This document shows positions 1-64,000 of a stretch of 64,000 bases of DNA, in pieces. A program made the translations under genes and the position numbers. The DNA lies in assembly GCA_010909165.1 (NCBI GenBank), contig MU008151.1:992001-1056000 (forward strand). The letters are read 5' to 3'. The notes under the pieces are model-generated. The model was not told the origin of the DNA. It saw only the letters and a list, made by a program, of their open reading frames with translations, and did no database searches. Origin of the DNA: Anthoceros angustus. Lineage: Eukaryota; Plantae; Anthocerotophyta. Positions within the stretch are counted from its first letter, which is position 1. Each line of letters begins with the position of its first letter.

Positions 1-3000
1 GTTTTCCTCTCAATCTGGTACCTATTCCATGTTCCACATTCCCTTATCCCAGATATTATTCCCACCATAAGCTGACTAGCTAATTCTTTACTACCAAGCT
101 AATGGCTGTCTCCATGAAACGTGGCCCCTTGGACACGCATATTTTCAAATACAACCATCGTCCCATTGTTCGAAATCATAGATTGTGCTATGAGCGGGAG
201 CAAAACGAGCCAATAGGATGATCTCTCACCTAAATTCAAACATATGCCGATTATAGCCAAGGTCTGTGGGAATAGGAGATGATAGATGCGATTGGGAATT
301 GTGTGGAGGATCTTGCCCTTATCAACTGTAGTGGATGACCTTGAGGGGCACAGCAAATGTATAAATCATTCAGGTTGTTAAGTTAAAGCTATGCAGAAGG
401 TTGTTCAGTGGTCCATCTCTACTAGCATCTCTTATGTGTTGAGGCTAGCCCTTCAAAGTCTCGTGCTACTCATCACTTTGTATGTGTATCAGTTAGGAAA
501 GTCTTGATTTCCAATTTGCTTGTGCAAGCCATTGTGCACATTGAGTTGTCCCGTGTACGCGTCAAGATTCAAGTCAAGCGTCGATGGTGTCTTTCCTTGT
601 CCTACACAACAACATTGTAGACAACAGCGGCAACATTGTGCACCATCTGTATGCCGATATGAGTGCAGGTGTAGAAGGTACAACAACATATCTGAGGAAG
701 AGCGTGGCCTAACCCTTGGATTATATTGTGGTTCAAACTTCGTGTATTTTAGATCATAATTCCTCATTCCTCTAACCTTCCTGTTTTATTTTCATATCAT
801 ACTATCGTACTAGATGTAGCGAGACGTAGCTTAACGAGTTAATGTTTTTCAAGCAAACCATTATAAACAAATAAATTTATTTTTACTTTATTTTTTGAAT
901 TAATATATTATAGTTAGGTATCATTTGTTAATGTAGACATGCCTAGTTGCGTACACATAGGGTTTGGCCTATTATTTAAGTATGTAGGTTTTTGTACACA
1001 AATTTCATATTTTCTAAGTTCTGTAATAACAAGATTGTGTTTACAACCAATGTGGAATTTATATCTATAGAAATGTTGAAGATGTTGAATCTACCAAAAA
1101 TTAAAGTCCTAAAGTTTAACTACAAACTCATTCAAAGTTTCAAAGTCTCGTGATCATCATTCATCTTTGATCGCGTTTAATTAATTAATTAATTTTTTAA
1201 TACATCCATGCCCATGCACAAGAATAGCTACCTATATAGCAAAGTTGTTCCATGAAATGAAGTTCCTCATACTAGTAACCTATGATATTTGATTGAGTTA
1301 CGTAATCCTTTTCAATCTATTTATAAAGTTTTGATGTATTTAGAGCCCTTTACAAACAACTAAAATGCACATAAGCTTTAAAGGCGTTTTTTAGATTTAA
1401 AATCTGTTGCGGGAAGAGACCTAGACTCTAGGCTTGAGTTGAGCTGCCCCGAGTCTACCATTACAACAAGTGAGGTGGCCTTCGCTTCCTACACTCCTGG
1501 CATCCCAAACGCGGTTTGGCAGCTGTGTTAGGAGACTCGGCTCGCATCGTCGCGATCGGATCGAAGGAGTCGGGGAAGGGCTGGCCAAGGTTGGGGAAGG
1601 CAAGGCAAGGTAGCAGGGACGGGTGCGAGGCGGGCTGTCAGGGCTTCGCAGGTTGCTGCTTTCAGCAGCAGCGGGGGGGCTGAATGGAAAGCCTGGCCCT
1701 CGGTTGTGGTGGTGGGAGGCCAGGTCAGTGGAGTGACTCCCTCATTGGGGCAGCTTGACCTCACGTGATGCCTCTTTGTTTGCTGGTTTCCAGCTTGGTG
1801 CGCGTCTAGAATTCTGGTTCCTCTGACTCTGACTTTTTAACCTCGCAACAGAGTTCTGGAAAGTCGTCTGTGCTGGAGAGCATCGTGGGAAGGGACTTCT
1901 CCCCTCGAGGCTCAGGTGTGCATCTTCTCTTACACTGGATCACGGACGTGGACAGATCGAATTAGATGCAGGTTGGATCTAAAATGCATCTTTTCATGCT
2001 GTCGTTTTCTCGAAGCCCCGGCTGGATTCAGCATTAGGATGGTGATAGATCTTCAATTCACCTCGGTTTAGGATCGCGGCAAGAAGTGGGCCGGGTAAAG
2101 CAGATGTATTGCAAATGGCTTCCAACATGATCAGTGCGACGGTGATTTGTAGGGATTGTAACGAGGCGTCCCTAGTTTTACAGCTGCACAAGATGGACGA
2201 TGGTTCCGAATATGGCGAATTTGTCCATGGCGCCGAAGAGAAGGTTTACGGATTATGGTAATGTTGTGTACTTGCTTTTGATGTGGAGGTCTTCAGGATC
2301 TTGCTTGTTGTGCTTTGTGAGGGGACGCATGTTTCACTCTTTCTTCTTAGGTTTAGGGTTCTTTCACTCTTTTTGCAAGTGTGGACGGTGAATATCGAGA
2401 AACTTGCATATTCTGTTTAGGTCTTTCCATGATTATAGACGACTTTTGCAAGTTTCGACCTGACGAGTGAGTATGTGGTTGCAGCTGCTTTTAGGAAAGA
2501 GATATCTGATGAGACCGACAGAGTCACTGGGCGCAGCAAGCAGATCTCTCCGTTCCGTGTCAACTGAGCATATATTCTCCTCATGGTATGTCTACCCAGA
2601 AGATTTACATCTCAAATTTGAAGGATTTACTTGTGGCCCTACGGTCAAATGAACGATGAAATCAAATTGTGAAACAAGTCGACAGTATCTTTCACCCTTG
2701 TGATCATATGCACGCGCTAGTAGTGAAGACGATCTCTATGCAAGGTTTGAAGTTTGTCAGGATGAGGCATAACAGGTTGCTACTCTATGATGTGATGCAG
2801 TGCTGAACTTGACTCTCATTGATCTTCAAAAGTTGTTGTTGGTAAGTGCTCCTTATGCCTATGACCATGCCTGTAGAGGCTAATTTCGGATGAGCCAGGG
2901 CTAAATTGGAGCTAATTACTTTTCTGTGTCACCTGCAGAGGGACAGCCTGACAGCAATATGGTTCGGTCATACGTGGAGAAGGTACCTTCCCGATCCTTG

Positions 3001-3044
3001 ATGCCTTAATGCGATCATGGCTTCGTGTGGGTTCTCTTGCTCAC

Positions 3045-3300
3045 CGGACAGAGCAGAGCCGCGGACTCGCCTTCCTGCACCACGAAGAACTGGTTGCCGT
3101 AGCGGGATTGCAGCTCGATGAAGAACTGGCGAGGCAGCAGGGAGTTCACAGCAGGTCCCACGTTGAAGTTGAGGATGTGCGGCGACGTCAGGTCCTGGAT
3201 CACCACGATGGTGCGCTCGTCTGGACTCCACAGGCTCCGCAGCGCCTGCCCCGATGTGGCCGGGGTAGGCTCGGTTGTCGTCACCACCCGCTGCGCTGCT
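3045..3300 (-). pseudogene. Isolated exon of a TPM-domain (TLP18.3/Psb32-family) thylakoid lumenal protein
   Basis: Translation QRVVTTTEPTPATSGQALRSLWSPDERTIVVIQDLTSPHILNFNVGPAVNSLLPRQFFIELQSRYGNQFFVVQEGESAALL. From memory (not searched) this matches the thylakoid lumenal 15.0 kDa protein 2 / cyanobacterial TPM pattern (TPG.A.K.FW..D..TIV..D...NILNFNVG...LPR.F..ELQ.RYGN.F...GE). It ends at a minus-strand GTGAG donor (3044-3040). No other exons were seen. Confidence 0.7.
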
Positions 3301-3399
3301 CCAGCTGCTTGCAGGCAGTCTGTTAAATAATACCCTGCGAGCATCGTCCAGGCTGTCACACTTCCGACACATGGCCACCAGACATGAGCCAATAAATAA

Positions 3400-4237
3400 T
3401 CATCTTCATTCTCGGGTCCATTGATGGCAAGGACGACGTATGCCCTCTCCAGAGGGCATCCAACAAGAACAACTATCCTTATGCCCATTGGAAATTCACC
3501 GATATCTGAATCATTGAAAGCAAGAACGTCCATATGCCCGCCCTTCCCAGATGACGTCCATACCCAACAGTATCAACATTATATATGCCCACTGGAAATC
3601 TACTGGAAAGGATCCTTCAAACATGAGAGAAAACAGTACTCAGACCCTGCTATTCACTTGTGGAGAAACACCATGGGTTATATCCGCAATATCATTGCAC
3701 TTGGAACCCTTCCCCATACGCTGACTTTGGTGACCGTGTTGTTCCCTTTCACAGGCTGCCAGACCCTGATGAGCTTAGAGTCATGAAAGATCTGATCATG
3801 TTATCGAAAATTACAAGTAAAGGGTTTCTAGGGTGGATCCAGTTTCCGTGGACACCCAACCCAGCCCATCATTCGTCACAGGGACCGTGCACGGAAAAAA
3901 CTCATCTTCATTCTCGGGTCCATTGATGGCAAGGACGCCCGTATCCCCTCTGCAGAGGACCCAACCCAGCCCATCATTCATCACAGGGACCGTGCACGGG
4001 AGCCGTTCCCCGTTCCGTTCCGGTGTCCCGATGTCGACTGACCCGGACAAATTCCCATTCCCATTTACTTATTTTAGCATGTGTAAGTTTGGGCTGTTTC
4101 GCCGTTCATGTGGGAAGTTTCGCTGCGTGGGGCCTGGCTGCCAGGGCTGAAGGCCGCGGGATGTGGTGTGGCCTGGAGGAGCTCAGCACCTGCCTGGTCC
4201 TCATTCCATTCTAGCACTTCGCATAGCAGAGCAGAGC
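3400..4237 (+). promoter_or_regulatory. Upstream cassette shared by all three Roco copies (also ~6930-7610 and ~22420-23123)
   Basis: Near-identical ~700-800 bp precedes each ATG. It contains ~35-bp repeats (ATTGATGGCAAGGACGTCCATATGCCCTCT..AGAGG), CCCAA/CCCAG and TTCCG microsatellites, and GCAGAGC directly before the ATG. The promoter role is inferred from position only. Confidence 0.55.
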
Positions 4238-6480
4238 ATGGCGGAAGAGCATGAGGCGGAGGATTGGCGCGCGCTGCCGGTTAAGCTGCAGCAGCTGCTG
4301 AAAGATCTGGGCCGGAATGCCGTGTCCCAACTACCCTTCCAGCTGCATATTGAAGAAGAGGATGGCGGCTACTTCAGTGGGCGAATCTCTAGGAAAATCC
4401 GTGGTGATGAGGGAAGGCACTGGCGAGTGCGCAAGCGGGTGTTGACAGCCATTTCCAACTGCCGCAGTCTCGAGCACATAACCATTTGGGGCTGGTGGGA
4501 CATCGGCTTGGATCGGGAGGATGAAGTGTCGGTTCTGTTGGGGGGCCTGGCGTCCAACCCTTGCCTGCACCTACTGGATCTGTGTGGCTGTGAAGGTTTT
4601 GGAAGGCAGGCGGCTTGCGAGGCTCTGGGCCAGCTTGTTGCATCCAGTCGCAGCTTACGAAGGCTTTCAGCACCGTTTGTTGGGCTTGATGCCGCCGGAC
4701 TGGGTGCCCTGGCCAAAGGCTTCAACAAGGATTCTGTCCTGGAGGAGTTGATCTTACAAGGGAACGAGGTGGGAGGTGCTGAAGGGGCACAGCACCTGGC
4801 CCGCATTCTGGCCACGGCTCCCCGTCTCAAGGATCTGTCACTGGAAGGCATCGGCATGGATGTGGCGGGAGCCCAGTGTATTGCAAATGCTCTTCCGCTC
4901 TGTGCCACGCTCCGGTTTCTGACGTTGGAAGATGGCGAGGCATTGCGGGGTCCCATTCCCGGCGGCCTCGGGCCCATGGGCACTGTGCTCAAACTTGCTT
5001 TCACCCGCGCGGATGAGGATGAGAATGCCTCCATCTCTGGCGTCACAGACCTTACATTGCTTATCTCGAAGGATGGGGAGGCAGGCCTGGCAGACGCCCT
5101 GGCCGGAATGCTGCGCACCAACGATCGTATCGAGAAGCTTGACACCACTCCATATGCTCTCATCCACGGCCTGGACGGGTTACGCTACAACTCCTCCATA
5201 TCTGAACTTCGTCTCTTGGGCTCCGGGACGCCGACGGATGTGTGGATGCGCCTTGTCCACTTGCTCCCGGAATGCAAAGCACTGCGTGGCCTGGCATTGA
5301 TGTTTCTCCAGGGCCACGCCTCGTTCAAGAAAGAGTTGCTGAGATCCTTGGAGGGCAACGCATCTCTGAAAAAGCTCGACATTTCTATCTGGGACGACCT
5401 GGATGATGACATGTTTAGGGACTTGATGAACTGTATTCAAGTCAACAAGACGTTACGGGAGATCAACATCAGGACAACATGGGAAGCGGAAGGAAAGGAC
5501 GCAATCATCAATGCAGCCTTGGCACGCAATGCCACTCAAGAGGCTTACTGGCCTTTGCTCGTGGGCAGGCAAGGGCCTGTGATGCCCAAGGCTGGGCGCC
5601 TCTTCCTGTGCGGTGCCCCTTTGGCAGGGAAGACCACTCTCCGCACGACCTTGATTCGCGCATGGAGACGATACACAGCCGCATCACTCAAGTCCTGGCT
5701 CCGCCAAGTTCCAGCTCGACTGAAGGGAAAAATATTTCGGCTTGGCGACGGATGGCTTCCGTCACCGGTGCCAGAACGGAAGGCATAGAAATCGAGGTGT
5801 TGCGCAACGACCGTAATATGCAAGTTACCATGTGGGATCTGGCTGGACAAGCTCACTACCGAGCTCTGCAAGACTACCTTTTTCCAACCTTCAACCAAGC
5901 ATGTGTCTTCCTGTTTGCGTTCAGCCCATTTGATGATGGGAAACCTCCCCAACTGGATCGGAAACCTCCCCAAGTGCATCCGTGTAATGTCCTGCAGGAC
6001 AGGTTCAGAAGGAGCTTGGCGTACTGGCTTAGGTTCATCAACTCCAATTGTCGCAACGTGGGCTCTACTTTGCCTCAAATATTTGTGGTGGCAACTCATG
6101 TGGATCAGCTGGAGGCTTCTGATGCTCTAGCATTACCGGATCTCCTTCAACCCGTTCTGACAGAGTTGGCCACCGAGTTTGAACAGGTTGTTCACGTGGA
6201 AACAAAAACACTCTTCTCCATGGACGCTCGATCTGCCAAGAGTGTGAAGCCCTTGCTGGACGCACTCATGGAATCGTTTCGAGCTCTATTTGCAATCAAA
6301 CTGTTTCGGGTACCGAGGTATGCAACCGATTGAGTGCTGATTTGACTGCCTGGGTATCCCAACATCCAGCTCAACCAATGGTGAGGAAACAGCAACTTCA
6401 AACTTTGTTCCAAAACGAGCTGAAGAGACTCCACGAAGGTGGGGTTCAAGATGAGGGGGAACGATTGGGAGCCATTCTTG
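4238..6480 (+). pseudogene. TRN1-like: TORNADO1-like Roco gene, copy 1 (LRR-ROC plus start of COR; truncated by rearrangement)
   Basis: ORF 4163-5788 from MAEEHEAEDW (ATG 4238) has RNI-like LRRs (LEELILQGNEVG, LKDLSLEGIG) and P-loop CGAPLAGKTT (~5609-5640). Next frame: RTEGIEI, WDLAGQ (5833-5850), VVATHVD. Homology to copies 2 and 3 stops at GCCATTCTTG (6480). Confidence 0.88.
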
Positions 6481-6930
6481 CTGGGAAAGGATGTCGTCAC
6501 TGGAATGGCGTCTGAGGCCCCTTGCCCCTCTATGACACTAGACAACGCGGAAAATCGCTCACGGCCATCTCCGATGTCCAACTAACTGGAGATATTGCTT
6601 CACCTTCTTCGAAGGTGAGGAAGGAAGGTGTGTTTCCATCCTTCCTATCCAGGGTGATTTGGTTGTGGAGAGCGTCAGCGGAAAGCGTGGCTTTGCAAAA
6701 AAAACCGTGTGAGCAACAGCAGCACCAACTTGCTCAATAGATTGCCGAACCCCACTGTGTAGAAACCATTAACCTGGTCGACACCACTGTCCCTTGACAC
6801 TTCAGCCACGTGTGCCATTGTGCAGCTGAAGGATTTTCTCACCTGGTCGACACATCCATGGCCTTCTGGAAAGGTGCAGGATTACCCTGATTCTGGTTGC
6901 AACATTTGCAGCCTATAATATAAACTCATC
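6481..6930. repeat. Multi-copy spacer module (copies or parts at ~16040-16400, 20686-21400, 21894-22440)
   Basis: AGAGCGTCAGCGGAAAGCGTGGCTTTTGC-A(n)-CCG..AGCAACAGCAGCACCAACTTGCTCAA is seen at ~6670, 16090, 20877 and 21895, and partially at 21295, with shared flanks. Confidence 0.85.
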
Positions 6931-7610
6931 ACCATTCTCGGTACAGTCATGAACCATTGATGCCAAGGACGTCCATATGCCCTCTTCAGAGGATTGATGG
7001 CAAGGACGTCCATATGCCCTCCAGAGAATGTTCATATGCAACAACAATAACAACAACTTTATGTATGTCCACTGGAAATCTATTGGAAAGAGAAAACAAT
7101 ACTGATACCCTGCTATTCACTTGTGGAGAAACACCATGGGTTATATCCGCAATATCATTGCACTTGGAACCCTTCCCCATACGCTGACTTTGGTGCGCGT
7201 GTTGTTCCCTTTCACAGGCTGCCAGACCCTGATGAGCTTAGATTCATGAAAGATCATGTTATCGAAAATTAAGTAAAAGGGTTTCTAGGCTGGATTCAGT
7301 TTCCATGGACACCAACCCAACCCAACCCAGCCCATCATTCATCACAGGGACCGTGCACGGGAGCCGTTTCCCGTTCCGTTCCGGTGTCCTGATCTCGACT
7401 GACCCGGACAAATTCCATTCCCATTTACTTATTTTAGCATGTTTAAGTTTGGGCTGTTTCGCCGTTCATGTGGGAAGTTTCGCTGCGTGGGGCCTGCCTG
7501 CCAGGGCTGAAGGCCGCGGGATGTGGTGTGGCCTGGAGGAGCACAGCACCTCTGGCCCTCATTCCATTCTAGCAGTCCGGGAAGCATAGCACAGCATAGC
7601 AGAGCAGAGC

Positions 7611-10600
7611 ATGGCGGAAGAGCATGAGGCGGAGGATTGGCGCGCGCTGCCGGGTAAGCTGCAGCAGCTGCTGCTAGATCTGGGCCGGAATGCCGTGCGC
7701 GTACTACCCGATCTGGATAATGATGAAGAGTATGGCGGCTACTTCACTGATCGAATCCGTGGTGATGAGGGAAGGCACTGGCGAGTGCGCAAGCGGGTGT
7801 TCACAGCCATTGCCCACTGCAGCAGTCTCGACATCATAACCATTAACCCCAGGTGGGCCATCGGCTTGGATCGGGAGGATGAAGTGTCGGTTCTGTTGGG
7901 GGGCCTGGCGTCCAACCCTTCCCTGGAAGTACTGCTTCTGATCGGCTGTAAAGGTTTTGGAAGGCAGGCGGCTTGCGAGGCTCTGGGCCAGCTTGTCGCA
8001 TCCAGTCGCAGCTTACTAGAACTTTCAGCATGGACTATTGGGCTTGATGCCGCGGGACTGGGTGCCCTGGCCAAAGGCTTCAACAAGGATTCTGTCCTGG
8101 AGTACCTGCACTTAGACGGGAACGAGGTGGGAGGTGCTGAAGGGCACAGCACCTGGCCCGCATTCTGGCCACGGCTCCCGTCTGAAGAACTGTCACTGAG
8201 GACATCGGCATGGATGTGGCGGGAGCCCAGTGTATTGCAAATGCTCTTCCGCTCTGTGCCACGCTCCGGTATCTGGCGTTGGGTGATGGCGTTGCATTGC
8301 GGGGTCCCATTCCCGGCGGCCTCGGGCCCATGGGCACTGTGCTCAAACTTGCTTTCACCCGCGCGGATGAGGATGAGAATGCCTCCATCTCTGGCGTCAC
8401 ATTCCTTTCTTTGCGCATCTCGAAGGATGGGGAGGCAGGCCTGGCAGACGCCCTGGCCGGAATGCTGCGCACCAACGATCGTATCGAGAGCTTCACCACT
8501 CCATATGCTCTCATCCACGGCCTGGACGGGTTACGCCGCAACTCCACCATATCTCATCTTCATTTCTTTAATTTTCCATTCGAACGGCGATCAGATGCGC
8601 CAGATGCGACGGCTGTGTGGATGCGCCTTGTCCAGTTGCTCCCGGACTGCAAAGCACTGCGTGTCCTGGACTTGGCATTGCTCCAGGGCCACGCCTCGTT
8701 CAAGAAAGAGTTGCTGAGATCCTTGGAGGGCACATCTCTGAAAGAGCTCAACATTTCTGGCTGGGACGCCCTGGATCATGACATGTTTAGAGACTTGATG
8801 AACTGTATTCAAGTCAACAAGACGTTACGGAAGATCAACATCGGGGGGACAACATGGGAAGCGGAAGGAAAGGACGCAATCATCAATGCAGCCTTGGCAG
8901 GCAATGCCACTCAAGAGGCTTACTGGCCTTTGCTCGTGGGCAAGCAAGGGCCTGTGAGGCCCAAGGCTGGGCGCCTCTTCCTGTGCGGTGCCCTTTGGCA
9001 GGGAAGACCACTCTCCGCACCACCATGATTCGCGCATGGAGACGACACAGCCGCATCACCGAGTTCCAGCTCAGCCAAGTTCTAGCTCGACTGAAGGGAA
9101 AAATATTTCGTGCTTGGCGACGGATGGCTTCCGTCACCGGTACCAGAACGGAAGGCATAGAAATCGAGGTGTTGCGCAACGACCATGATATGCAAGTTAC
9201 CATGTGGGATCTGGCTGGACAAGCTCACTACCGAGCTCTGCAAGACTACCTTTTCCGACCTTCAACCAAGCATGTATCTTCCTGTTTGCGTTCAGCCCAT
9301 TTGATGATCGGAAACCTCCCAACTGCATCCGTCTAATGTCCTGCAGGACAGGTTCAGAAGGAGCTTGGCGTACTGGCTTAGGTTCATCAACTCCAATTGT
9401 CGCAACGTGGGCTCTACTTTGCCTCAAATATTTGTGGTGGCAACTCATGTGGATAAGATGAAGCGTTCTGATGCTGAAGCATTACCCAATCTCCTTCAAC
9501 CCGTTCTGACAGAGTTGGCCACCGAGTTTGAACAGGTTGTTCACGTGGAAACAAAACACTCTTCTCCATGGACGCTCGATCTGCCAAGAGTGTGAAGCCC
9601 TTGCTGGACGCACTCATGGAATCGTTTCGAGCTCTATTTGCAACTAAACTGTTTTGGGTACCCGAGGTATGCAACCGATTGAGTGCTGATTTGACTGCCT
9701 GGGTATCCCAACATCCAGCTCAACCAATGGTGAGGAAACAGCAACTTCAAACTTTGTTCCAAAACGAGCTGAAGAGTCTCCACGAAGGTGGGGTTCAAGA
9801 TGAGGGGAACGATTGGGAGCCATTCTTGCCTATTTGCATGATGTGGGTAGTATCATCTGTTTTCAAGATACAGATGTTGTGGTGATAAATCCACACTGGA
9901 TGAGTCACAATTTTTAGGGCGACTCATTCACCTTCTAACCACAGCATGTCTCCGTCTACTAGTAGTTTGTCGTATTCCTCAGATGGGTTTGTTGCTCAAA
10001 GTCTGCTTCATTCCACCTTGGATGAGATTCTCAGAGGCACACAAGCGGAGGGGATTGAAAGTCAACATCTGGTATCATTGATGACCACTCTCAACTTATG
10101 CTATGAAGAGGATGGGACTCGACGTGTCGGATTCTTTGTTCCCTTCACCATGGCCGCCGGTAATGGTGACGCTGATCCTGGGAGACGACAGTTGAACTGG
10201 GAAACTGCTGATACAGCAAGCAATTACATCTACCTCGGAAGGAGGTTACAGTGCCTTGACAAGACGAAGACGTTTCTTGGTCCAGGCTTTTTCCTAGATT
10301 CCAAGTACGATAACTACCAACATGTCTTTGTGTCGATGGTGTGTGTCTTCAACCTGTTTACTGACATTGTGGAGGTTTGCGTATTGTAGGTCTGCCTTCG
10401 AAAGGATTTGTTCGGATTCCATGGCTTGCAACCTGAGCAGTATCGTATTGAACGCAACCTCATCAAGTTTTGGTGTGATGGTATGGATGTGTTTTGGAAA
10501 GCAGTGGGGATATCGGAGAGGACACCGGGACATCGGTGACCATATCGATATTCTGGTGAGGTCATCCAAGAGCAAAGATGAAACTATCGAGTTTCTCAAG

Positions 10601-11893
10601 GAGCATGTGATTGCAAAGTTGAAATCTTTTGTGCTTCCCTGAAGGCAGTCCGGGAGTCGAGCTTGTGGAAGGAATTATCAGGACCGAGTGTGTCGAAAAC
10701 CTCACACTCTGTATCTACCGGCATAATCAGTCAGTGCTAACGCAGGATTTGCTGAAGCGTGTTTTTCCAGACCAACATGATTGTACAGGGGAGATTTTCT
10801 CCTCGTGGGATCTGGCCGACTTCAAATGGTGGTGGCCAGAATGTCCTGAAGCCTTTTTGAGGAATGCCTTTGAGCGAGCTAAAGAGCTCTTAAGTGCTGG
10901 TGAACTCTTGGATGTCTTGCAAAGGCGACGAACAGGTCTCCGTCAAACCATATCCAACATAGATGCAGCTGTAGAGGAAGTCCTGCCTACAGAGAAAGGG
11001 GTGCTCGCACAACAAGACGCACCAGTTCAAACGTCTCGGTCTGCCAGCGTCCGACGTGCTAAATCCCTCCTGGAACAACTCACTCGGAGATGGGGAGCAA
11101 CTGCAAACCATCATTCAAGGGATAAGAGCTTTGGAGCACAACGTGAAAATGGTGGAGACAGAGGTGAAAGCAGTGGGAGTCAAAGTGGATAGAATTGGCG
11201 AGACTTTGCAACTTATCCAACATGAGATGAGCGCTATCAGGGCTGAGCAGGAAGCTACTCAACAATTTTGCTTTCTAAGATGGATGAGATTATGAATTTC
11301 TCTGCAAAATTAGAAAGCAGTCAGATACCCAGACGTCCCTACATCACCACTGCAGACGTGGGTGTAGTACAGAGGTTGATTGCAGGGGTGCGTGTGGGCA
11401 AAGCGGCTAAGCTGCACTTCATGTGCGAAAATATCTTTGGGAATCACATCGTGGAGGGCCAAACTGGATTCGACTTGACATTGGAGGATGCGAAGTGGAA
11501 GTGGATCAGGCCCCTAGCAATCAGAGGTATCAAGGTTTTGGTTTTCCTAGTGAAAGCTGGCCTACATGTGGCTACCGGCATTGGGAATGCGGTTCCCGAC
11601 CCTTCACCAGCTTGGATGGAGCGCTGTATCTCACTGCGGCCTCTCTGGACGCAGACCTGTCCAAGGTAGATCTCAACCTGACAGGTCCATCGGCGGACCA
11701 GGACATTTCCGTGAAGGAGGCATGGATTACCCTGAGGGATCTGGTCAAGCCGTTGGTAAAGGATCACATCGGCGAGATATTCCAACTGCATAGGTGCAAT
11801 TTCGGAAAAGGCCTGAGGAGGACGAGGAGTGGCATGGGTGTGCCCAACGTGTATGCAGAGGGAATTGACAGACGTGTTTATGAGAAACTCTGA
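7611..11893 (+). CDS. TRN1-like: TORNADO1-like Roco gene, copy 2 (LRR-ROC-COR-C-terminal; full length, read through apparent frameshifts)
   Basis: Overlapping ORFs join into: MAEEHEAEDW, ~12 LRRs, P-loop at ~8980-9010, WDLAGQ (~9205-9222), VATHVD, COR (LVSLMTTLNLCYE, YLGRRLQCLD, IDILVRS, G..GVELVEGII), a coiled-coil, and IPRRPYIT...KLHFMCE...HIVEGQTG. The last motif resembles the TORNADO1 C-terminus (from memory). Frameshifts fall mostly in homopolymers. The stop position is approximate. Confidence 0.85.
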
Positions 11894-12329
11894 TGGGAGC
11901 TACTCAAACGACGTGTGTTGCAGCATCACCCCGGGATTTTGGTACATGACTGGAGGAGCGATCTGCACCACGTGATTGGGTAGTGGTATAAGGATGTGTA
12001 GCCCAATCCTGCTTTGTTTCACGTCAGTCTTTGCTGATGGCCACCTCTGAATTCATCTTTTGAGTGGTTCAAGATTGTGACTCTTGAACACGTTCCAGAA
12101 TTCATGAACAACAGCAGGCCCCTGGTTGGTGAAGGAGGATGCTCCGGTCTGAGCATGCATGAATGGCCAGGAATGACATCCTGCCCTGCTCCATGAGTAA
12201 TGGCTAATTCAAACTTCATCTGTGCTTCAGTATCTTCTAACAACTGGCGAGCCGGGGACAAGCAAGAAGCCTGGCTGCAAGAGCTTGACTGATCAGAGCA
12301 GTCCCACTCAGTTCCCCACGAAATGGACC

Positions 12330-12707
12330 TGTAGGCACCAGGCCATGGGTTGTGAAGGCACTGCGCTGCATATTTGTTGTCGGTTCATGAATATTCTTTA
12401 CATCCGAGGGAATCACTCTTCTGAAGAGGCTGCCTACCAATTTCTGCTGGGTGCATCTCAGCTGGGTATTCTGTGGGGTGGGGACTCCGTTATCTATGGC
12501 TACAGCACCAATGCACTGTGTACGCATCGACTTGCTATGGGATTGGTGTGTGCAATAGAATGTGTGTGCTGTTTGGTGACTTCTTCTCGAAGTTTGGCAT
12601 TTTGGAAACAGCAGAACCACATTCGTATCGAGCCTTCCATGTATTTCCAAATGGGCATCTGGGGCGCTCTGTTTTGGGGATTTTGGGTCGCCCAACTCAT
12701 GTACTAA
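12330..12707 (+). pseudogene. Degenerate PLS-class PPR / E-domain fragment
   Basis: Frames give FLLGASQLGILWGG, CVLFGDFFSKFGILETA and QMGIWGALF. These resemble the PPR consensus LL.ACSHAGL..EG, CLVDL..RAG.LE.A and .IWGALL. Confidence 0.45.
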
Positions 12708-12993
12708 TGCGAACGGGATTGTCATTCTGCCGTCTCTTGAAGGATTCGATTACTGCAAGAAGACGTCACTTCACATCTTATTCACCTGGTTGCCATCCTG
12801 GTCCTAATGCAGGGATGAAATGGTAGGCAAAGCGCCCTGGATTTTGGCTAGCCTCGGACTGTGTCCCTCGATGTGACCATTTTCCTACTGATAACGTGCC
12901 TGTTACTCGTCCAAAGGCAGGTGCCAGATGAGGGCTCCTCTGTGGTGGGTTTCCAAGTCAGGTCATTTCGGCACTGTGCCCTTCCCTGCAGCA

Positions 12994-14272
12994 GGAGCTA
13001 GGATGGCGGCAGGTGCACGCCGGATTTGTGTTGAAGGAAGGACGATTTCTCTGCCTAAGTCTGTTTCCTTCAGGAGTCCTGCGGAGGCCCCAGGAAACTG
13101 TCGTGACCTGGCGGGACCCTGTCTACTCCAGTTTACAGGGTCCAGCCCTGAAACTGATCCCTGATGGATCCTCTCCTGGCTGGGTAGGATAGATTTTTGG
13201 TTTGTAAATGTTCTAGAGATGTAGTGAGCTTCCTCTTGACTGCAGAATTAGGACCAGCAGCTAAAATACGTTCGAGCTGCTGCACGGTACTGTACGAAGA
13301 ACCTGCTTATCATGAAAGCGATTATGAAGAAAGTGATATGGAAATATTAACGACAAACATCTTTGGCTTGTTTGCCAGAACTGACGTGGCCGTGGCTTGT
13401 GGAGGTGCTGACGACCTGCATTCAATCAGGAGGCCAAGTCGTCAGCAAGAGGGTTGGGAGGTTCGACCGCATTCTATCAGCGATTGTCTCCAGGTTTTCG
13501 AACAGAAGGATGTCAGGAAGGCATGGTTGTACCCAATTCCGTGACATTTGTGTGCTCTTGCATGCATGTGAAAATGTGGCAGCCTTGTGTGTAGGAAGAC
13601 AGCAACACGCACAAAACCGTTCATCCTCTTCAAGACGGGGTAGACGGCCCAAATCATTCCGGGCCAGGCAGTCCAGCAGCCGCCGCCGCCGAGCTGGCAG
13701 CGCGCGCCAGTCCTTGGCCTCGTCCGCCATGCTACACTGTGCTTCTCAGCGATGTAAAAGGTGGTCTCTGTGGCGAACGCGTGGGAAACGTCCACGCCCC
13801 GAACGGGATAAGACTGGCTTCGCACCGGACTTCCTCCATCCATTCTCTGTTCTGTTCCTGGAATCCCTGCAGGCAAAGGGATGGACCAAGTCAGGAAAAG
13901 GAGAATCGTCTCCTCGACTCAAGGCAGCAAATTAGGTGCTAGGTGATGCCGTGTCCTCAACCTAATGACTTAAGTACATACTTTACCCTAAGAAGCTTGC
14001 TTTCCACTTCGGAGAAGCTGGGGACTCAAGGAGCATCTTTCGCTTCGCGTCTACGCAGAGGCAGACGTCATCATCCTCAACCCGCCTGTTGCAGCCAGGT
14101 GAGGAGCAAGCCGATGCGGTGCAGTTGCTCACAAGACGTGCACACCAAGGTAGCATATGCTAACCCGAATCGGAACCTTGACAACCTGGCTGCAACCACC
14201 TGCAACACCCTAATCCACACTGGCATATGCCTCACCATCTCATGCAGAATCCACCATTCCCTGCAGCTTGCA
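12994..14272. repeat. ~1.3-kb segmental duplication, direct copy at ~28824-30155
   Basis: Colinear near-identity from GCTAGGATGGCGGCAGGTGCAC through CACCATTCC(C)TGCAGCTTGCA. Confidence 0.9.
13422..13730 (-). pseudogene. N-terminal fragment of a divergent Roco paralogue (second copy at ~29400-29640)
   Basis: MADEAKDWRALPARRRRLLDCLARNDLGRLPRLEEDE aligns by eye with MAEEHEAEDWRALPVKLQQLLKDLGRNAVSQLP...EEED of copies 1-3. Confidence 0.7.
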
Positions 14273-14274
14273 CG

Positions 14275-14480
14275 TCGGTGATCGTGTTGATATTTTGGTG
14301 AGGTCTCGCAAGGGTCATCGAGTAAGACCAAACAATCGCGCTTCACCCTCGGCACTCGCGCTTTGTGCCCTTCCTGCGTGCTCGTCTTTCCTGCTCGTAC
14401 AACTTGCAATTGCTAGCAAGCTTCAAGGTGTAGGACATAGTGGCGTGCTTTTGAGACGTGTGCTTGAACATGCTGAAGAA
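14275..14480 (+). pseudogene. COR-region fragment of a divergent Roco paralogue
   Basis: GDRVDILVRSRKG...ASKLQGVGHSGVLLRRV versus GDHIDILVRSSKS...CAS...G.PGVELVEGII in copies 2 and 3. Confidence 0.5.
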
Positions 14481-15452
14481 GGGCAGCTGTACGTAGCTCA
14501 AGTTTGCAGGCTGCAGCCCTGAATCTGATCCTGATGCATCGTCTAGACTTCTGCCTGGATAGGATAGATTTGGTTGGTGAATGTTCCAGAGATGTGAGAG
14601 CTTCCTCTTGACTGCAGCATTAGGGTTATCAGCCGTACTTGTCAAGAGATGCAGGGTTCGAGCTGCCGCACATCGAGAAAGCGATCTCGAAAGAAATGAT
14701 GCAACACCTTTCTCGAAAGCAATGATGACAAACACCTTTGGCTTGTTTGCCAGAGATGTACATAACTGTTTCCACTGATGGGTCTATCACTGGACACAGT
14801 TTTGCGGCAGACAAGCCAAAGGTGTTTTGTTTATCATTAATGCTTGTCGAGGCACCCACAACTGTCAAGGGCTAGGACGTCGAGGAGACCATGTCTTGAG
14901 AAGCAATCTCGTCAGCAAGAGAGCTGGGAAGGTTCGACCCTGCTTTCTGTGAGTGACTGTCTCGTCGTTTTCTCCCAGTCATGGGAGAAGTATGTTTCAG
15001 AGATGCCGAGAAAGGCACAAAATTTATCCTCGCTTTGGTGGAAGCCATCGTTGAGGCCTCTCTAGTTGGCAGATTGTAGGACAGCGGCTCCAAGCTGATG
15101 TGTTTTGTAGCTGGCAGTTTGACTCAGCGTCTAGTACAGTCCTCCGTTCGGCCAACTGAGCTAAAGTCGGAGCCTGCGGACGTGCGAGTCCTTTGCAGTT
15201 ATTCAAGTCGCATTCAAACATCCTGCAACATTGCAACACCGACAATGTTGCAGTAATGGATTCACGAATTCTTGCCAAACGTCTCATATCCAGGCAAAGA
15301 TAGTCCCATGTGCTAGAAATCCTGAAAAAGAACGGGTAGTAGAAAGTCGGTTGCTGGATCAGCAGCGTCCCAATTTTGCTGGATTATGCAGCCCGTCGGA
15401 GAGATTGGCCATGGACATGGCTAAAGTCATCCAGTCAAGTCTTCTACCGCTC

Positions 15453-15906
15453 AACTACAGTCCTCAACCTGGTTTCAGCTTCGAGCTTTGTAGGCTGCCG
15501 CACTTAGCACAATGGATGTAAAGCTTCGAGAGTCTGAGTGAGGGACCCCAGCAGCAAGCAGCACTTTCGGATGTTGACTTGCCTGACAAGCAGAGTGAAC
15601 TGGTGAGAGACTAGATGACACCGAGCCTCTTGCACAAAAACTCTGCACTGAAGGCGTGAGAACTCCGAGACTCTGTATTCACAGCTCACAAGTCACTGAA
15701 TGACGAAGATGATCCCAGCAGCAGCTCTGCTGGGCGGGATCTTCCAGTCTCATCAGCATGCATGAATGGCCAGTAACGACATCATGCCCTGCTCCCTGCA
15801 TTGTTGCCTGCTTGCAAGCTGCAGAGAATGGCGGATTCTGCATGAGATGGTGAGGCATATGCTAGTGTCCACTGGATTAGGGTGTTGCAGGTGGTTGCAG
15901 CCAGGT
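15453..15906. repeat. Inverted copy of 30068-30533; its right ~95 bp is also an inverted copy of 14184-14272
   Basis: ORF-track peptides MSCEYRVSEF (minus, 15504-15689) and MSCECRVSEF (plus, 30284-30511). The ends AACTACAGTCCTCAACCTGG and GCAGCCAGGT are reverse complements of the 30-kb copy. Confidence 0.85.
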
Positions 15907-16000
15907 ACCCTTTCCTGTGCGGTGCTCCTTCGGCGGAAGACCGCTCTCCGCACCACCTTGATCCGCGCATGGCGAGATTCGTGCTTCGAGGTAGGGCAAG
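15907..16000 (+). pseudogene. Isolated ROC P-loop fragment
   Basis: TTCCTGTGCGGTGCTCCTTCGGCGGAAGACCGCTCTCCGCACCACCTTGATCCGCGCATGG = FLCGAP..(G)KTALRTTLIRAWR, matching the P-loop of copies 1-3. Confidence 0.8.
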
Positions 16001-16749
16001 TTGGGCTGAAGGAGAAAATGTCGCAGGCACGGGGAAGGTGAGGAAGGGAAGGCGTGTTTCTATCCTTTCTATCCAGGGTGATTTGGTTGTGGAGAGCGTC
16101 AGCGGAAAGCGTGGCTTTTGCCAAAAGAAAAAACCGCGAGAGTAACAGCAGCACCAACTTGCTCAACAGATTGCCGAACCCGACTGTGTAGGAACCATGA
16201 ACCTTGCCAAACATCACCAGTTCAACAGTGATGAAGGCCACGGGGAACTACATCGAGTGCAGCAAATGCATAAAATGGTCAAGCTTGAAGGGGCTGCTAC
16301 ACAGACAAGAGCGTCTCCCTTGACACTTCAGCCATGTGTGCTGTTGTGCAGCTGAAGGATTTTCTCACCTGGTCGACACATCCATGGCCTTCTGTAGCCG
16401 TCCCAAAACCGCTCCTGGAAGCGCGAAAGTGCAGGATTATCCGCAGAGATTGACTTGACTATCGTCTGCAAATTGCAAAGAAACGAGAGGTGCTCACAAG
16501 CCATCGCAAGGTTGATTACTTAGCTTCACCGAACCTCAACCGCAAACTCATGTTCAGCAAGTGTGCCCGCGCAAGGAGTCGCGCCAAGATGCCACGGTCT
16601 GCTGGATCGAGCACGGCAGCTCGAGGCTCAGCTCCGAGGACAACAACAGACGGAGCTCAATGCAGGGTTCCCTGCGAGTCTGGCCTGGGTCAGTACAGCC
16701 TGATTCTGGTTACAACATTTGCAGCCTAATTGTCACGGCGTACAAACTT

Positions 16750-18213
16750 GGGCAGCCCGACATGAAGGCATCTGGTTTGCCTACGCTGCTGAACACATCC
16801 ACGGCCTCGTGCAGCCTACCTCCAGATGCATACATGCGCAACATATGGTGGTCCCCAAGTATGCATTTCACTCTTGCCCAAGTTTGACAGAGAGGTGGTC
16901 GCCCCGGCCCTCACAAGGTCATACCTTATATGGAGGAAGTTGGTTTCAAGGAACGGCACTGTGGCTTTCGATAGAGTCTTGGTTGGGAGATGTGTATTAT
17001 GTGTAGAGGACTTGCATCTGCCTCTTGCATGGAATTATGCACTTTGTTCTCAGTGGTGATGGAGCATTTCGAGAGGCCTGTGTTGCTGTCTGCCTGTCCG
17101 ACATGGGCTTCTCACGAGCAAAATTCTCCAGCAAGGCGATCAGATCAGGTGAGAATTTTGCCCTTTTTTACCCCACTTGCTGATTGTCGAAAGAGGTGTG
17201 CTGGATAACGTAGATGTGGGCGACTTGCTGTGAGACATTTATGGAATGCCGTGATGTCTTGTATGCAAGATTTTGTGAACTGAAATGTGCTATGACCTTT
17301 GCCTTCTGGTGTGAATAGGAATCTGTTCCAGAGGCTGCAGCACCAACTTGCTGCGTATCCTTCTTTTCCTTCACAGTATGCTGGGTTCAGACATGAGTCG
17401 CTTGTTGTTTATGGTTCAATGGAGCAGGAGGGTCTTAATTTCGCTGACCATGTTATCGTTGGTTGCCTTCTAAGGGCTTTGTAGCAGATGTCATGGTGTC
17501 TGACCTTCCAAGTGGAGCTCACTGAATAAGCCTGAGGCTGGCAGGCGTACAAGACCATAAATGTGTGTTCAAACTGACTTCATGTGGAAAGAGGTGCTGG
17601 ATAACGTAGATGTGGGCGACTTGCTGTGAGACATTTATGGAATGCCGTGATGTCTTGTATGCAAGATTTTGTGAACTGAAATGTGCTATAACCTTTGCCT
17701 TCTGGTGTGAATAGGAATCTGTTCCAGAGGCTGCTGCTCCAACTTGCTACGTATCCTTCTTTTCCTTCACAGTATGCTGGATTCAGATATGAGTCGCTTG
17801 TTGTTTATGGTCAGATGGAGCAGGAGGGTCTTAATTTCGCTGACCATGTTATCGTTGGTTGCCTTCTAAGGGGCTTTGTAGCAGATGTCATGGTGTCTGA
17901 CCTTCCAAGTGGAGCTCACTGGATAAGCCTGAGGCTGGCAAGCGTACAAGACTATAAATGTGCGTTCAAACTGACTTCATGTGGAAGAATGTTTTATGTG
18001 AAGGACATGTTTCTGATAGCATTGTTGGACATATATAGGTCCCTTGAAGAAGGAAGGCAATTGCATCCTTTGATTCTTAGAAGAGGACTGCGGATACCAT
18101 ACAGGTGTGCAGCTACATGTGGATACCATAGAGGTGTGCAGTTGCCTTGTGGACAAAACATAAGAGTTTTGACCGACAAAATGGATCGAATCAAAGAGAT
18201 TTCTCGAAGATAA
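16750..18213 (+). pseudogene. Degenerate PLS-class PPR gene with an internal ~397-bp tandem duplication (17191-17587 / 17588-17985)
   Basis: ESLVVYGQMEQEGLNFADHVIVGCLLRG and DMFLIALLDIYRSLEEGRQLHPLILRRGL match PPR P/L motif consensus (EAL..Y.QM.QEGL.PD.V, ALLDMY, LEEGRQ.H..I.R.G). Confidence 0.6.
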
Positions 18214-21200
18214 CATATTGCTGATACTGGGAATGCTAACACAATGTTGATACCGGGACTGCTACATGAAATGGGAAATGCCATATAAAATGATGAATGA
18301 CACGATATAGGTGAAGGAGTAAGTTATATCGTATTATGAAGGGGATCAAGTTATATATTATTGTGACAGTGAAATTCGTAATCTCGTATTCGACTTCTGA
18401 CGATAAGAAATGCTAACTGTTTAAAAGAATGTTTTGAGCTCTTCAAGCGAAAGCTGTAGGTTAGTTATCATTAAGAGAAGTAGACCTAATTGTTGGAAGC
18501 ATTTTTTGAACATTGATGTTAAGTTAGCTGAATGTCTGAAGACATGAGATTGGCAGTTCATAAACGACGCGGTTAGAGGCATAGTGAAGGTGTGTAGGAT
18601 ACTCTCTGCCCACATACACGATGACAATTTTCAATTGTATTACATCTTGAAAAGTAGAATGGTAATAAAAATACCTTAGTTTCTTTGATAATAGTTTTGG
18701 TAATAACCTTGGTAATAGTTTGCATGGGCCATTTGTTAAGATATTGGATAGAGATAGATTTGAATAGAAACTGTAGATATAAGTTGGGATATGAGCTATT
18801 GGCAATTGGAGTGTGAATAATTAGCGATTGGAATGTGTGGAGTATTTGTTTGCCACTTGATAATTGTCGACAGTCTATACCCCAAATGTCAATAGTTTAT
18901 ATCCAAAGCTAAATCAATAGTTCACATCCAAATCTATGTCTAATCGATATCCTAGCAAGTCACCTCTACAAACAATTGCCAAGCTTTTGGCAAAAGTCAA
19001 AGGGAAGTTGGGTATTTTTCATCCCATTCTGGTTTTCAAGATGTAATAAAGCTTAAAATTGGTTATTGTCGCACATGGGCAGAGAATATCTTATATATTT
19101 CATGTAGAATATCTTATATATTTCTATATGTATCTCTTCTAACCCTTGTCAATGGATCAATCTATCGATGTCTTCAAACATTCAATCATCTTAAAAATGC
19201 CCCAAACAATTAGGTCTATTTCCCTTATCAATACTTAGTTTTTAGTTTTTGTTTCAAGAGATCAAAAACTTCTCTCATGTTGTCAGAAGATCAAATTCGA
19301 GATCCCGAATTTCCCCTTCACAATAGAATATAACTTGTCCCTTGGTTATGTCACTTCATTCTTGTCCCATTCCACCATGTCAAACAAGATTATTGAGATC
19401 CTTGGCAGTTTTGCTTATCCTATGTCTGATATTGAAAAGAAAAGCAGGAAAGGATTCAAGTACTGGAAGCGACCATAAATCCAAATGGAGCAATTACTAC
19501 CACAAGTGTGAAGGCAAAGTTGATAATGCCTAAGTTGGTAGCATGATGATTTTGTTCGCAACTTTACATTCTCAAATGCAACATATGGGAAGCAAAATGA
19601 GCAAAAAGAGGGCTGAGGATCGTAATCTATAGTGTAACATGACTCCATTGGCCAGGAGTTGGCCGCCAAAATCTTGCACAGGGGGGTGAGGTGAGTCAGG
19701 CGGCACGTGTTCACCACAACTTGCTCAATAAGTGTTTCAAGAAGTGGCAAATTCACGTCACCCACCTCATCCACGGACACGACTCGCTTGGATGCACGCA
19801 GACTCGACCCTCCCATCCTCGTGTATGGTGGGTGGGTATTGGCCCTTCAAGCCTGCAGCTGCCACGACCAAAGCTCCAGTGCACACAGACGTGGTGTACT
19901 AGCATGGTGTGCTGGGATGTCTTGTGGGCCTGCAACATGTACGCAATCCAAGACTTACCTCATGGACGAGCTGAGAGGACGCCAACAAGATTGCTACAGG
20001 AAGGTGTGAGCAGCTTACTCCTCGCCTCTTGGACCCAGAGGCTGAGGCTGTAGAGGCTGCTGTGATCGGCATTTTGGTGTCTGACCTCTTTAGCACCTAC
20101 CCAAAGCACTTGCATACCCTCCAGCCTTCACACTGCAACGGAAGGCCCGACAATGTCCGGGCTAGTGAAGCCCGGATGCAGAGCCATGCTTATCGTTGCC
20201 ACCTTTCCGGGAAATCCGTTGCGCAACCGCAACTTGGCACTGGAAGAAATCGGACTCGAGGAACCCAGGATGTATAGCCTGAAGTGCAGCATCCTTATCT
20301 AGCATCATAAGCATGCGTGCTCAAGCCTGCCAGGTGAACGAGTGGAAATGCACATGGTCAAGATACAGTGAACACATTCAGACTTCAGAGTTGACATAAT
20401 CGTCAACCCACTCCAACTCACCAACCCTTGGCCTCTTCCGAGTACATGCATACATGCACGTGTCCAAGCCTTGATCACGCCCGATCCCCACATGAACATG
20501 AGCCATCTGCAAACCGGTGCACACGGTGGGCATCTCTTACAATGATCTCTCGCTTCTCCAGGCGTGACATTATCTTGGTGCTCCCATGGCAGTCATTGCA
20601 GTCTTTTCGGTCCTCTGCTTGAATGATTTCTAGATCTTTGGCACACTGTCAGGATGTGTGTGTTCCATCTTCCCGACCGGCCAAAGCTGGGAAAGGATGT
20701 CATCACTGGATTGGCGTCTGAGGCCCCTTGCCTTCACGTCTCTATGACACTAGACAACGCGGAAAATCGCTCACGGCCATCTCCGATATCCAACTAACTG
20801 GAGATTTTGCTTTCTTCGAAGGTGAGGAAGGGAAGGTGTGTTTCTATCCTTCCTATCCAGGGTGATTTGGTTGTGGAGAGCGTCAGCGGAAAGCGTGGCT
20901 TTTGCAAAAAAAAAAAACCGTGAGAGCAACAGCAGCACCAACTTGCTCAATAGATTGCCGAACCCGACTGTGTAGAAACCATTAACCTGGTCAAACACCA
21001 CCGGTTCAACAGTGATGAAGGCCACAAGGAACTACATTGAATGCAGCAAATGCATAAAATTGTCAAGCTTGAAGGGGCTGCAGCCTACACAGACAAGAGC
21101 ATCTCCCTTGATACTTCAGCCTCCCTTGACTGGAATGGCGTCTGAGGCCTCTTGCCCCTCTATGACACTAGACAACGCGGAAAATCGCTCACGGCCATCT

Positions 21201-21577
21201 CCGATATCCAACTAACTGGAGATTTTGCTTTCTTCGAAGGTGAGGAAGGGAAGGTGTGTTTCTATCCTTCCTATCCAGGGTGATTTGGTTGTGGAGAGCG
21301 TCAGCAAATGCATAAAATTGTCAAGCTCGAAGGGGCTGCAGCCTACACAGACAAGTGCATCTCCCTTGACACTTCAGCCTCCCTTGACACTTTAGCCACG
21401 TGCGCTTAGATCGGTACTTAGATGGGGTGCCTGAAGGGAGTGGATGCCCTTGGTGCAAGTAGCTTAGGCACACCAAGGTACAAGTTGTTAAGTACCAAGT
21501 CCCATGACGGAAATCCAGTCTTTAGTGGAGTTAAATACAATTCTTCTTCTTCTTCCTGTGGGTCCTCTTGCTCAGGG

Positions 21578-21893
21578 GACAGAGCAGAGCCGCGGACTCG
21601 CCTTCCTGCGCCACGAAGAACTGTTGCTGTAGCGGGATTGCAGCTCCACGAAGAATTGGCGAGGCAGGAGGGAGTTCACAGCAGGTCCCACGTTGAAGTC
21701 GATGATGTGCGGCGACGTCAGGTCCTGGATCACCACGATGGTGCGCTCGTCTGGACTCCACAGGCTCCGCAGCGCCTGCCCCGATGTGGCCGGGGTAGGC
21801 TCGGTTGTCGTCACCACCCGCTGTGCTGCTCCAGCTGCTTGCAGGCAGTCTGTTAAATAATACCCTGCGAGCATCGTCCAGACTGTCACACTT
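21578..21893 (-). pseudogene. Second copy of the TPM-domain exon fragment
   Basis: Near-identical to 3045-3365 (SGQALRSLWSPDERTIVVIQDLTSPHIIDFNVGPAVNSLLPRQFFVELQSRY). The splice donor is mutated. Confidence 0.7.
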
Positions 21894-23123
21894 CCGAAAG
21901 CGTGGCTTTTGCAAAAAAAAAAACCGTGAGAGCAACAGCAGCACCAACTTGCTCAATAGATTGCCGAACCCCACTGTGTAGAAACCATTAACCTGGTCAA
22001 ATATAGCAAGAGCATCTCCCTTGACACTTCAGCCACGTGTGCCATTGTGCAGCTGAAGGATTTTCTCACCTGGTCGACACATCCATGGCCTTCTGGAAAG
22101 GTGCAGGATTTCCCGCAGAGATTAACTTGACTATCGTCTGCAAATGCAGCGAGACGAGAGGTGCTCACACGAGCCATCAGAAGGTTGATTACTTAGCTTC
22201 ACCCAACCTCAACTACAAACTCAGCATAAAATACAATGTTCAGCAAGTGTGCCCGCGCAAGAAGTCGCGCCAAGATGCCACGGTCTGCTGGATCGAGCAG
22301 GGCAGCTCGAGGCTCAGCTCGCCATGGGCTGGGGGCCGGTCACCGTAGGCGGGCGCGAGTCTGTCCTGGGTCAGTACAGCCTGATTCTGGTTGCAACATT
22401 TGCAGCCTATAATATAAACTCATCACCATTCTCGGGTACAGTTATGAACCATTGATGCCAAGGACGTCCATATGCCCTCTTCAGAGGATTGATGGCAAGG
22501 ACGTCCATATGCCCTCTCCAGAGGATGTTCATATGCAACAACAACAACAACTTTATGTATGTCCACTGGAAATCTATTGGAAAGAGAAAACAGTACTGAT
22601 ACCCTGCTATTCACTTCTGGAGAAACACCATGGGTTATATCCGCAATCATCATTGCACTTGGAACCCTTCCCCATACGGTGTGGTTTGGGAGAGGAAGTT
22701 GTTCCCTTTCACAGGCTGCCAGACCCTGATGAGCTTAGATTCATGAAAGATCATGTTATCGAAAATTATAAGTAAAAGGGTTTCTAGACTGGATTCAGTT
22801 TCCATGGACACCCAACCCAACCCAACCCAACCCAACCCAACCCAGCCCAGCCCAGCCCATCATTCATCACAGGGACCGTGCACGGGAGCCGTTCCGTTCC
22901 GTTCCGTTCCGGTGTCCCGATCTCGACTGACCCGGACAAATTCCAATTCTTCATTTATTTTAGCATGTTTAAGTTTGGGCTGTTTCGCCGTTCATGTGGG
23001 AAGTTTCGCTGCGTGGGGCCTGCCTGCCAGGGCTGAAGGCCGCGGGATGTGGTGTGGCCTGGAGGAGCTCAGCACCTGCCTGGCCCTCATTCCATTCTAG
23101 CACTTCGCATAGCAGAGCAGAGC

Positions 23124-26100
23124 ATGGCGGAAGAGCATGAGGCGGAGGATTGGCGCGCGCTGCCGGTTCTGCAGCAGCTGCTGGATCTGGGCCGGAATGC
23201 CGTGTGCTGCTGACCTGTCCGGAGCAATGAAGAGAGTATGGCGGCTACTGAGTGGGCAAATCCGTGGTGATGAGGAAGGCACTGGCGAGTGCGCAAGCGG
23301 TGTTGACAGCCATTGCCAACTGCCGCAGTCTCGTCACCATTGACCAGGTGGGCCATCGGCTTGGATCGGGAGGATGAAGTGTCGGTTCTGTTGGGGGCCT
23401 GGCGTCCAACCCTTCCTGGAATACTGGTCTGTATGGCTGTGAAGGTTTTGGAAGGCAGGCGGCTTGCGAGGCTCTGGGCCAGCTTGTTGCATCCAGTCGC
23501 AGCTTACGAACACTTTCAGCATGTTGGGCTTGATGCCGCGGACTGGGTGCCCTGGCCAAAGGCTTCAACAAGGATTCTGTCCTGGAAGACTTGGACTTAA
23601 GGGAACGAGGTGGGAGGTGCTGAAGGGCACAGCACCTGGCCCGCATTCTGGCCACGGCTCCCCGTCTCAAGGATCTGTCACTGAAAGACATCGGCATGGA
23701 TGTGGCGGGAGCCCAGTGTATTGCAAATGCTCTTCCGCTCTGTGCCACGCTCCGGTATCTGGCGTTGGATGATGGCGTTGCATTGCGGGGTCCCATTCCC
23801 GGCGGCCTCGGGCCCATGGGCACTGTGCTCAAACTTGCTTTCACCCGCGCGGATGAGGATGAGAATGCCTCCATCTCTGGCGTCACATCTTTATTTGGAT
23901 ATCTCGAAGGATGGGGAGGCAGGCCTGGCAGACGCCCTGGCCGGAATGCTGCGCACCAACGATCGTATCGAGGAGCTTGTCACCACTCCATATGCTCTCA
24001 TCCACGGCCTGGACGGGTTACGCCAACTCCACCATATCTGAACTTCGTCTCGGGACCCATCAGCTGCGACGGATGTGTGGATGCGCCTTGTCCAGTTGCT
24101 CCCGGAATGCAAAGCACTGCGTGTCCTGGACTTGGGCTCTCAAGGGCCACGCCTCGTTCAAGAAAGAGTTGCTGAGATCCTTGGAGGGCAACGCATCTCT
24201 GAAAAAGCTCGACATTTATTGCTGGGACGACCTGGATGATGACATGTTTAGGGACTTGATGAACTGTATTCAAGTCAACAAGACGTTACGGGAGATCGAC
24301 ATCGGGGGGACAACATGGAAAGCGGAAGGAAAGGACGCAATCATCAATGCAGCCTTGGCACGCAATGCCACTCAAGAGGCTTACTGGCCTTTGCTCGTGG
24401 GCAGTCAAGGGCCTGTGAGGCCCAAGGCTGGGCGCCTCTTCCTGTGCGGTGCCCCTTTCGCAGGGAAGACCACTCTCCGCACCACCATGATTCGGGCGTG
24501 GAAACAACAGATAGCCGCATCAAAGTTCCAGCTCGGCCAAGTTCTAGCTCGACTGAAGGGAAAAATATTTCTGCTTGGCGACGGATGGCTTCCGTCACCG
24601 GTACCAGAACGGAAGGCATAGAAATCGAGGTGTTGCGCAACGACCATGATATGCAAGTTACCATGTGGGATCTGGCTGGACAAGCTCACTACCGAGCTCT
24701 GCAAGACTACCTTTTTCCGACCTTCAACCAAGCATGTATCTTCCTGTTTGCGTTCAGCCCATTTGATGATGGGAAACCTCCCAACTGCATCCGTCTAATG
24801 TCCTGCAGGACAGGTTCAGAAGGAGCTTGGCGTACTGGCTTAGGTTCATCAACTCCAATTGTCGCAACGTGGGCTCTACTTTGCCTCAAATATTTGTGGT
24901 GGCAACTCATGTGGATAAGATGAAGCGTTCTGATGCTGAAACATTACCGAATCTCCTTCAACCCGTTCTGACACAGTTGGCCACCGAGTTTGAACAGGTT
25001 GTTCACGTGGAAACAAAAACACTCTTCTCCATGGACGCTCGATCTGCCAACAGTGTGAGGCCCTTGCTGGGCGCACTCATGGAATCGTTTGGAACTCTAT
25101 TTGAAACTAAACTGTTTTGGGTACCCGAGGTATGCAACCGATTGAGTGCTGATTTGACTGCCTGGGTATCCCAACATCCAGCTCAACCGATGGTGAGGAA
25201 ACAGCAACTTCAAACTTTGTTCCAAAACGAGCTACAGAGTCTCCACAAAGGTGGGGTTCAAGATGAGGGGAACGATTGGGAGCCATTCTTGCCTATTTGC
25301 ATGATGTGGGTAGTATCATCTGTTTTCAAGATACAGATGTTGTGGTGATAAATCCACACTGGATCAGTCACAATTTTTAGGGCGACTCATTCACCTTCTA
25401 ACCAGCATGTCTCCGTCTAGAGGTTTGTCGCATTCCTCAGATGGATTTGTTGCTCAAAGTCTGCTTCATTCCACCTTGGATGAGATTCTCAGAGGCACAC
25501 AAACGGAGGGGATTGAAAGGCAACATCTGGTATCGTTGATGACCACTCTCAACTTATGCTATGAAGAGGATGGGACTCGACGTGTCGGATTCTTTGTTCC
25601 CTTCACCATGGCCGCCGGTAATCGTGACGCTCTTCCTGGGACACGAAAGTTGAACTGGGAAACTGCTGATACAGGAAGCAATTACAACTACCTCGGAAGG
25701 AGGTTACAGTGCCTTGACAAGACGAAGACGTTTCTTGGTCCAGGCTTTTTTCCTAGATTCCAAGTACGATAACTACCAACATGTCTTTGTTTTGATGGTG
25801 TGTGTCTTCAACCTGTTTACTGACATTGTGGAGGTTTGCGTATTGCAGGTCTGCCTTCGAAAGGATTTGTTAACCGGATTCCATGGCATGCAACCTCATC
25901 AATATCGTATTGAACGCAACCTCATCAACTTTTGTGCGATGGTATGGTTGTGTTTTGGAAAGCAGTGGGGATATCGGAGAGGACACCGGAGACATCGGTG
26001 ACCATATTGATATTCTGGTGAGGTCATCCAAGAGCAAAGATGAAACTATCGAGTTTCTCAAGGAACATGTGGTTGCAAAGCTTGAAATCTTTTGTGCTTC

Positions 26101-27384
26101 CCTGAAGGCAGTCCGGGAGTCGAGCTTGTGGAAGGAATTATCAGGACCGAGTGTGTCGAAAACCTCACACTCTGTATCTACCGGCATAACCAGTCAGTGC
26201 TAACGCAGGATTTGCTCAAGTGTGTTTTTGCAGTCCAACAAGACTGTACAGGGGAGATTTTCTCCTCAATGGATCTGGCCGACTTCCGCTGGTCGTGGCC
26301 ACCATGTCCTGAAGCCTCTTTGGAGAGTGCCTTTGAGGGAGCTGATGAGCTCTTAAGTACTGGTGAAGTCTTGGATGTCTTGCAAAGGCGACGAACAGGT
26401 CTCCGTCAAACCATATCCAGCATAGATGCAGCTGTAGAGGAAGTCCTGCCTACAGAGGAAGGGGTGCTCGCACAACAAGACGCACCACTTCAAACGTCTC
26501 GGTTTGCCTACCTCCGACGTACTATATCCCTCCCTGGAACTAGTCACTCGGAGATGGGGAGCAACTGTTGCAAACCTTCAATCATGGGATGAGAGATTTG
26601 AAGCACGACGTGAAAATGGTGGATACACGGTTGAAAATGGTGGAGACAGAGGTGAAAGCAGTGGAGTCAAAGTGGATAGAGTTGGCGAGACTTTGCAACG
26701 TGAGATAAGCGATATGAAGACCTGGCAGGAAGATACTCTACAACTCTTGCTTTCGAAGATGGATGAGATTATGAATTTCTCTGCAGAATTAGAAAGCAGT
26801 CAGATACCCAGACGTCCCTACATCACCACTGCAGACGTGGGTCTGGCACAGAGATTGATTGCAGGGGTGCGTGTGGCAAAGCGGCTAAGCTGCACTTCAT
26901 GTGCGAAAACATCTTTGGGAATCACATCGTGCAGGGCCAAACTGGATTTGACTTGACATTGGAGGATGCGAAGTGGAGGTGGATCAGGCCCTTAGCAATC
27001 AACGGTGCAAAGCTATTGCTCTTCCTGGCCAAGGCTGGCCTACACGTGGCTGCCGGCATTGGGGTGCGGTTCCCGACCCTGCTACCAGCTTGGATGGAGC
27101 GGTTTCTGTGGCTGCGGCCTTGGGAATCAGCCCTGTCCCATTTAAATCTGGACCTAACAGGACCAGCTGCGAGCCAGAACACTCCCGTGCAAGAGGCATG
27201 GATTGCTCTGAAGAATCTGTTGCAACCGTTGCTGAGGGATCAAATGGCTGACAAATTCCAACTGCACAAGGTGCAATATCGGAAACGGCAGGATGGAGGA
27301 CGAGGAGTGGCATGGGTTTGCGAACGGTGTATGCGGAGGGAATTACAAGACAAGTCTATCAGCCGCTCTGACGGGAGCAACTAG
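23124..27384 (+). CDS. TRN1-like: TORNADO1-like Roco gene, copy 3 (full length, read through apparent frameshifts)
   Basis: ATG at 23124 (ATGGCGGAAGAGCATGAG), LRRs, P-loop CGAPFAGKTT (~24445-24475), WDLAGQ (~24666-24683), VATHVD, COR, then MCENIFGNHIVQGQTG...VAWVCERC...stop at 27384. Colinear with copy 2. Confidence 0.85.
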
Positions 27385-27759
27385 AACGTCGTGTGTTGCA
27401 GCCTAACTTTGGCATTTGCAGGATGACTCTAGGAGCCATCTGCATCATGTGATTGGATAATGGTAGGTAGACAGGCATTAGACTGTAGAGCCTAATCCTG
27501 CTGTATCTTACATCACTCTTTGCGAAATCCCACCTTTGTCGAATTCGTCCCTTTTTGGTTGTTCAAGCCTCTGACTCTTCCAGAACTGTGGAGGGCCCCT
27601 GGTTGGTGAAGGGAGGGATCCTCCAGAGTGAGCATGCATCAGTGGCCAGGAATGACATCGTGCCCTGCACCTTGGAGTAATGACTAACACAAATTTGATC
27701 TGTGCATCTGTAGATTTTAGGGGTACCAACGTCTTGGGAAGAACAGCCAACCCGAGCTG

Positions 27760-28815
27760 GGACAAGCTGCCAAGACTTGGAAATGGCGAAACTTTCTGGT
27801 GCAGGTCCTTACTCCTTCAGGTAGTCGGTCTTACAGGCAGCAATTGTTCACTACTCATGGTAAGACTTGCCTTGCCAAGGTTTGCAAGTTACTGATGCCA
27901 TCGTGTGTCCGGAACGCACTTGGTGAAAATACAGGTGTCACATGTACTGCCAGGATAGCAGGATATGCCCAGCAGGGGCATGGGCTCACGAACCCTTTGT
28001 CTCTATGGTGCGATAAAGGTTAGGCATGGATGTTCGCGCCTCCTGCAAAGGAGGACACCATAAATCTGGAGAAGGGATGCAACTTCATGTGCAGACTAGA
28101 GAGCAAGCAACGTGTTTGTGGCCAGCACTGGTAAAGGAGATGGTATGCTAGAGACATATTATGTAGCACTGTTTGCAGCAAACCTATGAGCTCGTCACAC
28201 GGCGTGTTCTCGATTGCGTTTCTCAGCCAGTTGTGGGATATGGAGCTATTGCAATTATAGATAGTTCCGGTACCGGTGACATGTTTCGTGCTTCAGGCCT
28301 CGTAGATCGTTTGAATTGATAATTTGTCAAATGTGCAGAAACGACATACTGCAAGTTCACAGGTTTTGAAATTGGGGTGCTAGCAAGCTGGAGGTTATAC
28401 TCATAGTGGACCTCCTGCTCCTGCAATTGGATTTTGCAGCTGGACTCTGGAGGCCTTCTTTCCCAGGCTTTAGAAAATCCTGCTGTCAGGAGAGATCATG
28501 GTTCTCCACAATCTCTGGCAGTTCACTCAAGTTTGCTTTAGACATGTCCAAAGGGTAACCAATACACATGGAGGCACGGACTTGTGAAAGCAGTGCGTCC
28601 AAGGTGAGAAACCGATTGCAAATCACCTCTTCAATGTCCACTGGCTCACTCGGCTAGCAAGAGACATTGCCTGAAGAGACATCCGTCATCTGGATGCACT
28701 GATTGCAGGCTACACCCGCCATGAAGGAGACAGTAAAGTGGACTTTGAGTTGGTCCAGAGAATGAAACAGGATGGCTTGCAACCACATTATCGCATTCCT
28801 TAGTGTACTGACTGA
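27760..28815 (+). pseudogene. Degenerate PLS-class PPR gene
   Basis: IAGYAQQGHG (~27955-27985), LEKG.QLH (~28067-28090) and ALIAGYTRHEGDSKVDFELVQRMKQDGLQ...FLSVL (~28695-28810) are canonical PPR P-motif fragments. Confidence 0.7.
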
Positions 28816-31800
28816 GGCGGATGCTAGGATGGCGGCAGGAGTTAGGATGGCGGCAGGTGCACGGCCGGATTTGTGTTCAAGGAAGGACGATTTCTCTGCC
28901 TAAGTCTGTTTCCTTCAGGAGTCCTGCAGGTGCCCCAGGAAACTGTCGTGACCTGGCGGGACCCTGTCTACTCCAGTTTACAGGGTCCAGCCCTGAAACT
29001 GATCCCTGATGTATCCACTTCTGGCTGGGTAGGATAGATTTTGGTTTGTGAATGTTCTAGTGATGTCGTGAGCTTCCTCTGGACTGCAGAATTAGGATCA
29101 GCAGCTGTACGTGTCATGAGATGGCAGGGTTCGAGCTGCTGCACGGTACTGTACGAAGAAAGTGATCCTGAAAACATTATTGATAAACACTTTGGCTTGT
29201 TCGCAGATACGTAACTGCATTCACCGACGGAGGCATCACTGAATACAGTAATCTGCAAACAAGCCAAAGGTGGTTTATCATTAATGCTTGTCGAGGTGAC
29301 CTTGTCACAAGTGGGAAGCCAATGGCTGAGACGTTGAGGAGGCCAAGTCGTCAGCAAGAGGGCGGGGAGGTTCGACCACTGCGTTCTGTCAGCGATTGTC
29401 TCGAGGTTCTCGAACAGAAGGATGTCAGGAAGGCATGGTTGTACCCAATTCCGTGACATTTGTGTGCCTCTTGCAGGCATGTGAAAATGTGGCAGCCTTG
29501 TGTGTAGGAAGACAGCAACACGCGCAAAACCGTTCATCGTCTTCAAGACGGGGTAGACTGGCCAAATCATTCCGGGCCAGGCAGTCCAGCAGCCGCCGCC
29601 GCCGCCGAGCCGGCAGCGCGCGCAGTCCTTCGCCTCGTCTGCTACACTGTGGTCTCTTTGTCGAACGCGTGGAAAATGTCCGCGCCCAGAACGGGAAAAG
29701 ACTGGCTTCGCACCGGACTTCCTCCATCCAGTCTCTGTTCAGTTCCTGGAGTCCTGCAGGCAAAGGGATGGACCAAGTCAGGAAAAGGACAGTCGTCACC
29801 TCGACTCAAGGCAGCAAATCAGGTGCTAGGTGATGCCGTGTCCTCAACCTAATGAAGTACATACTTTACCCTAAGAAGGCTTGGTTTCCATTTCGCAGAA
29901 GCTGCGAACCTAAGGATCATCGTTCGCTTCGCATCTACGCAGTGGTAGACGTCATCATCCTCAACCCGCCTGTTGCAGCCAGGTGAGGAGCAAGCCGATG
30001 CGGTGCAGTTGTTCACAAGACGTGCACACCAAGGTAGCATATGCTAATCCGAATCGGAACCTTGACAACCTGGCTGCAACCACCTGCAACACCCTAATCC
30101 ACACTGGCACATGCCTCACCATCTCATGCAGAATCCACCATTCCTGCAGCTTGCAAGCAGGTAACAATGCAGGGAGCAGGGCACGATGTCGTTACTAGCC
30201 GTTCATGCATGCTGATGAGACTGGAAGATCCTTCCCAGCTCTGCCCTAGCTGGGAATCATACCTCTTCGTCATTCAGTGACTTGTGAGCTGTGAGTGCAG
30301 AGTCTCGGAGTTCACACGCCCTTCGGGTCCAGAGTTTTGTGCAACGAAGGCTCGGTGTCATCTGAGTCTGCCGCCTCACACCCAACTCCACTCTGCTTGT
30401 CAGGCAAGTCAAAATCCGAAAGTGGTGCTTGCTCCTGGGGTCCCTAACTCAGACTCTCGAAGCTTTACATCCATTGTGCTAAGTGCGGCATCCTACAAAG
30501 CTCGAAGCTGAGACCAGGTTGAGGACTGTAGTTTGCCCTCTTTTACTCAAGGGACTGTAGGAATACCAGACTCTGAAACAACAGGGCCCAAACCAACCGG
30601 GAACCCAAACTGCACCAGCTTAGAGGATTGTGAAGACTTGTGAATGTCCCATCGCCGGTTGAAATCGGGAACTGCTTCGTCCGCAATGGCCCTTGCTAGG
30701 ACGGTGGAGCTTGCCAAGATCGCTGTATTGGTGATCATTCTGGAGTCAAAGGACACTTCAAGATAATAGAGGAGATGCTGTAGCTCCGGGGCAGGAACCA
30801 AAGCAGGCGATTTTAACTGACTCTTGCAATGAAGGGGTAAGCTGCAGAGAGGCAGGCTGGGAGTCAATCCGCCCAGAGGTGGAGAGCCTGGAGCATAGTA
30901 CACGGAATGCAGGGCATGCAACTACAGGTGCTTTAAGTACCAAGAATTTGCTGCCTGGGCTACTGAACTTGGAGGATCAAAGTCCTCCATTAGGAGATGC
31001 GGTGGAGGGCCTTGCAGCTGACCAAGGTGACAGTGGTTCAATTTTTGGGGTGGTAGAGTCATTGCCTGCTGGTGTATCGAGGTTGCTAAGAGGCATTTCA
31101 ACAGAAACTTCTGCTGTGAACGTTGTTGAGAAACAGGTTCGATTCTGCACCTTCTTTCTCAAGATAGTATAACCAAGCCTCATCTTGCAGATGTTTTCTT
31201 CATTGCAAATGCTCAGTGTGTGTAGTTGCCTACTGTTTGAAGAGGTGCCCAGGTAGACGCATTGTACACCCCTTTCTGGATGAAAAGGCCATGCATGCAT
31301 CTCTTGTTGCCTGGTTAGGTTAAAACTATCTAAAGACGAGATTAAGCCACTGGGAAAGATGCAGAAATATAGAGGGTCAAATTCTTCCATAGCTATGTCG
31401 TCACCTAGTTCATGAAACTGGTAGATTAAAATGGGAATTGTGGCCAGAAGAGCGCCTGGATAAGAAAGTGTTAACCTGTGCTAACTTTAATATATGCTCC
31501 TGGTATGCACAAATAGGTCCCATGACATGCAGCAGGTGAAGAGTGGCTTGTAGAAAGTCTCACTATCCAAGAAGTAGGAACATGTGAGAGATTAGGAGAG
31601 GGTGTATACAATCTACAGCCAAGCCTTGGCAGACCAGACCACACCACATCAAGGAAGCAACGAACATCCTTTACCTGTAGCGCAAACCATGTGTCCAATC
31701 CTCTAAATTCCGAATGACAAATGAGCTCTTCAAGAAGCTAGGCAAACTGTGCCCATGTTTTGAAAATCCTGTATGCCACGCTTTGCAAGGCTTGTCCTGT

Positions 31801-33497
31801 TTTACCAGGGTTAGACTGTTCTTTCGCTCAGCTTTGCTGGATGGATGGACTGTGGTGCGTGAAATTTATTCGTGATGTAAAGCCTGTGAAGATTGGGAGC
31901 GTGAAAGGACATCAACTCTGAAAAGGTTAGCATTGGTAGCTTTGCACAGCGCGTTGAGATTGGCAGACGGAGAGGACAAATTAACTCTTGAGAGGTTGGG
32001 ATCGATAGGTCTGCACAGGCGTTCTTTACCGGTCAGGCCGGTCTATGTCTTGAGCAAGGGAGCCTCGCAGCAGGCGATGTCCGATCGGCTATGAAGCTCT
32101 CTATTGTCCCGACATCGTAAAGCTCCAACCCCGGCACACCGACAAGCTGTCGCACCAATCCCCTTCCGTGTCTATCCCATGTGCCTGTGCCTTTCTCCAT
32201 AATCGCGTGGACGTCCGTCAACAACGCTGCGTGGTCCGGATTCCCACCTTCGCGGCACTCCCGATCTTTCGCCTCCCGCAAGATGGCGAAGAACATTTTC
32301 GCCTCTCGCGCTCGAGCATTCCGTTTCACGCACGGAAGATGGCTGGCAGCTTTCTTCGCATCCTCCGGGATAGCAGAAGCGGTGCCATGCCGCCTGGCCG
32401 CTTCGTCGTCACGGGCAATGGGCGGCGCGGAAAAGGCGTTCACGTTCGCTGCGGTGTTGGGGTGACGCCGCTCACCCGAGCGGAGGGCGTCGCCGTCCTT
32501 TCTTCCGCCCCGCTCATTTCCGTACCTGCCCTCGCAATGCATTGAGAGCCCCCGTCCGGCGATGTCGCCTTGATGCCACACAGTGACGGCGCCAGCGTCC
32601 GACTGCATCCCGAACCATGTCGTCGCTCCACCGTGACACCGTCCCCACCGCCCGCATCCTCTTCTTGACGCACCTCTTCGTCTTCCAACACGCCCGGCTT
32701 TTGGCGGTAGTTACGGAGCATGTCATCGGATCTGGGATCCCACATATAACGGCGCACCACGCAAAGCGTTAAGCGCTCTCGGATGCGGTCTTTGGAGGGA
32801 AGAGGTGGCTCGTCTGTGAGGAGCGGTCGGTGCCGCTGCGGCTTGCACCTTCGATTTCGCTCGATGAAGCGGCCGGGCCCAAAGAGCTGCGGGCAAAGCG
32901 GAAGAAGCGCCACAGTCGGCGGCCGGCGACCGGTGCGAGCTCGAATTCAACCATCGCCTCGCCCCACGGGCATGGCGGTAGGACGTGCAACTCGGCAGCG
33001 GTGCAATCCCGCTCAATCCGCGACAAACCGCCTCTCCCCATCACGCTTGTCCTAAGTGGATGCCCTCGTATATGCGATTCGGAACCGTGATCTTCAACTT
33101 CTTCATGTGCATGCGACCATGCGCGCATGACGCCATCCCCTTTCCCGTCTCCCCACGCTGAGACCATTATCGGGTGATTAGGCGTTGTGTCAGAATGTTT
33201 CCAATCGCCGCGCGGACCTCTTCCGGCGCACTTGGGCGAAGGTGCATTCCGCTTCCCTGAGGAGGTTCCTACCCGCTTGATGCCACCTTGGGAAGTAGGC
33301 TGTGGCTACTTGGCCGGAGGACCGCGCGGCGGCGGGTGTCACAGCACACCCGCGGGCCCTGCTGCGTTCCGCGTCTAGCGCAAGTCTGCGGAGGCCGTCG
33401 AAGAAGCACTGGGCACGAAGGTGGGCGTCCTTCCGATGGGGGGGTTACATTGGAAAACATTGTCATCGTCATCGTCGTCGTGTACCCAATCCTCCAA

Positions 33498-33706
33498 GAT
33501 GTCGTCACCGCAATCGGTAAATTCAACTGCGGCGGCGCTCAGGCCTTTCGTCGGTGGCCATGCCTACGGTCACGAAGATTGCGGTCGCGGTGAAATTCGA
33601 GATGTCGCCACCGCAATCGTACTCATTCAACTGCGCGCGACGGCCGCCTTTTCGGTTGGCTATGCCTACAAGAAGATTGCAGATCGCAGCTGAAATTCGA
33701 GATGTC
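33498..33706. repeat. ~101-bp tandem duplication (2.1 units)
   Basis: GATGTCG.CACCGCAATCG...TGAAATTCGA units start at 33498 and 33601, with a partial third at 33701. Confidence 0.8.
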
Positions 33707-35209
33707 CGCCTGTGAACCGGAGTGATGTGCAGACATCGAGCGCGAGAGAAGAAAGCCAGCGATCGTCAGATGTCACATATCAATTGCAATAACCCTCCGG
33801 AACTGCGGTACTGATCGCCGTTTCCCGCCCTCAACACTCCTCCAGCACGCCGAGAGAGGTCCGGGCCATTACTATGTGCAATCGCGCCCCCAAAACTTAT
33901 CATCCCGCTGTTTGCCAGAGACATAATTGGATGCCTGTATATGCTGCATGGGAACATGTGCCCCGTTATTAAGGCGATCGACGGAGGCGACGCGCGCTTG
34001 CCGCCTCTCCAAACAGAGTAGCCGGGTCAAGGGATGTCGCCATTAAGTGCGATAAGAGCGTGAAGGGCAGCATGTCTGATTGAAGATAAACGCTATGAAC
34101 CCGCGTGGGAGAAAACGCCCCTCGCTGCATGCGGAGCGCGCAGTAAGGAAGGGTTGATGGGCACGCCACAGGCCAGAGACATTCTGCAATGGAGCGGAGG
34201 CTCCATATCGCGCGCTCCGTGGTTCGCAAAAGGTTCCGGATGTCTTGTCTGTTTTGCACACGCAATGCAAAGAAAGAAGGCCGCCCATGGAAGTGACCAG
34301 CCGCACGATGTGGCGCGAAGTCAAGGCCTGCCATTTCGTCAACTCCGTACGCAGGAAATGCCATTTGTCCTGTGCAATACATTGCATACACCTGATCGCA
34401 TGCATTTATACCGATGAACCCCGGCCTTGTTTCCAAATGCCGGCTTCCAATTTTGTAACTCATTATCACGAGCGGACATGGCAAATTTGTCGATTTTCAT
34501 GTCTGCACGGCCTTCGACACATAGGAGGCGGGTGAAGCAGTGGCCAGTATTTCTGTACCACCATCCTTGGGTTTTGGTGTACCATGAAAATGGACTTTGT
34601 ACAGTAACAGGACAATGAAAACAAAGCCACCCTGAAAACTAGCCTACGGAAATGAACTAACAACTCCTGGAGAAAGAAGAACAAGTGTTTCATGCCAGAG
34701 TATAGAAGAGGGGGAAGCATAGCAACCGAGAGAAAAGAAGGATGGGAAGAACATTCAATTCTTTGCAGTGCAACGTGGAAGGGACATGTAGCGGAGAACA
34801 AGTTACTCCGCTTGTAGTGAAGGGAGTTTCCACGTGCTAGAACACAATGTTAGAGGAGGGAACTATTGGAAAACACATTGTGCAGATAATGATGGGATTT
34901 CACCTATCTCGATATATATAGACATATAGTTTGTTTATGCCTATATGTCTGCATGTCTATATATGTCTGCATTCCTGCAGATATAGACATGTATGACATA
35001 TAAGTTAATTTCCTTAGCCTATGGCGCAGGAACATTGTACAGGATGATGCGAAAGAAAGCCATGGGACAAGGGAAGAGGAGGGGAAAACTGGAAAACAAC
35101 TTCTGCAACAGCATGTTTGTTTCTCCCCGTACTCCTGCATATATAGGCATATATTTCATATACATTATTCGGTATATTGCATATATGTGTACATATACTT
35201 TTTTTCTTG

Positions 35210-36146
35210 ACTTATTCAAATAGCTCCTTGGCCTTTGGTGGAAGGGACATTGCATGCATTGGTTTTTGGAAGGGAGGTGAAGAATGAATGTCTATATATG
35301 CAGGAGGGAAGTAAAATGCGAACATGGTGGTCCACAAGTTTGGGTCCATTTTTTCTCTCCTCTAACCTTGGCACATTTCAAATTGTTCCATGCACCATGG
35401 GCAAAGTTCCTTGGCCCATGGCGAAGGAACTTTTTCCAGGGTGCATGTAGAAGATTGCCTCCTTTTATTCCCCTCTCCGTCGTTCCGCTATGACAAATTT
35501 TTTCTCATGAATTATTCAAAAACCTCCTTGGCCTTTGGTGGAAGGGACATTGGATGCCATGGTTTTTGGAAGTGAGGTGAAGAATGAATGTCTATATATG
35601 CAGGAGGAGAGTAAAATTCCAACATGGTGGTCCACAAGTTTGGGTCCATTATTCCCTCCTCTCTGTAGGCACATTGCAAATTGTTCCATGCACCATGGAC
35701 AAAGTTCCTTGGCCCATGGCGAAGGAACTTTTTCCGTGGTGCATGTAGAAGATTGCCTCCTTTTATTCCCTCCGCTGCTATGACAATTTTTTTCTCATGA
35801 ATTATTCAAAACCTCCTTGGCCTTTGGTGGAAGGGACATTGGATGCCATGGTTTTGGAAGTGAGGTGAAGAATGAATGTCTATATATGCAGGAGGAGAGT
35901 AAAATTCAACATGGTGGTCCACAAGTTTGGGTCCATTATTTCCTCCTCTCTGTAGGCACATTGCAAATTGTTCCATGCACCATGGACAAAGTTCCTTGGC
36001 CCAAGGCGAAGGAACTTTTTCCAGGGTGCATGGAGAAGATTGCCTCCTTGTATTCCCATCTCCGTCGTTCCGCAATGACAATTTTTTTCCCATGAATTAT
36101 TCAAAAACCTCCTTGGCCTTTGGTACAAGGGACACTGCATGCCATG
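35210..36146. repeat. ~297-bp tandem satellite, 3 units plus a partial unit
   Basis: CTCCTTGGCCTTTGGT.GAAGGGACA recurs at 35224, 35524, 35813 and 36109, with colinear unit content. Confidence 0.92.
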
Positions 36147-36372
36147 CACTACTAGGAAAAGTATACTTTTACTAATTGAAGTTTTACAACGGGGGTGCAT
36201 TTTACCACGGCCGCCCATTTTACTACGTCAATTAAAGGCACCGTTTCAAGTCCATGTATTATTTTCATGTATAGCCCAATTTTACTAGGGCTCATTCCAA
36301 TTTTACTCAGGGCTTTTTGCCAAAGGCGCAAAAGCTTACGTGGCAAATCAAAAAGGACTTTACTACGGGGCA
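36147..36372. mobile_element. CACTA (En/Spm) transposon terminus; partner TIR not found in window
   Basis: CACTACTAGGAAAA at 36147 starts exactly where the fourth satellite unit breaks off (..GCCATG|CACTA). It matches the CACTA TIR pattern CACTA..AGAAAA. Confidence 0.65.
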
Positions 36373-37720
36373 CTTAGATGTACAAACAACATAACAGATA
36401 ACAAACGAAAAGAAAGAACTCACATGCTTGAACCGTCGGATGAGAACTGCTGGAAGGTCTAAAAGTTGATTATCGAGACGGTCTAAAAGAGAGGATATGG
36501 GGCGGTGCCCCAAAACACAACAGGGCTAGACATTGTTAGAGTTGTTATTCCTTCCACTTTCTCGTTAAGGATGACACATAGAACCCGCCTAAAAATACAC
36601 CACATATGGGAAAAATAAAGTGAAAACCCTTTTTCAAGTACAACAAGAGTTAGACGTACAAACAACCATAGATGTACAACATATACATCGACCACACAAG
36701 TAAAACAATCAAGCGCTCATTGGACAACACAGACTCATCCATGCCACACAACAACACATATTTCTAGATTAGAATCGGAAAACATCCAAAGATGTTGGGA
36801 GGCAAACCTCAAAAGCGTTGCACACTTCAATACCGCACATAAACACCGGTCTATGAGATTAAGCTCCAAGACATGCACACAATACACCATGCCCAATCCA
36901 GTTCACTTTTCAATAGACACAATACGGATGAGTGATTACCAAATCTACAAGCGGGGTCTTCAACGACAAGCGAGCTGCAAAAGCGACTTATCGGACACTG
37001 CTGCAAAGTCAACTTATAACGACACAACAAACCGCACAACAACAAGAGCAAAAACAATAGACAAGGAGGCAAGAACAAACAACGCTACACAACGCACAAC
37101 AACACTACGAGACAAACAAAGTCCTTACGAGCGAAGTCAAGTAGGATCACATGACGAAGACAAGAACAAAGTAGACGGATGATACCATACAACTAAACCA
37201 AAGGACAACAAGGACCATACATAGGGACACTTCCAACAAGCAAATAAAAGGATTGTAGAAGGACAAATAAAGATACTATTATCACAAATGCATCGTGAAC
37301 AAAACTCAACCGAAGCAACACTCAAAAGCTCTAAGTCAAGTTCTGGTCGATTTCATAAAAGGAACCGGAGGGTCGTTTTCATAAAAGCAAGCGACCACCA
37401 TTGACGCTTCAACAACAAACACGATGTACAACGAACAACAACAATACGGAACAAGAGGAGCGGAGGCGTATCGGCAAAGACAAATCGGATAGCAATTGAG
37501 CATCGAGACATCTTCTAGCAATATAGACAAGCACGCAGAGAACAAGATCATCGACCGGGAAAGACACACGCGATAAGGCCAAGACCGAGCGGCGGAATAC
37601 ACCGCGCCATTTGACACCAAAACCGCACAAACAACAAGAGCAAAAACAATAGACAAGGAGGCAAGAGACACGTAAGCGCAAATGGACAGCGATTTCAAAA
37701 GGGAGCGATAGACCTTAACC
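36372..37720. repeat. >=1.33-kb dispersed direct repeat, second copy 62672-64000 (runs off the window)
   Basis: Colinear from AGATGTACAAACAACATA to GGGAGCGATAGACCTTAACCTTTA. Confidence 0.92.
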
Positions 37721-38200
37721 TTTATCAGAAACCTTGGCCTTGTGTCAAAACACCTTGGCCTTCGGACTAAGCAACAACACAGGCCTTAGAAGCAAAGACC
37801 TTGACCTTGGGCTGGAAACCCTTGGCCTTGAAAACAACCTTCAAAGCAGGCAGCAAAGCGACCTTTGCCTTGAACAAACTTTCTGAGACCTTGGCCTTGA
37901 GCGAAGGGCGTAAAACCTTAGCCTTTGGAGAAGGCTGAAAGAACGGCTCAAAACTTGAACAAAGGCCTTAGCCTAGAACACCTTGGCCTTGAAGGCTACA
38001 AAAGGACTTAGCCGACACAAACAACCTTGGCACCGAAACTAGAACTACGCTCCTAAGCCTTGAGCAAAGCCTGGATGCACCTTGGCCTCAACGAAGATGC
38101 GAAGGCCTTGGCCTTGACAAGACGGAATACCTTGGCTCGAAACTAATCAGCGAGACGCGCTAAGCTGCGGAGGTTGGACCACCTAGGCCTCAAAAGGAAG
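37720..38200. repeat. Degenerate array of (A)CCTTGGCCTT motifs
   Basis: More than 10 imperfect CCTTGGCCTT / CCTTAGCCT copies at irregular spacing. A minus-strand TATA-like GGCCTATATAAA lies at ~38230-38243. Confidence 0.6.
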
Positions 38201-40159
38201 AAAGAAAAGACCTTGGGCTTTGGAGAAGCCGTTTATATAGGCCACCAAAACCCTAACCATTCTCCCTCTGCCGGGCGTTCTCTCTCTACCAAACTGATTT
38301 GAATTAATCAACCTAACATTCCGAGCCGAATCCAAACCTACGAGGTTCGCCGCCGCCGCCTGTTCAACCAAACCTAGGTTCCGATTCCAAACCTAGCCTA
38401 ACCGCACCAAACCTAATCTCCGAGCCCGGCGGGCGTGGCCAGCTTCGTCCAACCACGCACCGCATACCCCGTCGAACCATCTAGAACCCTAAGTTTTCGA
38501 TTTAAACATACACATAGGGTTTCGCTCACTTCGCCCAACACGCCGTTGCTCTTCCTTTGTTCCCACCGTCGATCACGACCTTTGGCGGTCGGCGGCATCT
38601 CTGATCGGCGCCTTTGCAGTGTGTTCCGCTTGTGGTGTCCTCGGGAAGCTCGACGCATCGGCTCCACTTCCCTTCATCTAGGTCGCCACCACACCACGTC
38701 GATGGGCTCTCTTTTCAGTCGCCTAGTCTCTGGTTCCAGTCCCTCAATTGCATGTGTCATTCAATTGCACTCTTTGATATTGGTTCTGCTGGGAACTATC
38801 TGATCAAGTTCATTTTGCAGCCCACACCAGTGGCATCCAGCTCACGCTTAGCTCCTGCCGCCGCCAATTGGACAACAGGTTCGTTTTGGCTTCCTCCGGA
38901 GGTGCGACGTCAAGCACAGTAACGTCGTGCCGGTTCTCCTTACTCTTTCGTTCTAGCCCTTTCGCCCAGCATGTCGGCGTGGCTATTGGGTCCAGCCCAC
39001 ATCGTTTCATGCAGGATCTCCCTCCAGGCTTTTGGTTCCGATCCGACCGAGTTCTCTGTGCCTTTGCACCGAAGGGTTAGCTGGAAATGTTCTCTTGTGG
39101 GTTATGGTGCTCTTCCTTTGTTCCCACCGTCGATCACAATTTTCTGTTTGGTCTTTGCCGCGATCGCTTTCGGTGACCAGTGGGTTAGTTGCTAAGTTGC
39201 TCTCTTGGTCTTGTTTTTCTCTCATTGTTTTACTACATGCCTTGTCCCTTCTTACCCACATGGCTTGTCCTGCCAGTTCCTCTCTCCTTGCGTGTCGACA
39301 CAGCATCCGACTGAGTTTTCAATTGGTTGCTTGGTATATCGAGGTGTAAGCCGGAGGCTCTTTGCCTGCTTTGCCATAGTTGTCACCGTAAGCACATCCT
39401 CTTTTGGTGTTGGCGCATGTGGCGATTACTTCAAGTTTCTCTCGACGAAAAGGACCAAGTTTGTAAATCTCGGTTGGTCTCATCACATCCTCATTAGTTG
39501 GGCATGATTGGTAAACGGCATGGAGTCTTTGATGGGCTAGTGTTTTCAATGCACATTTGTCATGCACTTAATAAACTCACGACCCTCTCCTCCTCCAGAA
39601 TTGAGTGCGCCAAAGGTCACGCAAGAAGGCGCCATCCTAGTGTAATCGTCCCGTCACAATAATTCTATGGTGTCATTTGAACGACGTGTCCGGAGGGTTG
39701 GGCCGGTGGGAAACTAATGCATGATTGGGTTGGAGCGGGGTAAGGGGTTCGTCAGCAAAAAGAGTCTCGTTCTTGAAGTCTTTTCGAACATAGCTATCCT
39801 GCGTAAAACATGAATCTTGTGTGCGAGTTTGAGAACATATTCGCGCTTGTTGCTTCCAACAATTCGGATTGGTGATGACGAGCTTTTAACAAAATTCGAT
39901 GCGGATCTTGCGACAATTGGTTTCGCGTGAAGCATCAAACGACGATCGTGGGGTAATACCTTGCTCAACCCGTCGCTTTGGCGCAATGCGTCTTGTCGAT
40001 CGGTTGTGATGGTGTCACTATGATGTGTTGATGGCTTTTCATTTGAATCGGGATGGAATCGACAACGAAAGCAATAACGATTTTCAAATCCAAGAAGGTA
40101 CTTGATTGCTACTATTATACGCTTCTTACTTTGCTTTTACTTTTACTTTTACTTATATC

Positions 40160-41754
40160 TATCGTGTCAACCCCCAGAAGAACTCACATGGCGCCACCAC
40201 AGCGCCATTGACAAATTACTTCCCACCCATGGGGATCCAGGATATGACGCTAACGCAGAGTTTGAACCACCACTGGAGATCGGAAAGATCGTAGAAAAGG
40301 TATTCGTGAAAAATGATTCTTGTTAGTCTGTATTCTCGTTGGTCGAGTCTAACAAAACCCGTGGGTTTCATCCTCTGCTGAGCACACAATGTTCTCTGTG
40401 ATGGACAAACAAGACCTTAAGCATCTTGCGAGATGCTTGATTGAATAAGATAAAGAAGGTAAGCACTTTTCTTATTTCATAAACTTGATCTAAGTATGCT
40501 CGAATCCAAAATCTTAACCCTAAATTTATCTCTGCGGGATATAAAAAGAACCTTGAACAACGACTCAATTGGGCTGAAGCGTACACACTTGTGGAAAGGT
40601 TTAATGGACACCGATTTCAATGCAAACAATGTTGGAGGGATATCAAAGTTCCATCCAGCGATCGAGGTAATCAAATTAACATTCATACCTTCTTTGCTTC
40701 TTCACATTTACCTTCTTACTTGGCATTCTGAGAATCTTTGGAAAACGCCAAAAAATATAAAGGACAAAGTCGATGAGATTGACAACAACATTGACAATGC
40801 GCCATCTCAATCAATTACAAAATGTATTTTGTATTTAATTTGTTTTAATATGATTTTGGTTTAAGAAAGTAATGATTTTGGTTTTGATCGTGCAAAAAGA
40901 AAAATAGATGACTTCATGGAGAATGGACCAACTTACGGGCCGTCACTTGAGTTCACCGAGTTTGGAAAGTGGATGAGCAATTTTCAATATCCACCACTTT
41001 TGAAGACTTTAAATCTAAGTATCGCAATTTGGGAGCATAGTCTAAAAGAGCAAATGACCCATCTTGAATGAAGATGGGTCCAACCCACATTCGAAAGCGA
41101 TCAGAGATCCAAGCAAGTAAGCCGAAACTCCCTTTCTCTCTTATTTTTTACATATAATTCTATGTAATGTAATGTATGCATTGAATGCGAGATAGGGCAG
41201 CAATTGAAAATAAGGAGTTGAAAGCAGCAGACTTGTTGTCTCTCATGGAAGAACCGGAGACAACGAAAAATATTCAAAAGGTACATCGTTTGAAAGATAA
41301 TATCTTGCATTCCAGATGAATTCTAATGTTTTATGTTTCTTGAACATACGATCACATTTCCGCAGTGGAATCTTCACAAAGACGTGTTTAACGCTTGTCG
41401 AAAAGGTATATGCAAAGAAAGATCTTCTCCGAATTGAAATGGAGGTAAATGACTAATTACTTTTACTTTTTGTTTGTAGTTATCGAGAATCAAAACGAGT
41501 TGTTTTCACTCTTTGAGGTGAGTACTAAAGTTAAAAACAAATATGTTTTATATATGAATTCGACAATGGTTTAAATTGAAAATATTCTCGCTTGGATGAA
41601 ATATTCGAAATGATTATACATTTATCCGGACCATACAATCAGCAGCTCAAAAGTACTATTCGAAGAAGGCACGAACCATTTTACACTCCATCTACTCCAA
41701 TAGAAGATGAGTAGAATTTACCAAAACCATTTGAATTACCTTACACTGGCGAAG
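40160..41754 (+). other. AT-rich multi-exon coding-like segment, product unidentified
   Basis: Coding-like blocks (WRHHSAIDKLLPTHGDPGYDANAEFEPPLEIGKIVEK; RTLNNDSIGLKRTHLWKGLMDTDFNANNVGGISKFHPAIE) end at canonical donors: AAG|GTATTC ~40299, AAG|GTAAGC ~40459, GAG|GTAATC ~40667, GAG|GTAAAT ~41444, GAG|GTGAGT ~41517, AAG|GTAATG ~41754. Short T-rich introns separate them. Confidence 0.4.
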
Positions 41755-42029
41755 GTAATGCTTTTATTGTGTAAAAGGATTCAAAAAGCAAATGAATGAA
41801 GCAATGAAAATGAGAGAGAGAGAAATGACATATAAGATGGGTGGTTTAGGCACCAAGTCTATCTGAGTTCACAGACCTCGGCTCCTCAGCGCATCGGGAT
41901 TAGGCGCGTCGGCCCCAGTTCGGCCGCTCCCTTGAGGCAGCGCGTCGGGCACGGCCTAGAACGGTCTCGGCCTCACGGCCTCGACCGCTCGCCGTGACGC
42001 CTCCGTTCTAATACATGGCACTCCCCATC

Positions 42030-43004
42030 GTAGGGAGGACGAGGGCATGGCACTCACCGAGGGAGGGGAGGCACCCCCTACGCGAGCGGTGGGGCGGAGA
42101 AGTGCAGGTTAAGGTAGTAATGAGGCACGTGAAGGTAACAAGGGTATGTATACTACATGTATGTATGTGTGGGTAGTATGTAGGGTGACTGGTGGCCCTA
42201 CATGGGTAGGATGTAGGTAGGGTGAGAGTGTCTCCCTCGTAACTAGGCAGGCAGATAGGTAGGTAGATAGGTAGGTAGGGTGAGAGTGTCTCCCACCGTA
42301 GGGAGTGGCGAGGTCTCCCACCGTAGGGAGTGGCGAGGTCTCCCACCGTAGGGAGTGGCGAGGTCTCCCACCGTAGGGAGTGGCGAGGTCTCCCACCGTA
42401 GGGAGTGGCAGGTCTCCCACCGTAGGGAGTGGCGAGGTCTCCCACCGTAGGGAGTGGCGAGGTCTCCCTACCGTAGGGAGTGGCGAGGTCCCCACCGTAG
42501 GGAGTGGCGAGGTCTCCCTCGTAGGGAGGACGAGGCATGGCACCCCACCGAGGGAGGGGAGGTGCACCCCACGCGAGTGTGAAGGAGAAGTCCTGACAAA
42601 GTTAAGGTAGTACGAGGGTAGTGTAACAAGGGTATGTATACTACATGTATGTATGTGGGTAGTATGTAGGGTGACTGCGGTGGTGGCCCTACATGGGTAG
42701 GGATGTAGGTAGGGTGGACTCTCACGTAACCAGGTAGGTAGATAGGTAGGCAGGCAGATGGGTAGGGTGAGAGTGTCTCCCACCGGAGAGGTCCCCACCG
42801 TAGGGAGTGAGGTCCCCACCCAGGGAGTGGCGAGGTCCCCACCAGGGAGTGGCGAGGTCCCCACCGAGGGAGTGGCGAGGTCCCCACCGAGGAGTGGCAG
42901 GTCCCCACCGTAGGGAGTGGCGAGGTCTCCCACCGAGGGAGTGGCAGGTCTCCCACCGTAGGGAGTGGCGAGGTCCCTACCGTAGGGAGTGGCGAGGTCT
43001 CCCA
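42030..43004. repeat. Higher-order repeat: two ~490-bp units, each ending in a 25-bp minisatellite array (42289-42520; 42777-43004)
   Basis: Unit CCCACCGTAGGGAGTGGCGAGGTCT is repeated head-to-tail about 9-10 times per array without spacers. The preceding ~260 bp is also duplicated. Confidence 0.92.
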
Positions 43005-44068
43005 CGGCGCTGGCGGGCGACTAGGAAGTTGTTAAAGAGGACTAGCATGCAACATGGGAAGTTGTTAAAGAGGACTGATATGCAACATGGCAAGGAATCG
43101 ACGGCCTATATCAAGGAGTTTCACCGTCACTACCAAAGGGCCATGCAAGTGTGTAGGGGTGGCACCTAGGAAGCTCGCGAGGAATCGCGAGGAAGAGCTT
43201 GTGCATTAGGGAGTGACACCTAGGAAGCTGCGAGGAATCGCGGAAGAGCTTGGTGCATGCAAGGAAAGCTAGAGCAAGGACTTGGTGAGAACGCGTGCCG
43301 TGTGTGTGCAAGGAGAAGGAGGTGTGCGTGCATAAGGAGTTGTGTGTGAAGGATTTGAAGCACGACTGAAGAGGGCAAGGCGCTGATTTTTTTGTGCCCA
43401 CCTTGCAAGTGAGGGATTTGGGCGCATAAGGAGTGTATGTTGTGAGGACATCAAGTTTGAGCTAGGTGGGACTGTGGAGTGAAGAGGAAGTAAGTGGAAA
43501 AGGGTGAAGTTGCTCTCTTGGTGGATTTTGTGGCGAGTGAAGAAAGCTTGCAATTGCGTGGGGCGGGGGAGCCGAGAAGAGCCCAACACATCCGGCGGTA
43601 TATGGAAGGCCGTGAGGATGACTCGGAGGTAGAGGAAGGCATGGAGCAAGATCCGCTCACGGGACCTTCTTGCGGTGGAGGCGTGGAGGCGGTAGGGCCA
43701 TAAGAAGTTGACCCTACGTCCGTAGGGAGGTGTAGAGGGTGGCCCTACATCCGTAGGATCACCGATGCGGCGACATCTAGGGGTAATTGAAGAGGTTGGT
43801 GGTAGCTTGGGCGTGGGCTCATTGCTTGGGGGAGACTTTCTTTAGAGGAGGAGGCATTAATGCTTGTCAACCCAAGAGGGTGTGTTGACTAGCTAGATAG
43901 GAATGTTGGCGAGCCATTAAGGCTCACATAGGTGAAGTTGCTAGAATAGAATTTTACCCAAGATGCTTGGATGTCAGAACTTAAAGTCTGGCAATAGGAT
44001 ACACTAGAATAAGGAGTGAGGCAGTGCTAGGAGGGCGCGCCAGGGGGAGGTTGTATGTGAGGTCCTCC

Positions 44069-44078
44069 CTATAAAAGG
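44069..44078 (+). promoter_or_regulatory. TATA-box-like CTATAAAAGG in an LTR-like context
   Basis: CTCCCTATAAAAGGAGGGAG is typical of plant LTR promoters. LTR boundaries could not be defined. Confidence 0.3.
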
Positions 44079-45384
44079 AGGGAGCTTGTGAAGTAAAATT
44101 ATCATGTCTTGCGCTCCCAAACTTGCGAGTCCTTTGCTCCTTGTAGAGGAATTTCGTGCCGGCTGCAAGCTAACGAAGGCCGTAGAGAGGGAGTTTGCGG
44201 TCGGAGTGCTTGGCGGAGGCTCGCTCCTTGCAGGCGCCTCTGCAGTTGCTCCTTGTGAATGGTTGCCGTGAAATTGCTTTGCTTTGGGTGTGTGGCGATG
44301 CCCAAGGAACTCTGGCTTGAGGGTAGACTACGGGGAAAGACTCGGAGGTTCTCGCCGTCTGTGCAAACTCATAGCAACCGCCCAAGGAAGAACTTGTTGG
44401 CTTGTAGGCGCACTCTGCCAGCCGTAAGGGCGAGCTAGGGCAGTGAGCTTGAAGTAAGGTTAGATTAGGAGGATGAGGAGTTGAGTTGAGGTGAGTGTTG
44501 AGGAGAATGTGGAGCTGAATGTTGAGTAGAGGAGTAGGTAGAGATTAGAGTAAGAAGAAGGCCCAAGTCGAGCCTAAGGGAGGGGTCCCAACCGCACCAA
44601 ACCGAGACCGGAAGCCGGGCTAAGGTCTCAAAATCACGGGTGGAGAAGTCGCTACGTAGGGGGTCCCTACGCAGACGGTGGACCTACCGCCATAGGGTGG
44701 GACCCACGATCGAGGATGTCGTTGTAGGTCCAGAGTGGTGATTCGAGCAAAGGCGGGAGTGGCGCCGCCGAGTTGGTGGTTGAGGTGTGCCAATTGTGGG
44801 AAGGCGATGGGAAAGGAATAGTGGACGATCACGGGTGGTGAAGTCGCTGCAACGTAGGGGGTCCCTACGCGGCGTAGCCGACCCACCGCTGGGGTGTGGA
44901 CCCATAGTCGAGGGGTGTCGCTAGGTCTAGAAGCGGTGATTGACGAGCAGCATGGTGAGGCGTGGCCGCCTGTGGAGTGAGTTGAAGTTGCTCCACTGTG
45001 AGGGAGCTTGGGTGTGAAGAGGCGGTGGTTTGTGCCTTGGATGTTGGTGACCGACAAACAAGAGTCTCATGGGACAAAACCTATTGTACTTAGCGATGGG
45101 ATAAGTGTGGCCACTAGAGGGTGAATCTAAGCCCCGGGTTTTCCTCCCACAACGGGCTGAGCCTGGGGCCGGCCCTCTCGCCACAAGAGGGCCGGGAGAT
45201 CCCTGGATGGTCGAGAGCCGAGTGACCAAGCTCCGCATCCGGGGTGACTAGTGGTGAAGGGTGCCTGCTGCATGAGAGGGAAATTCCCGCTGGGACCGGG
45301 AGATCACGGGTGCGACCGCCTGTGGAGTGGACTCAAATGTTTTTTTCCTTTCCCAACCCGCCTAACTGCATTGTGTCTAATCCC

Positions 45385-45625
45385 AAGGAAGGGTCTGTGG
45401 CCCAAGGTGAGGCTTGTGTGGCCTCGAGGAGGGGTCTGTGGCCCAAGGAGTGTGTGTGGCCCAAGGTGAGGTCTGTGTGGCCCAAGGTGAGGTCTGTGGC
45501 CCGAGGAGGGGTCTGTGGCCCAAGGAGGGGTCCGTGGCCCAAGGAGGGGTCCGTGGTGGCCCAAGGAGGGGTCCGTGTGGCCTGTGAGGGGTTTGTGTGG
45601 CCAAAGAGAGGTCTGTGGCCCGAGA
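45385..45625. repeat. ~19-21-bp minisatellite (GGTCTGTGGCCCAAGGAGG-like, about 12 units)
   Basis: GTGGCCCAAGG / GTGGCCCGAGG is repeated in tandem with small variants. Confidence 0.85.
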
Positions 45626-46724
45626 GGAGGATCGGGAACATCTTGTGCGCGGTGGTGTATGAGGTCCCGGAAGAAAGGGGTGAGTGAGTCGCTGTGAAGA
45701 GGAGTCTAGGAAGTGGTGAGCGCGAGAGTCCGGAAAACGCGGAACGCCGAGGAAGGTTGGGAATAAATTGTGGGTCGAGGTGAGGTGCCGCGGTACGGCC
45801 ATGTGTGCATCCACCCGAGAGGTGTGAATCCACGTGAGTGTGACTTGGTGTACATGTGAATTTGTGTGCATAGGACCATAGCCCTTAACGAGCGAGCAGG
45901 GGAACCGGTGCCAAATAGTCGACGCGACGCCCGCGCGTGCGCCGGCCGGGTGGGTTCCACCACAGGTCGGATCGACCACCGCTGTGGCCAACCCACCACG
46001 GCGGTGGCGGAATCCACCAGTGGTGAATCCTATCGTGGGATCGGACACGTAGTTGATTATGGTCGGTAGGAACCGATTGTAGAGGACTAGAATCCATAGT
46101 TTTAGAACATCTCGACACAAAACCATTCCCTTGGGATCGAATCCTAGGACGATAATGACATGAGGGTAAATGTGGCCTCTTTAGTCTGGATGCAAAACCC
46201 ATTCCACATTTTGGCGCCGTCGGGAATGAAACCTCATAAGGTTATAGGAAGACTAACCATAGCTTAGGTGTCTAGTTTTGGAGTGTATCTAGTTGGGTAG
46301 ATGGATGCCACGAGTTGAGTCGGAGGATTCGGAGTCAAGCCTGGACGGAAGGCCTCAAGCGGGGCTGCCGCCAAGCACCGGAAAGGTTGAAAAGGGTCAT
46401 GGACCGAATTGAGGAAGACCCAAAACCAAGGCGACTCCGCCGGAAGGAGAAAGGAAGTAAGGAATCAACCGGGGTCGGGTCCGATCTTGTTGGAGCAAGA
46501 TCCCAATCGGTTTTGGACGAGGTACCACGCATGGACCTTGGACCAACTGGTCTTCGACCTCTCTTCCGTGTGTGCATCGCTGGCCCAATCAATCTTCCGC
46601 AGGACACGCTGTCAATCCGCCAAGCATCAATCAACCACGATAGTCAACTATCTACCACTGCGTGGTCACCACCAAGCAACCTTACCCGTTGTATGGAGAG
46701 GGAAAGGGGTATGAGGATCCTGAC

Positions 46725-46934
46725 TATTGGATAATATGGTTTGGTTTCATACCTAACTCTAGTTAAGAGTATCATTTGATTAGTTAACTAGGATTACTTT
46801 AGAAAAACGGTTACACTTCTTCTTCATGTACCTTTTGATCGATTCACGATGACATTCTCTTCCGCTCCCGCGCTCCTCAGCATCTGGTCCTTATGCTTCT
46901 AAATCTATGATGTCCGTATGATGCCCATATCACA
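46725..46934 (+). repeat. Copia 5' LTR
   Basis: TATTGGATAATATGG...GCCCATATCACA, repeated at 52421-52623. Confidence 0.93.
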
Positions 46935-46937
46935 AAT

Positions 46938-46950
46938 TGGTATCAGAGCC
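46938..46950 (+). other. Primer-binding site complementary to the initiator tRNA-Met 3' end
   Basis: TGGTATCAGAGCC lies 3 nt after the 5' LTR, the canonical plant copia PBS. Confidence 0.93.
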
Positions 46951-47799
46951 ATTCTGAATCATGCCGTCGTTCGGTATTACCAATGCCCCGCGTCATTGGA
47001 TCAAGGCCGCAATTTTAATTGACCCAAGGAAGGAACGGCGGCTTGTTTTCAACATTCTACGATGTCTCAGAGCGCAATTAGGCGCCTTTCTCCCGATGTT
47101 GATAGGGATGGACAGACAAACGCCTTCCAGACCGCAAATTAGAACACGCAAGTAATTTTGGCACAAAGCAAATGGGAGTGCTTTGAGAGAAAGCACAAGT
47201 GACTTGCTTACAAATATGCCTTGCAGGAGGAATGACGATGCAGATTCCAACATTGCTTTTCTTTTCCTTTGCAATCACAGTAATCAGCCAAAGACGTGAA
47301 TACACTTCACATCGCAGATACACAGACTCCTACACGATGCAATAGTTCGCTTTTTCGTCTGCAGTAAAGACCCAAAGACTCGGCCATTAAGAACCTCGAT
47401 CACACTTAAGACTTCGCAAGAATACACACATGTAGCAAAACATAATCATAAGAAAGAACTGATCTCTTTGCACAAACAAATTGGAGTTTTGACTAAGCAA
47501 TTTACACGATCGTCACATGACTTTGCTAACTTAGAACTAGTTGTCGCAACCCGCCTTCATACAAACAAATCACGACATCTCCTGCTGATTCCTCCTACTA
47601 CTTGCTCATGCCTCGAACCCATTGAACAAGTCTTAGAGTCTCTCTCCACCATGTTTGGGAAGATCCCAATCTGCCCTTCTTAGCCATTAGGTCACGAGGC
47701 TAATTGTAGCATAGCCTTATTTTGCATGTGGTCTCCTCCAAACAGATCTTTACATTATATCCCACGCTTTTCCTGCATCCCTTTTCCTCACAGACAAAC

Positions 47800-50700
47800 C
47801 ATGGCTATGGAGGAGGTGGTAGCACTAGTACCATCATTAACAATACCACAAAATTGACTTCAAAGACCGAGATCGGTTTAATGGAACCGACACCCACTGG
47901 GAGATGCGGATTACTTCTGGAGGAGCATGACCTAATGGATATGGTCCTTGGAAAAGTAGCCAAGCCGATTGATGTTGATAAGTCACCGTCTGAACAAACA
48001 GGATAAGCGAGCCGAAGTATTATACTTTCCGACCGGACAAGAATATGATTCAAAGATACCCAAGGCCAAGCTACATCACCAAGTATGGAAGGTTTTCACG
48101 GACCTATTCGCAGCTAAGGACTCCATGTCCTTAGTTAATGCAACTAGATTACTATACGCCTCCGTATGAAAGATACACAAGATTGAGCATCATGTGCATA
48201 AATTCCGCACCTTGAGAGCCAAGCTCGCCTCTTGTGGCTGTGGACTCAACGAACCATGAGTTGCTCTTTAACGCCACTTCCACCCAGCTATAGGGCTTTT
48301 GTCAAGACGCAGACTTCCATCACTGTGCAAGGTGTGTGCAACAACAAGGCACAATTGTTGGAGCCCCGCTTGAGGAGGAGTCAAGGCAGATGGACGTGAA
48401 GTGACGTACTCAACATCACAACTCGCAAGTTCTTTTTACCTGTGGGACGTGGGCGAGGTCGAGGTCCTTATAGGCCACCTTTCCAATCCAGAGACCCTAC
48501 ACTTCACCCTCCTTTCCATGATGCAGCGAAAGGTTAAAGGTACATGTCACCGTGTCGAATACCGTGACATTTTGAGCATGAGTGTAGAAAAAGCTGGGGG
48601 AACCCAGCGAAGCTCCTCTTGGAGGAGAATCACACCTAGTGACTCGTGGACAAACAAGCACCCACAACGTGTTAAGTCTCCAACCATTTTGGCGGTGCCT
48701 ATCCTTAACACAAGCGATAGTGACATGTGGTTTCTCGATTCGCAACAAACCACATATGCCAACCGCGAGAAGTTCATCACTTACACGCCACTCTGTCTAG
48801 TCAAGCCGCCGGCGATGATGTGGTTTGGCCGTAGGTGCTTAGGAGAAGTCCTGTACTCGGAGGAGACAAAGAGATACATCTTGTGAACGTACTCCATGTA
48901 CCTAAAGATGACTAAGAACTTGCTATCTATAATGAAAGCTTATTTCGACCATGAGCTACAAGTAGTTTTACACCTCGTGCATGGTTACATCAAGATATGA
49001 TACATCCCTCCTACTTGCAACGGAGTGGTATATCATGACCTATATAGGTTTGAGGCGATCTTCAGCCCGCTCATTAGTTATTGACGATTGATGTGGATAA
49101 GACTTTGCTCGCACCGCCGCATGTGTCACCCTCAAAGATCACCTACATACGATGACGGTTGGTAAGCCAACTATATAAAGATGCTTTAACATTTAAAGTT
49201 ACCGATCACCTTTTCGTGAGAACTGTCAAGTAGGGAAGATGGCTTTCATATAATGACCCCGAGCCTACAAAAGCAGGCCTTCTCGATATGGTCCATTCGA
49301 TATATGTGGACCCATGTCCACGAGCTCTTTGGTGGAGCTATCTATTTTTAACCTTCGGATGAATGGAGTCACTTTTGCACCTTATATTTCTGCATGGCGG
49401 ACACCAAACATATGACAAGTTTGTAGAATACGTGCACATGGTCAAACACAAACGGAAAAACACTAAAGAGATTGTGGGTGACAATGCACCGAGTACCTCA
49501 CCATGTTTTGTCCTTCCTGAGAAAGGAATCATCCACCAACTTATGCCATACCACCGCACAAAACTCTTTCGCAACGTTACAACCGCACGTTAGGAAAGAT
49601 GCGGGGCTACACTCTCAAGGCCCCGACAGGATACCGGGTCAAGCTATTACCTGTAAACTATGTTCATAATAGATCGCCAAAGAAAGCCCTTATTTGATCA
49701 CACACCTTTGAGAGATGGCATACTTCTAAACCTCGAATCACCATCTTCGTATTTTCTTCTGGCATATGCTTATGTACCGACAAGAGAGGAAAGATGGATA
49801 ATCGGGCAACCAAGCACATTTTGTCGGCTATTCGACACTTCCAAAGGTTATAGGCTCTACAACCCTTACACTAAGCAACTTACCTTGGCCCGTAGTGTTA
49901 GCTTCAATGAGAGTTTTATTCAATGCACATCTCCTCCTCCACTAGCCATGAGCCTCTTCCACAACCTTCCTTGTATGGCCACCTTCCATTAGATCACCCA
50001 TTGATAATACAATCGATTTCGATCGATATGGTTGAATTCTTACCGATCTTACACCCCAAACCACACCGAGGGGCTTGTCCCCATTCTAGCACTGTCAATG
50101 ATCTTGTTAGATGCGCACAGATAATTTAGTGGATGAATTAGACCAACCACACAATATTTTAGTGGACGATTTAGACCAACCCGCAGACTTACCAGATCCA
50201 CCGCTGACTTACCAGATCTTTGACTTACCATTAGAGGCTCTGTGACACCTTTGAGAAGATCAGCCAGTCACATCGCCTCGTGAAGAGTGGCTTAATCCAC
50301 CTTATTCACTGGTGATACTTTTACCTATCAATCACGGATCATGTAGCACAACCTCGTGAGTCTCTCGACTTTGCTTATGCGAAGAGATCTTCGCCCTAGA
50401 TCCCCAAACACCACTCACCTATCAAGAGGCATTGTCCGTCCTCAAAAGGCGTAATGGCGTAAAGCTATTGATTCGTAATATACGCCTTATATCAAACAAG
50501 ACATGGAGAGTTGGTAACCTTACCACGGATCGAAAACCCATCACATCCAAATGGGTTTTCAAATTGAAGCTCCATCCAGACGGTCAAGAGTCCGCTATAA
50601 GGCGTTAGTGGCGAGGCTACACTGTGTCCATGGTCCGGATTACAGACCTTTAGCCCGCTTGTAAAGCCAACGCCTATGCGTATATTACCGCTATGTCAAA

Positions 50701-51840
50701 CATAAGTTAATTGTCCATCAAATGGACGTGAAGACCGCATTTTTAAATGGAGATCTTACTGAGGTGATTTTTATGAACCAGCCTGAGGGCTATATTGTCG
50801 ATCACACCAAGGTATGTAGACTCCTGAAATCCCTGTATGGATTAAAACAGACAGCACGCCTATGGAATTCATGTGCTGATAAGAAACTACGCAAGCTGGG
50901 TTTTGTACCTCTAGGCCGCGGCCTATGTCCTCAAGAAGACCAATCGATATGCATCATTGCTTTGTATGTTGATGATAATTTCATCTTCGCAAGTGACAAC
51001 GGATCCCGACCTACATCAAGCGAGAACTCTCCTGGAGTGGGACATGACCGATGTCGGACCTTTAAAGTTTGCACTTGCATTCGGGCTTTGCTTTTGATAT
51101 GGGCAAGACTGTATGTATTCATCAATCACATTTTATACCACCTTCTCACTAAATTTAATCATTGGATGTAAACCCGCCTCTACTCCGCTTCCACTAGTGA
51201 CAAGCTATCTATTGAGGACACCCAACTACGATAATGAACGAGCAGCCTATGTCAACTATACCTAAGAGAGGCAATTGGGAGCCTTTTATATTTTAGCTGG
51301 ACTCGTCCATATTTCCCAGTTTCAGATAGTCTCACGCCTCGCAAGAACTCGACAAAAGCATTGGGTCAGTGAAACGATCCTTCGTTATTTGAAAGGGACC
51401 CAACACATGTATTCACAGATTCACAACATGGCAGATTCTTACCTCGTTTTCGATGCCGGTAGGCGGGACATTGATTCTAAGTCTATAGCGACTTATTGTG
51501 TCCTGCAAGGTTCAGCAATCAGTTGGCAATCAAAAAAGTTATCCACTGTGAGTCTCTCCTCAACCGAGGCAGAGTATGGTGCTCTTTCACTTGCTGCCCG
51601 TGAGATCACTTGGGTCTAGACAGTTTCTTGATGGTATTCATCGAGCAACTCGAGCAACCTCATAAACGACAACCAACCGCCTATCACACATACCAACCCC
51701 ATCCCGCATGCGCGATCAAAGCATATTGAGATTCAATTTCATTTTATCCGTCAAGCAGTGGAAATGGGAATCATACAGCTCCAATATGTTCACACCTCAC
51801 CAACATTGCCGACATTCTTACTAAGGGACTCCTAAGATGT
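47800..51840 (+). pseudogene. Copia gag-pol polyprotein (many frameshifts, possibly artefactual)
   Basis: ORF-track pieces 47722-48006, 48401-48886, 49660-49992, 50722-51171 and 51275-51619 carry the motifs listed above. Confidence 0.9.
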
Positions 51841-52420
51841 CACATGATCGCATAGATGCTCCTCGCTTAATGATTCCACCAACACTTATCTTAAAGCGTG
51901 GTGATCCTCCTCCGGATTCAGCTTGATTTTGAGCCCTACGATGCGGCATTGGGCCATCCTCCATTTTCAGTTCCTATGTGTGACGACAGATCGCTTTGGG
52001 AGCCCTAGCGCAAATCACTACACCGTTAATCCTGGATGAATCAACACTCAAGCAAAGGTTAGCGATCGTGATCACTTACACCTAGCGCAATACAGAAGTT
52101 CGCGTTACTCTCTCGCCATTCTTAAGCCGCAGCAGGCGCCTTCGCGCATTTCCTTCCTCACCTTTTTTGGGAACTCATCGCGCTTATCTCTACATCAACT
52201 GTGTTTTGCATCCGCTCGCTTCTACCATGTGATGCGTAATGCCTCGAGGCAGCAGGATCCAAATAGCAGTATGATCGCAATCGCGAGCTCTAACAGTGAG
52301 CCGTGATCGACCGTATGATCGCTTTTTGCAAGCCGTGAGCACTTTATCAAGACGGGCGCGCACTCTACCGGACCTCGTGGATTACGATCCAAAACGCTTT
52401 TGAGTTAGGTCCGAGGGGCG

Positions 52421-52623
52421 ATTGGATAATATGGTTTGGTTTCATACCTAACTCTAGTTAAGAGTATCATTTGATTAGTTAACTAGGATTACTTTAGAAA
52501 ACGGTTACACTTCTTCTTATGTACCTTTTGATCGATTCACGATGACATTCTCTTCCGCACACGAGCCCTCAAGATCTCGTCCTTATGCTCAATCTATGAT
52601 GTCCAGATGATGCCCATATCACA
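52421..52623 (+). repeat. Copia 3' LTR
   Basis: ATTGGATAATATGG...GCCCATATCACA, preceded by GAGGGGCG. Confidence 0.93.
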
Positions 52624-54750
52624 ACTGGATTTAATTTGTTGAGCGCTTGAGCAGCTTGACATTTGCAAACCAGAAGTGGGCCATGCACAGAGATTCAACT
52701 GCTCTATGGAGTTCTTCGGGAGGTCCAAAGAAAGTGGTACAACGCGAGTACCTCAAGTCATCCACACCCCAACCACCTTTTGAAGAATTGAAGAATGCCT
52801 CGTGAGAGGTTTAGGGGATTGACATGGAGGGTTATGTGTTGTCCAAGCTTGAGAGGTTGCAAAGAGAGAGGAAGGAAACCTTGCAAGCGATGTTGAGAGG
52901 TTTCACCGTGATCGTAGTGGTCCTCATTCGAGTTGCAATACGGTGGTTCGCTAAAGGCCCGGGTTCTAAGATGGGGAGACACGTAAGGTGGCAAGCGAGA
53001 AGAATTTGGGCAAGGCTATCAAGGCGCATTAAATTACGAGGAATCTAACTCAGGAGATGAAGAAGTTGAGGAGAAGAAGAAGAAGGACAGGAAGAAGTCC
53101 AAAACGGGAAAAAGAAAGGGATTCCTCATCGCCCTGGAGAAAGTTCCTCAGAGAGGAAAGCTCCTCAAGATTCCCGAGGATTCCATGGAGGAAGAAACGA
53201 GTGACAATGGAGGAAGATTCGCCGATGGGGAGCGCTGAGGAAAAAGAAGAAATCAAGGGGTGAAGTGGAAGGAAGAAGAGCTGCAGGGGAACAAAGAGTC
53301 AGGGCGAAACAAGAGGCGTTGTATGCAAAAAAAGTTGCGGAGCAAGCAAGGAGGGAGGCTGAGGCGACAACCAAGAAAGTGGAACAACACAGAAGTGGAG
53401 GGCGAGAGGGCCAAACCCAATTCGAAGAGGGGGAAGGGAGACGAGATGGCCTCGAATGAGAAGGGGGGAAAGAGCTTCACAAAACTGACGCATCTGGAAA
53501 TTTGTGAGTATCTGGGCACTGGCCAAATTCCTCAAAACCTCTCTAAGGTACAAGAATAAGGCCCATTACTCGCGACCGCTCAGAAGACACAAGACCAAGT
53601 TATATCGAATGGGACCGGACGGTAACAAACGGTTATGGGTGACGACGAAAGGTGTGGATGGGTCCGCTCGGTCCCGGAGGTTTTCCACAATGGTTCCATC
53701 CACAGATTTGAATGGTCGCTTTGCCAACCGAGTTGGTTGGCGAGTTGAAAAGTATTATCAATAAGTTGGCGAGGACGCCAACAAATGAGAAGGGGAGTAT
53801 GTGGAAGACCACATGTACACTAACCTCCCCTCGACTATTGGTTTGAATGTTTTTTTGTTTTTCTTATGTTTTGTGTGATGGAGTGCTTAGGAAATGTCCG
53901 AGGCAAGGCCTTTATATTAAAATGGTCCTTGGCCCATGACAATATTACTTTTACAAATAATTAGTCCTTGGGCCTCGAACTGGAATATCGCTGCTAGAAG
54001 GTCCTTGGACCTTGGGATTTTAGGAATAAAATTGTCTATATAAGGTGGGGATCCTTCATTCAAAGAACAGGGCCTGTGAACAAGTGGAGACGCCTGCACC
54101 TCCGGAGAAGTTCGTGAAGCTGAGAGGTATAAGCGGAGAGAGGTGAGGCTAGGGCCGTGGTCAAGAGAGGCAAAACCAAGAAGGGTAGAGCAAGCCACCG
54201 TGGTCAAGAGAGGCAAAGGCCTGATTATTGGGGCCACCACGGTGGTGGAGCCACCACCGTCATGGGCAGCCCACCACGGTGGTGGAGCCGCCATCGTCGC
54301 GGAAGAAGGACCCAAGGTGGGGAAGCCACCGTGAGCGTCAGAGGAGGGGATGCAACCTCGTGTTCCGTGAAGCAACCACTGGATTGTCCATGGAGCCGGC
54401 ATACCCTTCACAAAGTTGTGCTCGAGGAAATGAGCAAGGCGGAGGCTAGAGCATGGATGGAGGAACGCACGCTTGGCTGATGAGGAGCGAGGAAACGCGC
54501 AGGGGCGAGAGGACGGCGCCTCCTAGGAGGAGTGAAGGGACCCTGATAGCGGAGTGAGGTGGAGATATTAAGGGAGGATCTTCTGATGAGGCGTGGTAGG
54601 AGAGCGAGGGAACACCCATGGGCCGGTGGCTAGGCGCACAGGAGGCGCGCTGATTTTAGAGGGGAGCATCATAGGTCGAGGCTTTCACTTGGATTAGAGG
54701 ATAAGGTGCTAGGAAGCTTGTGAACCTAGATTCCCGAATTGGTAGGCGCT

Positions 54751-54853
54751 GGTAGGTTAGCCATCTTTAGACATTGGAGGTAGGTTAGCCATCTTTAGAC
54801 ATTGGAGGTTAGCCATCTTTAGACAGGAGGTAGGTTAGCCATCTTAGACACTG
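54751..54853. repeat. ~28-bp tandem repeat, 4 units
   Basis: GGTAGGTTAGCCATCTTTAGACATTGGA units, one shortened. Confidence 0.85.
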
Positions 54854-57620
54854 GAAAGTGAGCTATGGCGGGCGGCTGATGTACAAGAGACCCTTCGCTC
54901 TCTAGACAATTTCGTGTGAGCTCCGTGTCGACCCAGCGCGTGGTTGGTTGGAGACATCCGATCGATGTGGTGTGGAATGCAAAAGTTCGGGCAATCGGTT
55001 TAAGTGAGTTGTTTTGAACAGTCCGAATTCTTTTGATAGAAATGGTTTGGTGGAAACATCACGAAATGTTTTGTTCGATTGAAGGTGGTAGGATCTTTGT
55101 CGGGAAGGCAGAGAGGATACTTAGGGAAAAGAAAGCATCGAAATGACCTTCTAGTGAGGAGGGTAGGAGACATATGTGAGCGGTGGAGATGTCCCACCAC
55201 GGTGGTGGAGGTATCCTACCACCGTAGGAGAAACTCCTACCACGGTAGGCTAAGTGGAGAACTCCTACCACCGTAGGTATGGGTAGGAGAATGTCCCTGC
55301 TTGTGGTGGCCTAGCTAGCGTTTTGATGACCCTCTGGCGTGGGGTAGCTCCTACCACGGTAGGAAAAGGGTGAAGGCAATTAAGCCAAGGAAGTAGCTTG
55401 AGGTTCTTTGCTGGCAGTTGATAGGCTTGCAGGCAAAGGCCTGATTATTGGGGCCACCACCTAGTTTAAGGGAAGGCAAGTAATTTGCCACATGTGTGGA
55501 AGAAGTGAGACATGGCGGTGCTCACGTTGCTGAGATTTTGCGATGAGGAGGGCGCTAGGTAGAGATGTGTGGCAAGGGTTGCTGCGGGAAGATGGGCCAA
55601 GTGCCCGTAATGGTGGGAGTGTGCGGATGCTGCGGGGCTCTAGGTTGGGAGCTCAGCATGCGAGAGAGGAGTAGCAATCGGTGCAAGGATGGGAGCGAGG
55701 AGCTCATGTTGAGGGTGAGCAGCCACAAGGGTTGCAAGAGGAGGCCATGGCGGTGCCGAGGCACATGGAAGTGCTCTCAATGGAGTCACGATGTGAGGAT
55801 GGCCGTGTGTTGAACTAGGAAAGGCCGTGGTAGAGCACTCACGGCAGGCTGAATTTGTAGCTGGGCTGCAAGATGGAGGTGTGGCCAAACCATAGGAAGG
55901 CAGTGTTGCAGGTGGGCTGCAACATGGTGAAGGGATCACAACGGGGTGTGCATCATGGCCAATTTGCGGTGGGGCTGCAAGTCAAAGTGAAGGGAGGCCG
56001 TTGTGGTGGCCGCGAGGAGAAATGGGTAGCAAGGAGGTTTGATACGAGATGTTGTTGAGGCGTGAGGAGTTCACCGGGGAATAAGTGCAGTTTATTCAAG
56101 TTTAGTGTTATGCATAAGCTAATTGGGTGTGTTGGACAATGAAGTGTAAGAACTCCAGAGTTAAGCGTTCTGGGGGTGGATCAATACCGGGATGGGGCAC
56201 CTTTTGTGTGGGGTGTTTCAGCTTGTTATATTTGCAGAAGTCACATGAGAGCTAATTGGGAGAGTGTTTGAGGGGTGCACCCTACGCGAGAGTGTTTGAG
56301 GGGTGCACCCTACGCGAAGGAGGTGTAGAGTGGTAGTGGACGTAGTGCGTGGTCAGCGGGCCTCGTCTGGGGCCTCGCCAGTGGTTTTTTCGGGGCCAAA
56401 AGGGTAAAAGCAGAGAGAATTTTCAATTGGTAAAATTTTTCTGAATAAGGTGGAAATTGTAACAATAGAGTAGAAAGCATAGACTGATGGATGGAAACAT
56501 TTTACCATCCAAGTCAAAACTAGAATAGGAGGGTAAAGAATGGATCAACCAAGTGAATATAGAGTAAAAACGAGATCGATGAATGGAAACATTTTACCAT
56601 CCAAATCAAAACTAGAACAAGAGGTAAAGAATGATCACCAAGTGAATAGCAAGTGCAGCTGAAATACCATGGTAGATTGTAATCTATGTGGAGGCCTAGT
56701 AATTCCAACACAATCGCTAACTGGCAAGAAACATCTTCATTATACCATTCATGCGGATCCGGGATATACAAAAACCAACAAAGAAATATCATCTTTGCAA
56801 AGTTTCGTATATCCGTAATTGCATGAATTCAAAATAACAGAAAATAGAGAAAATACCAGAATAGTTGATCCTCCTTATTCAAATTACAAATCTACATATA
56901 CAAAGTAAAATTAGGCTTGTAACCAATTAGATGATTCGGAATAGAAAAGAAAAAGTTCATTAGAAAAGATTCCCACCTTATTTTGGAAAATTGATACAAT
57001 TGTAGAGATTGAAGACATAGTTTCCAAGACCACTTGGTTTAACCGGGCAACTTGTCCAACATTATCATAGTTTGCCGGTTGATGAACTGGGGCTTTGGAG
57101 AAATTCTTCATCTTCACGAAAGTTGAGAACCTAATCAAACATTACCGTCTTAGTCTACTAAAGTAAAATTAGCGATCAAAATCAAGGGAACAATTAAATC
57201 AACTTACTTTATATGGTTTTCCATGGATGGAAGTGGAGGCGCTGGAGTGGTAACATTGTCAATAGTTTGCTTCACGCTTTCCCACGCAATCTTCGTGATT
57301 TCTGCTCACTGCTTGAGTTTTTCTGCTTGAAATACTCTTGCCTCCTTTCGACATTTTTCTCCTTTGGATCTCCAAAGCTTTCTCTTGAAACTCGGTTGTA
57401 CTTTTTGCCTGCTCAATCAATGATTCTAAACTGCTTGCCGTTGAAATTCCCTTTCTCGATTCTCCTGTCATTCTCCCTTTCTCGGGTAATCTCAAGACGC
57501 TCAAACTGCTTGAACCACCCTTCTCAACCCCATGCCGCTCTACCATATCCAAAGCTATAGGCGGTCTCCACAATCCTTCCTGTTGCACTTCGTCAAGTCT
57601 CACCACAATGACTTGGCACA

Positions 57621-59035
57621 GGCCTCCAATCGAGGAGGCATCACCTCCACCACACTCGGGCACCATCAATGTTGAAATGAGGAACCAAATGCTCACAAAC
57701 TAGTGGTGGGGCTAATACTCAAAGAAACATAGAATCATAAACACAATAAGAGAATGAAGGATGAAACTTAAACCACCTTTACACTTAACCTTTTCAACAT
57801 GTCGATGTTGAATACACCCAGTAGTTGGTCTGCTGTTGTCAATCTGAAGATCTTTAACACTACTTTCTGGCACTTGGACAGCTTCCAAAGCTTCACAATG
57901 CTGGAACTGCAAACAACAACAAACATTGTATGAAATATTGGGTGCAAACCAGCAAGGAGAACCAAAATACAACAGCAAGATACTAACCGGTCCAGGTCTT
58001 GACAAAAGGGGCCTGCTTTCATGGTGGATAGCAAGGGTGGTAACTTAAACACTGGCAACAAAAAGCAACAAAAAGAGTCAAATACCAATCAGCAAAAGAA
58101 GAAAAGAAACAAACCTTCGACACCAAAACGACTCATAAAATGCTTACAGTGCCTCCAAGCGAGGAGGCATCACCTCCACCACACTCGTGGCACCATCAAT
58201 GTTGAAATGAGGAACCAAATGCTCAAACTAGTGGTGGGGCTAATACCGCCACAAACATAGAATCGACAAACACAATAAGAGAATGAAGGATGAAACTTAA
58301 ACCACCTTTACACTTAACCTTTTCAACATGTCGATGTTGAATACACCCGAGTTGGTCCGCTGTCAATCAAGATCTTTAACACTACTTTCGCACTTGACTT
58401 CCAAAGCTTCACAATGCTGGAACCGCAAACAACAACAAACATTGTATGAAATATTGGGTGCAAACCAGAAGGAGAACCAAAATACAACAGAAGATACTAA
58501 CCGGTCCAGGTCGATAAAAGGGGCCCTGCTTTCATGGTGGATAGCAAGGGTGGTAACAATGGCAACACCGCAACAAAAAGCAACAAAAAGAGTCAAATAC
58601 CAATCAGCAAAAGAAGAAAAGAAACAAACCTTCGACACCAAAACGACTCATGGAATGCTTACGGGCCTCCAATCGAGGAGAGGCATCACCTCCACCACAC
58701 TCGGGCACCATCAATGTTGAATGAGGACCAAATGCTCACAAACTAGTGGTACACAAGATCTTTAGTGGTGGGGCTAATACCGCCAAAGAAACATAGAATC
58801 AGACAAACACAATAAGAGAATGAAGGATAAAACTTAAACCACCTTTACACTTAACCTTTACTTACCGGTCCAGTGCTGACAAAAGGGGCCCTGCTTTCAT
58901 GGTGGATAGCAGGGATGGTAACAGTTGGCAACACCTGGCAACAAAAAGCAACAAAAAAGAATCAAATACCAATCAGCAAAAGATTAAAAGAAACAAACCT
59001 TCAGAAACCAAAACGACTCATGGAATGCTTACGTT
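57621..59035. repeat. ~520-bp tandem repeat, 2 full units plus 1 internally deleted unit
   Basis: GCCTCCAA.CGAGGAGGCATCACCTCCACCACACTCG starts at ~57621, 58151 and 58663. Confidence 0.9.
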
Positions 59036-59820
59036 CTGCTGAACTTGTAGGCAACATTGAGCACAAGCCTATGCACAACAAATTCTTAACATCAGCATCC
59101 TTTACAGAAGTAGAATCATAATCTTCTCCAGGCGAAAATCACTCCCTTCATGATAGAAAATACTTACATCTTCAGGCTGACTGGAAAAAACTATATCTGG
59201 AGTCACATTGACAACAACTGACGGAAGCACACCCCGCAAGTCATCCCGCATCCGATCGAGTTCTTCATTGAGCAACTCATTGTATGATCTTCTTTCACGT
59301 GAACTAGAACCGGCCGCATGCCTGCTTTGCTTGCCCGACGGTCATACACCAAAGTCCACGATCTGTGAGAACACATCATGTCAATAGAAGGCATAAACAA
59401 GTTACGGCATCAACAAATAGATCCTACCTTGAAAATCCAGCATCGCTTTGTGGCTGACGCTCCGCCAAAGATCCGAGGGCACGAGCCATGGTCACCGCGT
59501 AATCATCGTTACACGGCTCTTGTTCGTAATACCCATCAAGACCAGCTTCTCGCCATTGTCTTCATATATTTTGAGAGCATTCCTTTGGATACCCGGAGTT
59601 TTGCATACCAAGCCTACTCACAGAAAATTAAAGTTAGCACGTCCAATGGAACACAAACCTAGAACCCTTATCAAAAGATACTTACATTCAATCTTGGATT
59701 ATCGATGGGAGAATTGAAAAGAAACCCTTGGATAGATATATTCTTGTCATTTGCAGTCCACTTTGGACAATGGTCAATGACGGCTTTAAATGTTGAATAA
59801 CATCCACCTCATAGTTTTTC

Positions 59821-62470
59821 ACTTTTGGCCTAAGTGCTCACTCGTAGTTGCGCATATCAACTTTGTAATTCTTGAATGTCGTTCCTCGTGTCTGAGGCAA
59901 CACAAGGAGGGTATTACAACACAAACAAGGTATCATACACAGAGTATTACCACACAACAAAGCATCAATCAAAACATGGACAAACGTCGTATAAAAACGC
60001 CTTAATCCAAGAGAATGAGAAGTCCACGATTAACGGTTGTGCAATTCCTCCCGCCACGCATACTCAAACGATTCATGCAAAATATGCACACCTATTCGAA
60101 AACATCGAATCGTTAGAAGCAAACAACAAGAATGTATTGCAAAATGCACACAAGAAGCTAGGAATCGAACACAAACCTTTTTCGGGCGCCGCCCAAAAGA
60201 ACATTGATGGTCACCGTGGGCAAGAATTGCCTCTCATCATCATCGGATATCGGTTTCACCACCTTCGACGATACTATACCAAGGTCCCGATTTTCATGGA
60301 AGCAACAAGTGCAGACAACCATTGAACACGCCGTGAAACATATTGATCACGCACATCGGACCCAAGACGGCTTTGCTCGAACACACTTCCTTATCAAAAT
60401 GCGATTGAACCCTCGAAAGAAGGACATCAACCGCACCAATATCGAATCGACATAAAATGAAAAGAAACACAACGGAATAACAGAAAGGGATGAAGACTTA
60501 CGTTTGTGGAGAGAATCTTGAGTTGTCTTTTAAGTTCGAACTTGGTGGAAAACGGTATCAATATAAGGTTCAAGTCCTTGTGAGGAATGTCCTCTATTGC
60601 ACTATCCCAACCCCTCACACCACTCACTTTCATGAAAGACTTAAGACGACTCGGCACCAATTATTTTGGCGTTTGGACTTGTCCTCACCACCACTCATTG
60701 CATCATTCACGGCTCCCTCAGAATCGAGGGTCAAACCCTTGGTCCCTAAAATGGGCCTCATCTTCAATTTCTTCCATGCCCATAGCAAAATCATCCTCGG
60801 GATCAGACCTCATTCTCTCAAACATATCAATACACTCGGTCGTGATAACTTGAGTTCGGGAGCGACAGGAATGGAAAACTCACCAGGTGAAAGGAATTGA
60901 GACTTATCTCACGGAGCAGCCACACACCATTTCGAGATCAGAGGGCATGCGCGAGGACCATGGAATCGAGTAATCGATGGACATTCTCACCAACAAACTT
61001 AACCCCTCTCTCGAAGCAGGACAATAGTTAGTAATCTCGACAAGGGACCCTCCACCAAGGGCAGTCGGGTGTCAACCCTTCTTCTCTTCCGAGCAAATTC
61101 AGCGGACGCATCCTCCTTGGATGAAAAGTGCCTTGGCGGTTTGGGAATGGACTTTTGGCGGAAGTGCTCACTCGTAGTTGCGCATATCAACTTTGTAATT
61201 CTTGAATGTCGTTCCTCGTGTCTGAGGCAACACAAGGAGGGTATTACAACACAAACAAGGTATCATACACAGAGTATTACCACACAACAAAGCATCAATC
61301 AAAACATGGACAAACGTCGTATAAAAACGCCTCGAATCCAAGAGAATGAGAAGTCCACGATTAACGGTTGTGCAATTCCTCCCCACGTGCAAACGATTCA
61401 TGCAAAATATGCACACCTATTCGAAAACATCGAATCGTTAGAAGCAAACAACAAGAATGTGTATTGCAAAATGCACACAAGAAGCTAGGAATCGAACACA
61501 AACCTTTTTCGGGCGCCGCCCAAAAGAACATTGATGGTCACTGGGCAAGAATTGCCTCTCATCATCATCGGATATCGGTTTCACCACCTTCGACGATACT
61601 ATACCAAGGTCTTTCGATTTTCATGGAAGCAACAAGTGCTGACAACCATTGAACACGCCGTGAAACATATTGATCACGCACATCGGACCCAAGACGGCTT
61701 TGCTCGAACACACTTCCTTATCAAAATGCGATTGAACCCTCGAAGAAGGACATCAACCGCACCAATATCGAATCGACATAAAATGAAAAACACAACGGAA
61801 TAAAGAAAGGGATGAAGACTTACGTTGAGAGAATCTTGAGTTGTCTTTTAAGTTCGAACTTGGTGGAAAACGGTATCAATATAAGGTTCAAGTCCTTGTG
61901 AGGAATGTCCTCTATTGCACTATCCCAACCCCTCACACCACTCACTTTCATGAAAGACTTAAGACGGCACCAATTATTTTGGCGTTTGGACTTGTCCTCA
62001 CCACCACTCATTGCATCATTCACGGCTCCCTCGAATCGAGGGTCAAACCCTTGGTCCCTAAAATGGGCCTCATCTTCAATTTCTTCCATGCCCATAGCAA
62101 AATCATCCTCGGGATCAGACCTCATTCTCTCAAACATATCAATACACTCGGTCGTGATAACTTGTTCGGAGCGCGACGGAATGGAAAACTCACGGTGAAA
62201 GGAATTGAGACTTATCTTGCACGGAGAGCCACACAGCCATTTCGAGATTGTAGGCATGCTTTCAGAAGGACCATGGAATCGAGTAATCGGATGGACATTC
62301 TCACCAACAAACTTAACCCCTCTCTCGAAGGACAATAGTTAGTAATCTCGACAAGGGACCCTCCACCAAGGGCAGTCGGGTGTCAACCCTTCTTCTCTTC
62401 CGAGCAAATTCAAGAAGACGGGCATCCTCCTTGGATGAAAAGTGCCTTGGCGGTTTGGGAATGGACTTTT
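59821..62470. repeat. ~1330-bp tandem duplication (59821-61150 / 61151-62470)
   Basis: Units start at ACTTTTGGC..AAGTGCTCACTCGTAGTTGCG. Duplicate ORF peptides appear in the track (MSSIALSQPLTPLTF twice). Confidence 0.93.
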
Positions 62471-64000
62471 CGGCACCAAATATGTCCTCACTATGCACAA
62501 GGACACCGTCAACTTTACCATCATCCTGCAGAGGGTGGGTTGCGGTGAACGATGGCTGTTTTAACACGTTGTCGAGTGTACGGCTTGGACATGACTTGCA
62601 CAAAGGTGCTTCTTGCCCGTCCAGTGAGGGTTTTCTTTTAGGAGCCATCGCAACAGGAGAAGTCATGTAACAACGTTGAGATGTACAAACAACATAGGAT
62701 AAACGAAAAGAAAGAACTCACATGCGCCTTGAACCGTCCGGATGAGAACTGCTGGAAGGTCTAAAAGTTGATTATCGGCCTGAGACAAGAGAGGATATAA
62801 AGGCCCCAAAACACAACTTGGGGCTAGACATTGTTAGAGTTGTTATTCCTTCCACTTTCTTAAGGATGACACATAGAACTGTAAAAATACACCACATATG
62901 GGAAAAATAAAGTGAAAACCCTTTTTCAAGTACAACAAGAGTTAGACGTACAAACAACCATAGATGTACAACATATACATCGACCACACAAGTAAAACAA
63001 TCAATCGCTCATTGGACAACAGACTCATCCATGCCACACAACAACACATATTTCTAGATTAGAATCGGAAAACATCCAAAGATGTTGGGAGGCAAACCCT
63101 CAGACGTTGCACACTTCAATACCGCACATAAACACCGGTCTATGAGATTAAGCTCCAAGACATGCACACAATACACCATGCCCAATCCAGATTCACTTTT
63201 CAATAGACACAAGCAGATGAGTGATTACCAAATCTACAAGCGGGTCTTCAACGACAAGCAAAAGAAAGCGTTATCGGATTCGCAAAAGTCAACTTATAAC
63301 GACACAACAAACCACAAACGAGACAACGAAAAATAGATGCAGAGAAGAACAAACAACGCTACACAACGGACAATCAACACTACGAGACAAACAAAGTCAT
63401 TACGAAGTCAAGTAGGATCACATGACAGAAGACAAGAACAAAGTGAGATGATACCATATACAAACCAAAGGACAACAAGGACCATACATAGGGGACACTT
63501 CCAACAAGCAAATAAAAGGATTGTATGAAGGACAAATAAAGATACTATTATCACAAATGCATCGATGAACAAAACTCAACCGCTGCAACACTCAAGCTCT
63601 AAGTCTAAGAAAGTTCGTCGTTTTCATAAAAGGAACGAGGGATCCGTTTCAAAACGGCACCACCATTGACTGGCTTCAACAACAAACACGATGTACAACG
63701 AACAACAACAATACAAAGAACAAGAGGAACGGAGAGCGATCGGCAAAGACAAATCGGATAGCAATTGAGCATCGAGACATCTTCTAGCAATAGACAAGCA
63801 CGCGAAAAGAACAAGATCATCGACGGGGAAAGACACACCGCGATAAGGCCAAGACCGAGCGGGCCGAATACATAACATTGATAAGACCAAAACCGCACAA
63901 ACAACAAGAGCAAAACAATAGACAAGGAGGCAACAGACAACGTAAGCGCAAATGGACAGCGATTTCAAAAGGGAGCGATAGACCTTAACCTTTAATAAAC

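Follow-up and report, generated by a model that had tools for sequence, protein, structure and literature searches.

The 64-kb stretch of DNA analysed here (the window) holds three copies, c1, c2 and c3, of a TORNADO1-like LRR-Roc(-COR) gene of a land plant, probably a bryophyte (Table 1); further copies, full or partial, were not detected in the 64 kb by blastn and tblastn. The N-terminal LRR domain comprises 12 repeats of 28-32 residues, with one of 23 and one of 44, and the Roc domain carries the signatures of its P-loop (GAPLAGKTTL) and DxxG motif (WDLAGQ). One open frame of 470 codons spans all LRRs of c1 without intron-like breaks and encodes sensible LRR patches. As assembled, all three copies are nevertheless frame-broken, which had escaped the initial annotation. 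Compared with c2, 1 nt is missing in c1 near 5739, so that the remainder of its Roc domain lies in a different frame (5479-6333), and since the similarity of c1 to c2 and c3 stops at 6481, this copy is without COR. Many of the small deletions in c3 lie inside patches unique to that copy. Because of the broken frames, the Pfam matches to Roc (E 6e-5 on c1, 9e-4 on c2) both stay under the gathering score. COR-A gave only a faint match in c2 (E 0.09), and c1 ends before that region. In the ORF pieces downstream of c2 and c3, Pfam returned weak COR-A and coiled-coil matches only and no caspase domain at the locus; NB-ARC had no match in any piece scanned, the P-loop domain being Roc. The three copies look truncated or frame-shifted and may represent pseudogene members of the family or be mis-assembled.

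Table 1. Gene copies and variable segments in the window (strand residues refer to the structural model)
Feature	Position	Strand	Variants	Model strand residues	Remarks
c1	4238..6481	+			copy span 3959-6481; frame intact through N-terminal region and 12 LRRs to Roc P-loop
c2	7611..12232	+			copy span 7312-12232; LRR, Roc, weak COR-A, coiled-coil region; at least 8 frame-breaking indels as assembled
c3	23124..27712	+			copy span 22837-27712; same gene, c1-like and c2-like tracts in mosaic; 15 or more small deletions
Hypervariable N-terminal segment	4325..4395	+			before LRR1; low model confidence; may be a cap strand
LRR1 strand patch	4469..4498	+	LEHITIWGWW c1, LDIITINPRW c2	80-84	
LRR2 strand patch	4565..4594	+	LHLLDLCGCE c1, LEVLLLIGCK c2	112-116	
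LRR3 strand patch	4655..4681	+	LRRLSAPFV c1, LLELSAWTI c2	142-144	
LRR4 strand patch	4739..4765	+	LEELILQGN c1, LEYLHLDGN c2	170-172	
LRR5 strand patch	4826..4852	+	LKDLSLEGI c1	199-203	c3 almost identical to c1; c2 frame-broken here
LRR6 strand patch	4910..4942	+	LRFLTLEDGE c1, LRYLALGDGV c2	227-231	c3 almost identical to c2
LRR7 strand patch	5042..5068	+	VTDLTLLIS c1, VTFLSLRIS c2	271-275	
LRR8 strand patch	5129..5155	+	IEKLDTTPY c1	300-303	little variation
LRR9 strand patch and variable loop	5198..5240	+		323-326	24-nt length difference in c2; loop 5204-5231
LRR10 strand patch	5282..5308	+	LRGLALMFL c1, LRVLDLALL c2	351-354	c3 c2-like
LRR11 strand patch	5366..5392	+	LKKLDISIW c1, LKELNISGW c2	379-381	c3 c1-like
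LRR12 strand patch	5453..5479	+	LREINIRTT c1, LRKINIGTT c2	408-410	
Hypervariable stretch in Roc	5659-5702				

The nearest named relatives are liverwort proteins (Marchantia, Riccia) of 1400-1500 aa with an LRR-Roc-COR-A architecture. Full-length relatives pass the Pfam cut-off for Roc, and P0153, P0155 and P0023 carry COR-A. Identity in the LRR domain is 25-38% to the relatives compared directly, none of which is an Arabidopsis sequence. In a word-indexed protein database, from which the family is absent, a 516-aa ORF query gave one weak match and a 131-aa piece none. Clustering at 90% identity grouped P0002, the best relative, with other pieces of the same gene, not with paralogues. Arabidopsis TORNADO1 and the liverwort 'COR domain-containing' proteins share with the genes described here an N-terminal RNI-type LRR domain, Roc and putatively COR-A as well as alignable sequence; for TORNADO1, a role in development is known (Cnops et al. 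2006, cited in PMC11378527). The literature searched held nothing relevant on hornwort, bryophyte or TORNADO1 ROCO expansions, nor any paper describing ROCO-based hypervariability of the kind seen here. We know of no report of hypervariable multicopy arrays for TORNADO1 or its liverwort relatives.

Location of the variable codons

The central observation of the initial annotation, a clustering of the differences between c1 and c2 on the LRR strands, was confirmed, and every motif pair that it quoted is present where it had been placed. With x codons defined as positions 2, 3, 5, 7, 8 and 9 of the LxxLxLxxx of each repeat, 68 of the 97 nucleotide differences between c1 and c2 in the 12-repeat domain fall into 69 x codons (20% of codons), the remainder being divided between 35 structural Leu/Ile/Val codons (5 differences) and 244 scaffold codons (24 differences; Fisher p 3e-30, binomial p 1e-26). 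Position 3 of the strand differs in 12/12 repeats, followed by positions 7 (9/11), 5 (7/11), 8 (6/12) and 2 (4/12), while positions 1, 4 and 6 each differ in 1/12. More than one base was changed in many of the differing codons (two or three bases in 28 of 47). Within the patches, hardly any nucleotide of the Leu codons differs between copies.

An AlphaFold2 model (pLDDT 81.6, pTM 0.81) predicts 12 strands, each beginning at position 3 of the repeat, and the best fold matches in Foldseek were NLRP9 and ribonuclease inhibitor (E 1e-10). Mapping onto such a model had been proposed as a check; in the model, all patches lie on beta-strands of a predicted ribonuclease-inhibitor/NLRP-like horseshoe, and the variable residues alternate along the 12 strands and face outwards. 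Differences between c1 and c2 affect 52% of the residues in the modelled strands and 42% of the three residues following each strand, but 4% of those in helices (p 3e-15). The x residues of the strands are thus predicted to form the concave, likely ligand-binding face.

The helices between the patches had been described as essentially identical, which holds for 4500-4562 (no difference between c1 and c2), 4591-4658 (two, one of them synonymous) and 4680-4743 (one, synonymous). This near-identity is, however, not special to the scaffold, as the upstream non-coding DNA and Roc are also only 3-5% divergent, indicating that the copies are simply young or homogenised. Similarly, the differences cluster on the strands but are not confined to them, as had been claimed; variable stretches also occur in the N-terminal segment, in the LRR9 loop and in Roc (Table 1). 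The 'third variants' reported for c3 at the same codons are unreliable, since the patches unique to c3 each carry a deletion: the net losses in LRR1, 2, 3, 4, 7, 9 and 10 amount to 8, 3, 5, 2, 2, 1 and 2 nt, the frame being lost in every case but the 3-nt one. In LRR5, 6 and 11, the c3 patches are free of deletions and nearly match c1 or c2.

Divergence of and exchange between the copies

For the three pairs that can be formed from c1, c2 and c3, to which the rate comparisons are confined, dN at the x codons was 0.51, 0.29 and 0.28 and dS of the scaffold 0.028, 0.014 and 0.011, i.e., x-codon dN exceeds scaffold dS 18- to 26-fold. The non-coding flanks differ by 3-4% between copies. Scaffold omega is 1.2-1.7 and thus about neutral, a point missed by the initial annotation; together with the broken frames this suggests that c1-c3 may be evolving neutrally, in which case the target of selection must have been functional ancestors or donors. 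The ratio of x-codon dN to scaffold dS, about 20, is far above the values known for plant NLR clusters, so that an unusual mutational input retains some plausibility.

The three copies are mosaics. Phylogenetically informative sites fall into 109 runs where 145 were expected, a value reached by none of 5000 shuffles (p<2e-4), and patch variants are held in common by c2 and c3 (LRR6, LRR10) and by c1 and c3 (LRR5, LRR11). Exchange between paralogues, which had not been considered before, is needed to explain the contrast between patches and scaffold. It is unlikely that the copies arose by a very recent tandem duplication and then diverged under extreme positive selection on ordinary point mutations, with neither gene conversion nor segment exchange involved. 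The low divergence of the whole unit, including flanks and Roc, is what young duplicates would show, and patches that are not old blocks should have nearly identical Leu codons, as is seen. Such a history does not, however, fit the alternating c1-like and c2-like tracts in which the informative sites of c3 cluster, nor the identical patch variants common to pairs of copies. Moreover, copies that appear neutral or broken today would have had to fix about 60 non-synonymous changes while gaining about 5 synonymous ones.

Short-read and RNA contigs

Short-read DNA runs gave 270 contigs of organism A, 1534 of organism B and 484 of organism C lying on 6 kb; they show a multicopy family in all three organisms, with breaks at patch edges. 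Loose ends begin at 4471, 4474, 4589, 4654, 4823, 5063 and 7947, and the majority of those that were read through encode further variants in frame, e.g., L-S-Y-I-R-I-Y-P-Q-F and P-A-L-Q-D-L-R-A-E-R. The synonymous third-position change 4816 G>T occurs in 27 of 27 contigs of organism B and 12 of 12 of organism C but in none of organism A, and 4776 G>A has the same distribution. Such species-fixed differences in the scaffold indicate concerted evolution or an expansion after speciation. The same sample also yielded RNA contigs that cover the family, demonstrating that it is transcribed.

The contigs also bear on the possibility that the pattern was created during assembly or polishing, by mixed paralogue reads that homogenised the scaffold and garbled the patches, especially those of c3. 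Small indels are present in all copies, many in homopolymers, and the c3 deletions fall in just those patches that are unique to c3. In addition, RNA contigs restore the frame at several of the c2 indels, and in the best DNA run only 27-34% of the sampled 31-mers were found, with similar fractions for c1 (0.27) and c3 (0.34). Nevertheless, independent de Bruijn contigs from four runs and three organisms gave the same architecture, in which high-depth contigs of the shared scaffold end at patch edges and run on into differing, mostly in-frame patches. DNA contigs of organism A support the c2 deletion at 8990, and c1 has a long open LRR frame with sensible patches. We regard an artefact as improbable for the pattern as a whole, slightly more so than a recent duplication; the individual patch sequences as assembled are candidates, and c3 may in part represent a collapsed consensus.

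Origin and possible role of the variable face

The pattern is probably the joint outcome of two processes, birth-and-death or concerted evolution of a multicopy ROCO family and diversifying selection acting at the concave face. In this scenario, a tandem array of TORNADO1-like ROCO genes, each encoding an RNI-type LRR horseshoe, a Roc GTPase and COR, would turn over by duplication, unequal crossing-over and gene conversion. Turnover would keep whole units, with their flanks, helices and strand Leu codons, about 97-99% alike within a species and would at the same time shuffle segments among the copies. Against this homogenised background, selection would favour and keep changes at positions 3, 5, 7 and 8, sometimes also 2 and 9, so that each copy would present a different concave, ligand-binding surface. 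We infer both selection as the cause and gene conversion as the homogenising process. The LRR face would recognise variable ligands of pathogen or non-self origin, and signalling would proceed through the Roc-COR switch.

The initial annotation had offered diversifying selection on ligand specificity and a targeted diversification mechanism side by side; the former fits all tests run, while the latter found no support. A dedicated process acting on the strand codons might be templated mutagenesis of the DGR kind, hypermutation by a deaminase or programmed gene conversion from damaged copies, the last having parallels in the chicken immunoglobulin pseudogenes and the lamprey VLR cassettes. It would account for the extreme, about 20-fold contrast in rates, for the frequent multi-base codon replacements and for the concentration of length changes in the patches, and the truncated or frame-broken copies with their identical scaffolds could serve as donors. 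However, the 35 transitions and 46 transversions cover all 12 types of substitution and bear no mutational signature, and codon positions 1, 2 and 3 are changed 32, 26 and 23 times. Lone Leu codons flanked by variable ones are spared, as selection would explain but a local mutator would not, and the patch variants are shared by germline copies, as the mosaic shows, and sit in germline assemblies of three organisms. Stand-alone LRR cassettes were not found in the 64 kb by blastn and tblastn, an Rfam search of the window gave no match, and the longer ORFs scanned contained a single reverse transcriptase, an RVT_2 (copia) fragment 27 kb away at 50722-51171. A dedicated mechanism is therefore very unlikely. 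Equally improbable is a specific form of it in which an expressed LRR-Roc gene would receive short tracts from the damaged neighbours by programmed conversion, perhaps somatically in the haploid plant; if true, plants would have their own equivalent of receptor diversification from pseudogene templates or cassettes.

Several specific candidates did not fit. The substitution spectrum speaks against a DGR or deaminase signature, and for a DGR there is also no partial extra copy usable as a template and, among the ORFs scanned, no reverse transcriptase other than the copia-type one. At the germline level, cassette assembly of the VLR type is at odds with the complete 12-LRR frame of c1 and with only three full copies in 64 kb. 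Homogenisation of internal repeats, as in fungal HNWD genes or PRDM9, fails for want of internal repeats: no direct repeats of at least 18 nt lie inside 4440-5560, and the LRRs within a gene are not alike at the DNA level, the homogeneity being between paralogues. Identity as a plant NLR is contradicted by the lack of an NB-ARC/STAND ATPase match in the pieces scanned, and an exon-shuffled LRR-ROCO with one LRR per exon by the single open frame across the LRRs.

Related patterns are known from other families; the contrast between patches and scaffold is much sharper here than is known for NLRs. Much as proposed for the present array, the LRR-ROCOs of the brown algae Ectocarpus and Saccharina, which have been proposed as non-NLR immune receptors (PMC3341825, PMC11378527), combine LRRs with a Roc-COR GTPase and are clustered, with fast turnover, many pseudogenes and positively selected residues on the concave LRR face. 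They belong to a different lineage from the land plant studied here, and each of their 24-residue LRRs is a separate 72-nt exon subject to exon shuffling, whereas 12 RNI-type 28-29-residue LRRs lie in one uninterrupted frame here. Plant hvNLR clusters (PMC8226289) and the RPP8 family (bioRxiv 10.1101/694240) likewise form tandem arrays with exchange between paralogues and diversity at exposed LRR residues, which in these families predicts the binding site, but they use an NB-ARC switch and plant-specific LRRs in place of a Roc-COR switch and RNI/NLRP-type LRRs. Fungal NLRs of the HET-D/E family share the near-identical scaffold, the few hypervariable surface codons and the pseudogene members, a pattern explained by concerted evolution within and between loci together with diversifying selection (PMC1805685; PMC4986451). 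There, however, the near-identity is among the repeats of one gene (WD40, ANK, TPR), here among equivalent LRRs of paralogues, and RIP, which belongs to the fungal system, does not apply.

By analogy with NLRs and brown-algal LRR-ROCOs, the encoded proteins are most likely intracellular receptors; an immune function is suggested purely by this analogy. The locus appears to combine a receptor-style hypervariability, as in fast-evolving immune-receptor families, with a type of gene not known for it in land plants, and represents a candidate non-NLR receptor repertoire. Intracellular immunity of land plants is described almost wholly in terms of NLRs. If the Roc-COR switch, the hypervariable RNI/NLRP-type face and the sharing by related species hold together for this multicopy, transcribed family, the picture would broaden: plants would possess an independent recognition repertoire built on ROCO proteins, a parallel to that proposed for brown algae. 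It would provide a testable case of receptor diversity built without NB-ARC, and TORNADO1-like proteins would gain a possible second role, in recognition.

Gene copies, their condition and their surroundings

The window is eukaryotic DNA. Self-comparison of it delimited three copies, c1, c2 and c3, of the gene under study (see table). In c1, a frame that stays open for ~470 codons from the ATG at 4238 comprises an N-terminal region, 12 leucine-rich repeats (LRRs; spacings of 32, 30, 28, 29, 28, 44, 29, 23, 28, 28 and 29 residues) and the P-loop of a Roc GTPase. Roc gave a weak Pfam match in broken frames, and COR-A a faint one in c2 only. Family members were not found in a word-indexed protein database; an exhaustive HMMER search identified as closest relatives proteins of 1400-1500 aa with LRR, Roc and COR-A domains from Marchantia, Riccia and Logan assemblies, with identities no higher than 37-41%, the liverwort proteins being the nearest named relatives found. 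Because of the domain composition of these relatives, the gene is predicted to be a TORNADO1-like ROCO gene. Past the COR region of c2 lies a coiled-coil-like segment with weak Pfam matches to DUF16 (E 1e-4) and CLZ (E 8e-3), and no caspase domain was found in the ORF pieces scanned downstream of c2 and c3.

As assembled, none of the three copies is intact. The homology of c1 to the other copies stops at 6481, and c1 is 1 nt short near 5739 compared to c2, splitting Roc across two frames. The same 1-nt deficit, with the GTPase likewise split, occurs in c3 (24572), and c2 alone reads through at this point (9110) as KIFRAWRRMASVTG...TEGIEIEV. Copy c2 has at least 8 frame-breaking indels. The deletion at 8990 was also present in DNA contigs of organism A, one of three organisms whose sequencing runs were compared; RNA contigs carried an intact version at 8732, 8990, 9044, 9251, 9323 and 9803, and therefore either an expressed intact paralogue exists or c2 is mis-assembled. 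Copy c3 carries 15 or more small deletions. Each patch (the variable beta-strand segment of one LRR) that is unique to c3 contains one (LRR1, 2, 3, 4, 7, 9 and 10; net 8, 3, 5, 2, 2, 1 and 2 nt), and the LRR5, 6 and 11 patches, almost the same as in c1 or c2, contain none. Copy c3 may be a consensus that was collapsed or wrongly polished, or else a decayed pseudogene.

Positions of gene copies and other features in the window
Feature	Position	Remarks
c1	3959-6481	
c2	7312-12232	more homology at 12988-14272
Coiled-coil-like segment (c2)	10975-11292	
c3	22837-27712	more homology at 28832-30155
Short upstream unit	3394-3455, 3854-3999, 7089-7360, 22583-22885	adjoins CCGTT microsatellite
Recurring spacer pieces	16034-16394, 20686-21305, 6480-6887, 21896-22409	
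Tandem repeat	35199-36146	287-nt unit, 3.2 copies, 90% identity
G-rich minisatellites	42288-43005 and 45382-45630	periods 23-25 and 19 nt; strong GC skew
Ty1/copia-type reverse transcriptase fragment	50722-51171 (+)	Pfam RVT_2, E 6e-24

Every gene copy is directly preceded by two to three copies of a short unit (~40-64 nt, one frame reading ...PSPSFITGTVHG...), a possible promoter-proximal repeat or small mobile element accompanying the duplication unit. The spacer past c1 (6480-7334) recurs piecewise ahead of c3 (20686-22834) and at 16034-16394; thus, intergenic DNA is part of the duplication unit, which has undergone rearrangement. The G-rich minisatellites give rise to spurious long minus-strand ORFs (42109-43005 and 45377-46126).

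Clustering of differences on the LRR strand face

The copies were compared codon by codon in a three-way MAFFT alignment, with codons 1-9 of every repeat taken as LxxLxLxxx, and every motif pair quoted in the initial annotation was reproduced. Between c1 and c2, 68 nucleotide differences fell into the 69 x codons (strand positions 2, 3, 5, 7, 8 and 9), 5 into the 35 structural Leu/Ile/Val codons and 24 into the 244 remaining, or scaffold, codons of the LRR domain (Fisher p 3e-30 for enrichment at x codons). The share of repeats that differed was 12/12 at position 3, 9/11 at position 7, 7/11 at position 5 and 6/12 at position 8, and 1/12 at each of positions 1, 4 and 6; 28 of the 47 differing codons had two- or three-base changes. 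The variability pattern is thus resolved to single codons, and the clustering is real and highly non-random. It had been described as confined to the strands; however, further hypervariable stretches occur outside them, at 4325-4395, 5204-5231 and 5659-5702. Third variants at the same codons are present in c3, as claimed, but are doubtful given the deletion in each c3-unique patch.

Pairwise Nei-Gojobori estimates, based on just these three damaged copies, gave a dN at x codons of 0.51 (c1-c2), 0.29 (c1-c3) and 0.28 (c2-c3), with a scaffold dS of 0.028, 0.014 and 0.011 and a scaffold dN of 0.035, 0.021 and 0.019, respectively. The scaffold is indeed nearly identical, but its conservation is not unusual relative to its surroundings, as the copies diverge by 2.9-4.4% in upstream non-coding DNA and 2.8-5.6% in the Roc region; the gene units are simply young or homogenised. 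The scaffold omega of ~1.2-1.7 is compatible with neutrality.

In the established LRR structure, the concave face is built from the strands, whose Leu side chains (positions 1, 4 and 6) are buried in the core, with the intervening residues exposed to solvent. The c1 LRR domain was modelled with an alignment of 25 relatives (mean pLDDT 81.6, pTM 0.81), and Foldseek placed NLRP9, ribonuclease inhibitor and other NLRP LRR domains as top matches (E ~1e-10). DSSP assigned 12 short strands, each starting at repeat position 3. Of the strand residues, 52% differed between c1 and c2, as did 42% of the residues at the three positions following each strand, but only 4% of helix residues (p 3e-15). The model therefore suggests that the variable sites lie on the LRR strand face, as proposed initially, a mapping based on secondary structure and register rather than computed accessibility.

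Logan contigs of four runs were compared with 3950-9949, which was covered by 86 (organism A RNA), 270 (organism A DNA), 1534 (organism B DNA) and 484 (organism C DNA) short contigs. As hundreds of contigs fall on these 6 kb, many matching c1 and c2 alike, the family is multicopy in all three organisms; the RNA contigs demonstrate transcription at the level of the family, not of a particular copy. Loose contig ends occurred at patch edges (4471, 4474, 4589, 4654, 4823, 5063 and 7947), the de Bruijn graph signature of a common scaffold with divergent patches, independent of the window's assembler. Most overhangs translated in frame into new strand variants, e.g., L-S-Y-I-R-I-Y-P-Q-F (LRR1) and P-A-L-Q-D-L-R-A-E-R (LRR2), and one LRR3 overhang had a stop codon. 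Of the sampled 31-mers, only 27% (c1) and 34% (c3) were present in the best DNA run, and patch sequences are given as assembled.

Proposed exchange and selection, and the question of a targeted mutator

The pattern needs two processes: segments would be exchanged between paralogues, and amino-acid changes would be retained at exposed strand residues. Sites with one deviating and two identical copies are arranged in long alternating tracts (109 runs vs 145 expected; none of 5000 shuffles gave so few), and whole patch variants are common to pairs of copies. The synonymous change 4816 G>T was found in 27/27 covering contigs of organism B and 12/12 of organism C and in none of organism A, and 4776 G>A is distributed in the same way. 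Such scaffold differences, fixed family-wide between species, indicate concerted evolution or post-speciation expansion. Leu codons flanked by variable codons are almost unchanged, third positions included, and hence the patches do not simply represent old blocks; selection on side chains naturally explains the codon-by-codon contrast. Diversifying selection, as initially proposed, is supported by the clustering at x codons, the spared Leu codons and the strand location.

The targeted diversification mechanism offered as its alternative found no support. All 12 substitution types occur (35 transitions, 46 transversions), spread over the codon positions (32/26/23), which rules out both adenine-specific DGR mutagenesis and deaminase-only hypermutation. 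Neither stand-alone LRR cassettes nor Rfam elements were found in the window, nor repeats inside the LRR domain. A scan of the longer ORFs yielded a single reverse transcriptase, the copia-type fragment, which lies 27 kb away from c3 and is an ordinary retrotransposon remnant. Programmed conversion from damaged neighbour copies, or somatic change, is very improbable.

Relation to known variable LRR families

The nearest analogue in function and architecture is the LRR-ROCO family of brown algae, whose members, proposed as immune receptors, have residues under positive selection on the concave face (PMC3341825, PMC11378527); in that family, however, each LRR is its own exon and diversity arises by exon shuffling, whereas all LRRs of the window genes lie in one frame. 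Alike in evolutionary mode are plant NLR clusters with highly variable LRRs (PMC8226289; RPP8, bioRxiv 10.1101/694240), which unlike the window genes have an NB-ARC, and fungal HET-D/E, in which concerted evolution and diversifying selection yield a near-identical scaffold with few hypervariable codons (PMC1805685), but whose internal repeat identity is lacking here. A literature search found no published description of hypervariable ROCO arrays in land plants. The window family would represent a land-plant LRR family with receptor-style hypervariability, built on a Roc-COR chassis.

Follow-up and report, generated by a model that had tools for sequence, protein, structure and literature searches.

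A tandem array of broken TORNADO1-type LRR-Roc-COR copies in Anthoceros angustus and its bearing on a candidate receptor family of bryophytes

Can a land plant build an NLR-style receptor cluster on a Roco GTPase switch rather than on NB-ARC? The question is raised by a 64-kb stretch of Anthoceros angustus DNA (the window, in what follows), in which a first-pass annotation recognized three LRR-Roc-COR genes and described them as a candidate immune-receptor locus. The locus itself probably comprises three dead copies, arrayed in tandem or segmentally, of a single gene from a large, bryophyte-expanded family paralogous to TORNADO1 (TRN1); the first copy is a 5' half-copy, and the other two are full-length pseudogenes. 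What these copies may still tell about the family is considered below, together with the alternatives.

Layout and architecture of the array

The window holds three paralogous LRR-Roc-COR copies, all on the forward strand: copy A at 4238-6481, copy B at 7611-11906, and copy C at 23124-27384. Their assignment was confirmed by tblastn, in which full-length homologues align collinearly to each copy without intron-sized gaps. The intact homologue P0156, a protein of 1399 aa encoded by a single 4.2 kb ORF, is collinear with A, B, and C, which are intron-free and run through many frame changes. The description of the copies as near-identical was too strong, as self-BLAST places DNA identity among them at 90-92% and, depending on the segment, B and C diverge by 0.5% to 24%.

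Duplication extended beyond the genes. A 5' flank module that belongs to the duplicated unit precedes each copy (3626-3894 on the forward strand, with counterparts at 7089-7360 and 22583-22824; 89-90% identity by self-BLAST), and a 3' flank co-duplicated with the gene (12988-14272, strand not assigned) is paired with 28832-30155 at 90-94% identity. Dispersed repeat modules at 6480-6887 (forward strand) adjoin the breakpoint of copy A ahead of B, and the same modules recur at 20686-22114, upstream of C, and at 16034-16333 (self-BLAST identity, 91-95%); a search of the A breakpoint junction for inverted repeats was negative. Fragments of further paralogues, which had been noted earlier, were recovered at three places. 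A P-loop fragment at 15912-15975 (forward strand) matches B 8978-9042 at 88% over 66 nt by blastn and at 70% over 20 aa by tblastn, and two N-terminal fragments on the reverse strand lie inside the duplicated flanks, one at 13620-13733 within 12988-14272 (69% identity over 120 nt) and one at 29568-29636 within 28832-30155 (blastn, 77% over 70 nt). Tandem clustering, birth-and-death debris, and gene conversion were all borne out. The claimed proximity of transposable elements did not hold up: only dispersed and tandem repeats were seen, and outside the copies none of the ten longest ORFs contained a Pfam domain. Rfam and tRNA scans of the window were both empty. An exact look-up of the ORF of copy A returned no record, and a word-indexed protein search with that ORF, or with its last LRR plus the P-loop, gave nothing useful, its reach being narrowed by a length filter and by LRR words.

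The LRR domain of copy A (4469-5497, forward strand) comprises 12 repeats of the ribonuclease-inhibitor (RI)/NLRP type; the AF2 model of the A ORF (pLDDT 84) contains 12 strand-helix units, and the top PDB matches are NLRP9 and ribonuclease inhibitor. Pfam Roc matches on the window ORFs, at E values of 6e-5 to 7e-4, fall below the gathering score, and motifs G1 to G4 are present. The window's own pieces gave no Pfam COR match; they align collinearly to COR-A of P0156 (residues 739-839) and to COR-A/COR-B of P0160. Neither NB-ARC nor NACHT was detected in the window pieces or their homologues, for which Pfam gives Roc and COR only. Copies B and C continue into the C-terminal domain region, where they align to P0156 residues 990-1393. 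This domain of approximately 460 residues had no match among solved structures, and the model of P0156 residues 940-1399 matched TRN1 of Arabidopsis alone (Q9FJ57, residues 954-1378; Foldseek E 2e-15). These models indicate an architecture that is truly of the TORNADO1 type, with predicted N-terminal RI-type LRRs, Roc, COR, and a TRN1-like C-terminal domain.

Orthology is another matter. The label "TORNADO1-like" is sound for the architecture, including the C-terminal 460 residues, but the copies are not TRN1 orthologues. In the tree the window copies group with P0156, P0158, and a Calypogeia protein, far from the TRN1-like P0211, a distant outgroup, and from P0212, the TRN1-like protein of Marchantia, which falls with clusters named "protein TORNADO 1" and scores 82 bits on copy B versus 825 for P0156. 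Judged from sequence, the family of A, B, and C is a separate, expanded paralogue clade, and in Marchantia a single conserved TRN1-like orthologue exists beside the expanded family.

Variation on the LRR strand face and the behavior of the family

The strand face of the LRRs is hypervariable among the three copies. Nucleotide differences occupy 81 of 417 positions in strand windows (19.4%) and 11 of 627 in the scaffold (1.75%; p 1.5e-23), an approximately 11-fold greater density, and when the variable residues are mapped onto the AF2 model of A, they account for 54% of the strand positions versus 3% of the helix positions. Far from lying below 1 throughout, dN/dS is about 2 on the LRRs and peaks over the predicted strand face, where the windows give 2.2 (bootstrap, 1.4-4.0); dS is itself raised there (0.12 versus 0.02 in the scaffold), so part of this signal stems from long-standing variation spread by conversion, or from multi-hit codons, and not from recent positive selection. 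Codons with a single difference are nonsynonymous in 21 cases and synonymous in 2. The LRR scaffold is thus nearly unchanged, and it is the residues on and immediately after each predicted beta-strand that have been exchanged throughout, with amino acid changes in excess. The same periodic strand-face pattern is found in 17 intact Marchantia polymorpha paralogues. Divergence between B and C is a mosaic, and incompatible sites are clustered (93 runs versus 117 in shuffles, the observed value being reached by 0 of 2000 shuffles), which indicates that gene-conversion mosaics are present among the copies.

The family is anything but low-copy. At least 33 loci were found in M. polymorpha, many of them clustered on chromosome 8; the family is clustered in liverworts and multi-copy in A. 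angustus, and in relatives (Riccia) an alpha/beta-hydrolase occupies the C-terminal output position. Plants are described as having one or two ROCO genes, with the largest repertoires in brown algae (PMC11378527); the liverwort sequences, which reveal an expansion running to dozens of clustered genes, point elsewhere. Our literature search on Roco, TRN1, or COR with Marchantia, bryophytes, hornworts, or NLRs found no description of an expanded family, and six of the Marchantia locus tags were mentioned in no paper found and were absent from the supplements of one infection study.

Three known systems invite comparison. Arabidopsis TRN1 shares the N-terminal RI-type LRRs, Roc, COR, and long C-terminal domain, but is low-copy and developmental, whereas the present family is multi-copy, clustered, and LRR-hypervariable, with the window copies being pseudogenes. 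The brown-algal LRR-ROC-COR proteins (Zambounis 2012, cited in Teng 2024, PMC11378527) share the domain order; they form large repertoires (9-47) rich in pseudogenes, their LRRs diversify, and an immune role has been proposed for them but not proven. They differ in that each LRR has an exon to itself and diversity comes from exon shuffling and alternative splicing, in place of the intronless genes, strand-face codons, and gene conversion met here; the LRR type and C-terminal domain of A, B, and C are moreover TRN1-like and of a land-plant lineage. Plant NLR clusters likewise show a tandem arrangement, birth-and-death with pseudogenes and fragments, and conversion mosaics; their solvent-exposed xxLxLxx residues are hypervariable and have a dN/dS above 1, and they too expand by lineage and vary in their accessory domains. 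The copies nevertheless lack NB-ARC, their predicted switch being a Roc GTPase with COR, and their LRRs are of the RI/animal-NLRP type and not the plant-specific type. At the sequence level, then, A, B, and C display the behavior of a diversifying receptor family as known from plant NLRs (hypervariable strand face, clustered expansion, pseudogenes, and conversion), and the variation of the LRR binding face mirrors a hallmark of NLR and receptor-like resistance genes. An immune role of the family is plausible.

The family may instead consist of diversified binding proteins with a non-immune role, such as TRN1-like development, self or kin recognition, symbiont accommodation, or mobile-element control, and resemble NLRs in evolutionary mode only. 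TRN1, the sole studied relative, is indeed developmental (PMC11378527), and brown-algal ROCOs are described as responding to several stresses. However, strand-face hypervariability with dN/dS above 1, clustered lineage-specific expansion, frequent pseudogenes, and a swapped alpha/beta-hydrolase output form the combined signature of antagonistic coevolution, and in Marchantia the single TRN1-like orthologue persists beside the family. We therefore regard a purely non-immune role as improbable.

Alternatively, the LRR pattern could owe nothing to selection and reflect relaxed constraint on dead copies, short conversion patches, or alignment artefacts. A, B, and C are pseudogenes, the elevated dS falls in the same strand windows as the differences, the multi-letter gaps of C lie there too, and outside the LRRs the dN/dS between B and C is approximately 0.9. 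Neutral decay, however, should be uniform, and the excess of differences in the strand windows is not; furthermore, the A-B comparison is gap-free over most windows, the single-difference codons are predominantly nonsynonymous, and intact, annotated Marchantia paralogues share the periodicity. With this evidence on the two sides, we consider an explanation without selection to be quite unlikely, and diversification of the strand face in the family to which the copies belonged is the reading carried forward here.

State of the reading frames

If the family behaves as receptors do, are these three copies working members of it? An uninterrupted frame over the whole protein is absent from A, B, and C alike: the expected product is approximately 1400 residues, and the longest ORF in the copies is 541 codons (in A, 4163-5788). 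The GTPase motifs, described as intact in the first-pass annotation, can all be found locally (GAPLAGKT, which fits GxxxxGKT, as well as TEGI, DLAGQ, and ATHVD), but they lie in different frames within every copy, and the P-loop of B is split.

Copy A is a 5' half-copy. From an ATG at 4238 it encodes the N-terminal helices and the 12 LRRs, and its homology to B and C stops at 6481, at about residue 750 of roughly 1400. Its alignment with P0156 by tblastn follows frames 2, 1, and 3 in succession, and the DNA alignment shows two one-letter gaps, at 5739 (also in C) and 6312; the P-loop at 5612 is in frame 2, and TEGI (5776), DLAGQ (5836), and ATHVD (6091) are in frame 1. If both gaps are disregarded, A reads through 748 codons to the break. 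Copy B is full length, with an ATG at 7611 and with LRR, Roc, COR, and TRN1-type C-terminal domains spread over approximately 10 frame changes; its longest open stretch is 368 codons, its P-loop is interrupted at 8990, it has out-of-frame stops (e.g., 11190), and at 9317 it has a 22-letter deletion in common with C. Copy C, also full length (ATG 23124 and TAG 27382) and heavily decayed, has approximately nine frame changes, a stop as early as codon 29, G motifs spread over three frames, and, apart from the shared 22-nt deletion, ten private frame-breaking gaps of at least 2 letters (2, 5, 8, and 25 nt). Both B and C are still broken when every one-letter gap is forgiven, a what-if that serves as a bound only, since deletion and insertion are indistinguishable where only B and C exist.

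Short-read DNA support for the breaks in B comes from one contig, record 6, which spans B 9112-9486 with zero substitutions and one extra letter and reproduces the break inside the Roc domain, including the 22-letter deletion and the sites at 9251 and 9323; as the extra letter is a single one, the frame there stays broken. None of the DNA contigs listed was shown to bridge B 8990 or 9803 with enough flank. Two exact-match short-read contigs are each one letter longer than the assembly, and some one-letter frameshifts (especially the two in A and several of those in B) may hence be assembly errors. In the same sample, RNA contigs that match B at 97-99% identity contain letters missing from B, and none lies in the 5' flank; since they differ from B by 1-1.6% substitutions, they derive from another paralogue. 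Close paralogues of A, B, and C are therefore transcribed.

Might the plant in fact carry unbroken, working genes whose frameshifts are no more than homopolymer deletion errors of the long-read assembly? Almost all of the one-letter gaps are deletions, often within short single-base runs, and the two short-read contigs with an additional letter and the forgiven frame of A agree with this, but it is very unlikely as an account of the locus, because the multi-letter gaps of C and the persistent breaks in B and C lie beyond its reach, record 6 confirms a break that its extra letter cannot mend, A terminates at 6481 regardless of small gaps, the RNA contigs in which the letters missing from B are present belong to a different paralogue, and one-letter gaps over the same 2.3 kb, in identical sequence contexts, number 2 in A as opposed to 9-10 in B and C, a disparity that speaks against a uniform assembly error rate. 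We conclude that the locus is a cluster of pseudogenes, and with all three copies non-intact, it cannot itself be the working receptor locus that had been proposed.

A possible mechanism and its implications

An account of the array and of its intact relatives can be proposed. An unbroken copy would encode, in one exon, a protein of approximately 1400 residues with an N-terminal helical cap, 12 RI/NLRP-type LRRs, Roc, COR, and a TRN1-type C-terminal domain of approximately 460 residues. Duplication of a unit larger than 8 kb, together with unequal exchange, probably produced the array, whose members afterwards swapped tracts by gene conversion and decayed through small deletions. In the Chlorobium Roco protein, LRRK2, and MFHAS1, the G4 motif of the Roc-COR tandem is likewise of the THxD type, and COR-mediated dimerization is coupled to the GTPase cycle; this provides the template for a mechanism here, although A, B, and C differ from bacterial LRR-Roc-COR proteins, human LRRK2, and MFHAS1 in lacking a kinase domain and in their LRR type and C-terminal domain. 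In intact members of the family, we infer that the variable concave LRR face would bind a variable ligand, most plausibly derived from microbes, and that binding could free the Roc-COR switch through a nucleotide-dependent change in dimerization of the kind described for other Roco proteins. Output would be carried by the TRN1-type domain at the C-terminus, making such a protein a functional analogue of an NLR in which a GTPase replaces NB-ARC.

A broader and more tentative proposal, possible but short of probable, is that bryophytes (liverworts and A. angustus) hold a second, undescribed class of intracellular immune receptors. These would be clustered, TORNADO1-paralogous LRR-Roc-COR proteins with swappable outputs (TRN1-type or alpha/beta-hydrolase), and dead copies might act as a store of strand-face variants for conversion into expressed paralogues.

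In sum, the copies themselves are dead, and the value of this locus lies in its record of how the family evolves. If the family is immune, it would represent an independent land-plant route to intracellular recognition, with a GTPase in place of a STAND ATPase, and the proposal would be directly testable in Marchantia, which offers both intact members and genetic tools. An immune role would also give context for the unexplained biochemistry of TRN1.

Arrangement and coding content of the Roco copies

Self-comparison of the window delimited three forward-strand units at 3959–6481 (copy A), 6886–12232 (copy B, including approximately 430 bases upstream), and 22380–27712 (copy C), with pairwise DNA identities of 90–92%, homologous ATGs at 4238, 7611, and 23124, and a short upstream module ahead of each copy (3626–3894, 7089–7360, and 22583–22824, respectively). 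Copies B and C run on into duplicated 3′ flanks (12988–14272 paired with 28832–30155) and thus represent a segmental duplication exceeding 8 kb. Further copies have left small pieces, namely a P-loop piece (15912–15975) and two minus-strand N-terminal pieces (13620–13733 and 29568–29636). The first-pass annotation had described three near-identical TORNADO1-like genes with intact GTPase motifs; the copies are indeed of TORNADO1 type and clustered, with debris around them, but they are neither near-identical nor intact. The longest reading frame in the region is 541 codons, in a window containing no Ns.

The window carries other repeats as well. G-rich minisatellites at 42024–43005 and 45382–45630 (units of 23–25 nt and 19 nt, with strong GC skew) give rise to long spurious minus-strand open reading frames (ORFs). 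No protein domains were found in ORFs near a tandem repeat at 35199–36146 (287-nt unit, 3.2 copies), a 1.3-kb repeat pair 26 kb apart (36376–37724 and 62679–63994; 89.5% identity), or a 1.3-kb tandem duplication at 59821–62474 (95% identity).

The 541-codon ORF of copy A had no match above 37% identity over most of its length among 1.8 billion representative proteins. Its closest named relatives come from liverworts (Marchantia, Riccia, and Calypogeia) and are "COR domain-containing" proteins with lengths of 1300–1650 residues; the best full-length reference is P0156, a 1399-residue homologue encoded on a public contig as a single uninterrupted 4.2-kb ORF. In tblastn comparisons, P0156 and eight other homologues were collinear with all three copies, with repeated frame changes and no intron-sized gaps. 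Against P0156, copy A passes through frames 2, 1, and 3 before homology ends near residue 750, copy B changes frame approximately ten times, and copy C does so approximately nine times, its first 100 residues being unrecognizable. Pfam detected Roc weakly in pieces from the window, and Roc together with COR-A or COR-B in the homologues. The GTPase motifs reported earlier as intact (GAPLAGKT, TEGI, DLAGQ, and ATHVD) are all present but lie in different frames within each copy, and the P-loop of copy B is interrupted by a one-letter gap at 8990.

Frame breaks, transcription, and conversion

Whether these breaks are genuine or assembly errors was addressed with a three-way DNA alignment, counting frame-breaking gaps over the 5′-most 2.3 kb of the coding region. 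Copy A has two one-letter gaps (5739, common to copy C, and 6312) and none longer. Copy B has nine one-letter gaps (seven its own, two common to copy C), one two-letter gap of its own, and a 22-letter deletion common to copy C. Besides this deletion, copy C has ten one-letter gaps (seven its own, three shared) and eight of its own of at least two letters. In the last 2 kb, a further 14 frame-breaking gaps separate copies B and C, two of them two-letter gaps in copy C, bringing its own gaps of at least two letters to ten. When all one-letter gaps were forgiven, a test that cannot polarize gaps in the region held by copies B and C alone, copy A was open over all 748 codons to its breakpoint while copies B and C were still broken.

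Public reads also bear on this question, as the sequence was found in the DNA and RNA runs of one sample. Two short-read DNA contigs, covering 6954–7165 (record 4) and 9112–9486 of copy B (record 6; 376 letters, zero substitutions), are substitution-free and each one letter longer than the assembly; thus some one-letter gaps, especially the two in copy A, may be assembly errors. This hints at single-base deletion errors that would bear on every frameshift call in the genome. A uniform error rate is, however, countered by the gap counts: in matching sequence contexts, one-letter gaps number two in copy A but nine to ten in copies B and C. Record 6 lacks the 22 letters as well as the insertions that RNA shows at 9251 and 9323; since copy B is short by 23 letters over this interval and record 6 adds only one somewhere, the frame between DLAGQ and ATHVD is not restored. 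None of the DNA contigs listed was shown to bridge 8990 or 9803 in copy B. It follows that decay is certain for copy C, that the frame of copy B is disrupted in Roc at the least, and that copy A can be no more than a truncated LRR-Roc fragment.

RNA contigs from the same sample map to coding parts and are absent from the 5′ flank (6960–7559), where DNA depth is high, and thus look like transcripts rather than DNA carryover. The longest diverge from copy B by 1–1.6% substitutions and hold letters that it lacks (ACG at 8732, C at 8990, AC at 9044, C at 9251, G at 9323, and G at 9803), and they therefore derive from a close paralogue that is more intact and lies at another genomic site. Separately, a DNA run labeled as a second organism yielded more than 1300 short contigs at 90–99% identity over 4360–9959, confined to coding parts with none intergenic, suggesting a large family with a highly conserved LRR scaffold in a related species.

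Scored per 200 aligned bases, copies B and C diverge by as little as 0.5% and as much as 24%. The three possible pairings of the copies are supported by 51, 58, and 66 sites, and these sites are clustered (93 runs versus a shuffle mean of 117, with none of 2000 shuffles reaching the observed value), indicating that the copies are gene-conversion mosaics.

Variability of the LRR strand face

Differences within the LRR region are strikingly periodic. Twelve repeats were set by their LxxLxL anchors, and a 12-residue window per anchor (strand) was compared with the remainder of the repeat (scaffold). Between copies A and B, 81 of 417 nucleotides differed in strand windows versus 11 of 627 in scaffold (Fisher p = 1.5e-23), with dN and dS of 0.26 and 0.12 in the former and 0.017 and 0.019 in the latter. 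Codons with two or three changes numbered 26 and 1, respectively, and single-change codons in strand windows were nonsynonymous in 21 cases and synonymous in 2. The A-versus-B dN/dS was 2.2 in strand windows (bootstrap 1.4–4.0) and 2.1 across the whole N-terminal and LRR region (bootstrap 1.4–3.6); corresponding A-versus-C values were 1.8 and 1.7, and B versus C gave approximately 0.9 outside the LRRs. An AlphaFold model of the copy A ORF forms a 12-strand horseshoe (pLDDT 84, pTM 0.79), with NLRP9 and ribonuclease inhibitor as the closest solved structures. On this model, positions that vary among the copies are frequent in strands (54% of residues) and in the five residues past each strand (35%) but rare in helices (3%; p = 4e-16).

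Neutral pseudogene decay cannot give such a strand-focused distribution. The pattern must therefore come from the living family, either predating the death of the copies or having been donated by living members through conversion. The raised dS of the strand windows, which multi-hit codons also inflate, suggests that diversity on the strand face is old and has been maintained, with conversion homogenizing the scaffold. In the LRR region of copy C (23124–24600), gaps of at least two letters (8, 2, 5, 2, 2, 25, and 2 nt) all lie in or at the edge of strand windows and one-letter gaps mostly in conserved scaffold, a placement suggesting that the strand windows were sites of patch replacement or error-prone repair. 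The same periodic variability was observed in 17 intact Marchantia polymorpha paralogues, with mean column entropies of 1.12 (strand windows) and 0.48 (scaffold) and highly variable columns at 38% versus 5% (p = 1e-8).

The wider family and its relation to TORNADO1

A query spanning P0156 from Roc to the C terminus matched 56 proteins, nearly all from liverworts; together with named look-ups, these represent 33 or more distinct M. polymorpha loci, approximately 17 of them on chromosome 8 with neighboring locus tags (e.g., 8g14480 to 8g16163). A rapid maximum-likelihood phylogeny with 62 rows, whose long branches call for caution at deep nodes, placed copies A, B, and C in one clade (support 100) with P0156 as sister (support 98), followed by the homologue P0158 and a Calypogeia protein. 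It also showed a species-level radiation of M. polymorpha genes (approximately 37 rows), with the TORNADO1-like P0211 as a distant outgroup. A further homologue, P0212 (Mp3g18460), groups in the ESM Atlas with clusters named "protein TORNADO 1" and matches copy B at 82 bits, versus 825 for P0156. The family is nonetheless homologous to Arabidopsis TORNADO1 (TRN1, Q9FJ57) over its entire length: a conserved 460-residue C-terminal domain (model pLDDT 74) matches TRN1 residues 954–1378 (E = 2e-15), and its model found no match in the PDB. In the alignment of this domain (P0156 940–1399), C310, E311, and H317 never vary and C444 and C447 hardly do, which hints at a putative metal-binding site; the HLMCE...H and WVCExC motifs also occur in copies B and C.

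Domain content differs among family members in Riccia sorocarpa (P0066, P0004, and P0205): in some, Roc-COR is followed by an alpha/beta-hydrolase or lipase-like domain, and in P0004 the Roc-COR unit occurs twice. Heads of the alpha/beta-hydrolase type are also found in liverwort NLRs, and interchangeable output modules would suit a design that pairs a receptor with an effector.

Plants are described as having one or two ROCO genes and brown algae as having 9–47, more than any organism reported, and for the algal genes an immune role was proposed on the basis of shuffled LRR exons and diversifying selection (Teng 2024, PMC11378527). Within an incomplete literature coverage that offers absence of evidence only, no work linking Roco, TRN1, or COR domains with Marchantia, bryophytes, hornworts, or NLRs was found, and six Marchantia locus tags occurred neither in any paper found nor in an infection study's supplements. 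The earlier proposal of a receptor cluster is partly supported: this locus is a pseudogene cluster, and the family to which it belongs behaves as a diversifying receptor family. Judging from domain order and general knowledge of Roco proteins, the variable LRR face would bind ligand, Roc-COR would act as the switch, and the C-terminal module would provide the output. A diversifying, receptor-like Roco family of this kind appears to be undescribed in land plants.
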